In this document: positions 1 to 64,000 of the stretch, piece by piece | Layout of the letters: each line of letters begins with the position of its first letter | Position numbering within the stretch: position 1 is the first letter of the stretch | Origin: Candidatus Uhrbacteria bacterium | Lineage (GTDB): Bacteria; Patescibacteriota; Patescibacteriia; UBA9934 | Direction of reading: 5' to 3' | DNA: 64,000 nucleotides | Assembly: GCA_943359345.1 (NCBI GenBank) | Contig: CALRHE010000001.1 | Location: forward strand, 1,995 to 65,994 | Made by a program: the position numbers and the translations under genes | The notes under the pieces: model-generated | What the model was told of the DNA's origin: nothing | The model's database searches: none | The model's input: only the letters and a program-made list of their open reading frames with translations

Positions 1-315
1 GCCTACAATTATATAAGCCAACAAAGCCCCCCACAAAGACCCAAAGTAGGCCAAGGTTGCTATCCAGCGACCAAACGGACCCAACTGATTGCTAACCACG
101 GCTACAAAGCGAACGTGTTGTTGGCTAACTTCCAACAAATCGGCGTAAACAAAAAAAGTCAGCAAGCTCAAAGCTGCTATGACCACGAGCACTACCAATC
201 CGAAAACAAAGCCCGCCTGCGAAAAGACATATGGCAAGCCAAAAATACCTACCCCAACAACAGTTCCAATGAGTGGCCGCGCCCCTGGCCACAACACTTG
301 CTTACGTTCCTCCAT
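1..315 (-). CDS. Partial N-terminus of an amino-acid-permease-like polytopic membrane protein; runs off the window start
   Basis: Not in the ORF track because it has no stop inside the window. Minus-strand translation from the ATG at 315 gives MEERKQVLWPGARPLIGTVVGVGIFGLPYVFSQAGFVFGLVVLVVIAALSLLTFFVYADLLEV..., strongly hydrophobic with a GxGIFGLPYxFSQAGF permease-like N-terminal motif and no stop down to position 1. Confidence 0.45.
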   Translation of the reverse strand, partial: MEERKQVLWPGARPLIGTVVGVGIFGLPYVFSQAGFVFGLVVLVVIAALSLLTFFVYADLLEVSQQHVRFVAVVSNQLGPFGRWIATLAYFGSLWGALLAYIIVG

Positions 316-320
316 AACGC

Positions 321-415
321 TAACATTATAGCAAGAGATATTAGAGTTCACGGGTTGGATCTAATGACTACTTTCTAATAGCTGCTAATATCTAATTTTG
401 TAATAACTAATCCTT
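321..415 (+). repeat. MITE-like palindromic intergenic repeat, copy A (left end diverged or truncated)
   Basis: Shares the exact 23-mer CTGCTAATATCTAATTTTGTAAT (382-404) followed by (G/A)ACTAATCCTT with copies at 21261-21383 and 61740-61864; internal GGTTGGATCTAAT...TTTCTAA segment is also similar to copy C. Confidence 0.6.
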
Positions 416-460
416 TAAAGACCTCCCGATAGTAGTCCCCACCCTATCCCCTTCTCCCCC

Positions 461-1984
461 TTGTCGGCATGGGTTAAGCTACTCTCATCTATGTCGTCTG
501 GTGCGAGAATCCCTCCACATAATCTTGAGGCTGAACAATCCCTGCTAGGGGCACTTCTGATTGATCAGGAAGCCATGCTCAAGGTGGGCGACACCGTTAG
601 GGCCGAAGACTTTTATAAAGATTCGCATCGTATTTTGTTTGAAACCATGATCGAAATTTTCAGCCGCCATCAACCGATCGATATTTTGACACTCGGCAAT
701 CGCCTAGAGGAGCGCAATGTCCTCAAACAGATCGGTGGTCGCACCGCTTTGGTCGAACTCACTAACGTCGTTACCACCTCTGCTCACGTGTCTCACTACG
801 CCGAAATTATTTCTAAAAAAGCCGCGCTGCGACGCCTACTACGCGCCGCCGGAGAAATCACTGAACTCGGTTTTGATGAAACTCAAGACGTTGACACGGT
901 CATCGACACCGCCGAACAAAAACTTTTCAACGTTTCCAATAATTTTATTAAACAGAGCTTTATTCCCTTGAGCTCAATCTTGACCGATGCCTTTGATAGG
1001 ATTGACGAATTACATAAAGACAAGGGCAGGTTGCGTGGAGTCCCGACTGGTTTTACGGGTGTCGACAACTTGTTGGCCGGCCTACAACGCTCTGACCTAG
1101 TGATTCTGGCTGCTCGTCCGTCAGTGGGTAAAACCTCATTTGCGCTCGACATCATGCGTAACGTGGCCTTGAAAACCAACAAACCCGTAGGCTTCTTTAG
1201 CTTGGAAATGTCCAAGGAACAGTTGGTGGATCGTATGATATGTGCGGAGGCTAATGTCGACCTCTGGAAACTTCGTACGGGTCGCTTATCAGAACATGAT
1301 GATGATTTTCCACGTATCGGCGACGCTCTTGGTCGCTTATCAGAAGCACCTATTTATATCGACGACTCCCCTGTGGCCACTATCATGACCATCCGTACCA
1401 AAGCTCGACGGCTACAAAGCGAACACGGCTTGTCCATGATCGTCATCGACTACTTACAGCTCATGGAGGCCAAAACCCAATCAGACAACCGCGTGCAAGA
1501 AGTGGCCGAGATCAGTCGCGGCCTCAAACAAATTGCGCGCGAACTCAACGTGCCAGTTTTGGCGCTAGCGCAGCTGTCACGTGCCGTCGAGCTCACTAAA
1601 CCGGCCATTCCACGCCTGGCTCACCTGCGTGACTCTGGATCTATTGAACAAGACGCTGACGTAGTCATGTTCTTATATCGCAAGGCCGCTGACCGCAACT
1701 ATCAGATCGATGAACTAACGCCGGACGAAAAAACCACGGCCGAACTGCACATTGGTAAACACCGCAATGGCCCGACTGGCATGGTCAAGCTATACTGGGA
1801 TGCAACTCGAGCGTCTTTCAAAAATCTGGACACGCGCTATCAATCCCCTGGTGCCGGAGGTGCCTCCATTCCTAGCACACCGTTTAATAGTCCGGGCCCA
1901 GTGACCTCAGGACCAAATCCAGATAACATCGGTCTACCACCTGGAGTGCCTCCCAAAGGCTTCCAACCTAGACCAGCGACCTAG
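461..1984 (+). CDS. dnaB: Replicative DNA helicase DnaB with a Pro/Gly-rich C-terminal tail
   Basis: N-terminal IPPHNLEAEQSLLGALL motif, Walker A ARPSVGKTSFALD, RecA-like core; roughly 50-aa low-complexity tail PGAGGASIPSTPFNSPGPVTSGPNPDNIGLPPGVPPKGFQPRPAT. Confidence 0.93.
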   Translation: MSAWVKLLSSMSSGARIPPHNLEAEQSLLGALLIDQEAMLKVGDTVRAEDFYKDSHRILFETMIEIFSRHQPIDILTLGNRLEERNVLKQIGGRTALVELTNVVTTSAHVSHYAEIISKKAALRRLLRAAGEITELGFDETQDVDTVIDTAEQKLFNVSNNFIKQSFIPLSSILTDAFDRIDELHKDKGRLRGVPTGFTGVDNLLAGLQRSDLVILAARPSVGKTSFALDIMRNVALKTNKPVGFFSLEMSKEQLVDRMICAEANVDLWKLRTGRLSEHDDDFPRIGDALGRLSEAPIYIDDSPVATIMTIRTKARRLQSEHGLSMIVIDYLQLMEAKTQSDNRVQEVAEISRGLKQIARELNVPVLALAQLSRAVELTKPAIPRLAHLRDSGSIEQDADVVMFLYRKAADRNYQIDELTPDEKTTAELHIGKHRNGPTGMVKLYWDATRASFKNLDTRYQSPGAGGASIPSTPFNSPGPVTSGPNPDNIGLPPGVPPKGFQPRPAT

Positions 1985-2019
1985 CACTTTCACCCCTTAA
2001 CCCCATCAACCCCCTAAAT

Positions 2020-2322
2020 ATGTTCAATAAGTTAAAGCAATTTAAAGACATGCGCGATCAAGGTAAGCAAATGAAGGCTATGCTCGACCAAATCATCGTG
2101 GTCGGTGGCGGCGCCAACAATGCTGTCATGATCACCATGAACGGCAGCCACGAGGTGCTCGGAGTTCAGGTCGAGGACGGCAAGGATAAAGCCACTCTTG
2201 AACGCGGCATTAAGGACGCCCTGGCAGAGGCCAACAAGAAACTCCAGCAAGAACTCGTCAAACACATGCAGGCCAACGGCGGCGGTATGGATGCAATCAA
2301 AAACATGTTGGGGGGAGAATAA
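2020..2322 (+). CDS. ybaB: Nucleoid-associated protein YbaB/EbfC family
   Basis: 100 aa, MFNKLKQ... N-terminus typical of the family, in the conserved position immediately upstream of recR. Confidence 0.8.
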   Translation: MFNKLKQFKDMRDQGKQMKAMLDQIIVVGGGANNAVMITMNGSHEVLGVQVEDGKDKATLERGIKDALAEANKKLQQELVKHMQANGGGMDAIKNMLGGE

Positions 2323-2324
2323 GC

Positions 2325-2924
2325 ATGCGAAAATTCCCTGCCCCCATTCACAATGCCATCGCAGCGCTTGGAAAACTTCCTGGCGTTGGACCCAAGACTG
2401 CGCTGCGGTATGCCTTTGCTTTGTTGCGGCTGCAACGCGGTGAACTAGAGCTCGTAGCCAAGAGCATCGAAGGACTCAAGTTTGTCACCACCTGCACACG
2501 CTGCTTCACCTATGCAGAAACTTCAATTTGCGATCTTTGCACTGATCAGAAACGCAACCAGAAGCTCTTGTGCGTCGTGGCTGAAGCCCGTGACATCGCA
2601 ACTCTTGAAGCTACGGGTATTTATTCTGGAGTCTATTTAGTCCTGGGTGGCGTCTTGAATCCGGTTGACGGCTACACTCCAGACCGCCTGAACGTCAAAC
2701 AACTCCAAGCTCGACTGGAGCAAGATCAAGATATTTTAGAAATTATTTTAGCCTTCTCACCTGACGTTCACGGCGAAACCACCATTTTGTATTTAAGCCG
2801 AATGCTCAAGTCTTTGGGCAAAAAAACTACCCGTTTAGCTCGCGGACTGCCGATGGGGGCTGACATTGAATACGCCGATGAAGTAACCCTAGCCAGTGCA
2901 CTGGCGGGACGCTCGGAAACTTAA
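2325..2924 (+). CDS. recR: Recombination protein RecR
   Basis: HhH motif LGKLPGVGPKTALRYAFALL, C4 zinc finger CTRCFTYAETSICDLC, Toprim region. Confidence 0.93.
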   Translation: MRKFPAPIHNAIAALGKLPGVGPKTALRYAFALLRLQRGELELVAKSIEGLKFVTTCTRCFTYAETSICDLCTDQKRNQKLLCVVAEARDIATLEATGIYSGVYLVLGGVLNPVDGYTPDRLNVKQLQARLEQDQDILEIILAFSPDVHGETTILYLSRMLKSLGKKTTRLARGLPMGADIEYADEVTLASALAGRSET

Positions 2925-2925
2925 A

Positions 2926-2972
2926 AACACTTCACCCCCAGCAGCCAAGCTGCCAGGGGTGGAATGCGTTTT
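2926..2972. terminator. Hairpin between convergent recR (+) and rplU (-); likely bidirectional terminator
   Basis: AAAAACACTTCACCCCCAGCAGCCAAGCTGCCAGGGGTGGAATGCGTTTT: GC-rich stem (CACCCC...GGGGTG with inner CAGC/GCTG) flanked by A-run and T-run. Confidence 0.45.
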
Positions 2973-3282
2973 AACCAATTTTCTCGATTTCGAGCAAAGT
3001 AAAGGGTTGGCGATGACCAACGTTGCGGCGATAGCGGACCTTGGGCTTAAACTTGATGATCGAGATTTTGTCAGCCCGGCCGTGCTCAAGCACCTTGGCC
3101 GTAACTTTGATGCCGGCCACAAACGGAGTGCCGACCTGGACCTTGGAGCCGTCGGATTCGGCTACGAGCATGGCGTCGAGTAACAACGTCTGACCAGGTT
3201 CGAGATCAAGTTTTTCAACCTGGATCTTCTCGCCTTGCTGGACGAAGTACTGCTTACCGCCAGTAGAAATAACTGCGTACAT
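2971..3282 (-). CDS. rplU: 50S ribosomal protein L21
   Basis: MYAVISTGGKQYFVQQGEKIQVEKLDLEPGQ... is a canonical L21 N-terminus. Confidence 0.9.
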   Translation of the reverse strand: MYAVISTGGKQYFVQQGEKIQVEKLDLEPGQTLLLDAMLVAESDGSKVQVGTPFVAGIKVTAKVLEHGRADKISIIKFKPKVRYRRNVGHRQPFTLLEIEKIG

Positions 3283-3403
3283 AAGCGTATGGCTGCTCAG
3301 GCGTCGACCCGGGGGTCGTACTTAGGGGCCTTTAACAAGCCTATCATGAATAATTCTGGCCGCAGCTTAACAGAAGCTGGGACTTACGTCAAACCTCTGG
3401 GAC

Positions 3404-3874
3404 CTATGGCAAATCAACTTTCAAACTTAATCCTCCCACCAGGCCAAAGACGTCTATATAGCCGGCCGGCAGCTCAAGCACCATATCTACAAGGACTGGC
3501 GCCGAGCTAAACTTGGCGGGCGCCTCACCTGCCGCCGGAGCCGGGACAGCGTGCTCAAGACCCACGATTTTACCCTCACGAATCCAGACCACATCCAAAT
3601 CAAGTTGCATACCCTTCATCCAAAAATCCTGAACCCGAGCCTGGTCGAAAACAAACAGCATACCCTGAGCTTTAACCTCCTTGGCCTCAAGACCAGATAA
3701 ACCTTGACGGCGTTCCCAAACATTGTCAGCGATACGCACCGCCAGAACCTGGTCATCGATAGTAACGGTGGCTCGTTCAGCAGCTTCTTGGCCACGCCAA
3801 ATGGTGATCACGATCAAGATAATAACCAGGCTAATAGCACCAAAAATAAGCAGCTTACTCAGATTTTTGTTCAT
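3404..3874 (-). CDS. DUF192-family protein (COG1430-like) with N-terminal transmembrane segment
   Basis: Core MLFVFDQARVQDFWMKGMQLDLDVVWI resembles the DUF192 conserved block; signal-anchor at the N-terminus. Confidence 0.5.
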   Translation of the reverse strand: MNKNLSKLLIFGAISLVIILIVITIWRGQEAAERATVTIDDQVLAVRIADNVWERRQGLSGLEAKEVKAQGMLFVFDQARVQDFWMKGMQLDLDVVWIREGKIVGLEHAVPAPAAGEAPAKFSSAPVLVDMVLELPAGYIDVFGLVGGLSLKVDLP

Positions 3875-4943
3875 ATGAAGGACGATGATATTTCTTATAT
3901 AACCAACTCACAGCCATACCGGATGTCACTACCAGAATACCAAGAGCAATTAACTTTTGCCAAGACTCAAAGATCAGTGTCGTAGCACCGAATAAGGTCG
4001 CGATCGATAAATACAGGCTCAGAATCCAGCGTTGTGATAAACCAGCCGCCAACAACAAATGATGCAAGTGAGTGCGGTCGCCACTCGTCATAGATCGGCC
4101 CTCCCACCAACGTCGCACTATCACAAACACCACATCAAGCATAGGTACACCTACCACAAGCAAGATGGTGGCCAGCTTGCTACCGGCAATCACGGCCAAG
4201 ATTCCAAGCGTAAACCCCAGAAAAGTACTCCCACCTTCACCCAGGAAAATCATGGCTGGATAACCATTCCAAAGTATGAAGCCAACTAAAGCAGCCGCGA
4301 ACATCAAAGCCAATACGGCCACGTCAGGCTGGAAAAAATCTTCAGATAGGGCCAGGAGTGCGATCATGACCGCGCCAATCATGGTCACGCCAGTGGCCAG
4401 ACCGTCTAGGCCATCAAGGAGTTTGGTGGTGTAGGTCATGCCGAGCAGCCACCCAAAAGTTAGCAGCACCGATAACCCCGAGGTCAGCACAAAGACCGAA
4501 CCAAATGGATTAGTAACCTTCTCGACCCCAATCCCAAAGCCTACAGCCGCCACAGCCGCCAAGAGCGGGAATAAAATCGTGTACCTAGGTGGAAGATCGA
4601 ACTTATCATCAAGCACGCCGCCTAGCAGGAGAACGATAGCTCCTACAAAAAAACCAAAAAAATGTTGCGGGTCGATTTCTCCGGCAGTTAGGTGATCGTT
4701 AGTGAACAAAACTATCAAGGTAGGCAGGGCAAAGGCTACAAAAATGCTCAACCCGCCAAAAAAAGGCACACTCCTAGCATGCAGCTTACGTCCAGCTCTT
4801 GGAACATCGACTATACCCCAACGCTTGGCTAATCCAGCCCACACAGGCGTCAGGCTAGCACATAGTACAAAGGCACCTCCCACTACAAATGGCCACCAAC
4901 TTGGCATAGTGCTAGCAGGGTAACTGAAAAACCTTAAAAACAA
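3855..4943 (-). CDS. Polyprenyl-phosphate N-acetylhexosamine-1-phosphate transferase (WecA/TagO-like, MraY superfamily)
   Basis: Polytopic membrane protein with DDxxD-like DDKFDLP and LLDGLDGLATG motifs of the MraY/WecA family; distinct from the bona fide mraY at 22492-23571. Confidence 0.75.
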   Translation of the reverse strand: MFLRFFSYPASTMPSWWPFVVGGAFVLCASLTPVWAGLAKRWGIVDVPRAGRKLHARSVPFFGGLSIFVAFALPTLIVLFTNDHLTAGEIDPQHFFGFFVGAIVLLLGGVLDDKFDLPPRYTILFPLLAAVAAVGFGIGVEKVTNPFGSVFVLTSGLSVLLTFGWLLGMTYTTKLLDGLDGLATGVTMIGAVMIALLALSEDFFQPDVAVLALMFAAALVGFILWNGYPAMIFLGEGGSTFLGFTLGILAVIAGSKLATILLVVGVPMLDVVFVIVRRWWEGRSMTSGDRTHLHHLLLAAGLSQRWILSLYLSIATLFGATTLIFESWQKLIALGILVVTSGMAVSWLYKKYHRPSYEQKSE

Positions 4944-4948
4944 AAGCT

Positions 4949-7630
4949 TTATAGCTCTGGAGCTTTTTGCAAAATAATCTTACCTCCTTGGTCGAAAATC
5001 AGCGTATCGCGGCGACTAACTTGTCCTTTTAGTAGATAATCAGCGATCGGGTTTTCAACTTTTTCCTGGATCACCCGGCGCAGTGGTCTGGCACCAAACT
5101 TAGGGTCGTAACCCTGTTCGGCGAGCTCGTGAATAGCCGCGTCAGTGACGCTGAACTCGATACCTTTAGCTTTGAGGCGTTCGACTACCTTTACAATCAT
5201 CAGATACGCAATTGCCACCACGTCTTCAAGCGTGAGCGGGGCGAAGACGATGACATCATCAAAACGATTTAGGAACTCTGGGCGATAAGTCGTGCGCAGC
5301 TCCGTGTCGAGTAAAGCTTGCTTAATGGACTCAAGCGCTGTTCCAGCCGCCACCTGATCTTGAATAAACTGAGTGCCGGCGTTTGAAGTGGCGATTAAAA
5401 TAAGATTGGTAAAATCAACTGTGCGACCAATGCCATCAGTCAGGCGTCCGTCATCCATGACCTGGAGGAAGAGGTTCAAAATATCGGGATGAGCTTTCTC
5501 CAGCTCATCAAGCAATAACAAACAAAAGGGATTCTTACGCACTGCCTCGGTCATCAGCCCGGCCTGACCGTTGCTACCAATGAGTCGCGTGATCGAGTTT
5601 TGATCCTGGTACTCTGACATGTCAAAGCGAATCATGGCCTGCTCATTCCCAAAGTAAACCTCGGCCGTAGCTTTAGCGAGTTCGGTTTTACCCACACCAG
5701 TGGGGCCCAAGAACAAAAAGTTAGCGATTGGACGCTTGCCGCTCCGCAGCTCAGTTCGTGCTCGTCTGAGGGCTGCAGCCACAGCCTTCACGGCTGGCTC
5801 CTGGCCAATCACCCGCTCATGAACGCGTTCCTCAAGATGCAACAGCTTCTCACCTTCGCCTTGCGAGACCTCGGTAACGGGAATACGTGTACGCTCAGAC
5901 AACAGCGTAGCCACGTCTTCTTTCCTGACCCAGGCTGGTTTTTCCCCACGTTTGCTAACCACCAAGGCCACTTCTTTTATGAGCTCTAAAGCTTTTTCGG
6001 GCAAGGCAATGTCATGCATGTAACGCGTCGACAGGTCTACAGCGGCTGCTAGCGCCGCGTAAGTGAAAATTACCTGATGCTTATTTTCAAGCACTCCGGC
6101 TTTGGCCTCCAAAATCCTAATGGCATCATTACGATTTGGTTCATCGATGGTGATTTTCTGAAGCTTAGGGGAAATCACGCTGCGCTCAATGACTTCGGCA
6201 TACGCTTGCGGTGTGGTCGTGGCGATCACAAAGGTATACCCACGGTTAAGCTCGCCAGCCAAAATTGAGGCCAAGTCAAGGCCCGTTCCCTGACCCACCA
6301 ATTCATGAATGTTTTCAATGACGAGGATAATGTTACCGGCATGAGCAACTTGATTGAGTGCAAACAAGCAGCGTTCTTCAGCACCCGTGCCACCCTCAGC
6401 GCTCACAATATGTGGGACAGAAAGCTTGAGCAGACGTTTATCCTGAAGCACCTCAGGCACCCGTTCCTCAACCATAAGATCAGCCAAGCCATCAATCAGC
6501 GCCTCTTTGCCAACGCCCGGCTGACCTACTAAGATCACGCTTTGATCACCGCCCTCGATGGCTCTAAGTATATTAGCCATTTCCGTGTCACGGCCAACCA
6601 AAAGGCCGGTCTGGCCCATAACCGCAGCCCGCGTCAGGTCGTAAGACACCGAATCTAAGAACGGAGTTGCCACCGCGGTCATAGAGCGATTCATGTTGCT
6701 CGTGGGCTTGTAAGCGGCGGCTTTACGGAAGGCTTGGTAACGCTGACGCAAATCATCGCTAATCCGTAACCAAGCCACAACGTTGTCTAGCTCTTCTGGT
6801 GTAATCGCCTTCGATGCAAACAACTCCGTCAAGAAAGGTTCAGCTTCAAAAGCGGCTACAAAAATATCCAGTGCAGATAAGCTGGCGCGATGATTAATCA
6901 TAGCGCCGTATAGCGCCTTTGCCAGCAGGCCGTGAGCTTGACTGCCAAAGACCGTAGTCCCCTGTTTAACAGTGGAAAAACGACGACGGAGTGGGTCGCG
7001 AATATCATCAAACGCCAAACCTAAGCGAGCAAATAAAATTTGCACCGGAGTGGTAGCTAAGCTGGCTGTAAATAAATGTAGAGCATTCACGTCAGCGTGA
7101 CTTGAACGCAAGGCTAAACGATAAGCTTCTTCAATCGCTTGCAGCGCCTCTGCATCAGCCGCGTCGGCAATGTCATGCCTACGCTCAACCGCCGCCGGTG
7201 AAGGTATAGATGACAGCTCTGGCGCGATTGTGGTTCCAAGCTGCTGCAGGGATAAGTACTTACGGTGATCGCTCGCCAACCGATACGGTACAAACAACCA
7301 TGACAGGATGGCTAAATAAATAGCCGCCGCTGTCCAGCTTGGGGTTGTCCAGAAATCTAAAGTCAGCACGTCAGCCGCGTGTACAAGTGCCGTACCTAGA
7401 GCAAAGACTCCAAACAATCCCAAACCAAGTGCTCCAGCAGCGTAGCGTTCAAACTTTCTTGCAGATCGCAGTGAGCTCGCAAAGTCTAAGCTGGCTTCAT
7501 CAATCGGCCGTTGCCAATACCAAAAAGCTCCGTCTACCAAAACGCCGGGGATGCTACCCTCATCGCTGTCATGCGATGACTGCTGCATAATCAAATCGGA
7601 AACGTCAGGAGACATACATAAAACTACCAA
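4949..7630 (-). CDS. ClpC/ClpA-like double-AAA+ chaperone with N-terminal membrane anchor; D1 Walker motifs degenerate
   Basis: Two Clp_N-like repeats, D1 with GQPGVGKEA and IILVIENIHEL instead of DE, short linker, D2 with GPTGVGKTELAK and LLLDELEKAH, sensor-2 GARPLRR; two predicted TM helices near the N-terminus (GALGLGLFGVFALGTAL, AAAIYLAILSWLFVPY). Confidence 0.85.
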   Translation of the reverse strand: MVVLCMSPDVSDLIMQQSSHDSDEGSIPGVLVDGAFWYWQRPIDEASLDFASSLRSARKFERYAAGALGLGLFGVFALGTALVHAADVLTLDFWTTPSWTAAAIYLAILSWLFVPYRLASDHRKYLSLQQLGTTIAPELSSIPSPAAVERRHDIADAADAEALQAIEEAYRLALRSSHADVNALHLFTASLATTPVQILFARLGLAFDDIRDPLRRRFSTVKQGTTVFGSQAHGLLAKALYGAMINHRASLSALDIFVAAFEAEPFLTELFASKAITPEELDNVVAWLRISDDLRQRYQAFRKAAAYKPTSNMNRSMTAVATPFLDSVSYDLTRAAVMGQTGLLVGRDTEMANILRAIEGGDQSVILVGQPGVGKEALIDGLADLMVEERVPEVLQDKRLLKLSVPHIVSAEGGTGAEERCLFALNQVAHAGNIILVIENIHELVGQGTGLDLASILAGELNRGYTFVIATTTPQAYAEVIERSVISPKLQKITIDEPNRNDAIRILEAKAGVLENKHQVIFTYAALAAAVDLSTRYMHDIALPEKALELIKEVALVVSKRGEKPAWVRKEDVATLLSERTRIPVTEVSQGEGEKLLHLEERVHERVIGQEPAVKAVAAALRRARTELRSGKRPIANFLFLGPTGVGKTELAKATAEVYFGNEQAMIRFDMSEYQDQNSITRLIGSNGQAGLMTEAVRKNPFCLLLLDELEKAHPDILNLFLQVMDDGRLTDGIGRTVDFTNLILIATSNAGTQFIQDQVAAGTALESIKQALLDTELRTTYRPEFLNRFDDVIVFAPLTLEDVVAIAYLMIVKVVERLKAKGIEFSVTDAAIHELAEQGYDPKFGARPLRRVIQEKVENPIADYLLKGQVSRRDTLIFDQGGKIILQKAPEL

Positions 7631-8048
7631 TCACGTGATAAGCCGCTTGCAAGCACAGGAAAATTGGCAGGGTGATGTATAAACCCAACGCACCAATCAC
7701 CATAATCGCAATAATCATTAAACCAAAGCTACGACCCACAATTTGTACCAAGCGCATGAAAATACTGATCAAACGGCTCTGCCAGTCATGCTGACCAAAC
7801 ATGGGCACGAACATATTCTGGATCCAAACTCCAATAGCCATGTACTTGGCATAGCCTTTCAGAGTATCTGCGGCTCGCCGCAACATCAAAATCAACCCGC
7901 GGGAGTACCACCACACGGGAAACATGACTATATCCAGCAAAACGTCCTTAATCACCGCTGGCTGCATATGGAGGTAGTATACCTCGAGATCTTCCACACG
8001 ATAGACCCTTCGTCGACACTCAGGGTCTTGGAGACAACTGCCGGCCAT
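7605..8048 (-). CDS. Hypothetical small membrane protein
   Basis: ORF packed between tgt and the clp gene; hydrophobic C-terminal half (LMIIAIMVIGALGLYITLPIFLCL); no recognisable family. Confidence 0.35.
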   Translation of the reverse strand: MAGSCLQDPECRRRVYRVEDLEVYYLHMQPAVIKDVLLDIVMFPVWWYSRGLILMLRRAADTLKGYAKYMAIGVWIQNMFVPMFGQHDWQSRLISIFMRLVQIVGRSFGLMIIAIMVIGALGLYITLPIFLCLQAAYHVIGSFMYVS

Positions 8049-8054
8049 CTACCA

Positions 8055-9200
8055 TCAACTATCTACAATGAGCTTCCGTAATTCCTCCATCATGCGCATA
8101 TAAAACCGCAAATTCTGCAGGGTGGCCAAACGTAGGCCAAGTATCTCACCGGCTTTAAACAAGTGGCGCAAATACGCCCGAGTGTACGTTTGCGAGCTTA
8201 CAACATCGTTATGAGCATCGATCACACCTAGATCAGAGGTAAACTCCTCGTTAGTAATTTGAATCTTTGTATACAGCGCCTCGGCAATCCTAAAATCCGC
8301 CGCGCCTTCTTGGGCTCGACTGAAAGCTTCTTTAACACAGATCGCAGGCTCCCCGGCCCACACAAACAGCTGACCATGACGGGCGTTACGTGTGGGCAGC
8401 ACACAATCAAACATGTCTATACCCACCGACACGTAATACACGATCTCTTCTGGCATTCCCCCGCCCATAAAATAACGCGGCTTATCAGCTGGCATCAGGC
8501 TCGCAACATGCTTGGCAATTCTAAACGTGTCAGCCCGCGACTCGCCAACTGACAAACCACCAATGGCGTAGCCGTCAAAACCGATGTTCACGAGCCCCTC
8601 AAGCGAGCGGTCCCGTAAGTCTTCGTGCGTCCCGCCCTGGATGATGCCAAAAATGCTCGATTGTGCATTTTTATCACGTTGGGCGGCCTTCGAACGCTCG
8701 GCCCAACGTAGCGAGCGCAACATCGCCTCCTCATAACGCTCACGCGTCGACACACCGGCCGCTACGTCATCAAATTGCATCATGATGTCAGCACCAATCG
8801 CAGCCTGAACGTCCATCGAGATTTCTGGCGTAATCTGCAAACTTCTGCCATCAATGTGCGAATTAAAAGTTACTCCCTGCTCTTCAATTTTATTCAATCG
8901 CGCCAAACTAAACACCTGATAACCACCGCTATCAGTTAACATTGGCCCCTGCCAATTCATGAGCCGTTTGATCCCACCTACCTGACGCAGCAGTTCCGGG
9001 CCCGGACGCAAAAGCAGGTGATAGGTGTTGCTCAGAATAATCTGAGCTCCAATACTCTTCACCTCTTCTGCCAGCAAGGTTTTCACCGATCCAACCGTGG
9101 CAATGGGCATGAAAACCGGTGTCTTAACGGCACCGCTTGGGGTCGACAGAAGTGCTTGTCGAGCTGTACCAGTCTTATTTAAGACTTCGAAATTCGACAT
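8055..9200 (-). CDS. tgt: Queuine tRNA-ribosyltransferase (tRNA-guanine transglycosylase)
   Basis: MSNFEV... with TPVFMP, LTDSGGYQVFSL and GGLSVGE motifs characteristic of Tgt. Confidence 0.93.
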   Translation of the reverse strand: MSNFEVLNKTGTARQALLSTPSGAVKTPVFMPIATVGSVKTLLAEEVKSIGAQIILSNTYHLLLRPGPELLRQVGGIKRLMNWQGPMLTDSGGYQVFSLARLNKIEEQGVTFNSHIDGRSLQITPEISMDVQAAIGADIMMQFDDVAAGVSTRERYEEAMLRSLRWAERSKAAQRDKNAQSSIFGIIQGGTHEDLRDRSLEGLVNIGFDGYAIGGLSVGESRADTFRIAKHVASLMPADKPRYFMGGGMPEEIVYYVSVGIDMFDCVLPTRNARHGQLFVWAGEPAICVKEAFSRAQEGAADFRIAEALYTKIQITNEEFTSDLGVIDAHNDVVSSQTYTRAYLRHLFKAGEILGLRLATLQNLRFYMRMMEELRKLIVDS

Positions 9201-9856
9201 AGCTCATACAGCACAATGCTCGTGGCCATAGCCACATTCAGAGACTCCAGAGTTGGGTTATGAGGAATCATGACCGAGGTCCCGTTGACCTGTAACTTAA
9301 TGCCCTTGCCCTCATTGCCCGCGATCAGAATCCTATGTTTGGGAGAAATTTCCTCTGGTGTCACCGCGCCCTGCTTAAGTTCAAGTCTGAAGACTGGTCG
9401 ATCAAAGGAGGCTAGGAGTGCGGGAGCTTCATCACGCGAAACGGTTTTCCAGGGTACTCGCAAAATCGCGCTGGCACTGGAACGCACAGTTTTTGGATTG
9501 GTGACCTCAGCAGATTCGACCAGCAACAACGAGGCCTCAAAGCCCAGACAGGCGCGCAAGACCGTGCCGACGTTACCGGGATCCTGAACACCATCGAGTA
9601 CGACGATAGTAGGCCGCGAAGCGAGGTCTTCCATGGTCCATTCAGGCACACGAGCCACAGCGGCAGTACCTTGGGGGGCCTCAGTCGAGATCACTTCCCT
9701 ATAAATGGTGGTGTCACGATCAGTAAACGTAAACTCGACTAAAGACCCTGCATCGCGTACAAACTTTTCGCCTTCAATGATAAACATGCCACGCTCTTCG
9801 CGCTCTTTACGTTTCTGGAGGGCTAGGAGCAATCGTTGTTGAGATTTTGATAACAT
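9179..9856 (-). CDS. TrmH/SpoU-family RNA 2'-O-methyltransferase; start probably the internal ATG at 9856 rather than the track's 9928
   Basis: SpoU methylase motifs VVLDGVQDPGNVGTVLRAC, IAGNEGKGI, ESLNVAMATSIVLYEL. The 5' extension to 9928 would translate across an intergenic hairpin repeat (see findings). Confidence 0.8.
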   Translation of the reverse strand: MLSKSQQRLLLALQKRKEREERGMFIIEGEKFVRDAGSLVEFTFTDRDTTIYREVISTEAPQGTAAVARVPEWTMEDLASRPTIVVLDGVQDPGNVGTVLRACLGFEASLLLVESAEVTNPKTVRSSASAILRVPWKTVSRDEAPALLASFDRPVFRLELKQGAVTPEEISPKHRILIAGNEGKGIKLQVNGTSVMIPHNPTLESLNVAMATSIVLYELCRISKS

Positions 9857-9954
9857 AGTCGGTGAGACCCTGAATGAATATGAGGGTCTAGAAAACTGGG
9901 AATGGAAGGCCTTAAATAACCGTTGCACTAGACCCTTCGCCTGCGCTCAGGGTT

Positions 9955-10869
9955 TTATATTTTTAGATACTTGCGCATTGCAAACAAGGTCGTGATCATA
10001 CTTAAGGCCGCTAAGGCCAAAAACTGAGCCCCAAAGATGAGCAGTGCCTTCTCCCAATAATACGTAGTCAAACTTACGTCAACCCCGGTGAAGAAGGAAC
10101 GAATCTGCGGTTCAAGGAATTTTAGGATAAATCCGCAAATGGCAGCCATAATCGTAGTCGCAGCGGCGCTGTAGAAAACCGCCTCTAGCAAAAATGGACC
10201 GCGCACAAACCAATCCTGTGCACCCACCAGCTTCATAACTGCAATCTCGTCCCGATGAACGTAAATAGCCACCCTAATGGTGTTAAACACGATCAGCACT
10301 GAAATCAAGACAAAAAAACCAGCTAATCCCAGGCCTCCCCAACGCACTTGATCGCTAAAGTCTGACAGACGGTCGATCACGGCTTGATGATCAGCAAAGT
10401 TTTTCTCTTTAATATACGGGGCGTACTCTGGGCTGCTGTCTAGGGCCGCCAAAATAAACTCGAAATCTGCGGGGTTATTAGCAGAAATCAGTAACGAATC
10501 CCCGATTGGATTGCCGCCTACCTCTGCAAGGGCTGCCAAGACTTCTGGGTCGTCAGCATGCAGAATTCTAAACGCCTCAAGTGAGTCTGCAGCAGAAATT
10601 ACGGCTACGTCTTTCACCTGTGGCAAGGCGGCCAGATAACCGTGTACCGACTTCTGAATATCTTCACTTGTACCTTGGTTAAAGTAGACTTCAACCTGAA
10701 CTTTGTCTTCAATCGAGTTAATCGTGGCGTCCGCTAAGACGTTCATGACAATCAACATGTTAACCGTAAACAAGGTCAACAATAAAACTGAGGTCGTGAC
10801 AAACGACAACCAAAAATTTCGTAACACACTTTGTCCGGCAAATTTGAGCAGGCGCGCAACAGATCGCAT
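9955..10869 (-). CDS. ftsX: Cell-division permease FtsX
   Basis: Four-TM FtsX topology with large extracytoplasmic loop, C-terminal MKLVGAQDWFVRGPFLLEAV block; immediately downstream of ftsE. Confidence 0.85.
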   Translation of the reverse strand: MRSVARLLKFAGQSVLRNFWLSFVTTSVLLLTLFTVNMLIVMNVLADATINSIEDKVQVEVYFNQGTSEDIQKSVHGYLAALPQVKDVAVISAADSLEAFRILHADDPEVLAALAEVGGNPIGDSLLISANNPADFEFILAALDSSPEYAPYIKEKNFADHQAVIDRLSDFSDQVRWGGLGLAGFFVLISVLIVFNTIRVAIYVHRDEIAVMKLVGAQDWFVRGPFLLEAVFYSAAATTIMAAICGFILKFLEPQIRSFFTGVDVSLTTYYWEKALLIFGAQFLALAALSMITTLFAMRKYLKI

Positions 10870-10871
10870 AC

Positions 10872-11555
10872 TTATCCAAGATGATATTTACCGTGCTCGA
10901 CGTCCGACACAATTTTTCCTTGCTGAATCGTAATCACACGACGACGCATAGCGTTAACGATCTCTCGATCATGAGTGACCAATAAGACCGTAGTCCCGAC
11001 ATCATTAATGCGCTTTAGGAGCTCGATAATCTCTCGCGAAGTGATGGCGTCCAGGTTACCCGTTGGCTCATCAGCCAGAATAATCTTAGGCCTATGCACC
11101 AAAGCCCGAGCTATAGCTACACGTTGCTGTTCACCACCTGACAGCTGACGTGGGTAACGATGCATTTTATCTGATAAGCCGACGATCTTCAAAACTTGCG
11201 GGACGACCTCACGAATGCGTGACGTGGCTGCGCCGGCTACCTCAAGCGCAAAAGCTACGTTCTCAAAAGCTGTTTTTTTGGGGAGTAATTTATAATCTTG
11301 AAACACTACCCCAATCTGTCTACGCAAAACCGGGATTTCCGCCCGTCGAATCTTAGAAATGTCCCAGTCCCCCAAATGAATACTCCCCCGGGTTGGGCTT
11401 TCTTCAGCAAATAAAAGCTTGGCGAGCGTGGTCTTACCAGAGCCGCTCGTACCCACAACCGATACAAATTCCCCGGGCCGGATATGAAAACTAACTCCAT
11501 CCAAGGCCTTGGTCTCAGGTTTATAGATTTTTGAGACGTTTTTAAAGGTGATCAC
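10872..11555 (-). CDS. ftsE: Cell-division ATP-binding protein FtsE
   Basis: ABC ATPase: Walker A GTSGSGKTT, signature LSGGEQQRVAIARAL, Walker B ILADEPTGNLD; 227 aa. Confidence 0.9.
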   Translation of the reverse strand: MITFKNVSKIYKPETKALDGVSFHIRPGEFVSVVGTSGSGKTTLAKLLFAEESPTRGSIHLGDWDISKIRRAEIPVLRRQIGVVFQDYKLLPKKTAFENVAFALEVAGAATSRIREVVPQVLKIVGLSDKMHRYPRQLSGGEQQRVAIARALVHRPKIILADEPTGNLDAITSREIIELLKRINDVGTTVLLVTHDREIVNAMRRRVITIQQGKIVSDVEHGKYHLG

Positions 11556-11618
11556 GGATTGAATTATAGCATGGACAGACTAAATCCTGCATGGTATAAA
11601 TTTCCGCGTTATTACCTT

Positions 11619-11693
11619 GCAGGAGTAGTTCAGTGGTAGAACATTTGCTTCCCAAGCAAAGGGTCGCGGGTTCGAATCCCGTCTCCTGCTCCA
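11619..11693 (+). tRNA. tRNA-Gly (anticodon CCC)
   Basis: Cloverleaf read by hand: acceptor GCAGGAG/CTCCTGC, D-arm GTTC-AGTGGTA-GAAC, anticodon stem TTTGC/GCAAA with loop TTCCCAA, T-arm GCGGG-TTCGAAT-CCCGT, encoded CCA. Confidence 0.85.
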
Positions 11694-11696
11694 TGA

Positions 11697-11817
11697 GAAA
11701 ACCCATTTAAACAGCTGACTACGTTGTCGCCGACCTCCGTCGGCCTCACCGTATTGCATATACGCCTCGGCCTTACTCGGTCGGACTCCTAGTAGCCAAC
11801 TGTTTAAATGGGTTTTC
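11697..11817 (+). ncRNA. Candidate structured RNA or palindromic element: about 120-nt rod-like stem-loop closed by an 18-bp perfect helix, between tRNA-Gly and tRNA-Thr
   Basis: GAAAACCCATTTAAACAG (11697-11714) pairs perfectly with CTGTTTAAATGGGTTTTC (11800-11817); interior has nested hairpins (GCCGAC-CTCC-GTCGGC; CCGACC...GGTCGG). Identity unknown. Confidence 0.3.
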
Positions 11818-11942
11818 GCGAACCGATTCATGAGCCCATGGCCGAACGTAGGGAGGCCAAGGCGAACGACGGATAGACGCAAGTGAGGGTGATCCAAGTT
11901 TATCGAGGACACCCGAACGATAGTCTATCTGGTAGTGAGCAT

Positions 11943-12018
11943 GCCATCTTAGCTCAGTTGGTAGAGCAATACTTTCGTAAAGTAGAGGTCCCGGGTTCGA
12001 ATCCCGGAGATGGCTCCA
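11943..12018 (+). tRNA. tRNA-Thr (anticodon CGT)
   Basis: Acceptor GCCATCT/AGATGGC, D-arm GCTC-AGTTGGTA-GAGC, anticodon loop TTCGTAA, T-arm CCGGG-TTCGAAT-CCCGG, encoded CCA. Confidence 0.85.
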
Positions 12019-12050
12019 AAAATACTCCCATACGCGGGAGTATTTTTGTT
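12019..12050. terminator. Rho-independent terminator after tRNA-Thr (usable from either strand)
   Basis: AAAAATACTCCCATACGCGGGAGTATTTTTGTT: 8-bp stem ATACTCCC/GGGAGTAT, loop ATACGC, T-run; A-run on the other side. Confidence 0.8.
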
Positions 12051-12086
12051 ATTCCGCGGCAGCATGAAGCGCTCGCGTTTTAAAGA

Positions 12087-12938
12087 CTACCAAATAAACA
12101 CCCAAGGCTGGTTGTCGGTCATTATCTGACCAACGACTGACCTAAAAGATTTTTTCTTAACTGCAATACCTCGGAAGTGAATGGCGGCTTGCTCCAAAAC
12201 TTCAGACGGGAAATATTCGATCAACGTAACTGACCAATAAGCATCAGACGCGGCCAGAATCTCAGACACTGTACCCACCTCTTCATCAACCAGTTTTACC
12301 GCTGGCTGTAACCAAGAGGCTAGCGTAGCTAGGCTCACGATACCTAAATCACCTCGTGATAAGGCTGAAGGATCTTGAGAAAAATTTTGGGCTACATCCG
12401 CAAACGGCATCCCCTGAGCAACTTTCTTACGCAGTGATTCCATGGCTGTCAGTGCCTGGGCCTGATAAACATCGTTGTCACTGACAGCTGCCTCAGTCCT
12501 CTGCGCTAGTAACAAAGGCTGAAGAATATATTTGCGATAATCTTTTTCTTGCCACTTAGCCAGCTCTAGGCCAGGACCAATGACTTCTAGATCAATCAGC
12601 TGAGCAGCAATTTCCGCCCGCGTCACGTCTACGTCTAGCTCTTCTGCCAGTGCCTCAACGTATAACCTATACACGCTCACGGATACAGCTCGATCAAAGG
12701 CCTCCGAGTTCTTAGTAGCTCCACCAAAGCCTTTCATGCCGTGAGCCAACTCAACCACGCTCCTATACGACAGGCTCTGACCGTTAGCCTGAACTGCCGG
12801 AATCAAAACCAGGCTAGATACAGGTCTAAATATCCCACCCATAGCATGGGTGATAAAGAAAAACTCACAAAAAATCAGATAAGCAACCAAGCTACCCAGC
12901 CCCAAAATGAGCCCCCGTCGCAAACCTAGGGAGGTCAT
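12087..12938 (-). CDS. Membrane-anchored PpiC/parvulin-type peptidyl-prolyl isomerase (PrsA/SurA-like)
   Basis: N-terminal TM helix; parvulin signature FSQDPSALSRGDLGIV in the C-terminal half. Confidence 0.55.
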   Translation of the reverse strand: MTSLGLRRGLILGLGSLVAYLIFCEFFFITHAMGGIFRPVSSLVLIPAVQANGQSLSYRSVVELAHGMKGFGGATKNSEAFDRAVSVSVYRLYVEALAEELDVDVTRAEIAAQLIDLEVIGPGLELAKWQEKDYRKYILQPLLLAQRTEAAVSDNDVYQAQALTAMESLRKKVAQGMPFADVAQNFSQDPSALSRGDLGIVSLATLASWLQPAVKLVDEEVGTVSEILAASDAYWSVTLIEYFPSEVLEQAAIHFRGIAVKKKSFRSVVGQIMTDNQPWVFIW

Positions 12939-13330
12939 AAATCACTGATAGCGTCAAAACGAGACTGGTTAAAAAAGTAGTACCACCAACGGGTGGGATT
13001 ACTAATACTCTGATCAGTAGCCAAGCTCTGCGCCTCGCCCATAGAGGCCTCTGCCTCAGGCAGCTCAACAATAATCAACTCTTCACCGGGCTCACCCATG
13101 CCACGTTTAGTCCGAGCCTCAGATTCTAAATAATATTCGCTTGAGAGGTCATTAATTAGCGCCAGCGACTCTAGTTTCTGACCTGCCAAACGCTCGTTCT
13201 CAGCTTGAAGAGCCGCGATATCGCGCTCGATTTCGATGTTTCTCCAGTACTCTCTCCCAAAACCCACAAACAAAAAACCTAGAATCACTAAGTTCACAAC
13301 AACTATCAGTGAAAGCTTGGGCCAAGACAT
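12935..13330 (-). CDS. FtsB/DivIC-like septum-formation initiator (single TM plus coiled coil)
   Basis: 131 aa, N-terminal TM (LSLIVVVNLVILGFLFVGF) followed by leucine-zipper-like IERDIAALQAENERLAGQKLESLALINDL; located in the dcw region. Confidence 0.4.
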   Translation of the reverse strand: MSWPKLSLIVVVNLVILGFLFVGFGREYWRNIEIERDIAALQAENERLAGQKLESLALINDLSSEYYLESEARTKRGMGEPGEELIIVELPEAEASMGEAQSLATDQSISNPTRWWYYFFNQSRFDAISDL

Positions 13331-13333
13331 AGA

Positions 13334-14674
13334 CTAGGGCGAAGTGTACCCTATTTTGCTCAAAGCTTTAAGGGCCGCATCTTTGTCATTCCAAGGAATT
13401 TGCCTGCCGCCGGCCACTGTCATAGCTACCTCAGAACCTTTACCTGTAATTACCACCGCGTCACCCGGCTGCGCCATGGCAATCGCCCTATCAATCGCCA
13501 ATTGACGATCTTCCACTACAAATAAATCTTGACCGTCGACCTTACCTGAGGCCCTAGCCCCATCAGCTATCTGCTCCATGATCACAACCGGGTTGTCATC
13601 GTACGGATCCTCGTTAGTCACAATCACAACCGCTTCGTCGGTGGCTGCCAGCTTGCCAAGCTGTGGTCGTTTAACCACGTCCCGTCCCCCGCCCGCAGAT
13701 CCATGCACGCCAATAATCCGCGTTGCTCCGGATGATTTGATCCCTGCCAACAAGGCTTTAAGAGCGTACGGCTCATGGGCGTAATCTATGATGACCGAAA
13801 ATGGTTGACCGGCCGCCAGCTGTTCGTACCTACCTGCCACACCTCGTAAAGTCTCAGCCGCTGCTACCACGTCGGTTAACGAAAAACCTAAGGCCTCAAC
13901 CGTCGCAATCGCTGCCAGTGCATTCAGACGCTGAAACTGGGCTGGCAGATTCAGCCTAGTCGGCACGTCGTTAATAACTGCATTGGTCCCGGCCTCGTCG
14001 CTATTTAGCTCCCGAGCGCGCAGGCACGAATCGCGACTACCCGTTAGGTCCGGCCTAGCGTCAGACCACGTAAAATAAACCTTCCTGTCCGCCGTAAAAC
14101 TTGCAAAATAGCTGGCGTGCTCATCATCGGCGTTAACGATGATCAGTTTGGGGATCTGGCGACCTGAGACTGTTTTTCGTTTACGAGCTGATAAGTGTGC
14201 AAATAAACGACCTTTAGCTTTTTTATAATTTTCAAAACCCCCGTGCGCCTCAATATGCTCGGGCGTCAGGTTAGTAAACACGGCCGCATCATAATTGATG
14301 CCTAAGTGTCGAGACTGCAATATACCTTGTGACGAGGTTTCAACAATCGCGTAAGTGCAACCAGCCTTGACCATGCGTCGCAACAAAGCCTGCAGAGCAA
14401 AGCGTCCCGGCATGGTCATTTTCATGGTGTTGATGATATCCTCCCCGGCAATATTAAAACCAGCTGTCGAAGTGTAGCCAACTTTCTCACCCAGCTCAGT
14501 CAAAAGTTGAGCGATGAAATTCACAGTCGACGATTTCCCGTTTGTACCCGTTACACCAATCACAATCATGTCGTTAGCCGGGGCTCGATACACAGCCACG
14601 GCCAGCTTAGCCAGCACAAAATGATAGACCGTGAGGATTGGCTCGGGAATGTACTTTTTGAGGTAATGGAGCAT
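13334..14674 (-). CDS. murE: Mur ligase, MurE-like (UDP-MurNAc-L-Ala-D-Glu : diamino-acid ligase)
   Basis: Mur ligase P-loop GVTGTNGKSST, NADDEH block, C-terminal TNEDPYDDNP reminiscent of the MurE DNPR region; N-terminal domain shorter than in E. coli MurE. MurE vs MurF not fully resolved. Confidence 0.65.
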   Translation of the reverse strand: MLHYLKKYIPEPILTVYHFVLAKLAVAVYRAPANDMIVIGVTGTNGKSSTVNFIAQLLTELGEKVGYTSTAGFNIAGEDIINTMKMTMPGRFALQALLRRMVKAGCTYAIVETSSQGILQSRHLGINYDAAVFTNLTPEHIEAHGGFENYKKAKGRLFAHLSARKRKTVSGRQIPKLIIVNADDEHASYFASFTADRKVYFTWSDARPDLTGSRDSCLRARELNSDEAGTNAVINDVPTRLNLPAQFQRLNALAAIATVEALGFSLTDVVAAAETLRGVAGRYEQLAAGQPFSVIIDYAHEPYALKALLAGIKSSGATRIIGVHGSAGGGRDVVKRPQLGKLAATDEAVVIVTNEDPYDDNPVVIMEQIADGARASGKVDGQDLFVVEDRQLAIDRAIAMAQPGDAVVITGKGSEVAMTVAGGRQIPWNDKDAALKALSKIGYTSP

Positions 14675-14792
14675 AAGCGACTGTGATCGGCACCCGACCC
14701 TGAGCAGAGGCGAAGGGTCTAGCGGACGGTGAAAAGCCGTGCCGATTGATGGATCCTTCCTTACGTCATGATCTTGGAGCGTCCAGCTCGTT

Positions 14793-16247
14793 TTACAGGT
14801 TTCTCACCTCCTCACGGAACTGTTCACCGCGATCAAACTCGTTCTTGAACATGTTGAAGCTAGCAGCACCCGGCGACAAAATTACGGTATCGCCGGTCTT
14901 GGCGATCGAACGAGCTTTCTGGACCGCCTCCTTCATTGAATCAGCTGTGTGCAAAGTTACTTTGCCAGCAATTTTTTCGCGAATCATGTCAGAGGCCGTG
15001 CCTGGGAACAGGATCACCGCTTTCGAGCTCGCCACCAAAGCCTCAGCCATGGTGTCGTAGGTCAATTTCTTGTCGACACCGCCGCAGATAGTAATCAGAT
15101 GCTCTTTGTCGCCAAAGCGTTTCATAGCAGCCACTACCGCTTCTGGAGCAGTTGCTGCCGTATCGTTGATGAAGCTAATCTCATCGACCTCGCGAATAAG
15201 TTCCTGTCGATCCGGAACGCCCTTGAAGTCTTTAAGCACTTTAGCGATCGCCTCGACTGTCACGCCACGCAACATGGCCGCACACGTAGCCGACAAAATA
15301 TTCTCTAGATTATGCTCACCGCCCAAGGCGACCTCACTCAAAGGTAAGATCGTAAACTCATCGCCATCGCGGCGGAACACGATCTTGTCTGCTTTAATGT
15401 AACAGCCGTTAGCGTCTTGATAGTTTTTTGAAAACCAGAAGAGCTGGCCCTTAACGCGCGGCGCCATGGAGCGCACCAGGTCATGATCTTGATTCAAAAC
15501 CGTGTACTGATCTCTCTGTTGGTACTCAAAAATAATTTCTTTAGACTTCTGATAATCCTCGTAGCTAGCGTAACGGTTCAAGTGATCGGGGAAGACGTTG
15601 GTCAGAACTGAAATCTCTGGTCCATGCTTGAGCTCGCTGAAAGCTCCCGGTAAACTCTCAAGCATCCATGATGACAACTCGAGCACAATCGGTGTTGAGG
15701 CGTTATGCGCTAGGAGATCATCAAGAAATTCCAGTGGCGAGACTCGGACATTACCTGCCGTAATCGCTTTGTCGTCGAGGCCCTTCAGCATTTCGCCAAG
15801 CAGTAAAGTTGTTGTTGTCTTGCCCTTAGTGCCCGTGACTGCACAAACTGGAAAATGGAAATAACGGAAAAACAAACTTACGTCAGACTCGATGTGAACA
15901 CCCTTGGCTTTGGCGGCTTGGATATACTCGGACTCACTCGGGACGCCTGGATTTTGGACCACCACATCCACGTTCTCAAAATCCTCTTTGCGATGCTCAC
16001 CTAGAACAAAAACCGGCTGGTAGATCGTCCGATCTGGATACATTTGACGATATTTTTCGTACCACTCCATCACCAAGTCAACCGAATCCTTGAGCTCAGT
16101 CGTGTCTTTCAGGTCCGTAATCACAGTTTGAGCCCCGTGGCGCATAAGCCACTTGGCGGTCCCAAGACCGCTGCCCTGTTTATAGATCCCCAAACCCATG
16201 ACCGTGACGACCGCATCTTTAAAGTTTTCGATTCGGGACAAATCCAT
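14793..16247 (-). CDS. murD: UDP-N-acetylmuramoylalanine--D-glutamate ligase MurD
   Basis: Rossmann-like N-domain (VMGLGIYKQGSGLGTAKWL), P-loop VTGTKGKTTTT, C-terminal Mur ligase domain. Confidence 0.88.
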   Translation of the reverse strand: MDLSRIENFKDAVVTVMGLGIYKQGSGLGTAKWLMRHGAQTVITDLKDTTELKDSVDLVMEWYEKYRQMYPDRTIYQPVFVLGEHRKEDFENVDVVVQNPGVPSESEYIQAAKAKGVHIESDVSLFFRYFHFPVCAVTGTKGKTTTTLLLGEMLKGLDDKAITAGNVRVSPLEFLDDLLAHNASTPIVLELSSWMLESLPGAFSELKHGPEISVLTNVFPDHLNRYASYEDYQKSKEIIFEYQQRDQYTVLNQDHDLVRSMAPRVKGQLFWFSKNYQDANGCYIKADKIVFRRDGDEFTILPLSEVALGGEHNLENILSATCAAMLRGVTVEAIAKVLKDFKGVPDRQELIREVDEISFINDTAATAPEAVVAAMKRFGDKEHLITICGGVDKKLTYDTMAEALVASSKAVILFPGTASDMIREKIAGKVTLHTADSMKEAVQKARSIAKTGDTVILSPGAASFNMFKNEFDRGEQFREEVRNL

Positions 16248-16295
16248 ATAACCCTAATAACTATTTTCGAATAGCTGCAGCCATTCCTTGCCTAG

Positions 16296-18902
16296 CTATG
16301 ATACCAGCACCTGCTTAGGCTTGCGAACGTCAAATAAGAACCAGGCTTTCCCGAGCTCGATCAAGATTATCTTGGCTAAAGTAATACCCGCCACGATGCC
16401 AATATCAAGGGGCCGTAAGCTAACAAAACCAAACAGCTCTTGGAGCTGCGGCATTACAAGCGGCGCAGCCAGCAAAACCAATCCCAAGGCTACGGCCAGC
16501 AACAATTGGGGATTTTTAAACGGCGGTAATTTCCAGAATGGGCGTCGCAAAGTGCGGAGTGGATAGATCGCCAATAACGAGTCTAGTCCAAGCGCCAAGA
16601 ACAGGATTGAACGTAAAAACTCGAGACTATAGCCCGCTTGATGCAACGGCACGTAAAGCAAGAGCAAGCCGAGAACAGCTATGCCGCCCGTAAAAATCAT
16701 CAAACGTCGCATGCCGTCCGTCACTATCTGCTCGTGCCGAGAACGTGGGGCCTCTTTCATAATGTCACGTTCACCGGGCTCGAAAGCCAGTGCTACGCTC
16801 GGTAAGCCGTCAGTCACCAGGTTGATCCACAAAATATGGAGCGGCGCAAATGGAACTGGTAAACCAAGCGCAAGTATGCCTGCAATCAAGGCTACCTCGC
16901 TCAACGAAAACGTCAGCAGATAAGCTACTACTTTGCGAATATTATCAAAGATAATCCGACCCTCACGAATAGCCGCCACAATCGAGCTCACATCGTTATC
17001 TAGAATCACCATGTCCGAGGTTTCTTTAGCAACCTCTGTACCGCTGCCCACGGCCACGCCGATATCCGCAGCTCTGAGCGCCGGCGCGTCGTTAACTCCG
17101 TCGCCAGTCATGGCTACTGAGTAACCAAGAGTTTGTAATGACTTGACGATGCGTAATTTGTGTTCAGGCAGCACACGCGCAAAAACAGACACGCGGCGCA
17201 AACGATCCAGGAACTGTTGCTCTTTCATAGCTTCGAGCTCACTCCCAAGCACAATGTTCTCGGGCTGCGTTGGCAAACCAAGCTCACGAGCAATGGCCGC
17301 AGCCGTGACGGGATGATCGCCGGTAATCATGACCACGCGCACACCAGCTTGGGTGGCCTGATCAACTGTCTCGCGGGCGTGCTCGCGCAGCGGATCACGC
17401 AAACCAACCAGGCCCACAGGCTTAAGGTCACCCAGTGTCTGAAGTGTAAAATTTCCAGATCCAGAAATAATTTTCTCAGCTAGTAAAATAACTCGTAAAC
17501 CCCGTCCCGTCATGTCCTCAAGTAAAGCTCTGTAAGCACGCTGCTGTTGGTCATCAAGGTCACACTTAACCAATAACACGTCGGGCGCGCCCATAACAAG
17601 CGCTCGCTCACGCCCACTCTCGCGAATTAGTTTAGCTGAATATTTTTTCTTGGAATCAAAGGGCAACTCGTCAATAACCTCTACTTGGCGTTCAAGCCTA
17701 TCCAGATATTCTAGCAAATATCGCATTATGGCCGTGTCAGTCAAAGAACCAGTTACAACTACTTGCCCTGAGCCGTCATCAACCTGCGCGGCGTTCACGG
17801 CGTACAAAGCCCGCAGCAAAGCTCGAGTCTTATCATTCGATCTGTCAGCCTCAACCAGCAGGGTTTCAGCTCGTAGCTCGGCCACAGTCATCTCGCCTGT
17901 AGTCAGGGTGCCGGTTTTATCGACGCACAAAATATTTACGCTACCAAGCGTCTCGGCAGCCACCAGACGGTGTACCAAGGCCCTACGCTTCAGCATATGC
18001 CGCATACCCACAGACAAAATCACAGTTACACTAATCAGCAAGCCTTCAGGTACGGCGGCTACCGCGAGCGCCGCCGAGGTCGAAAGCATATCCACAAATT
18101 CAATCCCCCGAGCTGCGCCCAGTAAAAAAATAAACGCCGAAGCTCCCAGCATGACCCAGACAAGTGAACGAGATAAGCGTAGTAGCTCGCGCTGGAGTGG
18201 CGTGGGCTGATTGGCAGTACCGACTACCATGGCGGTGACCTTACCAAATTCGGTCTGCTGCCCGGTCCCAATTACAACGGCTTCAGCCTTGCCCGAGACC
18301 ACTGTAGACCCCGCAAACACCATCGATAGCCGATCAGCCACACTCGCGTCTGACGACACCGGCTCAATCAACTTTGCCACTTCGTTCGACTCACCTGTAA
18401 GCGCTGACTCGTTGGTCGCAAAATCAAAGACTGACAATAACCGGGCGTCAGCCGTAATTTTGGCACCAGCTGCTAACAGCAATATATCTCCAGGCACAAT
18501 GTCTTCGGCAGCCAGACTTAGAGTCTTGCCGTCACGGCGCACATTAGCAAGCGACGGAAGAAAAGTTTTCAAAGCGTGTAAGGCTCGATCAGCCCGATAC
18601 TCCTGCACGAAGCCCATCAGTACGTTCACAGCTATGACCACGATCGTAAGCAACGAATCAGTCACCTTGCCAAGTATCAAACTCAAGGTCAAGGCAATCA
18701 TCAGCACCAGCATGAGTGGACTCCCAATCTGACGTACCAAAATACTCAGGGCTGAGGTAGGCTTCTCAACCTTGGGTTGATTACGCCCGTGTTCGTTAAG
18801 CCGACGCCTAGCCTCGTCGACCTTCAAGCCGTCTTTCGAGCTCCCCAACGCTAAAAGTACGTCTGGTGACGGCATGTGATGCCACGGCAATAGTTCCTGC
18901 AT
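16296..18902 (-). CDS. P-type cation-transporting ATPase (P2-type, Ca2+/Mg2+-ATPase-like)
   Basis: Phosphorylation motif CVDKTGTLTTGEMTV, hinge MTGDGVNDAPALRAADIGVAVG, TGES-like actuator loop, about 10 TM segments. Confidence 0.9.
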   Translation of the reverse strand: MQELLPWHHMPSPDVLLALGSSKDGLKVDEARRRLNEHGRNQPKVEKPTSALSILVRQIGSPLMLVLMIALTLSLILGKVTDSLLTIVVIAVNVLMGFVQEYRADRALHALKTFLPSLANVRRDGKTLSLAAEDIVPGDILLLAAGAKITADARLLSVFDFATNESALTGESNEVAKLIEPVSSDASVADRLSMVFAGSTVVSGKAEAVVIGTGQQTEFGKVTAMVVGTANQPTPLQRELLRLSRSLVWVMLGASAFIFLLGAARGIEFVDMLSTSAALAVAAVPEGLLISVTVILSVGMRHMLKRRALVHRLVAAETLGSVNILCVDKTGTLTTGEMTVAELRAETLLVEADRSNDKTRALLRALYAVNAAQVDDGSGQVVVTGSLTDTAIMRYLLEYLDRLERQVEVIDELPFDSKKKYSAKLIRESGRERALVMGAPDVLLVKCDLDDQQQRAYRALLEDMTGRGLRVILLAEKIISGSGNFTLQTLGDLKPVGLVGLRDPLREHARETVDQATQAGVRVVMITGDHPVTAAAIARELGLPTQPENIVLGSELEAMKEQQFLDRLRRVSVFARVLPEHKLRIVKSLQTLGYSVAMTGDGVNDAPALRAADIGVAVGSGTEVAKETSDMVILDNDVSSIVAAIREGRIIFDNIRKVVAYLLTFSLSEVALIAGILALGLPVPFAPLHILWINLVTDGLPSVALAFEPGERDIMKEAPRSRHEQIVTDGMRRLMIFTGGIAVLGLLLLYVPLHQAGYSLEFLRSILFLALGLDSLLAIYPLRTLRRPFWKLPPFKNPQLLLAVALGLVLLAAPLVMPQLQELFGFVSLRPLDIGIVAGITLAKIILIELGKAWFLFDVRKPKQVLVS

Positions 18903-18970
18903 ACTGGCACCATTTTACCATCCTGAGGAGCTTCAAAAAGAAAATCCCCAACTGAAGTTGGAGATTTTCT

Positions 18971-19045
18971 TGGTGCGCCGGGCGGGGATCGAACCCGCGA
19001 CCACGAGCTTAAAAGGCTCTTGCTCTACCGCTGAGCTACCAGCGC
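18971..19045 (-). tRNA. tRNA-Lys (anticodon TTT)
   Basis: Reverse complement reads GCGCTGG TA GCTC AGCGGTA GAGC ... anticodon loop CTTTTAA ... GCGGG TTCGATC CCCGC CCGGCGC A CCA; followed on the minus strand (18930-18968) by an imperfect hairpin AATCTCCAACT/AGTTGGGGATT plus T-run, acting as its terminator. Confidence 0.82.
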
Positions 19046-19110
19046 GAAGGAAAACATAGCGACAAAATAATATCAGAAATCAACGGTTTTGTGAAGGGGT
19101 AGCCCGACTT

Positions 19111-19449
19111 TTATACAAGTTTGACGCCAATTGCAACGACTCCGTACTTGTCTTCTTCCTGTTTAGTGTAATACTCGTGGACCCGTTTAAGATACTCCTG
19201 CTGCGTGGTCCCGAGCACGACTTCATGACAAGCAGCGTACAGTTCTGAAAAATTCTTGTAGGTGTCCAGGCTGACGATCTCCACGATCAGGCTGGTTTCG
19301 AGCTCTGGCAGCTTAGCGAACTCAATACGCTCCCCGACCCGTAGGGCCTTACGTTTTTCATCGTTCAGACGAGACTCAATTGTCTTGTGACCACTTTTTA
19401 GCTGCTCAAAATTCTCAGGCGTTAACTTCATGCGGTGACGGATGGGCAT
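19111..19449 (-). CDS. ASCH (PUA-like) domain protein; start uncertain (ATG at 19449 or 19431)
   Basis: M(PIRHR)MKLTPENFEQLKSGHKTIESRLNDEKRKALRVGERIEF resembles the ASCH GxKTxExR core. The track ORF extends to 19596 but overlaps the next gene, so an internal start is more likely. Confidence 0.45.
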   Translation of the reverse strand: MPIRHRMKLTPENFEQLKSGHKTIESRLNDEKRKALRVGERIEFAKLPELETSLIVEIVSLDTYKNFSELYAACHEVVLGTTQQEYLKRVHEYYTKQEEDKYGVVAIGVKLV

Positions 19450-19504
19450 AGAAAAATATAATTTTTTAACAATGGCGGATTTTGGGCGATCGCCTAAATT
19501 CTGC

Positions 19505-20140
19505 CTATTTACAAATCTGCTTAAACGCATCATCTTCAACCACAAAGTACCCCATCTGGCCCGCATCAAGCAACCAACTATCGACCACGAACTCATACCC
19601 GGTCGAGGTCATCCCGTATGACAATATCTTACCGGTCTCAGCGTTAATCACGGCTGAGCCTTGGCAATTATCACCACAACCCCATATCGACATTACATAT
19701 TTACCCGCAAAGTTTACGCCCGTAGCTACATCCTTAGTAATCGCCGTTCGATAGTGCCTAGCGGCTTGGTTAGTTGAAAAGTCGACCTTGGCTCGACCGT
19801 TAAAAGACTGGTCGGTGTGATAATCATCAAAACTTGGCGTCGGACTACATGACCCGACTGGTTGTGACTCGTCGGCCGCGGCCTCTGCGACCGCAATCAT
19901 GGCGACCTTGCCTGTATATGCAATAAACCCATCTTCAGCTGCGCTATATGCCAGTTTATTGCCGTCAGTCAGGTAACACAAAAGCTCAGCACTTCTATAC
20001 AGCCATTCCCCACCCAGCTCTGAACACCGTTCTGCCAGCGAGCGTGAGCCGTGCTGAGATTGATCTGCCAGCACAAACCCAGCCAGCCAGCACACAAACC
20101 CCAAACCAATAACACCCGTAACAATTTGTGTCTGGGTCAT
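19505..20140 (-). CDS. Hypothetical membrane-anchored, Cys-containing extracytoplasmic protein
   Basis: N-terminal TM (IVTGVIGLGFVCWLAGFVLA), several Cys (GCGDNCQG), no recognisable family; inserted between murG and the ASCH gene. Confidence 0.4.
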   Translation of the reverse strand: MTQTQIVTGVIGLGFVCWLAGFVLADQSQHGSRSLAERCSELGGEWLYRSAELLCYLTDGNKLAYSAAEDGFIAYTGKVAMIAVAEAAADESQPVGSCSPTPSFDDYHTDQSFNGRAKVDFSTNQAARHYRTAITKDVATGVNFAGKYVMSIWGCGDNCQGSAVINAETGKILSYGMTSTGYEFVVDSWLLDAGQMGYFVVEDDAFKQICK

Positions 20141-20143
20141 AAT

Positions 20144-21235
20144 TTATATCAACATCGATGTTTCTGTCGGCTGCAGCAAAGCCATGCAATCGTGCACAAT
20201 GCGTTCGTCAGCATTTAAAGGGAATAGGCCACGAATGTTGTGCGTCAATTGGTCACGTCGTTTCTGATTGTCCAGGACTCGGTCAATCGCCTGCATCAGT
20301 GTCTGCGGTGTTAAATAGGTGACAATTTCGGCCGCGTCGCGGTCTGCTAAAGCCTGAGCGTTAGCAATTTGATGTGAGCCCGGAATCGGAATCAAAACCG
20401 TTGGCTTCCCAAGCGCAGCTAGCTCTGCAATCGTGCCCATGCCGGCACGAGCCACGACCACGTCAGCGACTGCATAGGCATCAGCCATGCCTTCGTTCAA
20501 AAACTCTACAGCCACATAGTTCTCACCGGCCTGCGTGAGCGAGGCCAGCATCTTACCTTTGCCGGTAATATGCAGCACGTTGGCCTTGTTTAAAAGTTCA
20601 GGCGCCAGAATTGACATCATTTCATTAATCTTGGTGGCACCCGTCCCGCCACCCATAACCAGCACCGTCGGCTTGTTTGCTGCAAAAGCATAACGCTCAC
20701 GAGCCATTTGCTGCTCACCAACTTTGACAAACTTACGCGCCATCGCACCCACGAGCTCAGTTTTTTTGGCAGAAAAACTCGGCAGCGACTCTGACCAAGT
20801 CACGCTCACCCTGGTAGCCACGGTGGCCATGAGCTTGTTGGCTAGCCCAGCTACAACGTCAAGTTGATGTACCCAAATAGGGATACCTTTAAGCCGTGCC
20901 ATCCAGACTACTGGCAAACTCACGTAAGCACCGGCCGTGATGACGATGTCGGGTTGAATCTTTCCAAGCAAACTAAAAGCCTGCAGGCAACTCCAAAATA
21001 ACAATAATGGTACCATCGGCACTTTCCACAAACGCGTACGATCAAACTTGGGCGCGCGTAAAGGGTAAAAATCGATTTTAGCGGCTTCGACTAAAACTTT
21101 TTCTGGTCCAGACCGAGTCCCGATCCAGGAGATTTTGACGTCTGAATCACGTTTACGCCACTCAGCCACAACCGCAAGTAAAGGGGTCACCGGACCCAGA
21201 GTACCTCCGCCAGTCATGAGGACGTGATGTGCCAT
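20144..21235 (-). CDS. murG: Undecaprenyldiphospho-muramoylpentapeptide beta-N-acetylglucosaminyltransferase MurG
   Basis: GT28 N-terminal MTGGGTLGPVTP, C-terminal MGGGTGATKIN plus donor-binding region; dcw context. Confidence 0.9.
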   Translation of the reverse strand: MAHHVLMTGGGTLGPVTPLLAVVAEWRKRDSDVKISWIGTRSGPEKVLVEAAKIDFYPLRAPKFDRTRLWKVPMVPLLLFWSCLQAFSLLGKIQPDIVITAGAYVSLPVVWMARLKGIPIWVHQLDVVAGLANKLMATVATRVSVTWSESLPSFSAKKTELVGAMARKFVKVGEQQMARERYAFAANKPTVLVMGGGTGATKINEMMSILAPELLNKANVLHITGKGKMLASLTQAGENYVAVEFLNEGMADAYAVADVVVARAGMGTIAELAALGKPTVLIPIPGSHQIANAQALADRDAAEIVTYLTPQTLMQAIDRVLDNQKRRDQLTHNIRGLFPLNADERIVHDCMALLQPTETSMLI

Positions 21236-21260
21236 AACGCTTCAACCAGAATACTACGGA

Positions 21261-21383
21261 TTAGAAATTAGGTGTTAGTCATTAGCAGCTATTAGAAAAG
21301 AGTAATTAGATCCGACCCGTAAGCATCTAATATCTACTTCTCAAATTACTGCTAATATCTAATTTTGTAATGACTATTCCTTA
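21261..21383 (+). repeat. MITE-like palindromic intergenic repeat, copy B (between ftsW stop and murG start)
   Basis: TTAGAAATTA...ATTAGCAGCTATTAGAAAAG...CTGCTAATATCTAATTTTGTAATGACTATTCCTTA; right 23-mer (21349-21371) identical to copies A and C, left TIR partly diverged. Confidence 0.65.
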
Positions 21384-22486
21384 TGTCTAACACCCGACAC
21401 ATTCAATACTACACCAACCGCGGTCAGTGAAATAGCCAAAGCCGTACCACCATAACTGACAAACGGCAGCGGTACACCGGTAATCGGCATGAGTCCGACC
21501 ATGGCGCCAATGTTTACAAAGGCTTGAATCCCCAACCAGGCCATAATCCCGATCACCAGATAACGACCGAAGCTGTCAGGGGCAAGATCAGCAATCTTGA
21601 ATCCGCGGAACAAGCAAGCAACGTAGAACAAAATAAAAGCACTCACCAACACAAAACCCATTTCTTCCGCCATAACCGCAAAAATTGAATCGCCAGCCAC
21701 TTCAGGCAAATATTGAAACTTCTGGAGGCTGTGTCCGTAACCACGACCAAATAAGCCACCTGAACCAATTGAGAGCAGCGCTTGGTTGATGTGATAACCA
21801 ACTCCAAGCGGATCAAGTTCAGGGTGCAAGAACGTTAAAACACGGTCGGCGCGATACGGAGAAAATTTAATCAAGGCCGCTAAAGTTCCAACCCCAACAA
21901 CACCAAGTCCTAGCAAATGATGCAAAGGGCCACCAGCTATAAAATAAACAGTAAAGGCTGTCAGCACAATGATACCTAGACTGCCAGTGTCAGGCTGGAG
22001 GATCAGCAGAGTCGCTATGATTCCAAGCACCGTAAGAAACGGCGCTAGGCCTTCAGCTACGGTTTTGAGCTCATGACGCGAACGCTTTTCAAGCCAGGCA
22101 GCCAGATAGATCAAAAACGTGAGCTTCACAAGTTCGGAGGGCTGAAATGAAAAGCTGCCAATCCCAATCCAGCTGCGCGAGGTTCCAAACTCAGCACCTA
22201 TGCCTGGAATAAAGACGAGAATGAGTAGAAAAATTGAAAGCGCCAACATGTGCGGCGCCAGGTAACGCAATTTTTCGTACGGAACCCGCATCGCCACCAG
22301 GCACCCAATCACGCCCGGCAACAGGCCAAAAATCAACTGATGCTTTAAAAAATAATAACCATCATCAAAACGATCAAAGCCCATGGGCCACGAGGCTGAG
22401 GCCAACATGACAAGCCCAATAGCCGTCAAACCAAAGACTAGGGCTAAAAAGGTGCGGTCCAGATAAAAACCCCCACGGTTTGTCAT
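21374..22486 (-). CDS. ftsW: SEDS-family peptidoglycan glycosyltransferase FtsW/RodA
   Basis: 10-TM SEDS protein in dcw context. Start taken at the internal ATG (MTNRGGFYLDRTF...) at 22486, because the longer ORF to 22567 would overlap mraY by 76 nt. Confidence 0.85.
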   Translation of the reverse strand: MTNRGGFYLDRTFLALVFGLTAIGLVMLASASWPMGFDRFDDGYYFLKHQLIFGLLPGVIGCLVAMRVPYEKLRYLAPHMLALSIFLLILVFIPGIGAEFGTSRSWIGIGSFSFQPSELVKLTFLIYLAAWLEKRSRHELKTVAEGLAPFLTVLGIIATLLILQPDTGSLGIIVLTAFTVYFIAGGPLHHLLGLGVVGVGTLAALIKFSPYRADRVLTFLHPELDPLGVGYHINQALLSIGSGGLFGRGYGHSLQKFQYLPEVAGDSIFAVMAEEMGFVLVSAFILFYVACLFRGFKIADLAPDSFGRYLVIGIMAWLGIQAFVNIGAMVGLMPITGVPLPFVSYGGTALAISLTAVGVVLNVSGVRHKE

Positions 22487-22491
22487 AATGA

Positions 22492-23571
22492 CTATTGAAG
22501 CATTGCCGCCACATCTAGCAAAGCCACAATCAAGCCTACGCCAGCACCAATCCAGGAGATAACCCAAAAACGCATAACCACCTTTGGCTCAGGCCATCCC
22601 CTAGCTTCAAAATGGTGATGAATGGGTGCAATCAAAAAAACTTTTTTCTTAAAAAGTTTTTTTGAAGCCAGCTGTACAATCGTCGTGACTGCTTCAACTA
22701 CAAACACAATCCCAATAATCGGCAACAATAAAGCCGAATTAGTCAGCAACGCCACTATGCCAAGGGTGACGCCCATACTCATAGCTCCAGTGTCACCCAT
22801 GATAAATCGAGCTGGATAAATATTGAACCACAAAAAGGCCAACAAGCTACCCACAATCACCGCACACAAAGCGGCTAAATCGTAACGGCCCTGAATCAGC
22901 GAAATAACCGCATAAGCAGAAAAAGCTGAGGCTAATGTGCCGCCAGCCAAACCATCGAGACCATCAGACTGATTTACTGAAAACGAGGTCGCGACAATCA
23001 CCAGAATAAAAAATGGTACGTACCACCAGCCTATAGATAAATCACCGTAGAGCGGAACGTGTAAAACATCCCAACCAAGTTTGACGTAAAACCACCAAGC
23101 GCCAACGGCCGCAATCAAGGCGTAGAGCACCAACCGATGTCGAATGTCGATACCTCCTCCATGGCTCCCCAGTTTGCGGATATTCATGAAGTCATCAGCC
23201 ATACCCACCAGGCCCGCGGCCACCAGGGCCGCTAGGGGCAGCCAGGTTTGTGAGCGCGACAAAAAATTCAGCTCGCCAAGCGCCGAATCGGGCCAGGCCC
23301 AGGCCATGAGTGCAAACACCGCTGCCACCACACACGTGGTTACCCACATGAGCAGTCCCCCAAGCGTTGGTACTCCAGCCTTCTTCTTATGCAGCTCCGC
23401 AAACATGGGTGCAGTCACGGCACTGCGAATAGATTTGCCAAGTTTATATTTATACAAAAAATGGGTTAGGAGTGGCGTCCAAAGCATAGCCACTACAAAA
23501 GCCGTGGTCGAAAGTAACAAAATTTTTATCATCACAAAACTCTCAAGCATATTGGAGCGACAAATAAACAA
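22492..23571 (-). CDS. mraY: Phospho-N-acetylmuramoyl-pentapeptide transferase MraY
   Basis: MraY family membrane protein (DDxxN-like MADDFMNI, LDGLDGLAGG, HHHFE motif APIHHHFEARGW). Confidence 0.9.
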   Translation of the reverse strand: MFICRSNMLESFVMIKILLLSTTAFVVAMLWTPLLTHFLYKYKLGKSIRSAVTAPMFAELHKKKAGVPTLGGLLMWVTTCVVAAVFALMAWAWPDSALGELNFLSRSQTWLPLAALVAAGLVGMADDFMNIRKLGSHGGGIDIRHRLVLYALIAAVGAWWFYVKLGWDVLHVPLYGDLSIGWWYVPFFILVIVATSFSVNQSDGLDGLAGGTLASAFSAYAVISLIQGRYDLAALCAVIVGSLLAFLWFNIYPARFIMGDTGAMSMGVTLGIVALLTNSALLLPIIGIVFVVEAVTTIVQLASKKLFKKKVFLIAPIHHHFEARGWPEPKVVMRFWVISWIGAGVGLIVALLDVAAMLQ

Positions 23572-23932
23572 TAAAAACCGTGGCTGTGAGCAGAACTATC
23601 TGGAGCAACAAAGCTGTGATACCAGCCACGTGCGACAAAACTGGATCACGCGACCACATAAACCGCGCCAGGAATATGTTAGTCACGATGATGATCAATC
23701 CGATCACAGGCACCAAATAAATCCGCCACCAAGGGCCGACGGTATCAACTCCAATGTGGATGTTGTAATGGAGCGGCACCGCGGTTTTGCCGTAAATAAT
23801 TGGCAGGACTCGCACCGACAGCAAGGCTACGCTAGCTAACCAAGTTAACAACGACAAACTTGTCACCACCCTAAAAAAGGGGTGTTGCCACATGTCTCTA
23901 AACGCGGATAGATGTTTAACAGCTAAGGACAT
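23543..23932 (-). CDS. Hypothetical 4-TM membrane protein
   Basis: 129 aa, highly hydrophobic, no recognisable motifs; upstream of mraY on the same strand. Confidence 0.4.
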   Translation of the reverse strand: MSLAVKHLSAFRDMWQHPFFRVVTSLSLLTWLASVALLSVRVLPIIYGKTAVPLHYNIHIGVDTVGPWWRIYLVPVIGLIIIVTNIFLARFMWSRDPVLSHVAGITALLLQIVLLTATVFIVYLSLQYA

Positions 23933-23935
23933 GTA

Positions 23936-24160
23936 TTAGACCGCGATAACTTCGCGCACTTCAGGAATCGCTTGGCAAAGAGCACTTTCGACCCCTTGTT
24001 TCAGGGTAATATTCGATAAAGCACAACCATCACAAGTACCTGTCAAACGAACCTTTACCACCCCGCGTTCTGGTTCAATATCCACAAGCTCAATCCCCCC
24101 GGCATGCAACCGAAGTGCCACTCTAACCTGATCTAAGACCTTTTCCACGGCCTCGCGCAT
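23936..24160 (-). CDS. NifU/Nfu-like Fe-S cluster scaffold domain protein
   Basis: 74 aa; HAGGIELVDIEPERGVVKVRLTGTCDGCALS matches the NifU C-terminal domain with its CxxC pair. Confidence 0.75.
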   Translation of the reverse strand: MREAVEKVLDQVRVALRLHAGGIELVDIEPERGVVKVRLTGTCDGCALSNITLKQGVESALCQAIPEVREVIAV

Positions 24161-24215
24161 ACTAATCGAGTATACGCCTAATTTTTCCTTAAGAAAAGGT
24201 GGTATTTGCCAAGCT

Positions 24216-24244
24216 TGACGATCATAAGCTTTTCGGCTATTCTA
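24216..24244 (+). promoter_or_regulatory. Putative sigma-70-type promoter for rpmA
   Basis: TTGACG, then 17 nt, then a TAT-rich hexamer; about 155 nt upstream of the rpmA ATG, preceding a structured leader. Confidence 0.35.
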
Positions 24245-24271
24245 GTGCCAAAACTAGATCATTCTCGTCAA

Positions 24272-24398
24272 GAAAACGATTTTATTCGTGACGAGTTTGG
24301 TCGAGCGGGATGTTTTGGCCGAGGCGTAAGTAAACCTACGGTGAGGTCAAAACAGGGGCCCGCGAGGCCGAAATCGGCCGAATAAAATCGTTTTCTAT
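24272..24398 (+). promoter_or_regulatory. Structured 5' leader of rpmA (candidate r-protein autoregulatory element)
   Basis: GAAAACGATTTTATTCG (24272-24288) is perfectly complementary to CGAATAAAATCGTTTTC (24379-24395), which ends 4 nt before the ATG; additional internal GGCCGAGGCG / CGCGAGGCC / GCCGAAATCGGC helices. Confidence 0.45.
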
Positions 24399-24683
24399 AT
24401 GGCACATAAGCTAGCCCAAGGCTCTACCCGTAACGGACGTGATTCGCAGGCCAAACGCCTGGGTGTTAAACGTGCCGACGGTCAGTACGTTAAGACCGGT
24501 CAGATTATTGTTCGCCAGCGCGGTACAGTTATTCACCCTTCAGACAACGTTCGTGCCGGCAAAGACTACACTATCTACGCTTTGACCAACGGACTGGTAA
24601 AGTTCAACAAAAAGCGCATGTCAAACTTCATTGGCAAGCTCCAGTTACGCACTTACGTCTCGGTGGTACCCCGAACCAATTAA
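24399..24683 (+). CDS. rpmA: 50S ribosomal protein L27
   Basis: [25 protein letters not shown]...VRQRGT... is canonical L27. Confidence 0.92.
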
Positions 24684-24725
24684 CACAGATAGTGAGTCGG
24701 TGACTACAGATTCAACGCAGATGCG

Positions 24726-24754
24726 AAAACGAGCCCATGGGCTCGTTTTCGTTT
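24726..24754. terminator. Rho-independent terminator shared by convergent rpmA (+) and pyrG (-)
   Basis: AAAACGAGCCCATGGGCTCGTTTTCGTTT: palindromic stem CGAGCCC/GGGCTCG flanked by A-run and T-run. Confidence 0.8.
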
Positions 24755-24785
24755 AGTTCTGTGTAAAATCTGTAAATTGTTTTTA

Positions 24786-26414
24786 CTATCTGTGTAAATT
24801 TTTAGCTGCCTGCAATAACCCCACAAACAGTGGGTGTGGCGCCAGCGGACGAGACTGGAACTCTGGATGAAATTGTACTCCAACAAAGAATGGATGATTT
24901 TTAACTTCGATGATCTCAACCAAGCGATTATCTGGCGAGGTGCCAGCAATCACGAGTCCGGCCTGCTCAAGTTCGGCTTTATACTCGTTGTTAAATTCGT
25001 AACGATGACGGTGACGCTCGGAGATTAAATCTTCACCGTAGACTTGACGTGCAATCGACCCGGTCGCCAACTTACACTTATACGCTCCAAGTCTAAGGGT
25101 GCCGCCATACTTCTTGCCCTTGACGTTATCTTCCTGCCCAGCCATGAGATCGATGACCGGGTGATCACTCTTGGGGTTGATCTCGGTGGTGTTGGCCTGC
25201 TTCCAGCCCAGCTCATTACGTGCAAACTCAATGACCGCACATTGCATGCCGTAACACAGACCAAGGTACGGAATCTTATGCTTACGCACATAATTAATAG
25301 CTGCGATCTTGCCTTCAATGCCACGGGATCCAAAACCGCCTGGAATAATCACAGCCTGAAGCTTATCGAGTTCCTTCAGCTTCTTCGGATTGGTTTCGAA
25401 TTCCTCTGAATTCAACCATTCGATCTTGGGCATGACTCCAGCCTTGGCGCCAGCGTGCTTGATGGCCTCAAGAACTGAAATGTAAGCGTCAGAGAGTGTA
25501 AAATCACCGGTGGAGAAATACTTACCGATAACGCCAATACGAACTTCTTTATGACCGTTCTTGCGAGCCATGACAAACTTCTTCCAAGCCGACAGGTCGT
25601 TCTTCTTAGCGCGCAAGCCAAAGCTCTTCAAAACTTTTTTAGAGAATTCCTGTTTCTCAAACATGTCTGGAATGTCATAAATCGAACTCACATCGGGCGC
25701 GGAAATGATGTGCTCGACTGGAACTTGGCAAAACTGGGCAATCTTCTCCTTGCGCGGCTTATCCATAGCTTGCTCAGATCTACCAATCACAAAATCTGGC
25801 AGGATACCAGCGCTATTCAAGGTACGCACAGCATATTGCGTCGGTTTAGTTTTCATCTCACCTACAGATGGTGGCACTGGCAAATAACTGACCAGAGCGA
25901 ATTGCACGCTCTTGCCGTGCTTGACCTGGAGCATGCGTCCAGCCTCTAGAAACAAAATATTTTGATACTCACCCACCGTACCACCAACTTCGATCAGGGT
26001 AATGTCAGCTTTGGCAGCCTTAGCAGCAGTCTCGATACGTCGAATGACCTCCTCTGGCACGTGAGGTACGACCTCCACACACCGCCCACCGTACTCAAGA
26101 TTGCGTTCACGCTCAATGACCGACTGATACACCCGCCCAGTGGTCATGTAATTAATCTTAGTGATGTCGACACCCAAATAACGCTCGTAAGTGCCGATGT
26201 CTTGGTCAGTCTCATCACCGTCAACGGTCACAAACACCTCACCGTGCTCAACCGGATTCATAGTCCCTGCATCGACGTTAACGTACGGGTCGATTTTAAT
26301 GGCCGTCACTTTGTAACCCTTGGCTTTGAGCGTTAATCCAAGCGCAGCGGTAGAAGTTCCTTTACCGACGCCACTCATGACTCCCCCGACTACGAACAAG
26401 AAATGGTGCCTCAT
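24786..26414 (-). CDS. pyrG: CTP synthase
   Basis: N-terminal synthetase domain VVGGVMSGVGKGTSTAALG, C-terminal glutamine amidotransferase (GLCYGMQ, HPEF) motifs; 542 aa. Confidence 0.95.
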   Translation of the reverse strand: MRHHFLFVVGGVMSGVGKGTSTAALGLTLKAKGYKVTAIKIDPYVNVDAGTMNPVEHGEVFVTVDGDETDQDIGTYERYLGVDITKINYMTTGRVYQSVIERERNLEYGGRCVEVVPHVPEEVIRRIETAAKAAKADITLIEVGGTVGEYQNILFLEAGRMLQVKHGKSVQFALVSYLPVPPSVGEMKTKPTQYAVRTLNSAGILPDFVIGRSEQAMDKPRKEKIAQFCQVPVEHIISAPDVSSIYDIPDMFEKQEFSKKVLKSFGLRAKKNDLSAWKKFVMARKNGHKEVRIGVIGKYFSTGDFTLSDAYISVLEAIKHAGAKAGVMPKIEWLNSEEFETNPKKLKELDKLQAVIIPGGFGSRGIEGKIAAINYVRKHKIPYLGLCYGMQCAVIEFARNELGWKQANTTEINPKSDHPVIDLMAGQEDNVKGKKYGGTLRLGAYKCKLATGSIARQVYGEDLISERHRHRYEFNNEYKAELEQAGLVIAGTSPDNRLVEIIEVKNHPFFVGVQFHPEFQSRPLAPHPLFVGLLQAAKNLHR

Positions 26415-26434
26415 AGCTCAAATAAATCTATTCT

Positions 26435-26872
26435 CTATGGGCTACTTTCTACCACAACCCTGATAGTAGCTTCAAACCCGGAATCAAAGTTTATGGGGAC
26501 ATCTTGAGAACCTAGCGAAGTTATTGGCTCAGTCTTGATGGCGCTCTTGGAGAGCTTATAGCCCAGCTCCTTTAAAGCAGCTCTGATCTCGGTAGCCGTC
26601 ACGGGGGCAGCCATCTTGCCTTTCTTCATTTGAGCCTGAACCACCACCTCCATACCATCGATCTCGCCAGCCAGCTCTTGCTCGGGCGAGATAGCCTCGT
26701 GCTTCATCGACTTCAGCCGCTTGGCTTCGTCTTTATCCGTAGCTACAGAGTTAGCGACCTTAACGGCTAAATGTTGGGGGAACAGAAAATTGAGGGCATA
26801 ACCCTCCGGTACATCCACTGTGGCGCCCTTAGGACCAAGTGCCTTTATGTCTTCGAGGAGGGAGACATGCAT
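26435..26872 (-). CDS. rplI: 50S ribosomal protein L9
   Basis: MHVSLLEDIKALGPKGATVDVPEGYALNFLFPQHLA is a typical L9 N-domain; C-domain present. Confidence 0.85.
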   Translation of the reverse strand: MHVSLLEDIKALGPKGATVDVPEGYALNFLFPQHLAVKVANSVATDKDEAKRLKSMKHEAISPEQELAGEIDGMEVVVQAQMKKGKMAAPVTATEIRAALKELGYKLSKSAIKTEPITSLGSQDVPINFDSGFEATIRVVVESSP

Positions 26873-27375
26873 ACCCGCAAAGCCTTCTTGATAATACTAA
26901 TCATATCCCGATAACTGGAGCGCTTCAGCAATTCATGCGCAGGCACCCAAGCCACTGCCCTAATGTTCTCTCCGCCTTTCACTGGCTTCGGACGAACTAA
27001 GTGAGCTGTATCCTGAGCTTCAAACAAGAAATAATGGATGTACTTATGGATTAGCTTGCCTTTGTGAACAAAGCGGTCCCGGAACCAAATATCAATGCTT
27101 TCTAACCGGCAAACGTAACGTAAGTGAGTCAAACCCATCTCTTCACGAATCTCACGAATAGCCCCGTCACGATACTTTTCACCTTCACGCACGTGACCTT
27201 TGGGAAAAGCCCATTTCCCGTACGAATCTACCACCATAGCGAACACCACACCGTCTTTGGTGCGTTTAAAAACTAGGCCTCCGGCTGAGACCTCGGTGCG
27301 ATGACGTTCGCGCTCACCCTTATTGCGTCGCGAGGAAATCGACTGCCGCTTCGAGTTGGGGGTCGGTGTCGGCAT
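26845..27375 (-). CDS. NUDIX hydrolase
   Basis: Nudix box GHVREGEKYRDGAIREIREEMGL (GX5EX7REUXEEXGU). Confidence 0.8.
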   Translation of the reverse strand: MPTPTPNSKRQSISSRRNKGERERHRTEVSAGGLVFKRTKDGVVFAMVVDSYGKWAFPKGHVREGEKYRDGAIREIREEMGLTHLRYVCRLESIDIWFRDRFVHKGKLIHKYIHYFLFEAQDTAHLVRPKPVKGGENIRAVAWVPAHELLKRSSYRDMISIIKKALRVCMSPSSKT

Positions 27376-28561
27376 GTGCTGCGTCCAATGAATAAGGGAC
27401 TACTTGATCAGGGACTATACCTTCGGCATCAATCGATCTACCAAGCGGCGTTAACCAACGGGCCACCGTAATTTTTAAGGCGCTCCCGTCCGGCAATTCG
27501 TGGTATTCCTGAACTGAACCTTTACCAAAGGTTTGCTCACCAATGACGGTGGCTTGCGCGTAATCCTGCAGAGCTCCGGCTAAAATTTCTGAAGCCGAGG
27601 CCGAGCCTCCGTTAACCAAAATCGCCGTCTGTGTATCCGCTAAAAGCGGGATACCTTGACCAAAGATATCGATTTTGTCCTCGCCTGTGTCCTCGATGAC
27701 CACCACCTTATCACCAATCCAATAACCCGCCAAGATGATTGAGCCATCAAGCAAGCCACCGGGATTATTCCGTAGATCTAGAATCAATTCATCCACACCC
27801 TGAGCCTGGATTTCACGCACCGCCTCAGCGAACAAAGGCGGAGTGTCGGTATTGAAAACGTTCACGCTAATTAGGCCGATACCGTCGTCACGCACACTCC
27901 AGGTGACGCTATCAATCTTGATCTCATCCCGCACAATCGGCACCTCAAATGGTTCCTGTTCTGGTCGACCTAATGTCAGTGTTACGGTAGTACCCTTGTC
28001 ACCGCGAATCTTATCAACAGCTTCATTCACTGCCATGCCAAGGGTGTCGACGCCATCGATAGCCAAAATCCGGTCACCTGGACGCAAACCGGCTCGAGCG
28101 GCTGGGGTGTCGTTAATCGGTGAAACTACCACCACATTAGCTGCGTCATCCAGTCCAATCTCGGCTCCAATGCCAAAGAAAGTATTCTCAAGTTGTTGAT
28201 TAAATTCTTCAGCTAGCTGTGGCGTAAAAAAGGTCGAGTATGGATCCTCAAGTCCCCAGACTAAACCCTGTAAAGCCCCGTAAAATAAATCTTTATCGAG
28301 CGCGGGGCTGTCCACATACTCAGATTGGATTAAGTTCCATACGGTCCAAAAGAGTTTGAAATTAACGTCGTCATCTAGCCATTCCGGTGCTGGTGTTTGT
28401 AAACCCTCAACGTCACCGGGCACAACCGCTCCGCTAACTTGGCGGTCAGGGGTTTCACCCAAGGTATAGCCAAAAACGAAAAAAAGGGCTGCGCAGCCTA
28501 GATAGACAAGTACTTTAAGGGGGGTCTCCAAGGGAGATTTGGATTCAACGTTTCTAAACAT
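27320..28561 (-). CDS. Carboxyl-terminal processing protease (S41, CtpA/Prc-like) with PDZ domain
   Basis: N-terminal TM, PDZ (GIGAEIGLDD...GLRPGDRILAIDGVDT), S41 catalytic region ILVNGGSASASEILAGAL. Confidence 0.85.
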   Translation of the reverse strand: MFRNVESKSPLETPLKVLVYLGCAALFFVFGYTLGETPDRQVSGAVVPGDVEGLQTPAPEWLDDDVNFKLFWTVWNLIQSEYVDSPALDKDLFYGALQGLVWGLEDPYSTFFTPQLAEEFNQQLENTFFGIGAEIGLDDAANVVVVSPINDTPAARAGLRPGDRILAIDGVDTLGMAVNEAVDKIRGDKGTTVTLTLGRPEQEPFEVPIVRDEIKIDSVTWSVRDDGIGLISVNVFNTDTPPLFAEAVREIQAQGVDELILDLRNNPGGLLDGSIILAGYWIGDKVVVIEDTGEDKIDIFGQGIPLLADTQTAILVNGGSASASEILAGALQDYAQATVIGEQTFGKGSVQEYHELPDGSALKITVARWLTPLGRSIDAEGIVPDQVVPYSLDAAHADTDPQLEAAVDFLATQ

Positions 28562-28605
28562 ATGTCAGAATTGTAACATGCTGGCTTGGAGCTGAAAAAT
28601 CTGTT

Positions 28606-29604
28606 ATGGTAGGTCACATGCATATCGTGGTCCGCCGATTTTTATTCACCTTTTTCGTGCTGTTTTTCCTAGTCGCAGCTCCTTTAGTGGTGCTGTATAC
28701 GGCTGGATATCGGCTCAACATCTCTAACCGTCGCCTGCAACAAACCGGGGTTTTAGCCATCACCACTTTTCCTAGAGGCAGTAATATCCTTTTGAACGGC
28801 CAAAATCTAGCCCAAAAATCACCGTTTCTAGTCCAGCGCGTCATGCCCAATACTCATGCTATCGTCCTTTCAAAAAAGGGTTACCACGACTGGAGCCAAC
28901 GCATTCGCGTTGATGAAGGCCGGACAACCTATATAACTGCCCGTTTGTTTGCCAATAGCCAACCCAGTCTTTTAAATGCTAACGCCTCGGCCCTAGCCCT
29001 GCGCTCACGCTTGGCCGCCAATCTGATTACCGTAGACACGGCCAGCGTCACTTTTACTAACAATGGAGCAAACGTAGAAGTGCATTCCGGTAGCGGTAGC
29101 ACTGATCAACTGATCGCACTCCTACCGATCAACGATTACGAGTTACTAAGAGATGACGCCGAGTATTTATTACTGCGTGACGCACGTAACGTCGCCTTTG
29201 TGGTAGCCAGGCAAGGAGGTAAAGTTGTAAAGCTCCCAACTGAGCTAACCGCTTATGATTGGCTGGCCAATGAAGATATGCTCCTGTGGACTGACGGGAC
29301 TGAGATTCATATTTACGCGGCCGCTCTTGAGAACGACACTTTTGTGACCCGCGACGGACAGTCAATTGTAGACGTAGCCTGGCACCCTGAGGCTGATAGC
29401 TTTTTTGTGGCTGGAAGTATGCGCATCGATGCTTATGATATGTCTATCCATGAAACCCGTGAGGTCACTAACCTGCTGACTGACACTCAAATCGTAGATA
29501 TCTGGACTGATAGCTCCGGTAAAAATCTTTATTACCTTGATCACGAGCTCACAGACAATCGCGGAGATACTCCCCTGGTTTACAAGTTGCCGTTAAGTTT
29601 GTAA
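28606..29604 (+). CDS. PEGA-domain secreted/membrane-anchored protein
   Basis: N-terminal TM; PEGA-like block LAITTFPRGSNILLNGQNLAQKSPFLVQRVMPNTHAIVLSKKGYHDW. Confidence 0.5.
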   Translation: MVGHMHIVVRRFLFTFFVLFFLVAAPLVVLYTAGYRLNISNRRLQQTGVLAITTFPRGSNILLNGQNLAQKSPFLVQRVMPNTHAIVLSKKGYHDWSQRIRVDEGRTTYITARLFANSQPSLLNANASALALRSRLAANLITVDTASVTFTNNGANVEVHSGSGSTDQLIALLPINDYELLRDDAEYLLLRDARNVAFVVARQGGKVVKLPTELTAYDWLANEDMLLWTDGTEIHIYAAALENDTFVTRDGQSIVDVAWHPEADSFFVAGSMRIDAYDMSIHETREVTNLLTDTQIVDIWTDSSGKNLYYLDHELTDNRGDTPLVYKLPLSL

Positions 29605-30444
29605 AAATTCTTTCAAGGCCTCAAGACGTGATCGCAGTGGAGGAAACTTGGTATTTTTTAAAACGGTGAACTTCGGTCGCGCTGCGGGCTTAGGAAAAGC
29701 CGCGGCCGGGACTGGCTTACGAGGTGTGGTAACATTTTTTAATTTGAAAAACTCTTCCGTAAAGGCAAACCAGGTCACGCCTTCACCCGAGTTTACGAGG
29801 TGATAAATGCCGTAAGGATGACCGTCGGCAACAAGATCGTGAATAGCTAGAGCTAGATCCGGTGTGTAAGTTGGCATCCCAACTTCTTCATCAATGATCG
29901 ACAATTCAGGCTTACTGGCCGCGAGCCTCAGCATCAGGATAACAAAACTCTCTTTAGCGTCAGCTGATGAAGCTGGCCTCCCAAAGAGTCGTGAAGTTCT
30001 TGCAATGTAGTAATTCCCCCCAGCTTGTGCAACCAGTTGCTCGCCGGCCAACTTGCTCTCGCCGTATTTAGAGATTGGGTGTGTTTGATCTGTCTCGAGG
30101 TAACCCTCAGGCTTATCACCAGGAAAGACACAATCAGTACTCACATGCACAATCGTGGCCCCGATGCTCAGAGCGGCTTCTGCCAAGTTACCTGGCCCAG
30201 TGGCATTGATGGCGTAGGCCAAAGGATAAACAGCCGGATCCTCAGCCTGATCCATAAGATTGTAGGCCGCGCAATTCACAATCACCTCAGGCTTGAGCTC
30301 GCTAACTAACCTCATTACCTGATCGCGATTAGTAATATCCAGCCCTTCGCGATCCAACCCTGTGACCTCATGACCTTTGGCAACAAACACATCCCGTACG
30401 TCTTGGCCGAGCGCACCCTTACCTCCAGTAACTAAGACTTTCAT
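29593..30444 (-). CDS. rmlD: dTDP-4-dehydrorhamnose reductase
   Basis: MKVLVTGGKGALGQDV Rossmann start, RmlD-family length and motifs (YxxxK in AAYNLM region); adjacent to rmlC/rmlB. Confidence 0.85.
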   Translation of the reverse strand: MKVLVTGGKGALGQDVRDVFVAKGHEVTGLDREGLDITNRDQVMRLVSELKPEVIVNCAAYNLMDQAEDPAVYPLAYAINATGPGNLAEAALSIGATIVHVSTDCVFPGDKPEGYLETDQTHPISKYGESKLAGEQLVAQAGGNYYIARTSRLFGRPASSADAKESFVILMLRLAASKPELSIIDEEVGMPTYTPDLALAIHDLVADGHPYGIYHLVNSGEGVTWFAFTEEFFKLKNVTTPRKPVPAAAFPKPAARPKFTVLKNTKFPPLRSRLEALKEFLQT

Positions 30445-30504
30445 ATTTTTCAGTCCACTAACGTGCCGATCGGCACGTTAGTGGATCATTGCAAAAATGC
30501 AATG

Positions 30505-31044
30505 TTAAAACGGTAATTTCAAATCCTTAAATAGTGGTGCGGCCTGATCACGAGCGGATAGCATTGGCGTACCCATCACCGGCCAAGACACTTCCAGCTC
30601 AGGATCATTCCAAGCCACGTTACCATCACCGGCCTGATCGTACGTCTCAGTACACTTATACAGCACATCACAATCCTCAAGTGCGTAAAAGCCGTGCGCA
30701 AAGCCAACCGGCAACCACAACATCTTTTTGTTCTCAGCTGAAAGCTCAAGACCAAAAGACTGTTTATAGGTCGACGAGCCTGTGCGCAGATCAACGGCCA
30801 CATCCCAAACTCGTCCACGAGTACAACGCACAAGTTTCCCCATGGCCTTAGGCGGCAATTGAAAATGCAAACCGCGCAGCACACCTTTTACAGAGGCCGA
30901 GTGGCTGTCTTGTTTAAATTCAGTTGGCAAACCCAGGGCCGCAAACTTATCGGCGTTAAAGGTCTCCATGAAGAAACCCCGTTCATCACCAAATATTTCC
31001 GGTTCTACAACTAGCAGGCCCTCAAAGGGATAAAGAATTTTCAT
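30505..31044 (-). CDS. rmlC: dTDP-4-dehydrorhamnose 3,5-epimerase
   Basis: 179-aa cupin; MKILYPFEGLLVVEPEIFGDERGFFMETF is the characteristic RmlC N-terminus. Confidence 0.9.
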   Translation of the reverse strand: MKILYPFEGLLVVEPEIFGDERGFFMETFNADKFAALGLPTEFKQDSHSASVKGVLRGLHFQLPPKAMGKLVRCTRGRVWDVAVDLRTGSSTYKQSFGLELSAENKKMLWLPVGFAHGFYALEDCDVLYKCTETYDQAGDGNVAWNDPELEVSWPVMGTPMLSARDQAAPLFKDLKLPF

Positions 31045-31047
31045 AAG

Positions 31048-32064
31048 CTAAAGCACGCGACCAAATTGCAACTTAAACCACTCACGGTAAGCGGCACTTT
31101 GTCGGATGGGGCGCCACCAGGCTTCGTTTTTGCGGTACCAGGTAACCATGTCACGCAAACCCTCCTCGAAGGTCTGGCTCGGCTGCCAACCCAGTTCACG
31201 GTTGATCTTGGTGTAATCAATAGCGTAACGACGGTCCTGACCAGGACGATCTTTCTGATACTCCAGCATGTTTTCGGTCAGGCCCATGACGTTTAAAAGC
31301 GCCTTGGCAGTATCAAGAACGCTGTACTCAGCGTTGCCACCCATCATGTAGGTCTCACTAAGCTTACCTTTTTCGATCACCGATATCACACCCTGAGCGT
31401 GATCGTGAGCATGAATCCAATCGCGAATCTGCCGGCCATCGCCGTGAATAAAGATCGGGTCACCGTCGATGAGGTTCGTGATCGCAATCGACAAAAACTT
31501 TTCAGGATACAGAAACGGGCCGTAGTTGTTGGTACAGTTTGAAATGGTAGCCTGAAGTTGATGCGTATCTATGGCGGCCCGTACCAAATGGTCAGCTGCA
31601 GCCTTGGTGGCGCTATATGGATTGCGCGGGCCGTAGGGGGTCGACTCGTTGAACTTTGCATCATTTAGTCCGAGTGATCCAAACACCTCATCAGTGCTCA
31701 CGTGGTGCAGACGCTTACCGTGCTTCACGCAGGCGTCAATCAAACGCTGGGTGCCGAGCACGTTAGTTAAAATAAATGGTTCGACGTCAACAATAGAACG
31801 ATCAACGTGCGTCTCGGCGGCAAAGTGGGCCACGATATCAACATCCTGTACAAGGGTGTCCACCAATTTCTTATCAACGATCGAGCCGTAAACAAAACGA
31901 TATTTCGGTTGTGTCTGGATATCAATAGTATTCGCTAAATTACCAGCGTAGGTAAGCGAATCCAAATTAATAATCTCCCACTCGGGACGCTCTGCCAAAA
32001 CCGTACGGATAAAATGCGATCCTATAAAGCCGCAGCCACCAGTTACGAGCACTTTCATAGTCAC
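31048..32064 (-). CDS. rmlB: dTDP-glucose 4,6-dehydratase
   Basis: MKVLVTGGCGFIGSHFIR, catalytic YSATKAA, extended SDR. Confidence 0.9.
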   Translation of the reverse strand: MTMKVLVTGGCGFIGSHFIRTVLAERPEWEIINLDSLTYAGNLANTIDIQTQPKYRFVYGSIVDKKLVDTLVQDVDIVAHFAAETHVDRSIVDVEPFILTNVLGTQRLIDACVKHGKRLHHVSTDEVFGSLGLNDAKFNESTPYGPRNPYSATKAAADHLVRAAIDTHQLQATISNCTNNYGPFLYPEKFLSIAITNLIDGDPIFIHGDGRQIRDWIHAHDHAQGVISVIEKGKLSETYMMGGNAEYSVLDTAKALLNVMGLTENMLEYQKDRPGQDRRYAIDYTKINRELGWQPSQTFEEGLRDMVTWYRKNEAWWRPIRQSAAYREWFKLQFGRVL

Positions 32065-32130
32065 TACCCACCTTACAGGAACCAGCCAAAACAGGTCAAC
32101 AGTTTTTAAACTGCTAACTTTAGCTTAATT

Positions 32131-32553
32131 TTATATGGCTAATCTGATCATCTCAGCGACTTTGGAAAGCTCCTCTTGCGATACAGGCTGCTTCACAAAA
32201 TTTCTTGGCTCGCCGTCTTTGCGCGGCATGATGTGCAAGTGCGTATGGAGAACGTCCTGACCAGCAACTTCGCCGTGATTCATGCCGAGGTTGTAACCGC
32301 TACCGCCGACGGCTTTGGTGATTTTGGGTGCGAGATCGTGAATAGCGGTCATGAGGGCGCAGGCATCCTCGACCGAACCGGCCGCGAGATTCTCGGCGTG
32401 CTGTTTGGGAACGACAAGGGTGTGACCCGTGCTTACAGGACCGATATCGAGAAAAGCCAACACGCTATCGTTCTCGTACACTTTATGCGCAGGAATTTGG
32501 CCGGCGATAATTTTGCAAAACAAACAGTCAGACATATAGCTATTCTTTAACAT
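32131..32553 (-). CDS. HIT-family (histidine triad) nucleotide hydrolase
   Basis: CLFCKIIAGQIPA N-terminus and HTHLHIMPR histidine triad. Confidence 0.85.
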   Translation of the reverse strand: MLKNSYMSDCLFCKIIAGQIPAHKVYENDSVLAFLDIGPVSTGHTLVVPKQHAENLAAGSVEDACALMTAIHDLAPKITKAVGGSGYNLGMNHGEVAGQDVLHTHLHIMPRKDGEPRNFVKQPVSQEELSKVAEMIRLAI

Positions 32554-32881
32554 CGCTCAAAGCTTTGAGCAAGAGCAGTGGCAGGACCAGGACAATGATC
32601 GCGAGCACCAGTCGGAAAGCCCCGAAGGCATCGGCAGCCTGAAAAACGAGCAACGAGCCTATGATACCGATGGCGACGGCCACAATTTGGCAGCGGCGAT
32701 GAGGGGCACGCGCTCCCGAGCTCGTCACGAGAGCGCCGATGCCACATACCAATGCGATCAAGAGCACGATGTAAATTGGGAAGACCGAACTGACGAAACC
32801 AGGTACCTGCCACTCTACGTATACCAACGCCAAAAACGTCAGGCTCGAGACAACGTATCCGGTATACCAAAGACTACGCAT
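32540..32881 (-). CDS. Hypothetical small membrane protein
   Basis: 113 aa, 3-4 hydrophobic helices, no motifs. Confidence 0.35.
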   Translation of the reverse strand: MRSLWYTGYVVSSLTFLALVYVEWQVPGFVSSVFPIYIVLLIALVCGIGALVTSSGARAPHRRCQIVAVAIGIIGSLLVFQAADAFGAFRLVLAIIVLVLPLLLLKALSDVKE

Positions 32882-32882
32882 A

Positions 32883-34352
32883 TTAGGGTAGCAACAACTT
32901 GATGAGACGCTTTAGATCGGCCAAAGTCTCATGTATGGACACGTGTGACTTTTGAAACGTCACCTTAACTGCATGAACCGAGACCTGGCCCAAGTTATCA
33001 TGAATACCTGGCGCTGAGAGCGCAAACTTGTAGGCGTTGTTCTCAACCGCTAGCGTCGAGGTTTCAAACGCAGCACTCGCCACGCGCCAACCATCAGCTT
33101 CTCGCACGGGAGCAAGATTTGCGAGCACATGTTCAACTTCGCTCGACTCCAGATCAGTAAAGGCCGTCAGAGCAATCGGGTCTGGATCAAAAAACGATTC
33201 ACGGCTAAAGGCATACTTTCCTTCCCCGGTAATTTTTACATCGCCTACGGGACTCCTGAGTTCGATCACGCCGGTCCCTGGCACCAGGCTAGAGTATTTT
33301 GCACCGACTTCGTTGATGACGATGGGTGATCCGCCAGCCGAAATGGTTTGCAGACCCTCAGTATGCCGAGTTTCAAGCGTAATCCGTTCTGCATTAGTAA
33401 ATAAACTCGTAGCTTTAGGTGTTGGCAAAAAACCAACATCATCTCCAATAAAAACTTGATTTTTTGCTACCACATAACGCTGAGAGGTTTCAATTGTCCG
33501 CCAAATAATATCGGAAGTCCCTGACAAGGCTATCCGATACACCCCTTCCGGCCAGTCATGTCCAGCCAACTTGAGCGGTGTTCGATCTCTGGGTTGTTGG
33601 TTAGCGTAAATATTTCCGTCGTCTTGACCTACGAACTCGGTCATAAGATTCCCGTTCTCGTCATACACCCGCACCGAAACGCGATCAGGGCCGTAAGTAC
33701 GATTAACGTCGGCGTAGAGTATATCCAAAGAGAAATCTTCGTCCTTGATATAGGTCAACAGCTCATGCGGACCCCGAAGACTCACATCAAACTTTTGTCG
33801 ACCTCCAAGTGGCTCATAGTTTGTTAGACGAAAAGGCGTTGGGAAGTCGGCTCGGTAGGTGGCCACAATCGACCGATCAGGCGGCGTTTCGAGAAAAGTT
33901 TGATAAGCGTCACTCTGGGCATCACGTGAAAAAATCGCTAGACGACCATCCAGGTCATGTCGCGTCCAATCAAGATCCTCGAGGAGCGAGTTCGACAAAG
34001 GTTGAAAATCAAAGGCTTGAGCCGCTACATCTTTCAGACCACCAATTTCGAAAGTCGGCGTTCCGTCAGGATCGAAGGCGACCTCAAGCTTTACGCTTTC
34101 AAAATTTCCCGGCGGCGGCGTCACCGAGAAATACACGGGCTCGTCGAGCAAAGTCACGTAATCATCACCGTTACGCGTCGCGAGCTCGCTCACACGTTCG
34201 TCGGGCAATGGTCGCTGTACAAACGGCGAGACGTCGCCCATTTCGTAACGAACAACTCGCTCACCCGACGGCACAAGATAATTCCAAAGCAGGCCTCCGA
34301 ACAGGAAGATAGGCAAGCTCCAAATAACTAGGCGAGCCAGGCGAATATTCAT
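32883..34352 (-). CDS. Hypothetical exported protein (signal-anchor), partner of the adjacent GT-C enzyme
   Basis: N-terminal hydrophobic anchor LVIWSLPIFLFGGLLW, otherwise hydrophilic 489 aa, no recognised domain; 2-nt gap to the GT-C gene. Confidence 0.4.
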   Translation of the reverse strand: MNIRLARLVIWSLPIFLFGGLLWNYLVPSGERVVRYEMGDVSPFVQRPLPDERVSELATRNGDDYVTLLDEPVYFSVTPPPGNFESVKLEVAFDPDGTPTFEIGGLKDVAAQAFDFQPLSNSLLEDLDWTRHDLDGRLAIFSRDAQSDAYQTFLETPPDRSIVATYRADFPTPFRLTNYEPLGGRQKFDVSLRGPHELLTYIKDEDFSLDILYADVNRTYGPDRVSVRVYDENGNLMTEFVGQDDGNIYANQQPRDRTPLKLAGHDWPEGVYRIALSGTSDIIWRTIETSQRYVVAKNQVFIGDDVGFLPTPKATSLFTNAERITLETRHTEGLQTISAGGSPIVINEVGAKYSSLVPGTGVIELRSPVGDVKITGEGKYAFSRESFFDPDPIALTAFTDLESSEVEHVLANLAPVREADGWRVASAAFETSTLAVENNAYKFALSAPGIHDNLGQVSVHAVKVTFQKSHVSIHETLADLKRLIKLLLP

Positions 34353-34353
34353 G

Positions 34354-35928
34354 TTATTCGGCTACGAAACGATATAAGGACTCTTCACTCATGGTCTCCA
34401 CAAACTCGATCCGAACTCCTTGAAGTAAAACCTCGTTCAAATGCTCGATATCTTTCTCCGGCAAGGTGATTCCAAAATAATACACCGGCACCTGTTCGAG
34501 CATGGCTGGCAAGGTCGCGTACGTCGTCTCGCTTCGTAATGGAACGACGACTCGACGCTCTGGATAGAGGTATTTGTCGGCTCGGTCAACGATAACGATC
34601 GCTTCCGACTCGGTCAATGTTAGAATTCGAGCTTCCTTATCAACAAACGTCGCCAGGGCAGCTCGACTCGGTAGATACCCGTCGTGACCAAAGAAGACGA
34701 GCTCGAGCGACAGCAGCGTAGCGAGTATGACAATGCCGCCGGTAAAAACTTTTCTGAGTAACGATCGATCACCGAGCATGTAAACCAAGGTGCGAGCTCC
34801 AAAGACGCTCGCCAGCGCGAACAGTGGCAACCAGTAACGTACGTGGGAGTTGCCGAGAGAAATAATCGATGGGTCTGGGTTGTCGATAATTTTCCAGCTG
34901 CCGTATACAATGCCAAGCCAAGCTGCGAGGACTAACGTAAATACAGCTAACGTACGCCAGAGCTTTTTGTGTTCATCACGTTCAGCCAAGGCGAGTATGA
35001 GGCCAGCGACAGCGAGCACGCTCATCCAGGGATACAACTTCCAACCGTAATCTATGATGTTGTTGAGAATGACACGCTCGTGAAAACCAAATGGGAGTAA
35101 GAAATTTCTCTTCGGCTCGTCAATAGCTGTCGTAGCTGCATCGTCACTGATAACGATAGCCGCGTAGGGATACTGAGCCGTGTAACCATTCACAAATGGA
35201 CTACCGTACATCGTGGCGTTGATAACACCGAGCAGGCCTAGCATGGCCACAAAACCCACCGCCAAGCTCACCATCGACCTCCAACCAATCACGGCTCGAT
35301 AGAGCGCAAATACGGCCACGATAGCGGCCGTTAGCCAGATAATTTCTGACGTTCTGACGATCAGGGCAGCACCAAGGAACGCGCCAGCGATAGCAAAACT
35401 CAATGGTCGACGAGAACGTAGACTGAACCACACGCCAGCAATCACCAACGTCAAAAAGGCTACATTATGCATCATGACTCGACCGGAGTAGTACCAAAAA
35501 GCGGGATGAATCATGAGCAAAAATGCGGCTGCATCTGCTAAGAACTCGTTCTTGAAAACTCGCCGCACGCTGTCGCGCCAAAGAATGATGGCGATCACTG
35601 CAAGTACTGGCGTCACGAAATACATGGCGTAATTACCAAGGACAGCGCCAATCACGCCAAGTACGAACACGAAACCTACAAAACTCGCCGACACGATCGC
35701 TCCCCCGTAACCAATCGTACTGCGGGGATGCAACAAGCCACCCAGCTCGTCATTCAAGGCTTCAGAGGTCGATAAACGACCGGAGTCGGCAAAGGTTTTC
35801 GCGAATACATAAGCTGCGTTCTCATCCGGCGACACGAAAAGTTCGCGACTAAACGGCCAGCTCAAGGTTAAGGTCGACGCAAAAAAGAGGACGAGCACAA
35901 CCCCCCAGACCAAACGTCGAGTGGTCAT
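34354..35928 (-). CDS. GT-C fold glycosyltransferase (PMT/ArnT-like; candidate protein or lipid glycosyltransferase using polyprenol-P-sugar)
   Basis: About 12 TM helices; Asp-Glu pair in first extracytoplasmic loop (SPDENAAYVFAKTF), the position of the catalytic DE/DExRY motif in GT39/GT83 enzymes. Confidence 0.5.
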   Translation of the reverse strand: MTTRRLVWGVVLVLFFASTLTLSWPFSRELFVSPDENAAYVFAKTFADSGRLSTSEALNDELGGLLHPRSTIGYGGAIVSASFVGFVFVLGVIGAVLGNYAMYFVTPVLAVIAIILWRDSVRRVFKNEFLADAAAFLLMIHPAFWYYSGRVMMHNVAFLTLVIAGVWFSLRSRRPLSFAIAGAFLGAALIVRTSEIIWLTAAIVAVFALYRAVIGWRSMVSLAVGFVAMLGLLGVINATMYGSPFVNGYTAQYPYAAIVISDDAATTAIDEPKRNFLLPFGFHERVILNNIIDYGWKLYPWMSVLAVAGLILALAERDEHKKLWRTLAVFTLVLAAWLGIVYGSWKIIDNPDPSIISLGNSHVRYWLPLFALASVFGARTLVYMLGDRSLLRKVFTGGIVILATLLSLELVFFGHDGYLPSRAALATFVDKEARILTLTESEAIVIVDRADKYLYPERRVVVPLRSETTYATLPAMLEQVPVYYFGITLPEKDIEHLNEVLLQGVRIEFVETMSEESLYRFVAE

Positions 35929-35930
35929 AT

Positions 35931-36515
35931 CTAGAGCGAGTAGGTAGCTACGGCAATACCGGCAAACACTAACGAGGCCACAAACACATACTCAGCCAGC
36001 TGAATCAAGGCCGGGACATTGAAAACGATACCCAGCAAAAGCAGTGTGAGAGAACTAAATTGTAAAAACATCTTAAGCTTGCCCCAAACGTTAGCTGCCA
36101 TGATGGTTCCAGCGTAACGGGTTGAGGCCCAACGCAATGACGGTAAGATATCCAGCATGAGGGCGATGAACACGATCAGCGGATTAAAATGTTGTAGCGC
36201 CACAAGTAAGGCCACCGAACCAATCAGAAGCTTATCAGCTACAGGGTCAAAGAAAATCCCCCACGGCGTCACCTGCTTGCGGACACGGGCCACCGAGCCG
36301 TCGAGCGCATCCGTAAACGCAGCCAGAATAAATAGCGGCACCGCCCAGGTGTATTGCTCTGTAAACAACAACCATAAAACGATTGGCGTCATCAAAAAAC
36401 GTACCACCGTAATGTGGTTGGGGTGAACAAATTTGGGAACAAGCGGCAAAATAACCACCCTCATGACATAGTCATGGGGGTAGAGTTTTGTCATGTCTCG
36501 ATGCGTGCCAATCAT
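35931..36515 (-). CDS. CDP-alcohol phosphatidyltransferase family protein
   Basis: Motif DALDGSVARVRKQVTPWGIFFDPVADK = D-x2-DG-x2-AR-x8-G-x3-G-x3-D. Confidence 0.75.
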   Translation of the reverse strand: MIGTHRDMTKLYPHDYVMRVVILPLVPKFVHPNHITVVRFLMTPIVLWLLFTEQYTWAVPLFILAAFTDALDGSVARVRKQVTPWGIFFDPVADKLLIGSVALLVALQHFNPLIVFIALMLDILPSLRWASTRYAGTIMAANVWGKLKMFLQFSSLTLLLLGIVFNVPALIQLAEYVFVASLVFAGIAVATYSL

Positions 36516-36548
36516 GCTATAGTTCTAGCAAATATTCGCTAAAATACC

Positions 36549-38576
36549 ATGTCTCGTCGATTTTTACCACTCCTGGCGCTGATCCCGGTCATCATCAACG
36601 CTTATGCCATATCTGAAGCCTGGTTTGGGGTGCTGGCCCTGCTGGCTTATCTTGTGGGCTGTGGCCTAACCTTGGGGCCGCGACTCGCGCCCCTGTCCCC
36701 GCGCCCGCTCCAGCTTGGTCTAGGCATGATGTCAACTCTGGCTGGAATCAGTATCTTAGGCAGCCTGGTCTATTATAGCGCGACCGTTACCACCGAAAGC
36801 CTATTAGCTGTAATCGTTGTCATTGCCGGTCTAGCTTGCGTAGCCTCACCAAATAACCCTACCACCTCCTCCCTACCACCTACCACTTCCTCTAAAATTG
36901 ATCTAGCCCTCTTCGTTTTGGGCTTGCTGTCCCTGTCTGGCTGGTGGATAACTATCTTCTCAACCCCCATTACTGAACCTATTCGTTCAGTCTGGCTAGC
37001 ACTTGATCCCTTGGTACTTGTAGCGCTTGGTCTCTCAAGCCTGTGTGCGCTCACGCTGTGCGTACGTAATCGCTCCTTAGATTTAGCCCTGGTGTTGACG
37101 GCTGTGATTTTGTTCTCAGCCACCTCAGTCGTAGCCGTCACTTACGACCTGGGTTACGGCTTTGATCCATTTCTGCACCGAGCCAGCGTTGCCCACATAT
37201 TAGACCACGGTACTATCACGCCAAAACCCCTGTACTACATCGGGCAATACGCACTCGAGCTAACCGGAGTAAAACTTTTCTCGCTCCCAGTTTTTGCTCT
37301 TGATACCTTACTCGCTCCCGTGCTCGCAGCCTTTGGCATTGTCATGGCTTTAGCCAATCGGAATGCCAGCATTAAGTCTCCGAGCATTGTGCTCGCCAGC
37401 CTCGTGTTCTTACCGCTCGCAGCCTTTGTGCAAACCACACCTCAAGCCCTGGCCTTTGTATTCACAGCTTGGGCATTATTTACAAGTACCAGGCCCCGGC
37501 TAGCACCAGCCATCTTCGCCCTCGCAGCCGTAATCACCCACCCACTAGCCGGTATTGGCGCCGTCGTCTACGTGGTTCTCTTAGCACTCGACGACATTCC
37601 CAATCATTATCAACCTTGGCGGGTTGCGAGCCTGGCCTTAGTCACACTGGCAGCCGCCGTGGCTATCCCCATGGCTTTTGTGGTTCAAGCCAACCTCGCC
37701 CAGCTCTCAATCGAATTCTCGCTCAGTAATGTTTTTAAACTCTGGCGACTGCCAATTGATAGCTTCTTAACTACGCAATACAACGCCTGGGGGGACACCG
37801 CCTACTTTTTCATTGGTAACGCTTTTCTGATCGTGCTCGTGCTTGCAATCATCGGAATCACGCTCACCCCAAAAACCACTTACGGCTGGTACGTACCCGG
37901 CTTGGTGGCGCTCGCAATGTTTATAAACTTTATCATCATTAGTCTAGGCTTTGATTTTACTTTCTTGATCGCTTACGAACGGACGGATTTTGCACTGCGA
38001 CTTTTGACTCTCACAACGCTTTTCTTGCTTCCCTACGTAGCTGTCTTGCTCACGACCATCTGGAAAAAACTCCACCACTCACCAGTCGGCTTACGTCTCG
38101 GTTTCACGGTTGTGTTGTCGCTCGTATTTGTGACCAACGTCTACGCCGCCTATCCGCGTCATGACAATTACGCTCGCTCAGCCGGTTTCAATCTCGGCCC
38201 CTCAGATTTGGACGCTGTTTCAGGCATTGAAACCTCGGCCCAAGGTGAGCCTTACATTGTCCTGTCTAACCAAGCCCTGGCGGCCGCAGCCGTTTCAGAA
38301 CTTGGCTTCAAAGCTTATTACCACGAAGATATTTTCTTTTATCCTATCCCGACCGGCGGTCCTTTGTATCAACATTTCTTAGCCATGGTGGAGGATAAAC
38401 CAACCACAACCACCATGCTTGAGGCCATGGATCTGGCTGGTGTTGATCTAGCTTATTTTGCAGTTCACAGCTACTGGTGGCAGGCCCCCGAAATTATTGA
38501 AAATGCCAAAGCTATCGCCGACGACTGGTTTGGCGTGGGCGATAACGCTGTCACCGTGTTTATATTCCGTCGTTAA
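36549..38576 (+). CDS. Large polytopic membrane protein of unknown function (possibly a GT-C/polymerase-like enzyme)
   Basis: 675 aa, more than 12 predicted TM helices, Pro/Thr/Ser linker SPNNPTTSSLPPTTSSK; only + strand gene inside the glycosylation block; family not recognisable by eye. Confidence 0.45.
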   Translation: MSRRFLPLLALIPVIINAYAISEAWFGVLALLAYLVGCGLTLGPRLAPLSPRPLQLGLGMMSTLAGISILGSLVYYSATVTTESLLAVIVVIAGLACVASPNNPTTSSLPPTTSSKIDLALFVLGLLSLSGWWITIFSTPITEPIRSVWLALDPLVLVALGLSSLCALTLCVRNRSLDLALVLTAVILFSATSVVAVTYDLGYGFDPFLHRASVAHILDHGTITPKPLYYIGQYALELTGVKLFSLPVFALDTLLAPVLAAFGIVMALANRNASIKSPSIVLASLVFLPLAAFVQTTPQALAFVFTAWALFTSTRPRLAPAIFALAAVITHPLAGIGAVVYVVLLALDDIPNHYQPWRVASLALVTLAAAVAIPMAFVVQANLAQLSIEFSLSNVFKLWRLPIDSFLTTQYNAWGDTAYFFIGNAFLIVLVLAIIGITLTPKTTYGWYVPGLVALAMFINFIIISLGFDFTFLIAYERTDFALRLLTLTTLFLLPYVAVLLTTIWKKLHHSPVGLRLGFTVVLSLVFVTNVYAAYPRHDNYARSAGFNLGPSDLDAVSGIETSAQGEPYIVLSNQALAAAAVSELGFKAYYHEDIFFYPIPTGGPLYQHFLAMVEDKPTTTTMLEAMDLAGVDLAYFAVHSYWWQAPEIIENAKAIADDWFGVGDNAVTVFIFRR

Positions 38577-39811
38577 ACTTCACTGGTATCAGAAACTACT
38601 TGGATTTGATGTTTATGCACAATTGACTGAATAATTTCAACCAGCCGCAGAGCATATTTATCCAAGGCAAAATCAGCTACTGTGGCTCTAATGTTTTCAC
38701 CTGAGGCGATCAATTGGTCCTTATGAAAATCCAGTTCATCAATGGCTCGAATAAAATCTTGGTCATCACCCGGCGTAAATAAATAGCCAGACACGCCTTC
38801 TTGAATCAACTCCCCTACTCCACCAATACGTGCAGCGACTACCGGCAAACCTGCGTTTAAGGCTTCGTAGATTACCGTCGGAGAATTTTCGTAACACAGT
38901 GATGGGACTACTAGGGCATCAACAATCGAAAAAAACTTACTCAACTCCTCCGGCGGCATGTAACCAAGATAACGAATACTGTTGTCATGGGCGGCAGCGG
39001 CCTCAACTAACGGCCGCAATTGGCCGTCACCAACTATTAACAACCTACGGTCTCGTTTCAAATTCTTATAGGTTTCCAACAAAAATTTAATCCCCTTGTG
39101 GCTAGCCAATTGGCCAACGTATAGCAGCTGGAGTGGACCAGGAGCTCGTTGCTCCGGTCGAGGAGAACTGTGTACCGGCGGTGGATTGCGTAAGACACGA
39201 ATTTTTGTGTGTTGAAAAAAACCAGCCTCAAGATAAACCTGCTTTAAATACTCGGAGGGTGAAATAACCATGTCAGGGTTGCCAATTCGGTTCTGACAAA
39301 AATATTTATACACTTTATAAAACGGCTGAGCCCAGCGTGAAGCTTGCTCTTGACCAACTATCAGCAGTCCCGAGGGATAGATCAGCTGTAAATCATGAAG
39401 TACATGAATGTGGGCAATACCTTCAGCTCTAATCACTCGTGGAATATTTAAACCTAGACCTTTCAAGTTGTGAGTGATGACTACATCTGGACGTTCAGCT
39501 TGAAGAATAGTGCGAACGCGAGTAGTGGCGTGCCAAGTTAAGGCGTCGATGGCGTGCCATAACAAGCGCACCCAAGCTGGGTATTTATAATCGTCAAGCG
39601 TGAAATATAAATTAGGTGGGAAGAAACGATACACCCGTTCAGTGCTCGAACGATCAAGGGTGATGTGTTTACCTAATTTTCTAGGCTGTCCGGTAATCAC
39701 AAACACATCATGACCCATGGCCAGCAATTGGCCAACGGTTCTAACGATGACATTTTCGGCTCCGCCACGGGTATGCGGTGGATACAAATTGGTAACAATG
39801 CCGATCTTCAT
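38573..39811 (-). CDS. Glycosyltransferase family 4 (GT-B, glycosyl transferase group 1)
   Basis: MKIGIVTNLYPPHTRGGAE N-domain start; C-terminal E-x7-E region (ENSPTVIYEAL). Confidence 0.85.
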   Translation of the reverse strand: MKIGIVTNLYPPHTRGGAENVIVRTVGQLLAMGHDVFVITGQPRKLGKHITLDRSSTERVYRFFPPNLYFTLDDYKYPAWVRLLWHAIDALTWHATTRVRTILQAERPDVVITHNLKGLGLNIPRVIRAEGIAHIHVLHDLQLIYPSGLLIVGQEQASRWAQPFYKVYKYFCQNRIGNPDMVISPSEYLKQVYLEAGFFQHTKIRVLRNPPPVHSSPRPEQRAPGPLQLLYVGQLASHKGIKFLLETYKNLKRDRRLLIVGDGQLRPLVEAAAAHDNSIRYLGYMPPEELSKFFSIVDALVVPSLCYENSPTVIYEALNAGLPVVAARIGGVGELIQEGVSGYLFTPGDDQDFIRAIDELDFHKDQLIASGENIRATVADFALDKYALRLVEIIQSIVHKHQIQVVSDTSEV

Positions 39812-39817
39812 AAACTG

Positions 39818-40933
39818 CTAAAGCGCAGTCATCCTGTTGTACACCTCCACTAATCTGTCCGCAAGTATAGCCTTGGTGTAGCCACTCAAAAGGCGTTCTC
39901 TGGCTTTGTCTCCCAAAGTCTTGGCTAGCCCTGGCTCATCTAAAAACTTCTGCATGGCTACCTCCAGAGCTTCGTCTACCCCTGATGCGACCACAACACC
40001 CGTCCTCCTATGCTCCACGAGCGTACGCATACCCGGCAAATCTGAAACTATCGAAGGTAAACCGCTAGCGGCCGCCTCTAAGGTAACCAATCCAAACGCC
40101 TCACTCTTACTGGTCGAGGGTAGAATATGAACATCGGCCGCCCGGTAGGCTCGTGGCAGCTCTGCGTCTCTGACTGCACCAGCAAAAGTCACTCGATCAG
40201 CAATACCGAGTGTCTTAGCCAACTCGGTGTAGGCGGTGCGCATATCGCCGTCGCCGACGATCAATAAACGCCAGTCCTGATTGAAGTCCAAATGCGCTGC
40301 GGCTCGGATCAAGACATCAACCCCCTTAAAAGAGTGAGCTCGGTCGAGTCCACCCACAAACACAAACACGAGTGACGAGCTTGGAATGTTGTATTTAGCC
40401 CTGAACTCATCATCACGACCCGGTGCAAAACGTTGCTCGTCAACGCCGAAAGGCATCTCGATCAGCTGATCATGTTTCAGACCGATCGACTGAGCATAAT
40501 CAAATGAGCTTACGAGCACGGCCCTGGCCTGTCTGACAATCAAGGGCTCGATGATTAAGCGATGCAAGCGGAAAATGAGATCGCGCCAGTCGCTGGTTTT
40601 AGGCTGCATGTGATAGGTCAACACATACGGTTTACGTCGCAATACTGACCATAACCACACAAAAATATCGGCACCATAAAAAGTGTAGTGCAAATGTGCC
40701 AAATCATGTCCATCGAGTTTCTTCACGAGCTGCGGCAGCACTGCTGCGTTCCCGAAAGCCAACACCGGCGTCAGATACTCAGCCTCAGGCTGCTTACCCC
40801 GATCACGATAAGCTGGGGTATAAACGGTAACCTCGAAACCGCGTATCTTAAGCTCGGTGGCGTCATGAGCGGCCACCGCTCCCATGCCGCCTTTATAGGG
40901 CGGAAACACCGGCGTAACAATTGCGATTTTCAC
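39818..40933 (-). CDS. Glycosyltransferase family 4
   Basis: MKIAIVTPVFPPYKGGMG; C-terminal GT1 domain with SEAFGLVTLEAAASGLP. Confidence 0.85.
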   Translation of the reverse strand: MKIAIVTPVFPPYKGGMGAVAAHDATELKIRGFEVTVYTPAYRDRGKQPEAEYLTPVLAFGNAAVLPQLVKKLDGHDLAHLHYTFYGADIFVWLWSVLRRKPYVLTYHMQPKTSDWRDLIFRLHRLIIEPLIVRQARAVLVSSFDYAQSIGLKHDQLIEMPFGVDEQRFAPGRDDEFRAKYNIPSSSLVFVFVGGLDRAHSFKGVDVLIRAAAHLDFNQDWRLLIVGDGDMRTAYTELAKTLGIADRVTFAGAVRDAELPRAYRAADVHILPSTSKSEAFGLVTLEAAASGLPSIVSDLPGMRTLVEHRRTGVVVASGVDEALEVAMQKFLDEPGLAKTLGDKARERLLSGYTKAILADRLVEVYNRMTAL

Positions 40934-40934
40934 A

Positions 40935-42014
40935 CTACCAAAAAATCACCTTACGCCCGGCCTTAAAAGCTTCATCTACAACCGGGTTGATGAGCTGATC
41001 CATCAGCGGACTAGCTGTTTCTTGATGTTCGATCTTACCAACTACAAACCGTAAAAACTCACGATCAGGTATGCTGCGTAAGGTCTGTGCTCGCGCGCGC
41101 ATGCGCCACAATAACTGCCAGGTTCTAGGCAGAAACCACTGACCAAAAGCCCAAACCTTGGCCTTAATCCAACCACCCTTGAGAGCCAGCGGCCAACTGC
41201 CAAGCTCGATCGCCAGCAACAAGGGGGAGAACAAGATCAGAGTCGCGGGTTTGTAATAAGCATAAGTGACAATATTCCGATACAGCTCCATCCAGGCAAA
41301 CTTTTTAGGATTACGGCTGAATTTATAGTCGTGATAAGCAAATGACTTGGCTGCTAGTACATTCCTATAGCCAGCAAAACGCAGACGCATCCCGAGCTCG
41401 AGATCCTCGTGATACATAAAGAAGCCCTCCTCGAGCAGTCCGACCTTCTTCAAAGCAGTAGCCCTATACAGCACAGCTGCCCCACTGGCGTAAGCAATGT
41501 CTTCCCCGTCGATCACCTTAATCTCAGACATCAACTTGCCGTTGTCACGAGCAAACCCGTAACCGGCGATGTGAATAACGCCGCCCGTCACATTCACCTT
41601 TTCTTGCTCATGCCAGTATCGAACAAGACATTGGACCGAGCCGACCTCAGGCGACGATTCAGCAATCCGTACAGCTTCCGTCATCGAGTCTGGAGCTAGC
41701 TTGAGATCACCGTTATGCAAAAAAACGTAATCAAAGTCCCGCTCGAGTGCATAGCGTATGGCCAGGTTATTGTTGGCTGCGAAACCTCGATTCTGACCAT
41801 CATCAAGCAGTACGACCTCGGGTAAATCTTGGCCGGATCTAGGCACAACGTCGCTCCGAATAGCGTCAGCAATTCCGTCCGGCGAGCCAGCTGGCACCAA
41901 AATAAACGTCAGACGATCTTTGGGATAATCTAACTTGGCAATTGCATCAACAATGTCTTCCAAATACACCTTCATCCCCCAACATAAATACACGATCGCA
42001 ATTTTAGGCTGCAT
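40935..42014 (-). CDS. Glycosyltransferase family 2 (rhamnosyl/galactofuranosyl-transferase-like)
   Basis: GT-A fold: IAIVYLCWG, DDGQNRGFAANNN, DxD-like HNGDL. Confidence 0.8.
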   Translation of the reverse strand: MQPKIAIVYLCWGMKVYLEDIVDAIAKLDYPKDRLTFILVPAGSPDGIADAIRSDVVPRSGQDLPEVVLLDDGQNRGFAANNNLAIRYALERDFDYVFLHNGDLKLAPDSMTEAVRIAESSPEVGSVQCLVRYWHEQEKVNVTGGVIHIAGYGFARDNGKLMSEIKVIDGEDIAYASGAAVLYRATALKKVGLLEEGFFMYHEDLELGMRLRFAGYRNVLAAKSFAYHDYKFSRNPKKFAWMELYRNIVTYAYYKPATLILFSPLLLAIELGSWPLALKGGWIKAKVWAFGQWFLPRTWQLLWRMRARAQTLRSIPDREFLRFVVGKIEHQETASPLMDQLINPVVDEAFKAGRKVIFW

Positions 42015-42020
42015 ATATGT

Positions 42021-42389
42021 TCAGGGTTTATCAACTCTATGAATGGCGATCTGGCGAACAAGTTCGGTGATCTCCTCAGATACTTGTTGCTGTTTTAGTA
42101 ATAAACGATGAACGATGTAAAACAAGACCACGATGCCAATGTAAACTAATAAGTCGGCCCCTCTGCCAACACCCACCTCGGCGGCAATAATGTCCGTGGT
42201 TTGAGGTGTGATGGCCACGCCTGCCACCACTAGCCAGAAAAAACTAACGGCCACCAACCAGTACTTTGAAACTTTACGGGCTGTATAGTCCTTCCAAGTT
42301 TTAAACACGGCGTAGACCGCAAAGACTACCAAAGCAATTTGAAAAATCATATTAGCGGACGAATTTCTTCTTGAGTAAGTCCTTGGCAA
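42021..42389 (-). CDS. Small 2-3 TM protein, DUF2304-like partner of the DPM1-like glycosyltransferase
   Basis: 122 aa, N-terminal TM helices plus C-terminal charged helix; overlaps the upstream GT2 gene by 38 nt, the usual arrangement for DUF2304-GT2 pairs (recalled, not searched). Confidence 0.4.
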   Translation of the reverse strand: MPRTYSRRNSSANMIFQIALVVFAVYAVFKTWKDYTARKVSKYWLVAVSFFWLVVAGVAITPQTTDIIAAEVGVGRGADLLVYIGIVVLFYIVHRLLLKQQQVSEEITELVRQIAIHRVDKP

Positions 42390-43029
42390 TCACCAAAGCC
42401 CGCCAGGTTGAAGGACTTTTCTTTAAAGTATCTTGTGAATAACGAATAGTCACTGGCTGCTCCTGGTAACGTAAGGACTTAACCTTAATTAAATCTAGAA
42501 TTTCCGAAGCGTGTGCCATGCGATCAAGCGTAATGCGAATATCCTGTGCCGCCTGACGTGATAAAGCTCGAAAACCGTTTTGTGAATCAGTTAACCAAAT
42601 TCCGGACACGGAGTAATTAAATAAGACTCCGGCCCGCAACACCAGGCGACGAGCACGTGGCATGTTCAAGGCTACCTGACCAAGAAAGCGTGAACCAAGT
42701 ACGATATCGGCCTGTCCTAACAAAATCGGAGTAATCAAGGCCTCAATGTCACAGCCCTGCATCTGGCCGTCAGCATCAAAATGCACAATTACATCTGGGT
42801 GTAGATGCAGGATGGCGTAGTCGGTAGCTGTTTGCAAAGCCGCTCCCTGACCGCGATTAATGGCGTGCCTCAGCACTGTCGCTCCAGCCGCCCTAGCCAC
42901 TGCTCCAGATCGATCTCGACTACAGTCATCAACCACCACCACCGCCTGAGTGTAAGTCAAAGCATCAGCAACAGCGGCCCCAATTCGGGTTTCTTCGTTA
43001 TACGCAGGAATAACGGTAACTATGCGCAT
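42352..43029 (-). CDS. Polyprenol-phosphate glycosyltransferase (GT2, DPM1/Ppm1-like)
   Basis: 225 aa soluble GT-A: VIPAYNEE, VVVDDCSRDRS, DADGQ. Confidence 0.85.
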   Translation of the reverse strand: MRIVTVIPAYNEETRIGAAVADALTYTQAVVVVDDCSRDRSGAVARAAGATVLRHAINRGQGAALQTATDYAILHLHPDVIVHFDADGQMQGCDIEALITPILLGQADIVLGSRFLGQVALNMPRARRLVLRAGVLFNYSVSGIWLTDSQNGFRALSRQAAQDIRITLDRMAHASEILDLIKVKSLRYQEQPVTIRYSQDTLKKSPSTWRALVIAKDLLKKKFVR

Positions 43030-43106
43030 AGTTGAGAGTAGTCGGTAGATAGTAGCTAGTTAGCACCAAAAACAAATTCTGTCTATGTAGATCACCTACT
43101 AGCTAC

Positions 43107-44111
43107 CTAACCAGCGTTCGTCAACAAAAGTTTATTAGCCCGTACGTAATCAATAGTTTTCTTAAGCCCGTCATCAAGTCTGACCAACGGTATCCAACCA
43201 AGCGTTTCGCGCGCCTTATGCAAATTTGGGAGCCCGAGCGGAATCATGTAAGCCAGCGGTGGTTCATATTCTAGCTTAACCTCGTTTTCGGCTAAGGCCA
43301 TGATTTTGTGCGCCACGTCTGAAATTTTCAAATTAACATCACTCCCCAGGTTAACCGGTCCGATCCCCTTATCGGCTTTCATTAAGCGCAATAATCCATC
43401 AACGACATCAGTGACATAAATCAAGGCCGTCGTAGTTGCAGCATCACCCATAACCAAGAGTGGTTTACCATCCAGTACATTTAAAACAAAGTCCTGAATC
43501 TGATGGCCATGAAAGAGCGGCATGCGCGGGCCATAAGTTCTAAAGATACGCGCGATCTTGGCATCCAAACCATACACGTCAGCGTAGGTAGCAAACATGG
43601 TTTCGGCAAACCGCTTGCCTTCATTTAAGGCAGCGCGCGGGTTCAGGTGGTCGACTATGCCAAGCTCTGTTTCATCAACGCCATCGGAATCGGCCGGTCG
43701 CGCCCCGTAAACTGTACCCGCCGAGGCCAGCAAGACGCGCGCCTTGTATTTAACCGCTGTATCAAGCACGTGCCGGGTACCAACCGAATTAGCCAACAAA
43801 ATTTGCAGCTTAAACTGCTCGTAACCCTTCACGGCCGTAGGCATGGCCAAGTGATAAATTTCCTGGATACCAAGAAACTTCACCTGAAAAGGTTCAAGCT
43901 CAGGAAAAGATTCTAGATCAAAAGGTTCATTAATATCGAGCCTGAGAAATTGAAAATCTGGGTTACGTAACATGGGTTCAAGATTACGCACGTGACCAGT
44001 TGAAAAATTATCAATACAAATCACCCGACAGCCGTCTCTTAACAAAGCCTCGCACAAAAACGAACCTATAAAACCAGCCCCACCTGTGACTAAAACTGTT
44101 TTTTTCTCCAT
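43107..44111 (-). CDS. NAD-dependent sugar-nucleotide epimerase/dehydratase, UDP-glucuronate decarboxylase (UXS)-like
   Basis: VLVTGGAGFIGSFLCEALLRDGCRVICIDNFSTGHVRNLEPMLRNPDFQFLRLDINEPF closely follows the UXS/ArnA-C N-terminal pattern. Confidence 0.75.
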   Translation of the reverse strand: MEKKTVLVTGGAGFIGSFLCEALLRDGCRVICIDNFSTGHVRNLEPMLRNPDFQFLRLDINEPFDLESFPELEPFQVKFLGIQEIYHLAMPTAVKGYEQFKLQILLANSVGTRHVLDTAVKYKARVLLASAGTVYGARPADSDGVDETELGIVDHLNPRAALNEGKRFAETMFATYADVYGLDAKIARIFRTYGPRMPLFHGHQIQDFVLNVLDGKPLLVMGDAATTTALIYVTDVVDGLLRLMKADKGIGPVNLGSDVNLKISDVAHKIMALAENEVKLEYEPPLAYMIPLGLPNLHKARETLGWIPLVRLDDGLKKTIDYVRANKLLLTNAG

Positions 44112-44112
44112 A

Positions 44113-46197
44113 TTACCAAGCGGCTAAATATCCACCTCTGTCCCCGACCAAGTTATCACCCACACTACTCAATAAGTCACCCGTGTGCGAATACACACTA
44201 ACTGGCCCAGGCGTAGCTTGCGGAGCCAGGACTATATCAGGTTCACCGCTCACATCAATGTCAGCTACGCTCAGACGTAACTCCACACCGTCAGCCTGAG
44301 GAGTAGCAAAACCACCCCAATAAGCCCCGATCTTATTATAGATGCGCACGGCAGCCTCATCACCCTTGCCACCCACAGTTATAATTTCATCGCGATAGTC
44401 GTCGTCCAGATCAGCCGTATCTACCCTAACTCCGCTAAGTTCACCAGGAAAAGCTATAAAATCAACCACTCGTGTACCGTCGATATTATAAACGGCCACG
44501 CGTGATTCTCCGGTCTCTGAGAAAACTACAATTTCTTTCTCCCAGTCGTTATCAACATCAGCAATAGCCACTGACAGTGGCGCCTTATCTGCAAAGCCAG
44601 TCACCGTAAAACGGCTTTTCTCTTGCCCAGTTTGTGACCACACCACTACATCATTGCTCACACCGGCCCCAACCGCAGTCACCACATCCATTTCAGAGTC
44701 AGCGTCAACATCACCTATGGCAATATTTACACCCTTGTCAGAAGCTTTGTCATATGCAAAAAACTCAGATACAACCGCGCCGTATGGCTTAAATATACGC
44801 ACATGTGGCCCGCCACTTGGACCAGCCCCTGTAATAATTTCTGGCACGTTATCACCATCAAGATCTTCGGCCACCACCCGCACGCCGCCGGTAAAGTTAG
44901 TGGTATAAGCCGTAAACGTAGCGTAGGCGGTACCATCGGCCCGATACACCTCAACCGTCGGCAAGTCTCCGGCTGGCGCCCCCAAGGCTACAAACGAGTA
45001 ATAAGCAGAATCAAGGTAATGCTCATCTGCAATCGGCTGGGTGGACTTTGGCTCAGTGCTCACGGGCTTTGTACTATCATTGTCGGCAATGGCTTCTGCA
45101 AAAGATGGTGCCAGGGCTAGAGCTTGTTCGATATTCAATCTGCCAACGCCGATCGAACCGGCCCCACTTAGAGTGGCTTTAATTGGATCCACTGACAGTT
45201 TCAAAATCGTAAACACTTGGGCTGGTGTTAAGCTTGGATATTCTGATAACAACAAACCAGCGGCACCGGCCACGAGCGGGCTTGAAATCGATGTTCCGTT
45301 CCAAGGTCCACCATAAGCTTCGTCGGTTCTATTGGCCGCATCTTGATAATCCAGTCCTGTAATATCTACGCCGGGAGCGCTTAAGTCAGCGCAAGTCGCA
45401 CCGTAATTAGTGAAGTCAGTTTCTTCGTCAGCCAAACCAGTCGCGGTTACGCCTAAAACCCAATCTTCAATCTCAGAATGGTAACAAGCTGGGTAAACTG
45501 GCTGATCGTCCACGTTGACACTATCATTTCCAAGCGCAGCCACAATCACTACCCCGGCCTCATAAGCACGCAGTACCGATGTACGTAATTGCGAACCAGT
45601 GGCCGTACCTGCAAAACTCATGTTAATAACCCTAGCTCCGTTAGCCACGGCGTAATCAATAGCCTCGGCTGTAGTCTCCTCATCACCCACACCGTTCTCG
45701 TTTAAAACTCTAAGCGGCATCACGTCTACCTCCCACAACAAACCAGCATAACCAATGTCATTGTCAGCCTGAGCACCAATCAGACCGGCAATCAAAGTGC
45801 CATGAGACATGGCCCCGGATTCATCGGTAGCCGGCTCTTCAGGTTCTGGAACAGCATCATCATCAACAAAATCCCAACCCTGCACGTCATCAACAAAGCC
45901 ATTGTCATCGTCGTCTCTACCGTTATTAGCTACCTCTGCATCATTGTTCCACAAATTCTCTAATAGATCCGGATGATCCAGATCAACACCAGTATCCAGC
46001 ACCGCAATGATCAAATCGTCAGCGCCGGTTGTGATGTCCCAAGCAGACTCAGCCCCAATCGGACCAAGGTACCACTGATCCCTAAAAAATACGTCATTAG
46101 GCGTTCTGGCCTGCACCCAGGAAAACGGTAACGATAACAAAATGGAAACCGCCAGTAGCAATTTATGCATACTAGATAAGTATACAGGATTAGTCAT
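44113..46197 (-). CDS. Secreted subtilisin-like serine protease (S8) with C-terminal FG-GAP repeats
   Basis: Signal peptide; catalytic triad motifs AVLDTGVD (Asp), SHGTLIAGLIGA (His), GTSISSPLVAGAAGLL (Ser); C-terminal repeats like DLDGDNVPEIITGAGPSGGPHVRIF. Confidence 0.85.
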   Translation of the reverse strand: MTNPVYLSSMHKLLLAVSILLSLPFSWVQARTPNDVFFRDQWYLGPIGAESAWDITTGADDLIIAVLDTGVDLDHPDLLENLWNNDAEVANNGRDDDDNGFVDDVQGWDFVDDDAVPEPEEPATDESGAMSHGTLIAGLIGAQADNDIGYAGLLWEVDVMPLRVLNENGVGDEETTAEAIDYAVANGARVINMSFAGTATGSQLRTSVLRAYEAGVVIVAALGNDSVNVDDQPVYPACYHSEIEDWVLGVTATGLADEETDFTNYGATCADLSAPGVDITGLDYQDAANRTDEAYGGPWNGTSISSPLVAGAAGLLLSEYPSLTPAQVFTILKLSVDPIKATLSGAGSIGVGRLNIEQALALAPSFAEAIADNDSTKPVSTEPKSTQPIADEHYLDSAYYSFVALGAPAGDLPTVEVYRADGTAYATFTAYTTNFTGGVRVVAEDLDGDNVPEIITGAGPSGGPHVRIFKPYGAVVSEFFAYDKASDKGVNIAIGDVDADSEMDVVTAVGAGVSNDVVVWSQTGQEKSRFTVTGFADKAPLSVAIADVDNDWEKEIVVFSETGESRVAVYNIDGTRVVDFIAFPGELSGVRVDTADLDDDYRDEIITVGGKGDEAAVRIYNKIGAYWGGFATPQADGVELRLSVADIDVSGEPDIVLAPQATPGPVSVYSHTGDLLSSVGDNLVGDRGGYLAAW

Positions 46198-46886
46198 TAC
46201 TCACAGTTCCGTTTCAACGATTCCAGATCATCCTTCAAAGCCTGATTATCAGGCAACAAAACCACCGCTACTTCATAATGGTCAACCGCTTTATCACACT
46301 CGCCCTCGGCTACATACCAGTCACCAAGCCCGGTCATGTTCCAGACTGTTTGACCACGACGAAGTAAATCTTCCTCATAGACCGTCTTTAGATCATCACG
46401 TCGCTCCGGGAAATGATCTAATAAGAAATCAGCATAATCCTCGTAATACTTGGCCACACCTTGACCGACTTCGATGGTTTTAATAAAGGCTGCCTCAGCC
46501 GCCTCCCAGTCCTGCATGTCTTCCAGCACCAAAGCGTAGTTATTCCAAGCTACGTAGTTAATCGAATTAACGGCTAACTGTTTTTCGAGTTGCTCACGGG
46601 CCGTTACCAAATCACCCAAACTATAGGCATCCGAAGCGGCGCTTAAGTACAGGTTTAAATCAATGTCACCTCCGGCGTCTTCCGTGGCTTCAATAGCTGC
46701 CAGCGTAGTGGTCATACGTTGTTCAAAATATTCGCGCGTAGCTTCTTCGAGATCAACCTCAATTGTGGTCACCAAGCCTTTATACGGGTTAACTGGTAGC
46801 CCTGCTAGCCAGAATCCATAACTTGCCATTACTACAATAACCACACCCACCAAACCCTCTATTATCTGCTGTCGAGATAACGTCAT
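46197..46886 (-). CDS. Membrane-anchored TPR-like repeat protein
   Basis: N-terminal TM; helical repeats with AWNNYALVLEDMQDWEAAEAAFIKTIEV and YYEDYADFLLD; ends with Cys pair. Confidence 0.4.
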   Translation of the reverse strand: MTLSRQQIIEGLVGVVIVVMASYGFWLAGLPVNPYKGLVTTIEVDLEEATREYFEQRMTTTLAAIEATEDAGGDIDLNLYLSAASDAYSLGDLVTAREQLEKQLAVNSINYVAWNNYALVLEDMQDWEAAEAAFIKTIEVGQGVAKYYEDYADFLLDHFPERRDDLKTVYEEDLLRRGQTVWNMTGLGDWYVAEGECDKAVDHYEVAVVLLPDNQALKDDLESLKRNCE

Positions 46887-47017
46887 ATGTCACCCAGGGT
46901 AGCCGATGCCAACATTTTTGCCAACAGCCCACCACCTCAAACCCGCCCTTGCGGGCGGGTTTGAGTGTCTAAACACTTCGGTAAAGAAGCAGAGACGCAG
47001 TCTGAAATCCCTCAGGA

Positions 47018-50000
47018 TTAGAAGACGAGCGTACCACCGCTAACCGTGGTGTTGTCGATAAGGTAGGAACCCCAGAAGTCGTCAGCGCTGCCGGTATGAC
47101 CGGTAACACCATCGTCCTTCCATAGGAACGAACCTGGGATGCGGAAGATACCGTCAGTTACTTCGTATTCATCCGAGTCTGCATCAGCGTCAGCAGCTTC
47201 CATGACAGAGCCAAGGTAGCCACGAACCACTGTCAGATCATTGGTTGTTACAAGTGTAACCAACATGTATTCCTCATCGCTGTCAGGACTACCGCTAGTG
47301 CCACCGGTTGCGCTGTCATCAGCGTCATAGCTAAGGACATCGCCGATAGCGTATTCCGTACCATCGTCAACGGTGATAGTGGTGTCTGTGAGAGCCACAT
47401 CGGCTTCATTAGAACCGTTGTCATCGTAGATGAATGTCCCCGTGATTGGGTCTGAAGGAATGTCCAAGCGGATGGAGTCATCCGTAGTTGCACTAGCACC
47501 TGTGCTGTCCAGGTAAATAGCGAAGGTCTTGGTTTCACCCTTAGGAATAATCTCTGTTGTTGGCAAACGTAGTTGAACGAAGCCAACATCAGCTTCTGTG
47601 GAATCACAAATTGCGCCGGTGGCCTTCAATAAGGTCCATGGGCTATCAGTGCCAGCCAACATTTCCGCCAGACTGTCGTTCTGATCTGAGTCAGAATCAA
47701 GGTCGAGCGTGGTAGTTGTACCGTCGTCGGTAAGGTTGTAGATATCGAAGTCCTGTGGCGCCATTTCACCGGCGTCAGCTGCGTTATCACAAGCGTTCCA
47801 ATCGTTGGTACCCACGTTGGCGTTGTCAGTGGCATTAACCTTGAAGGTCATGCGGCTCAAGACTACGTCCTCGTTAGAGGCTGCAGCCACGTTGAAACGC
47901 AGAACTTCTGAACGGCCAACCACTGAGCTGCCAGACGGACTAAGCGCTGACAAGGTAACTGTCGGTTTGGACTCACGAACTACGAAAGTATGAATGCCAT
48001 CCGTGGTAACGATATCGTCACCGAGAGCACCTTGATCGTCGTCGTCTAGAGTTGCACCTGAACCAATACCGACAGCCTTATAGTTGTCATCATTGGTGGT
48101 ATCAACGAACAGACCAAGACGTACCTTTTCACCAGACGTAGCTGAACCGCCAGCATCACGAGCAATGAGAGGTACATCAACGAAGACCTCAACATCAGAC
48201 GGCGTGCCAACGCTCACATGCATATCAAGTGTCGAGAACTTAGCCTCGTTACCTGACATAGACACGCTCTTGGTACCCGTAGTGCCATCAGCCTTAGGGT
48301 ATTCAATCGTGACCATCTCAACGTTGTTAGCGTAGTTGGTCGATTCACTTGAAGCTGCATCGTCCTCAGCCTGCTCTTCCGAGAAGGTCAAGGTTTCAAC
48401 GCTGAAAGCTTCGTTAGTACCGGTGAAGCGGAAGGTACCCACATGGTTGTCATCACTTGAAGACAAGATGAAGTCAGCCGAAGGCGTACCTGAACCAGCC
48501 GTTATGGCCAATGAACCGCTATCAAGCAAGTTAACGGAGTTGGTTGAGTCAGTAGCGCCGTTTGGAACGTCACCAAGCACTGAAGCGGCGGCCAAAGTAT
48601 CACCGTCGTCATCTTCAGCAACAACATCTGCATCCTCATCAGCGATATCGAAGGAGAATAGGGCGCGGCCAGAGGTGCTGGTGTTGGCAAAGTTACACTT
48701 TACCGTCAGCAAACCGGTGTTACCAGCCTCAATTTCCCAAACAATATCAGCAAAACGAATAGTCTGACCGTTGCTGGCAGGACCTTCTGGGCCATCAAGC
48801 AAGGTAGCGCCATCGTAGAGAGAACAAGACTCAATGTAATCATTGATGTCAGAGTTGGCATCGCCACCAATCACGTACGTTTCAGCCACGTCTCCGTCAT
48901 CACTGGCATCATCAACGCCGTAAGCGCTGAGGGTGAGATCAGTGATGGTTACGTCTGAAGCATCGTTCACAGCGGCGTTCATAGCCAAAACCGTAACACC
49001 GTCAGTACCGTCAACCGTGGTTACGTCACCAGGACTGCTGGCAACGGAGAACGTCAAGGTAGCTGAACGTGCGGTCTGGTTGTAACCAGTGATGTCAGAG
49101 CCTGGCACAATATCGGCAGTTGCCAAGGCATCGCCGTTAACGTCCTCAACTGACAAGCCACTAATGTCAAGAATGACAACTGCGGTTTCGCCAGAGGTCA
49201 GACCGTTATCAACGTCAGCGGTAACCATCAAGTTGAGGGTTTCACCAGCGGACATTGAGAAGTCATCAGTGAAGTCAATGATCTGAAGAGCGTCTTCAGC
49301 CGCACCAGTCAAGCTGGTTTCGTCTGCAGCGTCATCAGTCACGGTATCAAGTTCAAGTGGACCCATGACCACAGCGCCGGTATCGGCATTAATGATCTTG
49401 ATGTCCTTGAAGTTGGCTTCCGAGCCAGTGTTGATCAAACCGTCATCATCGGTAGTTGCACCACCACCTTCTTGACCTTCAGTCGCATCCGGGGTGGCGT
49501 CACCATCGTCGTCAGCACCAATCTGGATGTCCAGATCCTTGACGACTATATCCTGAGCGGCTGTAACAGAGAAGCTGAAGAACTCTTGATCCTGGCTATC
49601 GATTTGAACATCGCTAGCTGAAGGACCGTTGAACGCGATTGTCAATTCACCACCCACGATGGTGCTGAACGAACAATTGCTAGATGACGAAGTACATGAA
49701 CCACCAGTAGCACCGTAGGTACCGTTGGTAGCAATGTCAACCGTCATACCGAAACCGAAGTCGGTTCCAATAGATAGCACATCCACTGCGTTCTCGATAC
49801 CGACCTTGATGGTGTCAGCATCCTGACCGCCAATGTCAGCCGAAACCGTAAAGATGTTGTTACCACCTTCCTCGATTTCAAATGGTGAGTCAGACAAGTC
49901 AAAGACCACCAGGTCTCCGCCAATGTCCTCTCCCATAGCAAGTTCAGTGGTGCCGTCCCACAACTTGAAGTTGTCATGATCTGAAGCTTGGTCGATGTTC

Positions 50001-51343
50001 AAGGTAACCATCTCGATAGACGCACCTTCGGTGCCGCTAGCGGTGGCCTTGAACATACCAATCTCAGCATCAACAGCGCCAATGGTTGGATCAGCAATGG
50101 TACCGGTCTTGTCAATTTCAAGCGTACCGGAATCAGAACCCGTCAAGGTAAAGGTGTTACCTTCAATCGGGAACGAACCATCAACATCGCCAGAACCCAC
50201 GACATCCGCCTCGGCTGCGATTTCGAAGCCAAAGGTATCAGCAGCGGTCTGAGAAGTTGAGATCGTTACACGCACGGTGTAGGTGTGTTCGTCGCCAGCA
50301 CCAATCTCGAGACCGAGATTAGAGAAGGTGACATCACGGGTAGAAGCGTTGACGGTGCGAGACTCAGTCAAACGCGTATTGCCCTCGTACAGGTAAACAG
50401 CGCTGATGTTGGTAGTTGCACCAGCACCGGTCATGCCGAGCACCAATGAATCGAGAGTTGCATCTTCTGAACCAGCCTCAACATCGAAGCTGAAAACTTC
50501 TACCGAGTTGGAGCCACCAGTTAAGGAGACGCCAGCTGGCATAGAAGAAGCCTCAGAAATCTCAAGATCGCCGACCACTTCGGTCATGCCATCTTCAGTC
50601 TGAGCATCGTCAACCAGGGCGAGCTCTTCGCCGCTGATCTCAGAACCCATGGTGAGAGCACTGTCATCAATATTGCTGCCATCCAAGACGAAGGTGTCCC
50701 AGATGTTGTTGGCAGTCATACCAGCTGCAGTAACTTCACGCATTTCACCATCCCAAGACAAGTAGGTTGCCCCACCCATCTCGTAAACAGCACCCTCAAA
50801 AGCAGTTGCGCTCATGAGAGAAGTCCCCACGGTGTAATCATCGAAGAATACGTCCGGTACGTCGATAGTGTTAGCGGCCCAGTTTGAACCAGCAAGATCC
50901 GTAGCTACGGTCTCGGTTTCAATCCAGTGCAAATCACCGTCGCGGCCTACAGCGTAGACCTTAGCGTCGGAAGTCACCTTAATGAAGTGCGTACCATTAC
51001 GAACGACAACGTTGCCGCCCAGGGTGTAGCCAGCGAGCTCGGTGTCCGAGATCGTCATGACATCATCAAAGTCTGCGTGCCATGAGAAGAAGGTCTTCTC
51101 GTTCGGAAAAGCGTAACGCAAGCCATCGTAGCCCTTGTAGTAAACCGTGCTCAAGGAAGTACCCTTGATCAAATCACCAGCTGAAACAGCTTGTGCGGCT
51201 ACTGGACTAACGAGAGCGGCGGCGCCAATAGAAAAAGCGATCGTCGCAGCTGCAATTGCGGCTGAGAAGACGCGCTTTCCTGTGTCTAATACGTGTTGCA
51301 TAATTACCTGAATCCTTTTTTTCCTCTTGAAGGGTTTCCCCAC
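47018..51343 (-). CDS. Giant secreted cell-surface protein, 1441 aa, Thr/Asp/Gly/Ser-rich (candidate glycosylated surface-layer/adhesin protein)
   Basis: Signal peptide (FSAAIAAATIAFSIGAAALVSPVAAQA), strongly acidic, very high Thr/Ser/Asp/Gly content and beta-rich repeats; strong SD GAGGAAAAAAAGGA upstream; preceded by a long 5' UTR and an ECF sigma/anti-sigma operon. Confidence 0.8.
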   Translation of the reverse strand: MGKPFKRKKRIQVIMQHVLDTGKRVFSAAIAAATIAFSIGAAALVSPVAAQAVSAGDLIKGTSLSTVYYKGYDGLRYAFPNEKTFFSWHADFDDVMTISDTELAGYTLGGNVVVRNGTHFIKVTSDAKVYAVGRDGDLHWIETETVATDLAGSNWAANTIDVPDVFFDDYTVGTSLMSATAFEGAVYEMGGATYLSWDGEMREVTAAGMTANNIWDTFVLDGSNIDDSALTMGSEISGEELALVDDAQTEDGMTEVVGDLEISEASSMPAGVSLTGGSNSVEVFSFDVEAGSEDATLDSLVLGMTGAGATTNISAVYLYEGNTRLTESRTVNASTRDVTFSNLGLEIGAGDEHTYTVRVTISTSQTAADTFGFEIAAEADVVGSGDVDGSFPIEGNTFTLTGSDSGTLEIDKTGTIADPTIGAVDAEIGMFKATASGTEGASIEMVTLNIDQASDHDNFKLWDGTTELAMGEDIGGDLVVFDLSDSPFEIEEGGNNIFTVSADIGGQDADTIKVGIENAVDVLSIGTDFGFGMTVDIATNGTYGATGGSCTSSSSNCSFSTIVGGELTIAFNGPSASDVQIDSQDQEFFSFSVTAAQDIVVKDLDIQIGADDDGDATPDATEGQEGGGATTDDDGLINTGSEANFKDIKIINADTGAVVMGPLELDTVTDDAADETSLTGAAEDALQIIDFTDDFSMSAGETLNLMVTADVDNGLTSGETAVVILDISGLSVEDVNGDALATADIVPGSDITGYNQTARSATLTFSVASSPGDVTTVDGTDGVTVLAMNAAVNDASDVTITDLTLSAYGVDDASDDGDVAETYVIGGDANSDINDYIESCSLYDGATLLDGPEGPASNGQTIRFADIVWEIEAGNTGLLTVKCNFANTSTSGRALFSFDIADEDADVVAEDDDGDTLAAASVLGDVPNGATDSTNSVNLLDSGSLAITAGSGTPSADFILSSSDDNHVGTFRFTGTNEAFSVETLTFSEEQAEDDAASSESTNYANNVEMVTIEYPKADGTTGTKSVSMSGNEAKFSTLDMHVSVGTPSDVEVFVDVPLIARDAGGSATSGEKVRLGLFVDTTNDDNYKAVGIGSGATLDDDDQGALGDDIVTTDGIHTFVVRESKPTVTLSALSPSGSSVVGRSEVLRFNVAAASNEDVVLSRMTFKVNATDNANVGTNDWNACDNAADAGEMAPQDFDIYNLTDDGTTTTLDLDSDSDQNDSLAEMLAGTDSPWTLLKATGAICDSTEADVGFVQLRLPTTEIIPKGETKTFAIYLDSTGASATTDDSIRLDIPSDPITGTFIYDDNGSNEADVALTDTTITVDDGTEYAIGDVLSYDADDSATGGTSGSPDSDEEYMLVTLVTTNDLTVVRGYLGSVMEAADADADSDEYEVTDGIFRIPGSFLWKDDGVTGHTGSADDFWGSYLIDNTTVSGGTLVF

Positions 51344-51435
51344 TCAAGGGGTAAAGAATAGAGGTGACACCCGACCGTGCGGTCCCGACCTTTTGAAGGT
51401 ATCCACCTGGGGAGATGCGATTGCAATCCCTTTGT

Positions 51436-51473
51436 CCCGCACCTTGCTAACATCGGTGTCAGCAAGGTGCGGG
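51436..51473 (-). promoter_or_regulatory. Perfect 13-bp stem-loop in the 5' UTR of the giant surface-protein gene
   Basis: CCCGCACCTTGCT-(12 nt)-AGCAAGGTGCGGG; not followed by a U-run, so more likely an attenuator/processing/stability element than a simple terminator; GGAAC-containing ECF-like -35 candidates lie just upstream (51455-51480 region on the minus strand). Confidence 0.35.
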
Positions 51474-51482
51474 GTGAAGGTT

Positions 51483-52559
51483 CTACAATATTGGTTCCTG
51501 AACACCAACAGGTGTTTGGATGCGAGCGTTCATGATCATGATTTCGATCTGAGCGAGCTCGGCCTCGATGTCTAAAAGCGAGCTATCAATTGTCTGAAGT
51601 GTTGCAAAGGCGGTCCGAAAGCCTCCAATCGCAAAACTGCTCATAGCCTGTGACAACAGCGAGTCAACAGCTACTATTGGGTACTCATATCCAATCAACT
51701 GCTCGCTAGTCGGTACAGTGAGACCATCGTAAGTAATGCTGGTGTCGGCCAAGGCGGCCCGGACAACCTCAATGCGCTCCAGATCAAAGCGTTGGCGAGC
51801 CTCCACCTGACCTAGCTCTGTCTTAAACATCTCCTTAAGCTCACGTTCACTCAAGGCTGACTGTTGCTCTTCATGCACCTCCATCACGACCGTGGTAGCA
51901 ACTTCGCTGACCTCACTAGTAATTTCCTTAGCTACTAAAACATCTTGGGTGGCTTCAGCTGAGGCGCTGTCGGCTACAACTTGATCAATAGCGGCTCCGA
52001 TATCCTGGAGATTTTGTGATACTGAGCTGGCTGTTGCTAAAGCACTCTCGCCACCCTCATCTTTAAGCTGGCGCAGGTTGTCACCAGCCGAGGCCACTTC
52101 TTGCTTGTAAGCCTCAATGGCGTTACGAACAAGTTCAGCATTCTGAGAATTATCCTCGGCACCCTGGAGATCAGTTGCTTCCTGAAGTCTACGACCAGCG
52201 AATTCCGTGTGCAAAACCGCACGTCGATCAAGCGAAGCTAATTTAAGCTGAGCTTTCTCCGTTAGCATTTTTACAGAGTAAAGTTTTTCGCCCGGTAAGC
52301 TATCGGCTGCACTCACAGTCGTAATCCAACCACCAGCCACAATCACCAAACTAAACGCACCCGCCATAACGGGTTTTGATAAAAATTGCGCCATGTGCCA
52401 TTTCAAATATTCGAAATACATCTCCGAAACACTAGGTGTCGGCGTTTCTTCGATCGCTTCATGTAGGCGAGCACGAATTTTTTGGAACGAAGCCTCACTC
52501 ATAGCCCCGAGTCTGGGCTCGCGCTTTAGAGCTTTCATTTTAGCTTTGAGGCTTTTCAT
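51483..52559 (-). CDS. Putative anti-sigma factor (single-TM, long coiled-coil extracytoplasmic domain; DUF5667-like)
   Basis: Overlaps the ECF sigma gene by 20 nt (translational coupling); cytoplasmic N-terminus, one TM helix (AGAFSLVIVAGGWITTVSA), helical extracytoplasmic region. Confidence 0.5.
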   Translation of the reverse strand: MKSLKAKMKALKREPRLGAMSEASFQKIRARLHEAIEETPTPSVSEMYFEYLKWHMAQFLSKPVMAGAFSLVIVAGGWITTVSAADSLPGEKLYSVKMLTEKAQLKLASLDRRAVLHTEFAGRRLQEATDLQGAEDNSQNAELVRNAIEAYKQEVASAGDNLRQLKDEGGESALATASSVSQNLQDIGAAIDQVVADSASAEATQDVLVAKEITSEVSEVATTVVMEVHEEQQSALSERELKEMFKTELGQVEARQRFDLERIEVVRAALADTSITYDGLTVPTSEQLIGYEYPIVAVDSLLSQAMSSFAIGGFRTAFATLQTIDSSLLDIEAELAQIEIMIMNARIQTPVGVQEPIL

Positions 52560-53079
52560 ACTTTTGCAGCGCCTGACGCGCTCGATGAATGAGAACTCGG
52601 ATATTGTTTGGGGTCTTCTGAGTAACGGCGGCGATTTCCTCTACTGTCATTTGGTCAAAGAACCGGAGCGTTATAACTTCAACTTGATCTGGAGACAACC
52701 TCTTGATATTTGCTCTCAGTTGCTCGATCTCGAGTTTGTTGGCCACGTCCTCACTCAACGACCCGGGTTGAATGGCTGCCGGACTGGTTTCAACTAGTTC
52801 TGTTGTAACCTTACGCTGCCTATAAAAGTCAGCTATCAGGTTGCGAGCAATTTTGAAGTACAAGCCACCAACCTCTTGGACATCGCTCGCCACCATATAC
52901 TCCCAGGCGCGCAGAAGAACCTCACCTGTCAACTCGTCGGCGTCCTCGTCCCTAGGCAACTTGAAGGCCAGGAAACGATATAGCTTAGGACCAAAATAGG
53001 CATACAAATCATCATAAGCCTGCCGATCTCGGAAGCGATAAACGCGAAAGGCTAGAAATTTTATGCGTGTCGGTGACAT
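52540..53079 (-). CDS. ECF-type sigma-70 family RNA polymerase sigma factor
   Basis: Region 2 (DADELTGEVLLRAWEYM, YFKIARNLIADFYRQRK) and region 4 HTH (LSPDQVEVITLRFFDQMTVEEIAAVTQKTPNNIRVLIHRAR). Confidence 0.85.
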   Translation of the reverse strand: MSPTRIKFLAFRVYRFRDRQAYDDLYAYFGPKLYRFLAFKLPRDEDADELTGEVLLRAWEYMVASDVQEVGGLYFKIARNLIADFYRQRKVTTELVETSPAAIQPGSLSEDVANKLEIEQLRANIKRLSPDQVEVITLRFFDQMTVEEIAAVTQKTPNNIRVLIHRARQALQKYEKPQS

Positions 53080-53167
53080 GCATGAGTCAAGAAAAATCTG
53101 TAAATCATTACTTTGACCTGAATTTCAGCCTATCTAACACTTATTTACCTATGAAAGCAACGGGTCG

Positions 53168-53196
53168 TTGACGAAATACTGACGTTTGGCTACACT
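53168..53196 (+). promoter_or_regulatory. Putative sigma-70 promoter for the small HTH gene
   Basis: TTGACG, 17 nt, TACACT; 75 nt upstream of the ATG at 53272, in the divergent region shared with the ECF sigma gene. Confidence 0.35.
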
Positions 53197-53271
53197 AGAG
53201 TAGACAAAAAGTCTTACGCTGTATTTACAGTCATTGTAAAGTCGCACTCCCTAGCCTTTCATTACAAGCTT

Positions 53272-53556
53272 ATGCAAACCCCTGTCCGACTGTCTGTGTC
53301 CGAGGCCGCTAAGCTCTTTGGCGTGAGTCCACGAACCATCCGTCGAGCTCTGGCTGACGGTGATATCACCTACATCGTAGTTCAAGGTCGTTACAAACTA
53401 AATTTTGAATCGCTTCTGAAGTGGTCACAGGAAACTACGACCGTACGCAACAAACTCGCCAAGTCAGGTATCGGACAATTTGTAGATAGATGGAAAATAA
53501 AAAATCGCCTCTACTCCCCTAACCCAGAAGCTCTCAAAAGTAAACCTGACGCTTAA
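53272..53556 (+). CDS. Small helix-turn-helix DNA-binding protein (MerR/excisionase-like HTH)
   Basis: LSVSEAAKLFGVSPRTIRRALADGDI is a classic HTH; 94 aa; divergent from the ECF sigma operon. Confidence 0.5.
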   Translation: MQTPVRLSVSEAAKLFGVSPRTIRRALADGDITYIVVQGRYKLNFESLLKWSQETTTVRNKLAKSGIGQFVDRWKIKNRLYSPNPEALKSKPDA

Positions 53557-53561
53557 CCAAA

Positions 53562-53600
53562 AACAAAAAGACCCAGGGCGTGAGCCCTGGGTCTTTTTGT
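53562..53600. terminator. Bidirectional rho-independent terminator between the HTH gene (+) and a GT4 gene (-)
   Basis: AAAAAGACCCAGGGC-GTGA-GCCCTGGGTCTTTTTG: perfect 15-bp arms including A/T runs. Confidence 0.85.
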
Positions 53601-53606
53601 AATTAC

Positions 53607-54755
53607 TTATTCAAGTGCTAGCAAACCCTCAGGTACCAGCGTGTGCACGCGGTAGATGGACAAAATTTCAGCCGCGATATCATCCCAATTGAAGGCGTCC
53701 TCTACAAAGGTACGGGCCACATGGCCAAGGCCAGCGGCCTGCATGGGGTCTCGGGCAAGCTCGACAATTTTATCAGCCAGATCCTGAACATCGTTGACCT
53801 TGAAGGTCACACCGTAGTCGCCGACAATCTCCTGGTTCTCAGGAATGTCTGAAGCAATCACGGCCTTGCCATAGCTCATGGCCTCAAGCACCGCAATCGG
53901 TAAGCCCTCGCTCGTTGAAGGGTGGACCACAAAACGGGCACCGGCAAACACAGCTCCAAGTGTCTCACCAGACTGATAGCCAGTCATGACAATCGAGGGG
54001 TCAGAAGCAGCCTGAGCTTCAAGCTGACGAACATAGTCATCAGTGAAGGCCGAACCGCCGACAATGGCAAGCTTCAAGCCCTTAGGCTTAGCAAGTTTCC
54101 AAGCCTCGATCAGCGTGTGAGCCCCCTTGTGAGGAACAAGACGCGATACCATCAGCACATAACCAAAGGGTTCAAGACCAAAAGGTTCGAGCAAAATGGG
54201 GTCAGTCGAAACGCGCTGCGGAGTAATACCGTTTGGAATATACACGGCCGTGCCGTTGTATTCAGTTTTGGCGTACTGCGCGATAGTCTTGCTCACGGCA
54301 ATAGTCGTGTGAGCAAAGGTCAGCGTAGCGCGCTCACCGAGCTTAAGCATGAAGCGAGCTAGCGGTCCCCACTTAGCGTGCCAGCGATCCACGGAGTGGA
54401 AAGTGGTAATCACGGTAGCGCGAGGAGCCAAGATGCGGGGCATCCAAGCCAGCAATGAGGGGCCGACGCCGTGGAAGTGGTAAATATCCGGACGAACAAA
54501 TATGACAGCATGAACAATCGCTATCAAGGTGTGTGTGATAGTGTCAAAGCACTTGGTGTGGAGGCTTGGCAGGCGGACCACCTGAATGCCATTAAACATA
54601 GCAGAACCCACAGTTCGTGGGGTATACCAGCGACGGGCATAAGCAATAACACTATGACCAGCGCGCACCAGACGCGTCGAAAGCTCAGTCACGTGGGTTT
54701 CCACGCCACCAAACTTACCCGGCACGCCCTTTTGTCCAATCATGACAATTTTCAT
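53607..54755 (-). CDS. Glycosyltransferase family 4
   Basis: MKIVMIGQKGVPGKFGGVETHV start (GT4 with bound-sugar-donor N-domain), C-terminal GT1 domain STSEGLPIAVLEAMSYGK. Confidence 0.85.
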   Translation of the reverse strand: MKIVMIGQKGVPGKFGGVETHVTELSTRLVRAGHSVIAYARRWYTPRTVGSAMFNGIQVVRLPSLHTKCFDTITHTLIAIVHAVIFVRPDIYHFHGVGPSLLAWMPRILAPRATVITTFHSVDRWHAKWGPLARFMLKLGERATLTFAHTTIAVSKTIAQYAKTEYNGTAVYIPNGITPQRVSTDPILLEPFGLEPFGYVLMVSRLVPHKGAHTLIEAWKLAKPKGLKLAIVGGSAFTDDYVRQLEAQAASDPSIVMTGYQSGETLGAVFAGARFVVHPSTSEGLPIAVLEAMSYGKAVIASDIPENQEIVGDYGVTFKVNDVQDLADKIVELARDPMQAAGLGHVARTFVEDAFNWDDIAAEILSIYRVHTLVPEGLLALE

Positions 54756-54888
54756 AACCGGCTAGAATACCAAAAAATCCCCATTTTGTCCACCGTTCGA
54801 CAGGCTTGCGGTGGACCCTGAGCGTAGCCGAAAGGGTCAATAAAATTGGCCAAAATATGGCTAGTTTAGACCTGTGTTTAAAGGCCTT

Positions 54889-56124
54889 TTACTTGTGGAT
54901 AACTACACCATCGTAAACCTCAAACAGTTTAGATATGTGCTTATTAGGGTCGGCGTTGGCCTTAGCGTATCGAAACGCCCCCTGCCCCATCCGTTCTAAG
55001 TCCTCAGGGTGTTTTAAGGCCCTTTTAAGCAGAGTGTTTAAATCCTGAATATCTCCAGCCTTAAAGATCAGGCCATTAACACCATCTTTAACCTTTTCAG
55101 GTAAACCACCAGCGTCGCTCACGACGACCGGCGTCCCACAGGCCATAGCCTCGATGGCCACGAGCCCATACGGCTCAGCCCAGCGTGACGGAACCATGAC
55201 TAACTGAACCCTCGCCATCAAGGCCCAAAGTTCTTGACTGCTCAAATAACCCAAGTATTCAAAATTATCTAACCTAGCCTGAGCATCCCGTACCTGAGTT
55301 TCGAGCGGACCGGTGCCGGTCATAAAAAATTTGGTCTTAGGGAAAGTTTCCGCTGCTTGTAAAAATAAATCTACACCTTTGTAAGTCTCTAGCCGTCCAG
55401 AAAATAATATCCCCTCACGAGCAGTCGAGCTGACTGATGGTGGTGCCTCAACGCCTGACAAAAAATTTCCAGCAAACAAGGGCAAGACCGTCATTTTATT
55501 GGCTGGGTAGCCTGCTTTCACGAGCGTCTGCTTCACAAATTCTGACGACGGCAAGTACACATCTATAGCTCGATCATAAAGTTTAAGGGCTTTATGAAAA
55601 CGATAAATTAATTCAAGTGCCAAGGTGGCAATAAATGAATTTTTGATATAACGGCTTCTAGCCACCGTCAGCAGCTTAAGATTTTCTGGCTTGAGTGGGC
55701 GTTGACCGCTCCACAAACCATAATTGGCGCTCACAAGCGCGTAGTCGTGCACGGTCATGACGACTGGAACACACTGGGCCCGACAAGCTGCCAAGACTGA
55801 TGGCGATAAATGTGTGTAGGCATTATGCAGATGCACTACATCCGGCCTGAAGGCTTTTAGCATGGCTTTCATTTTACGCCTGGCCTCAAACGACCATAAG
55901 GCCCGCCCCAATTGTCGAAACATGTCGATCCCATAACCCACGTGCGAGGTGTCGAGTGAGGATACGAAATATTTGTCCCAGGCGCTCGGAAGATTACGTG
56001 GATCGTGCATGGCAAAAATAGCCACGGCGTGACCCGCCTGCTCCTCAAGCCGCATAACATCAAACAGGTAGCGACCTGCGCCGTCATGATCATGGTAGTA
56101 CTTGTGGACGTGGAGAATGCGCAT
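54889..56124 (-). CDS. Glycosyltransferase family 4
   Basis: MRILHVHKYYHDHDGAGRY N-terminus; C-terminal EPYGLVAIEAMACGTPVV. Confidence 0.85.
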   Translation of the reverse strand: MRILHVHKYYHDHDGAGRYLFDVMRLEEQAGHAVAIFAMHDPRNLPSAWDKYFVSSLDTSHVGYGIDMFRQLGRALWSFEARRKMKAMLKAFRPDVVHLHNAYTHLSPSVLAACRAQCVPVVMTVHDYALVSANYGLWSGQRPLKPENLKLLTVARSRYIKNSFIATLALELIYRFHKALKLYDRAIDVYLPSSEFVKQTLVKAGYPANKMTVLPLFAGNFLSGVEAPPSVSSTAREGILFSGRLETYKGVDLFLQAAETFPKTKFFMTGTGPLETQVRDAQARLDNFEYLGYLSSQELWALMARVQLVMVPSRWAEPYGLVAIEAMACGTPVVVSDAGGLPEKVKDGVNGLIFKAGDIQDLNTLLKRALKHPEDLERMGQGAFRYAKANADPNKHISKLFEVYDGVVIHK

Positions 56125-56144
56125 ATCGGCTCACTTTTCCGGGT

Positions 56145-57677
56145 TTACAACACTTTTTCTCGTTGACCAAGAGCGATGACCACGCCCGCCATGGTCCATA
56201 AATATGGGGCTAACGTACGCACTTCAAGGAAGGTGGCTAAACACGCGTTCAGCCCGACCGCTAACATGGCCGCACATACGCCCAGCGCCAGTGCTCGTGT
56301 TTCAGCATCTGACGACTTGTGATACACGCGTAAACAAGCTGCAAACAAAGCTAGGTACAACCATAAATACATGGCCAGCCCCAAGCTGCCGACTTCGCCC
56401 CACAAACTAAACCAGTTGTTATCAATGTAGCCATCAGTTCCGTAAACACCAAAAGGTAAACTCAATTCGTCATACACCTGCGTGTTACCAAGCGCCGCCG
56501 CTGTACCGCCTCCATACATACCCGGACCGTGACCAAAAATCGGTGAGGCCGGTACAACTTCCGTGATGGTCTGCACCACCCAGTACAGTCTACCTAAGCC
56601 GTGATACTCACCTACCCAACGCTCGTAGGAGAAAGCCTCAAAGAAACGATTAGTGATCGACTGATCAGACACATCTACCAACTCACGCACAACCAGTCCT
56701 GTTAGAGCTATATACGACAAGAGCAGCGTGGGAATAATCATCGTAGCCGCGATGACACGTTTGTCGCGTTTGATGAAGGCAGCGATAAACAAAAAACCAA
56801 GTAAAAATCCAAACCAAGCCGAGCGTGAATACGTCAATGCGAGTACAGGTAAGCTAGCCATCAACACCAGCCAAACCCATAAACGATCTTTATCCTTGGT
56901 TGCTCGTTCGTAAATCACGGCCACCATCATCAGCATGATAAAGGCCATAAACGTTCCCAGTTGATCATACCGGCCGAGAGTACCAAACACGCGCTGACCA
57001 GGATCCCAAAACTGAACCGTACCAGCAGTTAATTGGATGTCTCCGAGTGTGTGGCGTTCGCCAGGCAATAAAAAAGTGTCCAAGCGTTCGCCAACAACTA
57101 TCTGAGCTGCACCCAAAAACACCTGGAACAACAAAACTGCGCCCAAGGCCATAAGTACAATTCTCGCCCACCTCTTGCTAGGTGCTAATTGCACGGTCAC
57201 AAAGAACAAAAACATGAAGCGTAAAATCTGGCGCACGCCGAGCACGGCCGGCATAATCGGCAAGAAATTGACAATTACTGAAGCAATCACCGCAAAGAGC
57301 AGAAAAGCAAACGGAACATCAATCGAAGTGCGCTTAAAACGTAATTCACCGGTAATCAACTTCCAGAGCGTAGCGGCGACTAACAAATAAATCAGCAATT
57401 CAGATCCGTACTTGGCATAAACGTATAATTCGTCCGGTATCCACTTTAAAATAAACGGCTCAAAGGGCAAGTATGTAAGTAAAAATGCCAAACTCCAGGT
57501 GGGACGAAAAAACGTAAACACCGCCGCCGTGGTAGCCCCCACCACCGCCACCACTAATCCCGGTGACACAAACACGACTCCCAAGATGGCGGCCGTGAGT
57601 AATAAAAATAATCCTCCCAGTGACCACTTGGCCCGCATTTCAGAGGCGTAATAAATAGAGTGCAGGTTCAAAAGCAT
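56145..57677 (-). CDS. O-antigen ligase/polymerase-family (Wzy_C-like) polytopic membrane protein; candidate O-oligosaccharyltransferase
   Basis: About 12 TM helices with a large extracytoplasmic loop near the C-terminal third. The track's start at 57722 is a GTG inside a terminator hairpin of the neighbouring island gene, so the ATG at 57677 (MLLNLH...) is more plausible. Confidence 0.45.
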   Translation of the reverse strand: MLLNLHSIYYASEMRAKWSLGGLFLLLTAAILGVVFVSPGLVVAVVGATTAAVFTFFRPTWSLAFLLTYLPFEPFILKWIPDELYVYAKYGSELLIYLLVAATLWKLITGELRFKRTSIDVPFAFLLFAVIASVIVNFLPIMPAVLGVRQILRFMFLFFVTVQLAPSKRWARIVLMALGAVLLFQVFLGAAQIVVGERLDTFLLPGERHTLGDIQLTAGTVQFWDPGQRVFGTLGRYDQLGTFMAFIMLMMVAVIYERATKDKDRLWVWLVLMASLPVLALTYSRSAWFGFLLGFLFIAAFIKRDKRVIAATMIIPTLLLSYIALTGLVVRELVDVSDQSITNRFFEAFSYERWVGEYHGLGRLYWVVQTITEVVPASPIFGHGPGMYGGGTAAALGNTQVYDELSLPFGVYGTDGYIDNNWFSLWGEVGSLGLAMYLWLYLALFAACLRVYHKSSDAETRALALGVCAAMLAVGLNACLATFLEVRTLAPYLWTMAGVVIALGQREKVL

Positions 57678-57704
57678 GGCGTCAGTATACCAAAAATGCA
57701 CGAA

Positions 57705-57739
57705 GGCCCAGCCTCTCCCCACGCGGGAGTGACTGGGCC
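57705..57739 (-). terminator. Terminator hairpin at the left edge of the high-GC island
   Basis: GGCCCAG-CCT-CTCCC...GGGAG-TGA-CTGGGCC, followed on the minus strand by a T-rich tract; lies only about 25 nt from the start of the O-antigen-ligase-like gene. Confidence 0.5.
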
Positions 57740-57746
57740 CAAGAAA

Positions 57747-58481
57747 CTACGCTGGCAAGCAGTCGAGGTCGCTGCCATCGCAGTCAAAGTCGACAGGCTC
57801 CGCTTCACATTCGCCAAGCGGGGCTGCGGGGTAGACATCAGCTCGCGTGTCGTTGCAGTCACGCGGATCGTTGTACTCGTCCCCGTCGCCGTTCTGGTCG
57901 GCCAGGATGAAACTCGCCGACGGCTTGTCGCACTGCCGGCTGTCGATAGCCTCGTTCCCGAACAAATCCTCGTCCAGGTCCTGAATCCAGAGCAGCTTGG
58001 CGGTGACATTGCTGTCCCAGTCATCCGGCTGGGCATCACAATCTTCGTCCACGTCATCCGGGTCACAGACCTCGGGAGCGCCAGGATGAACGTTGGCGAG
58101 CACGTCATCACAATCGCCAGGCAAGCTGGCGTCATCGCAAGCAAACTCATGCTCGCAGTAGCCGTCGCCATCGTTGTCGATGACGGTCTGGTCCACGTAC
58201 GGACCGGTGTCCGTATCTGGCGGCGTGGCCGAATCGGTCTCACCCGTGGAACCCGAGTCAACGTACGGCGGCGTGGCCGAATCGGTCTCCTCCGCGGTTC
58301 CCGAGTCAGGGTAAACGTACACAATCTCAGTCGGCATCTCTACTGCCGGCGGCGGCGCACAGCCAGCCAAGGTCAGCCAAATGAAGCCGAAGGGGCTAAG
58401 CAACTTGTTCATGTTTCCTCCAAGGAAAGAACCCACCCCTAGCATAATCCGCAAGCGCAGATCAGGTCTAGGGGTGACCAA
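57747..58481 (-). CDS. Lipoprotein with MopE-type Cys-rich putative metal-binding repeats (high-GC island gene 1)
   Basis: Lipobox LTLAGC after MNKLLSPFGFIW; two repeats of the DxDGDG...DCDD...PGAxExCDxxDxDCD pattern (Pfam Cu-binding_MopE-like, abundant in Myxococcota); codon usage strongly GC3-biased, unlike the rest of the window. Confidence 0.6.
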   Translation of the reverse strand: MVTPRPDLRLRIMLGVGSFLGGNMNKLLSPFGFIWLTLAGCAPPPAVEMPTEIVYVYPDSGTAEETDSATPPYVDSGSTGETDSATPPDTDTGPYVDQTVIDNDGDGYCEHEFACDDASLPGDCDDVLANVHPGAPEVCDPDDVDEDCDAQPDDWDSNVTAKLLWIQDLDEDLFGNEAIDSRQCDKPSASFILADQNGDGDEYNDPRDCNDTRADVYPAAPLGECEAEPVDFDCDGSDLDCLPA

Positions 58482-58561
58482 GCAAGATAATCTAAAAAAC
58501 GCATAAAAGCAAATCGACCCCCATCACCGCGTGAGCGATGTGGGGGTCGAAGAAGAAGACG

Positions 58562-59230
58562 CTACTGCCAGAACTCGTGCTCACACCCGCCCACGCCGTT
58601 GCTGACGGGCGTAGGCTCTGGGCCAGGTTCCCCATCCACGAGCACGGAGAACTCCCCGTGCTCGGTGAAGAGGTTGCCCTCGCAACTCCAGTGCGTGGCG
58701 CCGGCCGCGTCGGTGTAGCTCGCCGAGAGCTCCCAGCGGGAGCCGTCCGGCGTGCACACGTCATAAGCGGCGACCACGTCGTAGTTGACCACGGTAACCG
58801 TCATGCCAACGGGTGAACCCGTGTGAATGCCGGTGACGTACTCGAACCCACCGTACGTGGCCTCGAGCATGCCGGACAAGGTCACCATGACCGTACCGAC
58901 CGGCACGGTGTAGGTGATGGTCACCCGGGACTCGTCGCCCCAGCACTCGTCGTCGGACAGGGCTACGCCGGTATCCTCAGGCTCGGTCGAACCGTGCCCG
59001 GTGGTGACCGGCTCGCCGGCAGTGTCCTCGGGCTCGGTCGGATCGTCGGTGGTGACCGGCTCAGTCGGATCGACCGGCTCGAGTGCACCACCTCCGGGCT
59101 GGCCGAAGGCCGGAGAGTCGGAGCTGTCGCCCCGCTCCGGGAGGGTGGTGACCACCGGCTCGCTGCCTGGGTCGTTGGGCATCCGCTCCACGCCGCACGC
59201 GGCGAGGGTAACGAAAAACATGGAACGCAT
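58562..59230 (-). CDS. Lipoprotein, unknown function (island gene 2); start at the MRSMFFVTLAAC Met
   Basis: Lipobox TLAAC; acidic Pro/Thr/Glu linker then Cys-containing globular domain; terminator-like hairpin CGACCCCCATC...GATGTGGGGGTCG downstream (58505-58545). Confidence 0.55.
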   Translation of the reverse strand: MRSMFFVTLAACGVERMPNDPGSEPVVTTLPERGDSSDSPAFGQPGGGALEPVDPTEPVTTDDPTEPEDTAGEPVTTGHGSTEPEDTGVALSDDECWGDESRVTITYTVPVGTVMVTLSGMLEATYGGFEYVTGIHTGSPVGMTVTVVNYDVVAAYDVCTPDGSRWELSASYTDAAGATHWSCEGNLFTEHGEFSVLVDGEPGPEPTPVSNGVGGCEHEFWQ

Positions 59231-59502
59231 CGTATCCTCCAGGAAAGTCGCAAGACAGGTACTGCCAACCCGAAATTGGGTTATGCGATGCCGTGCCTCA
59301 ATCGGAAAGTTGGGTGCTTTCACGACATACAACTATAACAAAAATTAGCTTAAAAGTCAAGGCGCTATCAGTCAAAAATCAACAAATCATTGAGTTATTT
59401 CAAATAAAATTCATACCTAAACGCAAAGCCGACCCCCAACGCAGAAGCGTAGGAGGTCGGAGAGGCCGTTTAGCGTCCAGAGGGACGCAAGGTGGCCAAG
59501 AC

Positions 59503-60123
59503 CTAGAGGCAGGACTCGTCGGGCGGGGCGATGCCCTGGGTGAGCGGGAGGACAATGCCGTCCCGCACCTCCCACAGGTAGTGGGTGGACTCGCGGCTGC
59601 CCTCGGGACAGCCGGCGCCATCCAGGTGGTGGACGACGTACTGCTCGTTGTCCCAGGACGTGAGCCCCAGACCAACGTCCTGCCAGCCCGCGGCCCCGTA
59701 GGCCTCGAAGCTACCGGCATCGACGGCGACCACCTGGTACAGGCTGTCGCGCATCTGCCGGAAGGCCCAGCCTACGCGGACGTCCTCGACCACGTAGGGC
59801 ACAAGCGGTGCCCACGGATCGAACCAGGTGTTGGCTGCATCCGGCTCGTAGACGCCACCGCCGTAACCCACCAGCCACAGGTTGGTGGTGACGGCCGGCA
59901 AGCCGACGTTGTCGAAGATCACGAGGTACGGCTCGGAGCCGTCCTCGGTACCGAAGCCGAAGCTCTGGTAGGTGTCTTCGACACCGTCGTTGTTGCTGTC
60001 GCCGTCGGGCCCGGTGGGCTCGACCGCTGTCTGCTGCGGCGCGGCGCCGGTGTCGGCGGCGAGGTGACGATCTTCGACGCAGGCACCCATGGTGGCCGCG
60101 ACACAAACGAACAAGGAACGCAT
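59503..60123 (-). CDS. Lipoprotein, unknown function (island gene 3)
   Basis: MRSLFVCVAATMGAC lipobox; chosen over overlapping Arg-rich alternative frames because of the signal peptide. Confidence 0.5.
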   Translation of the reverse strand: MRSLFVCVAATMGACVEDRHLAADTGAAPQQTAVEPTGPDGDSNNDGVEDTYQSFGFGTEDGSEPYLVIFDNVGLPAVTTNLWLVGYGGGVYEPDAANTWFDPWAPLVPYVVEDVRVGWAFRQMRDSLYQVVAVDAGSFEAYGAAGWQDVGLGLTSWDNEQYVVHHLDGAGCPEGSRESTHYLWEVRDGIVLPLTQGIAPPDESCL

Positions 60124-60411
60124 GCTGTCTCCAGTGGCCCGAAGGCCGGTTGATTGTGAGCCGGTAACTACTCATGTTCCAGTCCCGAAGGACGAGACTG
60201 ATACACCGGTGGCTCTGATCCGGCGATGACAGTCTGCTAAGTGACGTAGATAAACTATCTACTATCTACCTACCGAACTATCATCGCTTGACCTTTTATT
60301 AAAGACGGAGGTTGTAAAAGTATTTCAGGGAAGAAGTGTCTGAGCGGGGCAGGTTCCAGGCAGAAGCCATGAAACCCGCCCCACTCACGTTTGATCGGTA
60401 GACCTGTTGGC

Positions 60412-61284
60412 CTACTTGGACCGGCGGCGATCACCGAGTCCGATTCGGAGCTCGGTGTGAAGGCCTCCGGACCAGAAGCGGTCCGGGTCACGCACGAACC
60501 CGCCGTAGCCCACGAAGGGCATGACGAGAACCCGCATCTCCGCTTGGCTCCCACGCTGGGGAACGTCCAGACGGAACATGGGACCCATGCCCAGGTCGCC
60601 GCCGATGTAGCGGGCGGCCCAGGTGTTGTCTTCCACCAGGAGGTCACGCCCCCCGATGTTCAGCTGGGTTCCGAGACCGACTTGGTCGGCGACCATGAGG
60701 CCGGCGTCCAGCCCACCGCCGTAGCTGCGGGAGGTGAGGGACCCGGTCCCGATGACGGCCCTGGCACCAAAGTACGGGGTGCCCTGGGCATCCTCCGCGT
60801 ACATGGTCCAAAGACCCAGCTGGACCTCGCCGCCCCAGCTGACCATGGGGTCAGGGGACAACAGTCCGGCCTGCACCGGCACCTGCCCGACGTTTCCGCC
60901 GGCCAGGAAGCCGATGTGGAAGAGCTCGTTGCCCTTCTCTGGCACTGGTACGGGCGGCGCTGCCACCGGTGCGTGAACGGTGATGTTCCGCACGACCGCT
61001 GCTGGCGTCGGCTCGACGGCCGGAAGCTCGGGTGCGGGCTCGGGCGCGGGTTCCACGACCGGAGTCATGGGTTCCGGCTCGGGCGTCGGCTCAACAGGCA
61101 CAGGGACCTGATCGACAACGGCCGGGGGCACGACAGGCGCTGCCGGTGCGGGCGTCGAGCTGCGCTTGGCGCAGGACCGACAGCCCTCGTCAATCGGTCG
61201 CGGGTCAGGGTTTGTCCAGTCATCAGCTTGCGCCGACACTGGGATCAAGGCCGCAATGGCGGCCAACAGATTGAAAGGACGCAT
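60412..61284 (-). CDS. Secreted protein with Pro-rich linker and Gly-rich C-terminal beta-domain (island gene 4)
   Basis: Signal peptide MRPFNLLAAIAALIPVSAQA; (P-E/V-P)n linker; C-terminal domain with alternating Gly/aromatic pattern ending in F/Y-rich strands (possible beta-barrel). Confidence 0.5.
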   Translation of the reverse strand: MRPFNLLAAIAALIPVSAQADDWTNPDPRPIDEGCRSCAKRSSTPAPAAPVVPPAVVDQVPVPVEPTPEPEPMTPVVEPAPEPAPELPAVEPTPAAVVRNITVHAPVAAPPVPVPEKGNELFHIGFLAGGNVGQVPVQAGLLSPDPMVSWGGEVQLGLWTMYAEDAQGTPYFGARAVIGTGSLTSRSYGGGLDAGLMVADQVGLGTQLNIGGRDLLVEDNTWAARYIGGDLGMGPMFRLDVPQRGSQAEMRVLVMPFVGYGGFVRDPDRFWSGGLHTELRIGLGDRRRSK

Positions 61285-61739
61285 TGGTGTCTCCTATTCA
61301 AGCCTGACGGCTTGGGAATGGGGTGGGCTCGCTTCCGAGTCCCGGTTGTTTTTTTCAGAGCCCGGGACTCGGCGCTCCAAGGGCCTTGCGTTATCCGTCA
61401 TTGGAGGAGGACGACAGATAACTCAAGTGCCCTTGGAAAGTCGATCCCTAGGCTAACTTCACCTGAAAAGAACTGAGTAATCTACCAGATTTTTGCCAAA
61501 AAGTCAAGACCAGGCACGACTGAGAGTAACAAAAAATGGCCTATATTAGCCAATATTACTCATGCAAACAATTCATCCGCAGGCTTTCTTGACGCCCCCT
61601 TCGCTGATTGCTAAAATTCTGCTTACAAAATCCCCTCCGGGGACCCGATGGAACGGTTGTGACGCCTCCTCCTCGTTGCAACTCGTGACCGTCGGGTCTT
61701 CAGAGAGGGTTTTTTGATTGTTTTAAAGTGTATATAGGC

Positions 61740-61864
61740 TTAGAAATTACAAAATTAGATATTAGCAGCTATTAGAGAAGTAGATATTAGACTTCTGACG
61801 GATTGGATCTAATTACTATTTTCTAAGTTCTGCTAATATCTAATTTTGTAATGACTAATCCTTA
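61740..61864 (+). repeat. MITE-like palindromic repeat, copy C (complete; 23-bp perfect terminal inverted repeats)
   Basis: ATTACAAAATTAGATATTAGCAG (61746-61768) is the exact reverse complement of CTGCTAATATCTAATTTTGTAAT (61830-61852); about 60-bp core; overlaps the stop of the CpsC-like gene and lies about 260 nt right of the high-GC island edge. Confidence 0.7.
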
Positions 61865-62506
61865 AACCTCTGTGTGGACTAACTGATGCCTCCGACGCAA
61901 ACGATCTGATTGGATAAATACGAAAGCTGCCCCACCTAAAGCACCCAAGAACAAACCCGACACAGCATTAACTGGAATATTTGGTCGCACTGGATAACGC
62001 GAATTCAAGGGATCATCAACCACTTGTACGGTAATATTTCCGCCAGAGGTATAGGTCCAACCTTGGGTAGTGATTACAAAAGCTACTGCTTGAGCTATCT
62101 CTTGAGCTTGCTCAACATCAACGTGATAAGCCTTAATGGCTAGCAGACCACTGCTCCGTGACACCGAAGCAGAAATAGTTTTTTCCCATTGCTTACGTTC
62201 TTTAATGGGATCGTCTGGAAAATAAGTGTCGTCGATCAGAAAACCTGAATTGATAACCTTGTCAAAAAAAGTCGAAGTATAAACAATGCTAGACAAATCA
62301 TCAGCGATACGTTCAGCCGAACGACTAGCAGTGTAAGCGTCCACCACGCCTAATTCTTGGGTGATCAAAATCCGGGTGGTTGAACTGTATTCAAGAGGTC
62401 GCAAAAGTGATAACAAAACTGCGAGTACCAATCCACACGACGAAAACAAAAGCACAGTTGGCCAGGCCTGTAGGAGTGGTGTTATTTGTGTGTACTTATC
62501 GGTCAT
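61862..62506 (-). CDS. Polysaccharide co-polymerase / chain-length determinant (CpsC/Wzz-like, two TM)
   Basis: N-terminal TM, extracytoplasmic domain, C-terminal TM with the PNIPVNAVSGLFLGALGGAAFVF motif (P-x2-P-x4-G-x-x-LG pattern of Wzz/CpsC proteins). Confidence 0.5.
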   Translation of the reverse strand: MTDKYTQITPLLQAWPTVLLFSSCGLVLAVLLSLLRPLEYSSTTRILITQELGVVDAYTASRSAERIADDLSSIVYTSTFFDKVINSGFLIDDTYFPDDPIKERKQWEKTISASVSRSSGLLAIKAYHVDVEQAQEIAQAVAFVITTQGWTYTSGGNITVQVVDDPLNSRYPVRPNIPVNAVSGLFLGALGGAAFVFIQSDRLRRRHQLVHTEV

Positions 62507-62513
62507 GTTGAGA

Positions 62514-63632
62514 TTAGTATATCAAACTGCTGGCATCAGCGAGCACGACTGAAAGTTCAATCAAGGCTCCACCCCGCAACACGTTCAATCGAACTGTTTG
62601 ACCAGGATCATAAGTAGCTAATAACTCAGCTAAAGATGTATCCGCGGTTATGGCTGCGTCATCTACGGCAGTTATAATGTCATGATTCAAGACTCCGGCC
62701 TCCCCAGCAGGACCCCGGGCTGGCACTGGTAAGCGACCGCTCGGAGCCACAACTAATGCCCCCGCACTCAGGCCCTGACGAAGATCAGGATCAAGATTAT
62801 AAACATCTGACAAATCAATTACATATGCTCCCAAGGCTGCATGCATAACTGTGTTGGCACGCAAAGTTTCCTGAATAAATGCCAAGCCGTGCTGCAACGG
62901 AGTAGCCAAACCATCAGCTGTCATAAAACCCAGCAAGTCACCACTGGCCGAAATCATCGGGCCCGTATAGTCACCGTTTAAAACTAATTTCCAAGCATCA
63001 ACATAATCTTCGGCTGGCTGAGGACCAGACAACAAGCTGTGTTTAACCACTTCAAGCGTGGTTGGCAATAACCCCAGGGCGCCATTCAACACAAACAAGC
63101 TATCACCGCTACGTACGTCTGCACTTGAACCAAAACCAACCGGGGTCAAGTTACTAGCGTGACCCAATTTTATAAGCACAAATGGGGACAGTTCATCGCT
63201 AACTATGTTTTCAATGCCATAACGTTCTCCCCTCACCCAAACCTGATTACTAACGAAGGGATTTTGACCGGCTGAGATTTCATCATAAGTGGTAAGTATC
63301 CAACCGTTGGCACTAACCACTACTCCTACACCTACAGCTTCAACCGGACCCACCCACTTACTGGGTACCGAGCTATCATCAACAGTCTTCATGATTACTG
63401 CCAAACTCCGACTTTGAGTTTCGCGCACTTTAGCTACAGCCTCGGCGTAATCTTGTGGATTGAGATTAGGTTTGCGCGGTTCAAGAGCTGTAAAACCTCT
63501 ATCGCCCAGCAAAGCAGCGGCGTAGCTTTCAAGCGTAGTTGAAGTAATCACACTAGCCAAAACGCCGGCACCAGCACCTACAACGAGTGAGGCCAGTACG
63601 GTAAGCACCGCGGTGCGTTGAGGGTTTTTCAT
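62514..63632 (-). CDS. HtrA/DegP-like trypsin-fold domain plus PDZ protein, apparently lacking catalytic His and Ser (predicted pseudo-protease)
   Basis: N-terminal TM; trypsin-like region aligns GWILTTYDEI (His position substituted) and NGDYTGPMISASGDLLGF to the GNSGGP...NGELIGI block with Ser replaced by Tyr; clear C-terminal PDZ (ALVVAPSG...VRLNVLRGG). Start taken at MKNPQRT (63632) to avoid a 130-nt overlap. Confidence 0.45.
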   Translation of the reverse strand: MKNPQRTAVLTVLASLVVGAGAGVLASVITSTTLESYAAALLGDRGFTALEPRKPNLNPQDYAEAVAKVRETQSRSLAVIMKTVDDSSVPSKWVGPVEAVGVGVVVSANGWILTTYDEISAGQNPFVSNQVWVRGERYGIENIVSDELSPFVLIKLGHASNLTPVGFGSSADVRSGDSLFVLNGALGLLPTTLEVVKHSLLSGPQPAEDYVDAWKLVLNGDYTGPMISASGDLLGFMTADGLATPLQHGLAFIQETLRANTVMHAALGAYVIDLSDVYNLDPDLRQGLSAGALVVAPSGRLPVPARGPAGEAGVLNHDIITAVDDAAITADTSLAELLATYDPGQTVRLNVLRGGALIELSVVLADASSLIY

Positions 63633-63634
63633 AT

Positions 63635-63985
63635 TTATGTCCAGGTAGCCGTACCAAAGATAAGCGCGAGCAGCATACACCCAATCAAGGCGTAGCGCCG
63701 AACAATCGCCGGCGTTAATTTTTCTAACACGTGTGCGCGTGAAATACCTAAATACACGTACCAACAGACTGTGAAAACCGCGGCGTGTGTTACAAAGCTG
63801 GTTGGCAACATGCTTAACGATACGTAAACTTCGGTCATCACAATCGCCCCAGTAACTGCAAACAAAATTCCAGTCTCAAAACCAATTTTACTAACCCAAA
63901 AGACCGCCACAGTGGCTAGTAAAACAATTAAGAAAGTAGCTATAGCTGGGATCCACAGGGGTAATTCCAAAAACAGTTGAGCCAT
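63635..63985 (-). CDS. Hypothetical 4-TM membrane protein
   Basis: 116 aa, hydrophobic throughout; start ATG at 63985 near the window end. Confidence 0.35.
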   Translation of the reverse strand: MAQLFLELPLWIPAIATFLIVLLATVAVFWVSKIGFETGILFAVTGAIVMTEVYVSLSMLPTSFVTHAAVFTVCWYVYLGISRAHVLEKLTPAIVRRYALIGCMLLALIFGTATWT

Positions 63986-64000
63986 GTAAGCGCTGCCCGT

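Follow-up and report, generated by a model that had tools for sequence, protein, structure and literature searches.

The stretch analysed here, called the window below, comprises 64,000 nucleotides of a contig from a Candidatus Uhrbacteria bacterium (Patescibacteriota). Four of its short intergenic spacers hold a copy of one repeat, and copies are found solely in spacers of this kind. Copy A is found where an amino-acid permease gene (start 315, minus strand) and dnaB diverge, in the spacer that separates them. Copy B lies between ftsW and murG in the dcw cluster, and copy C beside a high-GC island, between the stop of a gene for 214 aa and a terminator-like hairpin at 61629-61715. These three placements had been given correctly in the original prediction. 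Copy D, a decayed remnant, occupies the 48-bp spacer from the stop codon of a P-type ATPase gene (16296-16298) to the ATG of a Mur-ligase gene (16247). Gene starts were taken at ATG 491 for dnaB and at ATG 63632. The analysis covered about 64 kb from this genome and, from a sister strain (ERZ27280310/ERR5863117), about 30 kb; the two strains are about 92-95% identical over the dcw region. Further copies were reached through exact-protein look-ups of the neighbouring genes in strains and relatives. The exact proteins of the window are also encoded on an ENA contig (ERZ27280223, 64,756 bp), a 120,103-bp NCBI contig and several Logan/ENA contigs.

That these copies form a family is clear from their occurrence. 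The 23-mer CTGCTAATATCTAATTTTGTAAT has four exact matches in the window, against 0.00 expected from 100 shuffles. This bears out the claim that a dispersed, palindromic, non-coding family is united by a 23-mer, which copies A, B and C share. A family profile added the fourth, decayed copy. The core CTAATATCTAAT, with at most one mismatch, is matched seven times, every time within loci A, B or C. These are also the only loci in the whole 64 kb where CTAAT/ATTAG pentamers number at least five per 130 bp. Their GC content (0.28-0.33) is among the lowest in a window that averages about 0.50. The full element measures about 125-150 bp at 28-33% GC, and lengths across copies run from 94 to 152 bp. 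Small size (about 50-500 bp) and AT-richness, two features by which MITEs are recognised, are therefore present. So is dispersal, with four sites in 64 kb and a second subtype in a sister strain. Pairwise identity between copies is 84-86%, a further sign that the repeat is real. One observation that counts against a MITE is that copies which differ by 14-16% give no sign of a recent burst.

Table 1. Positions of the repeat copies and their parts in the window.
Feature	Position	Strand	Remarks
23-mer CTGCTAATATCTAATTTTGTAAT, all matches	382-404(+), 21349-21371(+), 61746-61768(-), 61830-61852(+)		Exact matches
Copy A	331-424	+	Truncated, about 94 bp, centre and one arm; limits from the L036 empty-site alignment
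Copy A, family-profile match	325-428		E 5.6e-24
Copy A, 23-mer arm core	382-404	+	Exact match
Copy D	16254-16290	-	Decayed single-arm remnant; found by the family profile
Copy B	21243-21392	-	Full length; family-profile match E 5.6e-38
Copy B, palindrome core	21261-21383		Repeat search
Copy B, 23-mer arm core	21349-21371	+	Exact match
Copy C	61716-61867	+	Full length, about 152 bp; limits are those of the region that differs between alleles, flanks identical
Copy C, profile match	61718-61876		E 2.4e-42
Copy C, left arm	61736-61779	+	Holds the 23-mer on the minus strand, 61746-61768
Copy C, right arm	61819-61862	+	Holds the 23-mer at 61830-61852

The element consists of two inverted arms flanking a short asymmetric centre. 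In copy C the arms stand 39 nt apart and are 84% complementary over a 44-nt palindrome, inside which 23 nt match perfectly. Copy C had been credited with perfect 23-bp terminal inverted repeats. The perfection stands, but the repeats are subterminal in an element that reaches further on both sides (Table 1). A second family member at the same site, the V2 allele described below, carries perfect arms of 28 nt. Inverted repeats of the terminal or subterminal kind that mark a MITE are thus found in both. The left ends of copies A and B had been described as diverged, which proves to be a misreading. Copy A is a truncation that begins in the centre, with one whole arm absent. Copy B is an inverted copy, opposite in orientation to A and C (its best match to C is the reverse complement), and in one of its arms the units described next are arranged differently.

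The arms are built as arrays of degenerate 7-bp units, four to six per arm, that read CTAATnn on one arm and nnATTAG on the other. Examples are CTAATAT-CTAATTT, the series CTAATGA-CTAACAC-CTAATTT-CTAATCC in copy B and ATATTAG-GAATTAG-ATATTAG in the V2 allele. Runs of 3 or 4 consecutive units are present. The periodicity is also evident without reference to a motif: a lag of 7 gives the highest autocorrelation in every copy, 0.42-0.52 against a background of about 0.27, and for four full copies the value is reached by at most 1 in 2000 shuffles. This heptamer-array build is a new detail and the distinctive architecture of the family. It has a consequence for translation. As 7 equals 1 modulo 3, successive TAG/TAA triplets fall in all three frames, and each copy has 2-8 stops in each of the six frames and no ORF. 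The elements therefore have no coding capacity and, like MITEs in general, encode no transposase.

For copy C the predicted folds of the two strands have energies of -46.7 and -51.5 kcal/mol with z about -8 (-8.4 and -8.1), in keeping with the long hairpin that had been forecast for it. Two other alleles of the same site behave similarly (z -7.6 for C' and -7.0 for V2). Copy B is predicted to fold at -35.6 and -32.7 kcal/mol, the former with z -4.5. These predicted folds are long, three-tier hairpins. The truncated copy A is predicted to fold no better than its shuffles. When C, C', B and V2 are compared, 6 of 42 predicted pairs have changed on both sides yet are still paired, so the symmetry of the arms is maintained. 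Is it maintained in RNA or in DNA? Copies B and C have opposite orientations relative to transcription, the transcribed strand of copy C is the less stable of the two, and the strand that carries the G-U pairs varies from copy to copy. Together these facts point to symmetry as a DNA-level property, such as that of transposon ends, rather than to a strand-specific RNA structure.

The same facts bear on the idea that the copies are a multi-copy structured RNA gene, a riboswitch or an array of guide RNAs, for which the very stable predicted hairpins are the obvious argument. TIGR systems, which are common in CPR bacteria, would be one example; their arrays are tandem units of two alternating 8-12-nt repeats with variable spacers of about 9 nt, next to a Nop-domain tas gene (PMC12045711). 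The elements show no alternating repeats with 9-nt variable spacers. Each is a single palindrome of 7-nt units in which the positions that would be spacers are conserved between copies, and a TIGR array was rejected on these grounds. Pfam searches and gene tables gave no Nop-domain (Tas) gene in the window or the related loci. Nor is there a consistent orientation, promoter or terminator: inside the elements neither promoters nor intrinsic terminators are predicted beyond chance, and both strands fold equally well. In Rfam only three tRNAs of the window reach the gathering threshold; the elements fall below it, with generic miRNA-precursor matches for C and none for B. An RNA gene is therefore a very slim prospect.

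Insertion can be seen at site B. Copy B fills the ftsW-murG spacer, which is 138 bp long here (21236-21373). In three relatives with MurG identities of 81%, 80% and 86% (L028, a JGI contig and L035, respectively) the spacer is 10, 7 and 4 bp. The copy also overlaps the stop codon of ftsW (TAG, 21374-21376). FtsW ends in ...KQKS* in the empty-site relatives and in ...RHKE* here, and the final ftsW codons, AGA CAT AAG GAA TAG, resemble the terminus of the site-C element, AGG TTT AAG GAT TAG. From this resemblance it appears that the last ftsW codons and the stop have been replaced by an element terminus. The sister strain presents a third state. Its site B is a 20-bp spacer that starts AAGGAATAG-ATATTAC and retains only AAGGAATAGATATTAC, a terminus of 16-22 nt, and the 10-mer TAGATATTAC found there is identical to a terminus of the C' allele. 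This sequence is most simply read as a 16-22-nt remnant of an element, not as a virgin site. No terminator is predicted in the ftsW-murG spacer, which makes it plausible that copy B is co-transcribed with murG, as had been proposed.

Site A tells a similar story. The permease-dnaB spacer, 175 bp long in the window, is shorter in L029 (45 bp) and L036 (70 bp). The L036 sequence can be aligned on both flanks, with CATTATA on one side and CCCG(T/A)A on the other conserved, and this alignment fixes the limits of the insertion given in Table 1. With empty orthologous sites at both A and B, the two copies are insertions relative to the related genomes. At site D the comparison runs the other way. 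The sister strain has an intact single arm, AAAGGATTGGCTGAAGATATTACAAAATTAGATATTAGCAGCTATTAGAGAATAG, at 15446-15525 of L032 (nhmmer E 3.5e-10), and the window has that same arm with a 26-bp internal deletion. A separate observation concerns the neighbourhood of copies A and B: an exact 10-mer, AGCGTTATGG (leader, ATG and G), is found at 312-321 and at 21232-21241, before the permease gene and murG. It was considered as a possible part of the element and rejected. Relatives with empty sites carry the related ATCGTTATGG and GGTTATGG, so AGCGTTATGG is native leader and start context.

Site C holds different elements in different strains. Three alleles are found: C in the window, C' in L022 and L024, and V2 in L020, L021 and L023. 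C' is 94% identical to C, with different outer ends. V2 shares only about 60% identity with C, which it matches in length and in the CTAATATCTAAT core, and has perfect arms of its own. A comparison of the window with L020 gives about 73 differences within the limits of copy C, against 1 difference in the 1.4 kb of one flank and 0 in about 110 bp of the opposite flank. L023 has a flank that is 99.95% identical over 2.1 kb, yet its allele is V2. The TAA of the 214-aa gene (61862-61864) lies inside the terminus of copy C. The adjoining hairpin at 61629-61715 is long and GC-rich, has T-runs on both strands, lies between convergent genes and is likely to be a bidirectional terminator. It does not vary among the strains examined, though the element next to it is hypervariable.

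How might one element be swapped for another between identical flanks? It may have been exchanged alone, through excision and re-insertion or through ectopic conversion. Alternatively, a recent tract of inter-strain recombination may end at the heterologous element. The region 61900-64000 is about 99.9% identical to L020, L021 and L023, strains that are otherwise about 92-95% identical, and from this similarity it would seem to be a tract of recent recombination, with its left edge at element C. The unusual likeness between strains fits the recombination account of the swap. That the swap could be due to homologous recombination between strains, and not to excision and re-insertion, counts against a MITE.

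Taken over all sites, turnover is clear. Within the species, copies have been truncated or eroded to single arms or short termini, and one site holds a different family member. The insertion polymorphism that MITEs display is thus present, with A and B empty in relatives and remnants or a replacement in sister strains. The forecast of a mobile, MITE-like family is borne out in this respect, and the gain and loss of copies suggests mobility. Could the copies be artefacts or chimeras of a metagenome-assembled contig? Many contigs do break inside the element: at least eight, from six samples, end inside the arms (L005-L008, L023, L026, L111 and L112), as is expected of a repeat or palindrome. The filled junctions have nonetheless been assembled independently in at least five samples for B and at least three each for C and A, and different assemblers agree (ENA MEGAHIT, SPAdes and Logan). 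The chance that the copies are an artefact is negligible.

The next question is how the element would have moved. No convincing target-site duplication is definable at any of the four sites; copy A is truncated at one end and the sister B site is remnant-like. Direct repeats fade in older MITEs (PMC10969869). The flank TAATCCTTA, once put forward as a duplication, turned out to be part of the inverted repeat, with AGGNTTAG at the opposite end. Duplications of TA, TTAA and TAATCC were also considered and none suits all ends; TAATCC/AGGATTAG is itself part of the inverted repeat. An IS608-like insertion 3' of TTAC/ATTAC would suit the left junction at B. It too was rejected, as the right flank there is at odds with the sister strain. 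Pfam searches of called genes and ORFs, run on the window and on about 290 kb of related loci, detected neither a transposase nor any other recombinase, so the window is as free of transposases as had been stated. A parent IS with matching ends was likewise absent from the window and these loci.

Searches further afield returned no more copies. The family profile found none in the loci of more distant relatives (about 50 kb of non-redundant sequence). The 19-mer TGCTAATATCTAATTTTGT was matched 3 times among GTDB species genomes and 11 times among JGI metagenomes, collections without the host species, all of them single AT-rich chance matches with no palindrome. The degenerate arm pattern gave 68 single matches in IMG/VR, none extending past 20-33 nt. 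Nothing was returned by blastn against phage and plasmid collections.

With neither a definable duplication at the four sites nor a transposase in the window and related loci, one alternative gains some ground. The copies may be extragenic palindromes of the REP/BIME or SPRITE type, maintained by the host as hairpins that stabilise or punctuate mRNA, and spread or homogenised by recombination, gene conversion or a RAYT-type enzyme instead of IS-derived cut-and-paste. REP and BIME sequences are extragenic palindromes at gene ends in operons, have no target-site duplication, and are tolerated or domesticated by the host. Three of the four sites place the copy at, or within about 10 nt of, the stop codon of the upstream gene, in strings of co-oriented genes. 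Complementarity of the arms is kept by compensatory changes, and the different family members found between identical flanks at one site are what ectopic conversion could leave behind. The palindrome moreover covers almost the entire element and not just its termini, which suits the REP and ERIC types as well as it suits classic IS-derived MITEs. Other observations do not fit. Relatives have empty sites and sister strains eroded ones, so the copies are dispensable. They keep no constant orientation to transcription, and the strand that is transcribed does not fold better than the other. The hairpins lack a following T-run and are therefore not intrinsic terminators. REPs are also GC-rich, 20-40 nt long, present in hundreds of copies and accompanied by a RAYT gene, whereas these elements are AT-rich and far longer (about 150 bp), and no RAYT gene was seen in the window or related loci. 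Membership of the REP/BIME group proper was rejected on size, on a GC content of 28-33% and on the lack of a Y1/HUH transposase in the window. Host-maintained palindromes are thus an unlikely explanation, though one with several facts on its side.

A different alternative starts from the heptamers. Arrays of short units can also be sites for DNA- or RNA-binding proteins. Ribbon-helix-helix proteins such as omega of pSM19035 bind heptad arrays, and HutP binds UAG-N4 repeats on RNA. The copies could therefore be operators, centromere-like or nucleoid-protein sites on DNA, or UAG-N4 repeats opened by a HutP-like protein on RNA, serving as conditional regulators of dnaB, murG and their neighbours. 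The 7-nt periodicity is significant, runs of 3-4 units occur, V2 contains an exact UAG-N4-UAG-N4-UAG, and the copies adjoin replication and cell-division genes. Against this, close relatives and the sister strain lack the sites at these positions, and truncated copies live on. There is no HutP, TRAP or plausible cognate gene in the window, and the core 12-mer occurs nowhere else in the 64 kb. The periodicity itself is not decisive, as a transposase that binds several sites per end would give the same. Regulatory arrays are accordingly an improbable reading. What if such a protein and the hairpin acted together? In this hypothetical scenario, the inverted heptad arrays would be read by a specific protein, omega/ribbon-helix-helix-like on DNA or HutP-like on UAG-N4 RNA, which would open or lock a 55-60-bp hairpin at the stops and leaders of replication and cell-wall genes, and hairpin-templated repair would renew the symmetry. 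Such repair, if real, would yield different, internally perfect palindromes at one site in near-identical strains. The scenario as a whole is decidedly far-fetched.

The reading that is probably correct is that the copies are lineage-specific, non-autonomous, non-coding palindromic foldback elements, in function a MITE of the Correia/ERIC type, in an uncultured Patescibacteria bacterium. Small size, AT-richness, inverted repeats, lack of coding capacity, dispersed filled and empty sites, truncated derivatives and subtypes match the definition of a MITE (PMC10969869).

Correia and ERIC elements are among the closest known systems. The Correia elements (CREE/NEMIS) of Neisseria are transposase-less, intergenic elements of about 100-200 bp with inverted-repeat ends that are co-transcribed, form a long hairpin, vary between strains and fall into subtypes (PMC10969869, PMC2649163). 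The present family shares their size range, non-coding nature, inverted-repeat ends, intergenic placement, hairpin formation, presence or absence between strains, several subtypes and lack of a transposase of its own. The resemblance, by description, lies in architecture and behaviour. Several features set the two apart. No TA duplication is evident here, the arms are arrays of 7-bp units and are complementary over nearly the full element, neither an IHF site nor a promoter has been demonstrated, and the host is a member of the Patescibacteria with 4 sites in 64 kb. ERIC (or IRU) elements of enterobacteria, about 127 bp long, are of similar size and are likewise imperfect palindromes over their whole length, but their sequence and host are unrelated and, to our knowledge, a heptamer sub-structure has not been described for them. 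They too occupy intergenic regions that are transcribed, in many cases at gene 3' ends, and the ERIC hairpin alters the fate of the mRNA (PMC10969869). Their copy numbers range from 30 to more than 700, against 4 sites in 64 kb here.

For the heptamer arrays themselves there is another parallel. Foldback-type transposable elements have inverted arms built of tandem sub-repeats. The BrickBuilt elements of Porphyromonas, modular repeats listed among the MITEs (PMC10969869), share this build, and in both the length of an arm can change through gain or loss of units. The present family differs in its unit of 7 bp, its 4-6 units per arm and its lack of a known autonomous partner.

If the elements are MITEs, their life cycle might be as follows. 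Copies would be spread in trans by an enzyme encoded elsewhere that binds the repeated heptamers in both arms, and the enzyme's own element would carry the ends AAGGATTAG-N2-ATTACAAAATTAGATATTAG. After insertion, the element would be carried passively in host transcripts: the ftsW-murG mRNA in the case of copy B, the leader region of dnaB/permease in that of copy A and, for copy C, the 3' UTR of the 214-aa gene, ahead of the terminator-like hairpin. The transcript hairpin would have a stem of about 55-60 bp that starts at the stop codon. It could serve as a substrate for RNase III or block 3' exonucleases, and it could interfere with termination or coupling at the stop codon beside it. Such effects on RNA would follow the precedents of Correia, ERIC and REP elements, of which the first two are known to affect mRNA (PMC10969869), and by this analogy they seem plausible here. 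At the level of protein, TAG/TAA at 7-nt spacing puts stops in every frame, so that an insertion at a gene end would add almost no C-terminal extension. This near-harmlessness may explain why gene-end insertions are tolerated in a compact genome.

Genomes of Patescibacteria (CPR) are about 1 Mb in size and gene-dense, and are thought to be poor in repetitive DNA. A full-text literature search returned no description of MITEs in Patescibacteria or Saccharibacteria, only incidental co-mentions. Against this background the family would mean that small selfish palindromes colonise even the tight, conserved dcw operon, where the ftsW-murG spacer has gone from 4-10 to 138 bp. Essential genes seem to have had their last codons rewritten by the elements, whose turnover is visible between strains sharing 94-99.9% identity. 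Their combination of a hairpin with stops in every frame offers a natural example of a nearly harmless gene-end insertion. On the practical side, they are a cause of contig breaks in CPR metagenome assemblies, recurrently so for this organism, and they are useful as strain markers and as a handle for finding any enzyme that moves DNA in these genomes. The general picture of bacterial MITEs is unchanged.

The window holds other repeats and one unusual region. A second, unrelated repeat is a 26-nt GC-rich stem-loop, CTAGACCCTTCGCC-N-GCTCAGGGT, with the stem GACCCT/AGGGTC. Its three copies (8001-8027, 9928-9954 and 14697-14722), of which one has the inverted orientation, are placed at the ends of genes or close to them, and it may be a REP-like or terminator-type family. 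An inverted repeat of about 120 nt in total, with 39-nt arms that are 79% complementary, lies at 11697-11817 between tRNA-Gly (11619-11693) and tRNA-Thr (11943-12018). The high-GC island at 57700-61500 (GC 0.58-0.62 against 0.50) contains four tandem small ORFs of about 206-290 aa, rich in Pro, Gly, Asp and Thr, with N-termini like those of signal peptides or lipoproteins. The ORFs match no Pfam family in this contig; a 221-aa homologue in L021 has a weak match to Cu-binding_MopE. Strains differ far more in the island, where indels are numerous, than in the flanking 61.9-64.0 kb.

Follow-up and report, generated by a model that had tools for sequence, protein, structure and literature searches.

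The window analysed here, that is, the whole stretch of 64,000 nucleotides from Candidatus Uhrbacteria bacterium to which all coordinates refer unless another locus is named, contains two tRNA genes on the plus strand, tRNA-Gly(CCC) and tRNA-Thr(CGT), surrounded by housekeeping genes on the minus strand: ftsE, ftsX, a SpoU methylase gene, tgt and clp on one side, and a PPIase-like gene, divIC and mur ligase genes on the other. The window is part of a metagenome contig (ENA ERZ27280223, k141_2173273) derived from a chromosome of the Patescibacteria (CPR), and the nearest named FtsE proteins come from Uhrbacteria and "Patescibacteria group" genomes. According to ARAGORN and Rfam the tRNA genes are separated by a spacer of 249 nt, in line with the gap of about 250 nt given in the initial annotation. 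Elsewhere in the window, the segment 57660-61500 has a G+C content of 0.58-0.62, against about 0.50 in the rest, with long ORFs overlapping on both strands and only a weak metal-binding motif in Pfam; it may represent a foreign or surface-protein region. The features on which this report is based are the following:

11572-11601, plus strand: putative promoter of the tRNA-Gly/tRNA-Thr unit, read by eye from the sequence
11619-11693, plus strand: tRNA-Gly(CCC), with encoded CCA (ARAGORN; Rfam tRNA model, 74.4 bits)
11695-11819, minus strand: rod 1, canonical member of a hairpin family (inverted repeat; covariance model R1, built from four copies with a hand-drawn structure)
11820-11854, plus strand: linker, with a small GGCC...GGCC hairpin at about 11834-11863 in the fold
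11855-11942, plus strand: hairpin of a second family, of the D2 type (homologues, compensatory changes, fold)
11943-12018, plus strand: tRNA-Thr(CGT) (ARAGORN and Rfam)
12017-12048, strand not assigned: terminator-like hairpin, a perfect 13 bp between an A-run and a T-run (inverted-repeat search)
24215-24243, plus strand: promoter-like sequence reading into rod 2, TTGACG (24215-24220), a 17-nt spacer and TATTCT (24238-24243), read by eye
24270-24397, plus strand: rod 2 (nhmmer E = 1e-6; R1 53.7 bits on the plus strand, 25.8 bits on the minus strand)

The putative promoter of the tRNA unit consists of TGGACA (11572-11577), a 17-nt spacer and TATAAA (11595-11600), with a TG at 11592-11593, and the relative L092 has TGATATAAAT at the equivalent position. 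The consensus scan missed it because its second hexamer ends in A. Behind tRNA-Thr, the hairpin at 12017-12048 is a probable bidirectional terminator, to judge from its sequence, and is absent from the list produced by the terminator scan. Given a promoter before tRNA-Gly and a terminator-like hairpin after tRNA-Thr, the spacer would therefore lie inside a two-tRNA transcription unit and, to the extent that these sequences predict it, the proposed co-transcription with the tRNAs holds. On the minus strand, at 11553-11568, ftsE has a TATAAT seven bases upstream of its GTG start, a position suggestive of a leaderless mRNA, a mode of expression that may be widespread in this lineage; this reading of ftsE fits the hairpins described below that end right at start codons.

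Fold and composition of the spacer

The initial annotation had described the spacer as structured, and the fold agrees: the RNA reaches -100.5 kcal/mol on the plus strand (z = -5.6 against shuffled sequence) and -108.3 kcal/mol on the minus strand (z = -6.9), and none of 200 shuffles folds as well. The 18-nt inverted repeat reported at 11697-11714 / 11800-11817 is perfectly complementary, its arms extend to 39 nt at 79% complementarity, and the 18-mer occurs at these two sites of the window only, with 0.04 occurrences expected by chance. It does close a rod, as had been claimed, but this rod does not enclose two separate hairpins; it forms one long irregular hairpin with three internal loops, within which the inverted-repeat search also finds a local alternative hairpin. 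Rod 1 begins 1 nt past the 3' end of tRNA-Gly and is inverted relative to the tRNAs, its outer stem pairing 11697-11722 with 11792-11817 and its core lying at 11744-11772.

The second domain of the spacer (11855-11942) folds by itself with z = -4.0 and has no match in the R1 search of the window. The nested stems GATAGAC/GTCTATC and GGGTG/CACCC, already noted by eye, are present both in the repeat search and in the fold, where they build a hairpin at about 11870-11931 with the loops GCAAGUGAGG and GAACGAUA; this hairpin is preceded by GGCCAAGGCGAACGACG and followed by UGGUAGUGAGCAU, and the module ends at tRNA-Thr +1. Homologues were found in three loci (L141, L119 and L093; nhmmer E = 1e-24 to 2e-5), with compensatory changes in both stems: GATAGAC/GTCTATC vs TCGTGAC/GTCACGA in the first, and GGGTG/CACCC vs GGACGA/TCGTCC vs GGCC/GGCC in the second. 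What stays constant is the loops, G(C)AAGUGAGG and GAACGA, and the tail GGUA(G/A)(U/G)GAGC. In L141 an inverted rod and the D2 domain occur together between another tRNA and tRNA-Pro, and in L119 and L093 the D2 domain is inverted and abuts the 3' end of tRNA-Leu(CAG). Its polarity is thus that of the rods described below: sense before tRNA-Thr and tRNA-Pro, antisense after tRNA-Leu. As judged from these homologues, the second domain is a separate conserved hairpin family, placed as a leader before tRNA-Thr.

The three CGAACG words listed as direct repeats do exist but do not stand as a repeat feature, only the third being part of a conserved motif (GAACGA). The second varies among homologues (GAACG, GAGCG, GACCG), the first lies in a stretch absent from the closest homologue, and from this comparison the repeats carry no signal of their own. 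The same homologue has a 74-nt insertion at the position of the linker. Read by eye and without statistical support, the linker's GGCC-GAA-CGTA-GGGA-GGCC..GACGGA resembles the core of the rod family minus its loop, and the linker hairpin may be what is left of a rod core that decayed. In a distant Patescibacteria relative (L007, 687-705), AGTGAGCGTAT stands directly before tRNA-Thr(CGT) and resembles the AGUGAGCAU tail of the D2 family.

Comparison with relatives agrees with the palindromic insertion that had been suggested as an alternative in the initial annotation. The two tRNA genes abut, at 0 nt, in L092 (FtsE 89% identical) and are 13 nt apart in L006 (FtsE 67% identical), so the spacer is to be regarded as an insertion. 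The same gap holds one rod in L106 and two rods in opposite orientations in L096, and it measures 271 nt, again with two rods in opposite orientations, in L089 and L091 (FtsE 89% identical). Other relatives at 88-92% FtsE identity lack the tRNAs upstream of ftsE, a region that differs in nearly every relative at this level of identity; on these comparisons the tRNA locus upstream of ftsE is a hot spot of change. Between the window (11619-12018) and L089 (2554-2975), from genomes with 89% identity in FtsE, the tRNA-Gly...tRNA-Thr cassette as a whole has the opposite orientation with respect to ftsE.

The rod family

The window contains exactly two R1 matches, rods 1 and 2, and about 60 copies were found across the fetched loci. 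The family hairpin is irregular, about 125 nt long, with a near-invariant apical core, common to all copies as CCTCACCGTA-loop-TACGCCTCGGCC, and three conserved internal loops that are purine-rich on one strand: GAGG/GUGA, GAGUAA/GACGGAG and UAGGAG/CGACAAC. Along this purine-loop strand, the 5' half runs through the outer stem, UAGGAG, a stem, GAGUAA, GGCC, GAGG, CGUA and the loop, and the 3' half through UACG, GUGA, GGCC, GACGGAG, a stem, CGACAACGUAG and the outer stem. The apical loop differs among copies in sequence and length, and the stems differ in every subfamily while the internal loops remain constant. Three A·T pairs of the outer stem, 12-18 nt from the end of the element (columns 12, 13 and 15), are highly conserved.

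The initial annotation had proposed looking for covariation among relatives, and it was found. When 26 distinct sequences are aligned under the guidance of the model, pairing is kept in 91% of the cells, and both partners have changed in 34 of the 41 pairs (257 cells in all). No shuffle out of 500 came up to these values, a significance that is overstated because the alignment was fitted to the R1 structure and the sequences share a phylogeny; with the structure slid by 1-3 columns, pairing drops to 33-42% of the cells. The model-guided alignment was used in place of a MAFFT alignment of 17 copies, which misaligned the outer stems.

The two strands of the rods are not equivalent. The purine-loop strand has 51 G·U pairs vs 9 A·C pairs, its remaining mismatches being purine-purine, and it is the better-folding strand in 58 of 60 elements. 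The strand-biased G·U pairs, the loops and the better folding together indicate that a single-stranded form of one strand is under selection. This strand is the minus strand of the window for rod 1 and the plus strand, sense with rpmA, for rod 2.

Rod 1 shows the features by which the family was recognised: the core GGCCGAGGCGUA-loop-UACGGUGAGG, the loops GAGUAA/GACGGAG and UAGGAG/CGACAAC, and a hairpin of about 125 nt. It scores 138 bits on the minus strand and 58 bits on the plus strand with R1, of which it is one of the four source sequences; on the minus strand every loop equals the family consensus, with 2 G·U and no A·C pairs. The strand carrying the family's wobble pairs and purine-rich loops is therefore antisense to the tRNAs, and the tRNA precursor would carry the pyrimidine-loop strand, in which the wobble pairs become A·C mismatches. 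It follows that the case for a role as RNA is weaker for rod 1 than for the leader copies.

Rod 2 was found with an nhmmer profile built from three rods. It forms a 128-nt hairpin in the 5' leader of rpmA, whose ATG (24399) lies one base past its end; the ORF was identified as Ribosomal_L27 (rpmA), and a Shine-Dalgarno sequence is absent. Rods 1 and 2 share the core, not the arms, and their stems are very different. A NifU-like gene at 23936-24160 is divergent from rod 2 and rpmA.

Placement, copies and carriers

All tRNA-adjacent copies obey one rule: the 3' end of the purine-loop strand faces the tRNA, from 0-9 nt away. There are 22 copies at tRNA 5' ends, in sense orientation and before ten tRNA species, and seven at 3' ends, inverted, or roughly 20 in all once near-duplicates are removed. 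The seven comprise rod 1 of the window and copies in L089, L090/L109, L096, L125 and L153. The order tRNA, inverted rod, sense rod, tRNA is found in L089, L096 and L125; L164 has the same rod pair, with no adjacent tRNA-Gly called, and in L153 two rods flank one tRNA-His, one on either side.

Protein-coding genes follow the same polarity. Leader copies end one base (rpmA), 4 nt (dnaE) or 6 nt (nrdB) before the ATG, leaving no room for a Shine-Dalgarno sequence, and inverted copies begin where rseP and several Nitrospira ORFs have their stop codon; in the Nitrospira ORFs the element's own last triplet is the TAG. Judging from the neighbouring genes, whose ORF-based analysis is noisy in GC-rich contigs, most copies would be 5' leaders of tRNAs or mRNAs, and a minority lie inverted behind a tRNA or a stop codon. 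Upstream of 12 of the 13 leader copies inspected, at a distance of 15-60 nt, a promoter-like -35/-10 or extended -10 reads into the purine-loop strand, as identified by eye and without a chance control; these sequences are mostly conserved between orthologous loci.

Hairpins are also retained, with compensatory changes, at orthologous loci, for example those of tRNA-His (L120 vs L153) and tRNA-Ile (L093 vs L119), and the copies of one genome have strongly diverged stems. Both observations together suggest locus-by-locus maintenance rather than a recent burst in the CPR lineage.

One rod pair, A-B, lies between tRNA-Gly and tRNA-Thr(CGT) in L089, between tRNA-Tyr and tRNA-Thr(CGT) in L090, and between tRNA-Tyr and tRNA-Thr(GGT) in L109 (around 2550-2980 and 1670-2090), with the breakpoint exactly at the tRNA CCA end. 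These swaps reflect either recombination through the repeat or an assembly chimera, and L090, in which tRNA-Tyr replaces tRNA-Gly, may be such a chimera across the A-B pair rather than a real recombinant. Several independent assemblies (L002, L005, L169 and L170) break off within a rod, as repeated or palindromic DNA would lead one to expect, and rods may fragment CPR genome bins near tRNA genes.

In one metagenome scan the exact core was found in 73 loci, of at least three sequence types. Hairpins of the CPR type measure about 125 nt. Those of the Nitrospira type measure about 128 nt and are flanked by proteins identical or near-identical to those of Ca. Nitrospira nitrosa and other Nitrospira, and those of the GC-rich type measure about 172 nt and come in numerous near-identical copies and in tandem arrays. 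The carriers include Patescibacteria, Nitrospira and a third, GC-rich lineage, in which the near-identical and tandem copies look like a mobile-element burst. Tandem copies of the GC-rich type with a 180-nt period occur in L105 (111-322), in L101, L123 and L133 and in other loci, and are followed by a conserved repeat of about 70 nt (CTCCGTTATCAAACGCTCGCGACCTTGCGCCCGCTCGCTGC...) that resembles the start of another element. A canonical copy in L134 (9864-10404) is located in the 23S-5S rRNA spacer, inverted, about 9 nt past the 23S 3' end. Some group II introns insert after stem-loops, and in L159 a group II intron (Rfam group-II-D1D4-6, 94.8 bits, 585-827) starts about 75 nt downstream of a family hairpin at 400-509.

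An Rfam 15 covariance search of the spacer, proposed in the initial annotation, matched only the tRNAs, both at the gathering threshold and at E <= 10, with no match to RNase P either, and the same search of 15 homologous loci, a Nitrospira copy and rod 2 returned only tRNAs and unrelated features. The literature, searched by keyword (non-coding RNAs of CPR/Patescibacteria, REP/RAYT in Nitrospira, palindromes beside tRNA genes) and in full text for the core sequence, yielded no description of the family. The rod family is absent from Rfam 15 and was not found in the literature searched.

Interpretation and comparison with known systems

The reading we favour, at a probability of roughly one half, is that these hairpins are modules of two families, gained and lost over time, which would act in cis as leader or spacer elements, being co-transcribed with the tRNAs and cut out during maturation. 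Two of them would have been inserted between tRNA-Gly and tRNA-Thr, once abutting: rod 1, of the trailer kind, behind tRNA-Gly, and the D2 module, of the leader kind, before tRNA-Thr. Both modules and both tRNAs would belong to one precursor, transcribed from the promoter before tRNA-Gly, in which the modules would fold as hairpins, to be released by the RNase P cut at tRNA-Thr +1 and by the trimming of the tRNA-Gly 3' end. The conserved loops would be a binding or processing signal read at the RNA level by a protein or nuclease, and the candidate roles in cis are those of a processing, stability or folding insulator. Copies would spread by duplication or by some unspecified mobilisation, with gain and loss on a short evolutionary time scale. 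The exact placement of inverted copies behind gene ends is not explained by RNA-level function alone; the selfish-element reading given below would account for the inverted copies.

A bolder version, which we hold to be unlikely, would make the modules a cross-phylum class of structured RNA that marks gene boundaries, with a leader at the mature 5' end (ending at tRNA +1 or, in mRNAs without a Shine-Dalgarno sequence, 1-6 nt ahead of the start codon) and its complement as a trailer at the mature 3' end or stop codon. The loops might then be read by a dedicated protein or nuclease to make mature or leaderless 5' ends, or leader-trailer pairing might couple tRNA, ribosomal-protein and replication genes.

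The rods might instead be selfish, non-autonomous elements of the REPIN/MITE type, moved via single-stranded DNA by a strand-specific HUH/Y1 or RAYT-like enzyme encoded elsewhere, with the core and loops as recognition site and the adjacency to genes as tolerated insertion in a compact genome. We consider this possible, if somewhat doubtful. A single-stranded intermediate predicts the G·T wobble asymmetry even in copies antisense to their neighbour, and presence and absence do vary among close relatives, with several copies per genome in both orientations; yet the apex is conserved and the termini are variable, the reverse of MITEs and REPINs, and neither a target-site duplication nor a constant flanking tetranucleotide was seen in comparisons between non-isogenic genomes, the rod junctions set against the empty sites of L092 and L006 (likewise not isogenic) having no visible direct repeat. 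The near-identical copies and tandem arrays of the GC-rich lineage, the A-B pair between different tRNA pairs (L089, L090, L109) and the frequent assembly breaks inside rods also speak for such an element; the diverged stems within one genome and the orthologues retained with compensatory changes point to selection at each locus and speak against it, as does the position of 12 of the 13 examined leader copies between a promoter-like sequence and a gene. Similarly, the cross-phylum distribution fits horizontal spread, but the core is absent from viral contigs in two scans, blastn found no match for the spacer in phage and plasmid collections nor for a Nitrospira copy among plasmids, and the examined parts of the window hold no transposase gene, with no Y1 transposase or RAYT among the roughly 20 ORFs scanned. 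The RNA-module and selfish-element readings are not mutually exclusive, REP and ERIC sequences being equally ambiguous.

The initial annotation had envisaged a small RNA (6S-like, SRP-like or lineage-specific) co-transcribed and processed with the tRNAs. Such a stand-alone RNA, cut from the tRNA precursor, would act in trans; in one variant the excised spacer would be complementary to loops of the leader copies and pair with these as a sponge or antisense RNA, like the leuZ 3'ETS of E. coli. The stable fold inside a tRNA transcription unit would suit such an RNA, RNase P would define its 3' end, and along stretches of 12 and 10 nt the plus-strand RNA of rod 1 could pair without mismatch with the rod 2 core in the rpmA leader. 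That it constitutes such a gene is nevertheless improbable: the spacer has no 6S or SRP signal in Rfam even at E <= 10, the rod belongs to a multi-copy family present in both orientations and in several phyla, and its absence from close relatives means that it is not an essential housekeeping RNA. Very improbable, in turn, is a signal at the DNA level, in which the hairpin or cruciform would bind a protein or the A/T-rich outer stem would hold outward promoter elements (ATTnA / TnAAT). The three highly conserved A·T pairs and a polarity set relative to the gene body, not to the direction of transcription, would agree with it; against these stand covarying stems and an excess of G·U that imply a folded single strand, good promoters already upstream of the leader copies, and a negative promoter scan of the spacer.

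CPR genomes are very small and tightly packed, so hairpins of 125 nt of non-coding sequence at many loci need explaining. The family offers unusually clear covariation, three nearly invariant internal loops, and a core common to CPR, a GC-rich lineage and Nitrospira, an important nitrifier. Its strict polarity towards gene ends has not been described for REP, ERIC or MITE sequences, and neither has its placement from promoter to tRNA +1 or to a start codon without a Shine-Dalgarno sequence. If the loops are an RNA signal, tRNAs and leaderless mRNAs would share a maturation step in these uncultivated bacteria; if they are a transposition signal, they would define a new strand-specific mobile element with cross-phylum reach. 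Under either reading, rods would account for the breaks in assembly and the rearrangements that these metagenome-assembled genomes show near tRNA genes.

Several known classes were set against the rods and rejected. 6S RNA is a single-copy rod of about 180 nt with a large central bubble, and the rod is of 125 nt, multi-copy, in both orientations and absent from close relatives. For SRP RNA (4.5S; domain IV with a GNAR tetraloop; RF00169), besides the lack of a match at E <= 10, the apical loop is variable. The boxes of integron attC sites (RYYYAAC...GTTRRRY) are unlike the ends of rod 1, CATTTAAAC ... GTTTAAATG, which are unrelated in other copies; the conserved part is moreover central and both orientations occur. 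An intrinsic terminator would have a G+C-rich stem and a U-run, in place of which we find a 125-nt hairpin with an A/T-rich base and a tRNA following in the unit, and the terminator scan of 11300-12300 found none. Group II intron domain V, K-turn, sarcin-ricin loop, attC, retron msr/msd, bridge RNA and omega RNA were dismissed for mismatches of sequence or architecture. A promoter in the outer stem (TTTAAAT, or GCGACA as -35) is unconvincing in spacing and conservation, in addition to the negative scan, and replication-strand bias is at odds with rods 1 and 2, whose folded strands are opposite DNA strands while the GC skew of the region is uniform.

REP/REPIN sequences and their RAYT transposases are found in Pseudomonas and Enterobacteria. 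The rods resemble them as dispersed, non-coding, multi-copy palindromes between genes, about 100 nt in size, that fold into long hairpins, evolve by compensatory changes, have a strand-specific single-stranded form and occur as inverted pairs of units; they differ in the apex and three internal loops conserved across phyla, the variable termini and the fixed polarity towards gene ends. The mark of a REP is a short G+C-rich hairpin with a guide tetranucleotide, GTAG or GTGG, placed 0-2 nt 5' of its foot (PMC6006769); the rods instead form a single long hairpin whose outer stems are A/T-rich. The MITEs of bacteria, among them Correia/NEMIS and RUP, resemble the rods as short, non-autonomous hairpin insertions and, as proposed for the rods, are co-transcribed with their neighbours and may affect processing (PMC10969869). 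They have conserved terminal inverted repeats, target-site duplications and similar copies within a genome (PMC10969869), whereas among the rods the terminal stem is particular to each copy, the termini are variable, the copies of one genome diverge from each other, and the comparisons of non-isogenic genomes showed no duplication.

Three further systems were compared. The ERIC/IRU sequences of enterobacteria and vibrios are imperfect palindromes of about 125 nt, shared across genera, located in transcribed intergenic regions and variably present among strains, and we know of no transposase for them. The rods are like them in all these points, the sequences being unrelated, and we know of no abutment of ERICs to tRNA 5' ends or start codons, nor of a polarity rule. 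The 3' external transcribed spacer of glyW-cysT-leuZ in E. coli is an sRNA sponge; it is cut out of a tRNA precursor, as the spacer of the window would be, with a possible action in trans, but it is short and neither a repeat nor a long hairpin, and a similar role in trans for the window spacer is speculation. Finally, the processing stalks and RNase III hairpins found in rRNA operons and in the early transcripts of phage T7 are, like the rods, long and irregular hairpins or duplexes; they bracket stable RNAs in their polycistronic precursors and are removed during maturation. Much as they do, a leader rod and an inverted trailer rod can flank a single tRNA, as in L153; the stalks, however, are locus-specific sequences, and the rods are a repeat family.

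Follow-up and report, generated by a model that had tools for sequence, protein, structure and literature searches.

We analysed a 64-kb stretch of DNA (the window), in which positions 29593-57722 hold what is, judging from the sequence, a conserved and lineage-specific cluster of cell-envelope genes from a Patescibacteria (Uhrbacteria-type) bacterium (Table 1). Gene identities were assigned by Pfam and NCBIfam profile searches with NCBIfam equivalog cut-offs, and these searches confirmed the RmlB/C/D, CDP-alcohol phosphatidyltransferase, small GT2 and DUF2304, S8/FG-GAP, TPR, anti-sigma-like (DUF5667), ECF and Wzy_C assignments of the initial annotation, which had proposed a system for O-glycosylation of a giant surface protein. 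Its description of the genes is, with the corrections given below, partly confirmed and its overall interpretation partly supported; it had overlooked the HIT protein gene, two membrane protein genes (32540-32881 and 32883-34352), the HTH_17 gene, the terminator, and the WecA-like and CpsC/Wzz-like genes.

Table 1. Genes and other features of the envelope cluster and its surroundings, in window coordinates (cut-offs in brackets)
Feature	Position	Strand	Basis
WecA/TagO-like polyprenyl-phosphate HexNAc-1-P transferase	3855-4943	-	PF00953 E 5e-26; outside 29593-57722
RmlD	29593-30444	-	TIGR01214 239 bits (224)
RmlC	30505-31044	-	TIGR01221 214 bits (156)
RmlB	31048-32064	-	TIGR01181 418 bits (365)
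HIT-family (HinT-like) protein	32131-32553	-	PF01230 E 6e-24; syntenic in L003-L007
113-aa membrane protein	32540-32881	-	apparently four hydrophobic segments (read from sequence); no family match
489-aa protein	32883-34352	-	N-terminal anchor, one predicted TM, large extracytoplasmic part
GT-C glycosyltransferase, PMT_2-like, 524 aa	34354-35928	-	PF13231 in family members
CDP-alcohol phosphatidyltransferase	35931-36515	-	PF01066 E 1e-29; pgsA-like 78 bits (109)
Second GT-C-fold glycosyltransferase, 675 aa	36549-38576	+	fold (AF2 + Foldseek); clade-specific family
GT4a	38573-39811	-	PF00534 + PF13692, E 1e-29 to 7e-37 (GT4a and GT4b)
GT4b	39818-40933	-	as GT4a
GT2 glycosyltransferase	40935-42014	-	PF13641 E 1e-13
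DUF2304 (GacJ/Rv3632-like) partner	42021-42389	-	PF10066
GacI/PpgS-like polyprenyl-phosphate sugar synthase (small GT2, DPM1-like)	42352-43029	-	PF00535; PpgS 172 bits (370)
Extended SDR, NDP-sugar epimerase or dehydratase	43107-44111	-	PF01370 E 8e-37
Secreted S8 subtilase, C-terminal FG-GAP; candidate maturation protease	44113-46197	-	PF00082 E 1e-47, FG-GAP_3; visible signal peptide
Membrane-anchored TPR protein	46197-46886	-	TPR_12 E 3e-10; one N-terminal TM; directly after giant gene
Giant acidic secreted protein, probable coat protein	47018-51301	-	1,427 aa from ATG 51301
Giant N-terminal module, candidate cell-wall-binding anchor	50552-51196	-	three small beta-rich repeats
Leader/intergenic region	51302-51482	-	181 nt; hairpin 51436-51474 past anti-sigma stop; conserved 22-nt box 51372-51393
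DUF5667 single-pass membrane protein, anti-sigma-like	51483-52559	-	PF18915 E 3e-7; TM residues 64-82
ECF sigma factor	52540-53079	-	Sigma70_r2 + r4_2; TIGR02937 72 bits (42.9)
ECF-type promoter-like motif	53085-53111	-	GTAAY-N16/17-(C/T)GWCT; ends 5 nt before sigma ATG
HTH_17/excisionase-type DNA-binding protein	53272-53556	+	divergent from sigma gene; TIGR01764 35 bits (28.8)
Strong bidirectional intrinsic terminator	53563-53600	.	17-bp stem, T-runs on both strands
GT4c	53607-54755	-	PF00534/PF13439 (GT4c-GT4d pair)
GT4d	54889-56124	-	as GT4c
Wzy_C-family (O-antigen ligase/polymerase/O-OTase) polytopic membrane protein	56145-57722	-	PF04932 E 3e-9, 37 bits (31.7)
CpsC/Wzz-like chain-length-determinant candidate, weak	61862-62506	-	two TMs, second G-rich; 4 kb from WzyC

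Sugar-building and membrane enzymes

The dTDP-L-rhamnose branch consists of rmlD, rmlC and rmlB (29593-32064), all above their equivalog cut-offs; profile searches of the 64 kb found no rmlA, Wzx or ABC exporter, as had been noted, and no LCP ligase, and the 10 kb past the right end of the window likewise held no gene for either kind of exporter or for an LCP ligase. Five GT4 and two GT2 enzymes plus a DPM1-like one had been counted, whereas Pfam supports four GT4 enzymes and two GT2 enzymes in total, including the DPM1-like one. GT4c carries a weak DUF1972/Cps2T-like rhamnosyltransferase signature (DUF1972, 27 bits; Cps2T, E 7e-16 across the full length, far below cut-off), and the GT2 gene at 40935-42014 is missing from some relatives (L001, L010). 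The SDR protein is generic: since its best NCBIfam matches (dTDP-glucose dehydratase, LegB and GalE) are all far below cut-off, it is not specifically the UXS-like decarboxylase that it had been taken for.

The proposal of a GT-C enzyme held for the 524-aa protein in its PMT_2-like form, as 12 of 42 family members match PF13231 (best E 8.6e-9), but the PMT signature (PF02366) was not found. The 524-aa protein itself gave no match in Pfam or in a PDB sequence search and matched NCBIfam LA_3751/2 weakly; an SPDE motif (S33-P34-D35-E36) that follows TM1 is invariant in its family. The predicted structure of the 675-aa membrane protein (AF2 pLDDT 90, pTM 0.91) identifies it as a second GT-C enzyme: all of the ten best Foldseek PDB matches are GT-C proteins, among them AftA (E 3e-5), STT3, PglB and ArnT. 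One of its loops carries an invariant GxGFDPFxH motif, its C-terminal domain is soluble, and none of its 278 homologues contains a Pfam domain. Only 2 nt separate the 524-aa GT-C gene from the CDP-alcohol phosphatidyltransferase gene. The 489-aa gene always comes after the GT-C gene and is syntenic in L003-L007, and its product gave no match in Pfam, NCBIfam or PDB searches; the 113-aa membrane protein, weakly conserved in L003, L005 and L007, might speculatively be a flippase for a polyprenyl-P-sugar.

The O-antigen-ligase-family protein was recovered as a Wzy_C protein above cut-off, with no PglL_A, NCBIfam or PDB sequence match, and its gene and two GT4 genes are a conserved trio in relatives. 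The WecA-like protein (best NCBIfam match WecA, 115 bits versus a cut-off of 326) is a candidate initiating enzyme; it is not MraY, the true copy of which lies at 22492-23571. The CpsC/Wzz-like candidate stays below cut-off (GNVR, 24 bits versus 27.7; TIGR01006, 35 bits versus 296 in a full-length alignment), and in the relatives that were examined WzyC had no such gene next to it.

The giant protein and its sigma unit

The giant protein is indeed secreted and rich in Thr and Asp, but its start is most likely ATG 51301, in agreement with the database gene call, rather than the GTG at 51343 to which the ORF reaches, giving 1,427 instead of 1441 aa. It is acidic (pI 4.05; 11% T, 9% S, 12% D) and belongs to a family of more than 300 full-length homologues, with identities of 43-82% for the 120 listed; homologues carrying a source name are all labelled Patescibacteria or Uhrbacteria. 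Behind the signal peptide come three small PlyCB/EccB-like repeats and then about 1,200 Thr/Ser/Asp/Gly/Ala-rich residues, which are conserved and probably folded, and the family aligns end to end with very few gaps. The Thr/Ser richness had been read as a set of O-glycosylation sites, a sign that is non-specific here: Thr, Ser and Asp are spread evenly and conserved no more than the remaining residues, and no mucin-like stretch or linker-like glycosylation region was found. No Pfam or NCBIfam domain matched the giant. Its N-terminal module has a weak PlyCB/EccB-like fold and is modular, being present in about 4,000 protein clusters and common to thousands of secreted proteins; S8 orthologues in L018, L021, L025 and L052 carry it in place of the FG-GAP domain. 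We infer that the giant is most likely an S-layer-like coat protein, fixed to the wall through this module, and that the TPR protein and the S8 protease, encoded next to it in a conserved order, take part in its assembly or maturation.

An ECF sigma/anti-sigma pair does lie upstream of the giant gene. The sigma factor is nearest to BldN (89 bits, under that family's cut-off), and the DUF5667 gene, which shares 20 nt with the sigma gene, sits after the ECF gene in relatives too. The ECF-type promoter-like motif occurs at the same position before the sigma gene in 5 of 5 loci compared, with a second copy at 53240-53265, whereas the regions before the giant, TPR, WzyC and GT4c genes lack it; because it is present only before the sigma gene, the proposal that the ECF factor controls the giant is unproven. 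Nor is the description of the leader as a long structured 5' UTR supported: it contains one hairpin and the 22-nt box and has a consensus fold of only -9.6 kcal/mol with a few compensatory pairs in an alignment of 5 loci; no Rfam family matched it. The HTH_17 gene is a conserved neighbour in relatives, and the terminator forms the boundary between the sigma unit and the WzyC-GT4-GT4 operon.

The tight and universal linkage of the ECF/anti-sigma pair to the giant suggests conditional rather than constitutive expression, as would suit an adhesin or fibre with which an episymbiont attaches to its host and which the pair switches on upon contact, instead of a coat or S-layer, with the glycan genes serving the giant or the wall. 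Paralogues with the same anchor module and RHS toxins, which cluster beside the giant in relatives, point the same way. However, the giant family is single-copy-like and conserved over its full length, with a uniform S-layer-like composition, and adhesin-type repeats or Pfam domains were not found in the giant; we consider an adhesin unlikely.

Conservation of the neighbourhood

The gene order WzyC-GT4-GT4 ... ECF-antisigma-giant-TPR-S8-epimerase-GT2/DUF2304-GT4-GT4-GT-C is kept in relatives down to 34% giant identity, which agrees with the initial view of the giant and the glycan genes as a single functional unit. We surveyed 80 metagenome loci (giant 26-87% identical), with counts taken on subsets of 58, 35 and 22 loci. 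The ECF gene lies directly upstream of the giant in 56 of 58 loci, and the remaining two reflect an offset artefact. In 28 of 35 loci a TPR gene (18 loci) or a Wzy_C+TPR fusion gene (10 loci) lies at most 7 kb downstream, and of the 22 loci with full flanks, 21 carry one or more GT or Wzy_C genes within 10 kb. In distant relatives (giant 27-34%), where the other neighbours differ, the fusion gene directly follows the giant gene. The fusion, of 750-830 aa (Pfam), is directly 3' of the giant in 11 loci, and L069 and L070 keep it though their other neighbours, scanned or BLAST-labelled, are not glycosyltransferases (10 proteins scanned in L069, L070 and L093). The WzyC and TPR proteins of the window are not detectable orthologues of its two halves.

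Alternatively, the glycan genes could serve an envelope function independent of that of the giant and its sigma unit, and all would lie together only because gene order is frozen in this small-genome lineage. Close-clade collinearity does run on into PEGA, S41, NUDIX and CTP synthase genes, and close-range synteny alone is weak evidence because it extends into housekeeping genes; the strong terminator before the sigma unit, the cargo genes inserted freely between modules and the L009 cluster, broken after GT4a, also fit independence. Yet the modules stay adjacent regardless of insertions, the Wzy_C/GT association persists at 27-34% giant identity despite replaced neighbours, and a GT or Wzy_C gene is present in 21 of 22 full-flank loci; we consider an absence of coupling improbable. 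The recurrence of ECF, TPR or fusion and GT neighbours over the 80 loci argues for a genuine coupling of coat protein and glycan machinery.

Glycan pathway and acceptor

The cluster appears to couple enzymes that build sugars to a giant coat protein anchored on the wall, and the sugars may go either to the protein or to the wall. Around a core unit of the ECF sigma factor, the DUF5667 anti-sigma-like protein and the 1,427-aa acidic secreted coat protein, two lanes may operate, with the sugars and the order of steps that we infer here. In one, a glycan begun on undecaprenyl phosphate by the WecA-like enzyme would be extended with dTDP-rhamnose from RmlBCD by the GT4/GT2 enzymes, GT4c and GT4d among them, and the Wzy_C-family enzyme would handle it outside the membrane. 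In the other, the SDR epimerase would feed the GacI/GacJ-type synthase, yielding a polyprenyl-P-(N-acetyl)hexosamine that, once flipped, the 524-aa PMT_2-like and the 675-aa AftA/OST-like GT-C enzymes would use to add sugars outside the membrane.

As a guess, we favour the coat protein itself as the acceptor: the Wzy_C enzyme, working with the TPR protein, would act as an O-oligosaccharyltransferase like WsaB and PglL, and the GT-C enzymes would add or extend sugars. We propose O-glycosylation of the giant tentatively, at somewhat less than an even chance, and several observations stand against it: no locus protein has a PMT (PF02366) or PglL_A (PF15864) signature, the giant's Ser/Thr residues are not preferentially conserved, the WecA-like and weak CpsC/Wzz-like genes are as in ordinary Wzy-dependent polymers, and a flippase or exporter, rmlA and an LCP ligase are absent from the window. 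The window's WzyC and TPR proteins are also not detectably orthologous to the halves of the fusion, whose TPR domain may lie on either side of the membrane. Furthermore, the GT2+DUF2304 pair is of the GacI/GacJ and PpgS/Rv3632 type, known only from decoration of GAC polyrhamnose and mycobacterial arabinogalactan, that is, with polysaccharides as acceptors (bioRxiv 10.1101/180810).

This pair also fits a locus for a wall- or membrane-linked glycopolymer without protein glycosylation, a rhamnose-containing secondary wall polymer or lipoglycan that anchors the giant, which we regard as only slightly less likely than O-glycosylation of the giant. Wzy_C and the CpsC-like protein would polymerise it (compare TuaE/TuaF), GacI/GacJ plus GT-C enzymes would add side chains (compare group A carbohydrate and arabinogalactan), and the CDP-alcohol transferase would supply a lipid anchor or phospho-substituent. 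The GT4c signature, RmlBCD, and the WecA-like and CpsC-like genes are consistent with this, as is the 675-aa GT-C enzyme, closest in fold to the polysaccharide-building AftA. The giant's N-terminal module resembles PlyCB, which binds polyrhamnose, and other endolysin wall-binding domains, and fits an anchoring glycopolymer equally well: the giant and other surface proteins would bind the polymer non-covalently, as SLH and CWB2 domains bind wall polymers, and the genes would therefore stay together. Against such a polymer, neither LCP ligase, Wzx nor ABC exporter turned up in the window or in the 10 kb to its right, the CpsC-like match is far below cut-off and not kept beside WzyC in relatives, and the Wzy_C+TPR fusion directly after the giant would be unexplained in lineages without other GT genes nearby.

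Glycosylation of the coat protein would have parallels in known systems. O-oligosaccharyltransferase genes lie beside their targets for PglL and PilO (PMC3643930), and the gene for TfpW, a glycosyltransferase with a TPR domain, comes directly after pilA, its target (bioRxiv 10.1101/2020.04.19.049825). Of 31 PglL homologues, 21 are encoded next to the pilin that they target, and the adjacency of the giant to a TPR or Wzy_C+TPR gene echoes this arrangement.

Gene content and conserved order of the locus

An ORF map combined with Pfam and NCBIfam scans mostly bore out the gene list of the initial annotation (see table), including its rmlB-rmlC-rmlD branch, but four GT4 glycosyltransferases were found instead of five, the GT2 enzymes came to two in total where two plus a DPM1-like enzyme had been counted, and the SDR described as UXS-like turned out to be an extended SDR that is not specifically UXS-like. 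The giant ORF is real, but its likely start codon is the ATG at 51301, giving a protein of 1,427 aa, as in the database gene call, rather than 1441 aa.

The scans also agreed that neither rmlA nor an ABC/Wzx exporter is encoded in the window. The rhamnose pathway set is incomplete there, RmlB, RmlC and RmlD being present and RmlA missing; profile scans found no such nucleotidyltransferase anywhere in the window, and rmlA could be located in another part of the genome. Neither Wzx, an ABC exporter nor an LCP ligase was found in the window, nor were these or rmlA found in the 10 kb past its right end, which hold housekeeping genes only (SmpB, IF3, L20/L35, copper ATPase). As for other parts of a Wzx/Wzy pathway, a WecA-like protein (115 bits, cut-off 326), a CpsC-like protein (35 bits, cut-off 296) and Wzy_C are present, without Wzx. 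A PI/PIM-like lipid anchor involving the HIT protein, the CDP-alcohol transferase and a GT4 was also considered and set aside as unsupported, since it rests only on sub-threshold matches and on the precedent of a mycobacterial operon.

Outside the locus as counted here, a PEGA-domain protein (28606-29604, +) and an S41 Ctp-type protease with a PDZ domain (27320-28561, -) adjoin rmlD and are syntenic in relatives; they may contribute to the envelope as well. Within a dcw-type wall-synthesis cluster (12087-23571; Mur ligases, MurG, FtsW, MraY), the gene order is broken by genes for a P-type cation ATPase (16296-18902) and for tRNA-Lys.

Features of the locus and of related loci (positions in the window unless a related locus is named)
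Feature	Position	Strand	Remark
WecA-like transferase	3855-4943		distinct from true MraY, 22492-23571
rmlD, rmlC, rmlB	29593-32064	-	above NCBIfam equivalog cut-offs
HIT protein		-	Pfam
Unannotated membrane protein, 113 aa	32540-32881	-	
Unannotated membrane protein, 489 aa	32883-34352	-	
524-aa polytopic protein	34354-35928	-	
CDP-alcohol phosphatidyltransferase	35931-36515	-	Pfam/NCBIfam
675-aa polytopic protein	36549-38576	+	sole + strand member besides the HTH_17 gene
Two GT4 (GT4a, GT4b)	within 38573-40933	-	
One GT2		-	
DUF2304 protein		-	overlaps small GT2
Extended SDR		-	
Secreted S8 subtilase		-	with FG-GAP repeats
TPR protein	46197-46886	-	membrane-anchored
Giant ORF	47018-51301	-	N-terminal module 50552-51196
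DUF5667 single-pass membrane protein	51483-52559	-	overlaps ECF sigma gene by 20 nt
ECF sigma	52540-53079	-	
HTH_17 / excisionase-type DNA-binding gene, 94 aa	53272-53556	+	divergent from sigma gene; missed by the initial annotation
Bidirectional terminator	53563-53600		strong
GT4c	53607-54755	-	beyond terminator
GT4d	54889-56124	-	beyond terminator
Wzy_C protein (WzyC)	56145-57722	-	beyond terminator
Weak CpsC/Wzz-like gene	61862-62506		
Wzy_C+TPR fusion, L047	13941-16424		
Wzy_C+TPR fusion, L069	14318-16567		
Wzy_C+TPR fusion, L070	15921-18206		
Wzy_C+TPR fusions, L071	13957-16191 and 16908-19205		tandem copies
Wzy_C+TPR fusion, L075	14548-19071		

The association of giant, ECF and glycan genes recurred in relatives: a single gene order is shared down to 36-45% identity by eleven loci from genomes or assemblies, of which L001-L010 were available as DNA and the eleventh as a gene table. 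This order starts with WzyC-GT4d-GT4c, variable cargo, the divergent HTH_17 gene, ECF, DUF5667, the giant, variable cargo and TPR, and continues with S8, SDR, GT2, DUF2304, (GT2), GT4b, GT4a, the 675-aa protein on the opposite strand, the CDP-alcohol transferase, the 524-aa protein, the 489-aa protein, (113-aa), HIT and RmlBCD. Since the collinearity extends into housekeeping-type neighbours (PEGA, S41, NUDIX, CTP synthase), close-range synteny alone says little about function, and the giant and the glycan genes could in principle be neighbours without any functional coupling, a reading that we rank third and consider quite improbable.

A metagenome survey covered 80 loci whose giants are 26-87% identical, and its figures are raw counts. 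In 56 of the 58 loci with enough flank, the giant gene is immediately preceded by an ECF gene, the remaining two being an offset artefact; a TPR or Wzy_C+TPR gene is found at most 7 kb downstream in 28 of 35 loci, and at least one GT or Wzy_C gene within 10 kb of the giant in 21 of 22. Where the giants are only 27-34% identical, in a distant clade, different genes stand in for the S8/GacI/GT-C set (asparagine synthase, a different SDR and further GT4 genes or, at L069, ATP-grasp, GNAT and C92 amidase genes), and a fusion of Wzy_C with a C-terminal TPR region (750-830 aa; Pfam; 11 loci) directly follows the giant, at some loci as two tandem copies. Several of these fusion loci also keep the separate upstream Wzy_C-GT4-GT4 trio. 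In the window, a distance of 4.8 kb, which includes the sigma unit and the terminator, separates the giant from WzyC upstream of it; the possibility that the TPR protein and WzyC are split halves of the distant fusion was discarded because pairwise similarity was not significant, which leaves a positional analogy only. Altogether, we regard the functional coupling of the coat-like protein with the glycan enzymes as probable and well supported.

The giant protein and its N-terminal module

The giant has more than 300 homologues, and the 120 listed are 43-82% identical to it, nearly all with 98-100% query coverage and lengths of 1,340-1,490 aa; in the metagenome scan, the family reaches down to 26% identity. 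All named homologues of the giant, the 524-aa and the 675-aa proteins are labelled Patescibacteria, Candidatus Uhrbacteria, Candidatus Parcubacteria or "bacterium", and four of the six genome-contig loci are titled Patescibacteria or Uhrbacteria, while a fifth is untyped. On these labels, the window comes from an Uhrbacteria-type CPR bacterium. The sixth locus (L006, CAYFME010000005.1) is titled "uncultured Gammaproteobacteria bacterium" yet has the full Uhrbacteria-type syntenic cluster, and is likely a mislabelled bin.

The Thr/Ser richness of the giant had been taken as a sign of O-glycosylation sites, a claim that lost its specificity here. The protein contains 11% Thr, 9% Ser, 12% Asp and less than 4% Lys+Arg, evenly along the chain; an alignment of 49 sequences has few gaps and no low-complexity linker, and Ser/Thr positions are slightly less conserved than the rest (top-residue frequency of 0.56 versus 0.63). 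Consequently, Thr/Ser richness alone does not point to glycosylation sites. With its signal peptide, its pI of 4.05 and its S-layer-like composition, the giant is a conserved surface protein that appears to be folded; a Pfam scan detected no SLH or CWB2 domain in it.

The best-conserved part of the giant is its N-terminus. Residues 36-250, modelled with AlphaFold (pLDDT 86), form three small beta-rich repeats with a weakly PlyCB/EccB-like fold, structural match scores being modest and the set of matches coherent. The repeats of EccB1 were noted earlier to be PlyCB-like (PMC4769845), and PlyCB binds the polyrhamnose backbone of the streptococcal wall carbohydrate (bioRxiv 10.1101/2021.03.19.436156). 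In an exhaustive search, 4,057 cluster representatives contained the module, 3,183 of them at E <= 1e-10; in these proteins of 230-1,550 aa it mostly follows directly on the signal peptide and is sometimes C-terminal. In four related loci, the S8 protease orthologue carries it at the C-terminus, in the position of the FG-GAP repeats of the window protease (L018 15057-16667, L021 15139-16770, L025 11144-12772, L052 16060-17724), an exchange of domains that involves the presumed anchor. Modular, widely shared and surface-targeting, the domain has the look expected of a wall anchor, for which it is a candidate.

Membrane enzymes and candidate acceptors of the glycan

The 524-aa protein is a GT-C enzyme as predicted from its family: PMT_2 (PF13231) is detected in 12 of 42 members (best E 8.6e-9), with no Pfam match in the window protein itself, and an SPDE motif after TM1 is invariant. 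The PMT domain expected by the initial annotation (PF02366, GT39) was found neither in this protein nor in any of the 42 family members, whereas the expected Wzy_C domain scored above its cut-off in WzyC (PF04932, E 3e-9, 37.2 bits versus 31.7), a protein with about 11 TMs. The 675-aa family is clade-specific, none of its 278 members having a Pfam domain. Its confident model (pLDDT 90, pTM 0.91) retrieved only GT-C enzymes among its top 10 Foldseek matches in the PDB (AftA, STT3, PglB, ArnT; probability 0.93-1.0, TM-score 0.30-0.45), and its first outer loop bears the acidic motif GxGFDPFxH, in which D206 never varies. By its fold, the protein is a second GT-C that had gone unrecognised. The two GT-C families are unrelated in sequence according to hhalign, and profile and sequence searches against PDB sequences gave no match at E <= 10 for either of them, for WzyC or for the 489-aa protein.

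The overlapping GT2 and DUF2304 genes (PF00535, E 3e-18; PF10066, E 6e-20) display what their sequences indicate to be the GacI/GacJ or PpgS/Rv3632 arrangement, the best NCBIfam match of the small GT2 being PpgS (172 bits, under the equivalog cut-off of 370). In these systems, a polyprenyl-P-HexNAc is synthesised by the GT2 with stimulation by the small protein, and its sugar is then passed on by a GT-C on the outer side of the membrane, the acceptor being a polysaccharide in both studied cases (bioRxiv 10.1101/180810). A GT-C in the same cluster, as in GacI/GacJ/GacL, is provided here by the 524-aa and 675-aa proteins. Pfam-type scans found no match in the window for a polyprenyl-P-sugar flippase of the GacK/Wzx, GtrA or SMR type; the 113-aa membrane protein, with apparently four hydrophobic segments, could at a guess be a candidate flippase. 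GT4c bears a weak, full-length Cps2T/DUF1972 rhamnosyltransferase signature.

Geobacillus stearothermophilus and Paenibacillus alvei glycosylate their S-layer proteins through slg clusters, in which WsaB/WsfB is the O-OTase. The window locus resembles these clusters in its monoderm envelope, rml genes, GT4/GT2 enzymes, Wzy_C-family enzyme and acidic Thr/Ser-rich presumed acceptor. It differs in lacking an ABC/Wzx exporter, rmlA and a Bac_transf initiating enzyme, in adding two GT-C, the GacI/GacJ pair and the CDP-alcohol transferase, and in having its target gene inside the cluster with its own ECF/anti-sigma unit and an anchor other than SLH. Other S-layer loci, namely slpA with the AP locus and Cwp84 in C. 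difficile and sap-eag-csaB in B. anthracis, lie beside wall-polymer synthesis and processing protease genes. The window locus likewise combines what would be a coat gene, wall-glycopolymer genes, a dedicated protease and a modular anchor common to other wall proteins, but its anchor is PlyCB/EccB-like instead of SLH/CWB2, its protease is an S8 subtilase, it has an ECF/anti-sigma unit and its host is a CPR bacterium. Co-location of S-layer loci with wall-polymer synthesis is a general principle (bioRxiv 10.1101/2025.04.02.646754).

We tentatively rank first, by a small margin, the reading that the giant is O-glycosylated by the machinery of the locus, because even deeply diverged giant genes keep Wzy_C-family and TPR genes close by and because TfpW, PglL and PilO offer precedents beside protein targets. 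TfpW has a TPR domain and a polyprenyl-P-sugar chemistry related to AftA and Emb, and its gene lies immediately downstream of that of its target, pilA (bioRxiv 10.1101/2020.04.19.049825); PglL and PilO are Wzy_C-family enzymes encoded beside their pilin targets (PMC3643930). Here, the target would be a 1,427-aa coat protein and not a pilin, PglL_A is absent, and TPR and Wzy_C are separate genes about 9 kb apart in the window; fused, they are seen only in distant relatives, in a protein orthologous to neither. The Wzy_C domain is common to WaaL ligases and some polymerases and is not diagnostic of an O-OTase. The PglL_A motif (PF15864), absent from WzyC at E <= 0.01 in Pfam, separates PglL from WaaL, but PilO lacks it too (PMC3643930), so that its absence is no bar to O-OTase activity. 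By analogy with actinobacterial Ppm1 and Pmt, which likewise combine a polyprenyl-P-sugar GT2 with a GT-C bearing an acidic DE-type motif after TM1, such a pair could modify Ser/Thr of secreted proteins; the window nevertheless has no PMT (weak PMT_2 in relatives), and its synthase, paired with DUF2304, belongs to the GacI/PpgS (HexNAc) type rather than to Ppm1.

Ranked second, and possible rather than probable, is a wall or lipid glycopolymer bound by the N-terminal module of the giant. Points in its favour are the GacI/GacJ-type pair, whose known acceptors are polysaccharides, the likeness of the 675-aa GT-C to AftA in fold, the PlyCB-like anchor module, the CDP-alcohol transferase and the weak CpsC-like and WecA-like genes. 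Small GT2 with adjacent DUF2304, GT-C and rhamnose genes cluster in the Gac and PpgS systems as well, but compared with GacI/GacJ/GacK/GacL and PpgS/Rv3632/Rv3779 the window locus lacks a GacK-type flippase, the GacDE exporter and GacH, and has two unrelated GT-C. O-glycosylation of the giant and an anchoring polymer are compatible and not mutually exclusive; the S-layer proteins of Geobacillus are both glycosylated and bound to wall polymer.

A full model, which we consider rather unlikely as a whole, would make the giant the S-layer protein of Uhrbacteria-type CPR, anchored by a new CPR-wide PlyCB/EccB-like wall-binding module and O-glycosylated by a TPR-assisted Wzy_C transferase, further sugars coming from two clade-specific GT-C. 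The N-terminal module would take the role known for SLH/CWB2 in Firmicutes, and the ECF/anti-sigma pair would sense the envelope state or host contact and switch the whole coat.

Among the full texts searched, we found no paper naming a protein of the coat or S-layer, or a pathway for envelope glycans, in CPR/Patescibacteria, and none on the giant family or DUF5667. Neither the enzyme classes nor the general logic is new; the novelty lies in the clade-specific families (the giant, the two GT-C and the 489-aa protein), in the anchor-like module with its wide distribution, and in an ECF-antisigma-giant-(Wzy_C/TPR) core that a broad CPR clade has conserved. The locus offers candidates for a coat protein family, a widespread anchoring module, two new GT-C families and a regulatory unit. 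Should the Wzy_C+TPR enzymes be protein O-oligosaccharyltransferases, CPR bacteria would join the known range of this class, and its substrates would come to include a very large protein; should the module instead bind the glycan as a wall polymer, the locus would represent a new S-layer-anchoring system.

Possible regulation of the giant gene and variable cargo

The sigma protein matches TIGR02937 above cut-off, and no canonical anti-sigma domain was detected in the DUF5667 protein whose gene overlaps that of sigma. In each of the five loci compared, only 5-6 nt separate the sigma start codon from the end of a motif of ECF form (GTAAY-N16-CGWCT), the window copy (53085-53111, -) having one mismatch, a 17-nt spacer and a distance of 5 nt to the ATG. 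Such a fixed position implies an autoregulated, leaderless transcript. In the window, L008 and L010, a second copy is found about 150 nt further upstream (53240-53265, - in the window).

For the ECF control of the giant proposed initially, the ECF/anti-sigma pair does lie directly upstream, but the motif precedes sigma and not the giant: it is absent upstream of the giant (up to one mismatch allowed, five loci), TPR, WzyC and GT4c genes. From this layout, the control of the giant by ECF would plausibly occur only via read-through past a hairpin (51436-51474) directly after the anti-sigma stop codon, and is maintained here chiefly because the ECF-giant linkage is universal. What had been called a long structured 5' UTR is a 181-nt region with this one hairpin and a weak consensus structure; at the Rfam gathering threshold only three tRNAs were found, the leader of the giant having no match. 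About 70 nt upstream of the giant start codon, a 22-nt box (AAAGGTCGGGACCGCAnGGTCG, 51372-51393, -) is kept in five of five loci and includes a small hairpin (GACC-GCAC-GGTC) whose pairing is kept by a double change in L001; the box may be an RNA element or a site bound by a protein. Scanning 46.8-53.7 kb for sigma-70 promoters and terminators gave chance-level results except for the terminator listed in the table. The HTH_17 gene, conserved at the same place in relatives, may encode a second regulator of the sigma unit.

Two insertion hot spots, in the interval between GT4c and the HTH gene and directly after the giant, hold cargo in relatives (RHS/SpvB toxins of about 1,900 aa, MopE proteins, MATCAP, Bro-N, Y1 transposase; L001 1945-7617, L008 14435-20155, L009 15326-16009 and the gene-table locus), and the window has cargo at neither. 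A GC island (57700-61500; 62% GC versus about 50% genome-wide) contains four small ORFs (57750-58481 with a weak MopE motif, 58565-59332, 59506-60171 and 60415-61293) with lipoprotein- or signal-peptide-like N-termini and numerous overlapping ORFs in other frames. Since this island is present in three independent assemblies (L011-L013), it is no assembly chimera, and it is probably acquired DNA.
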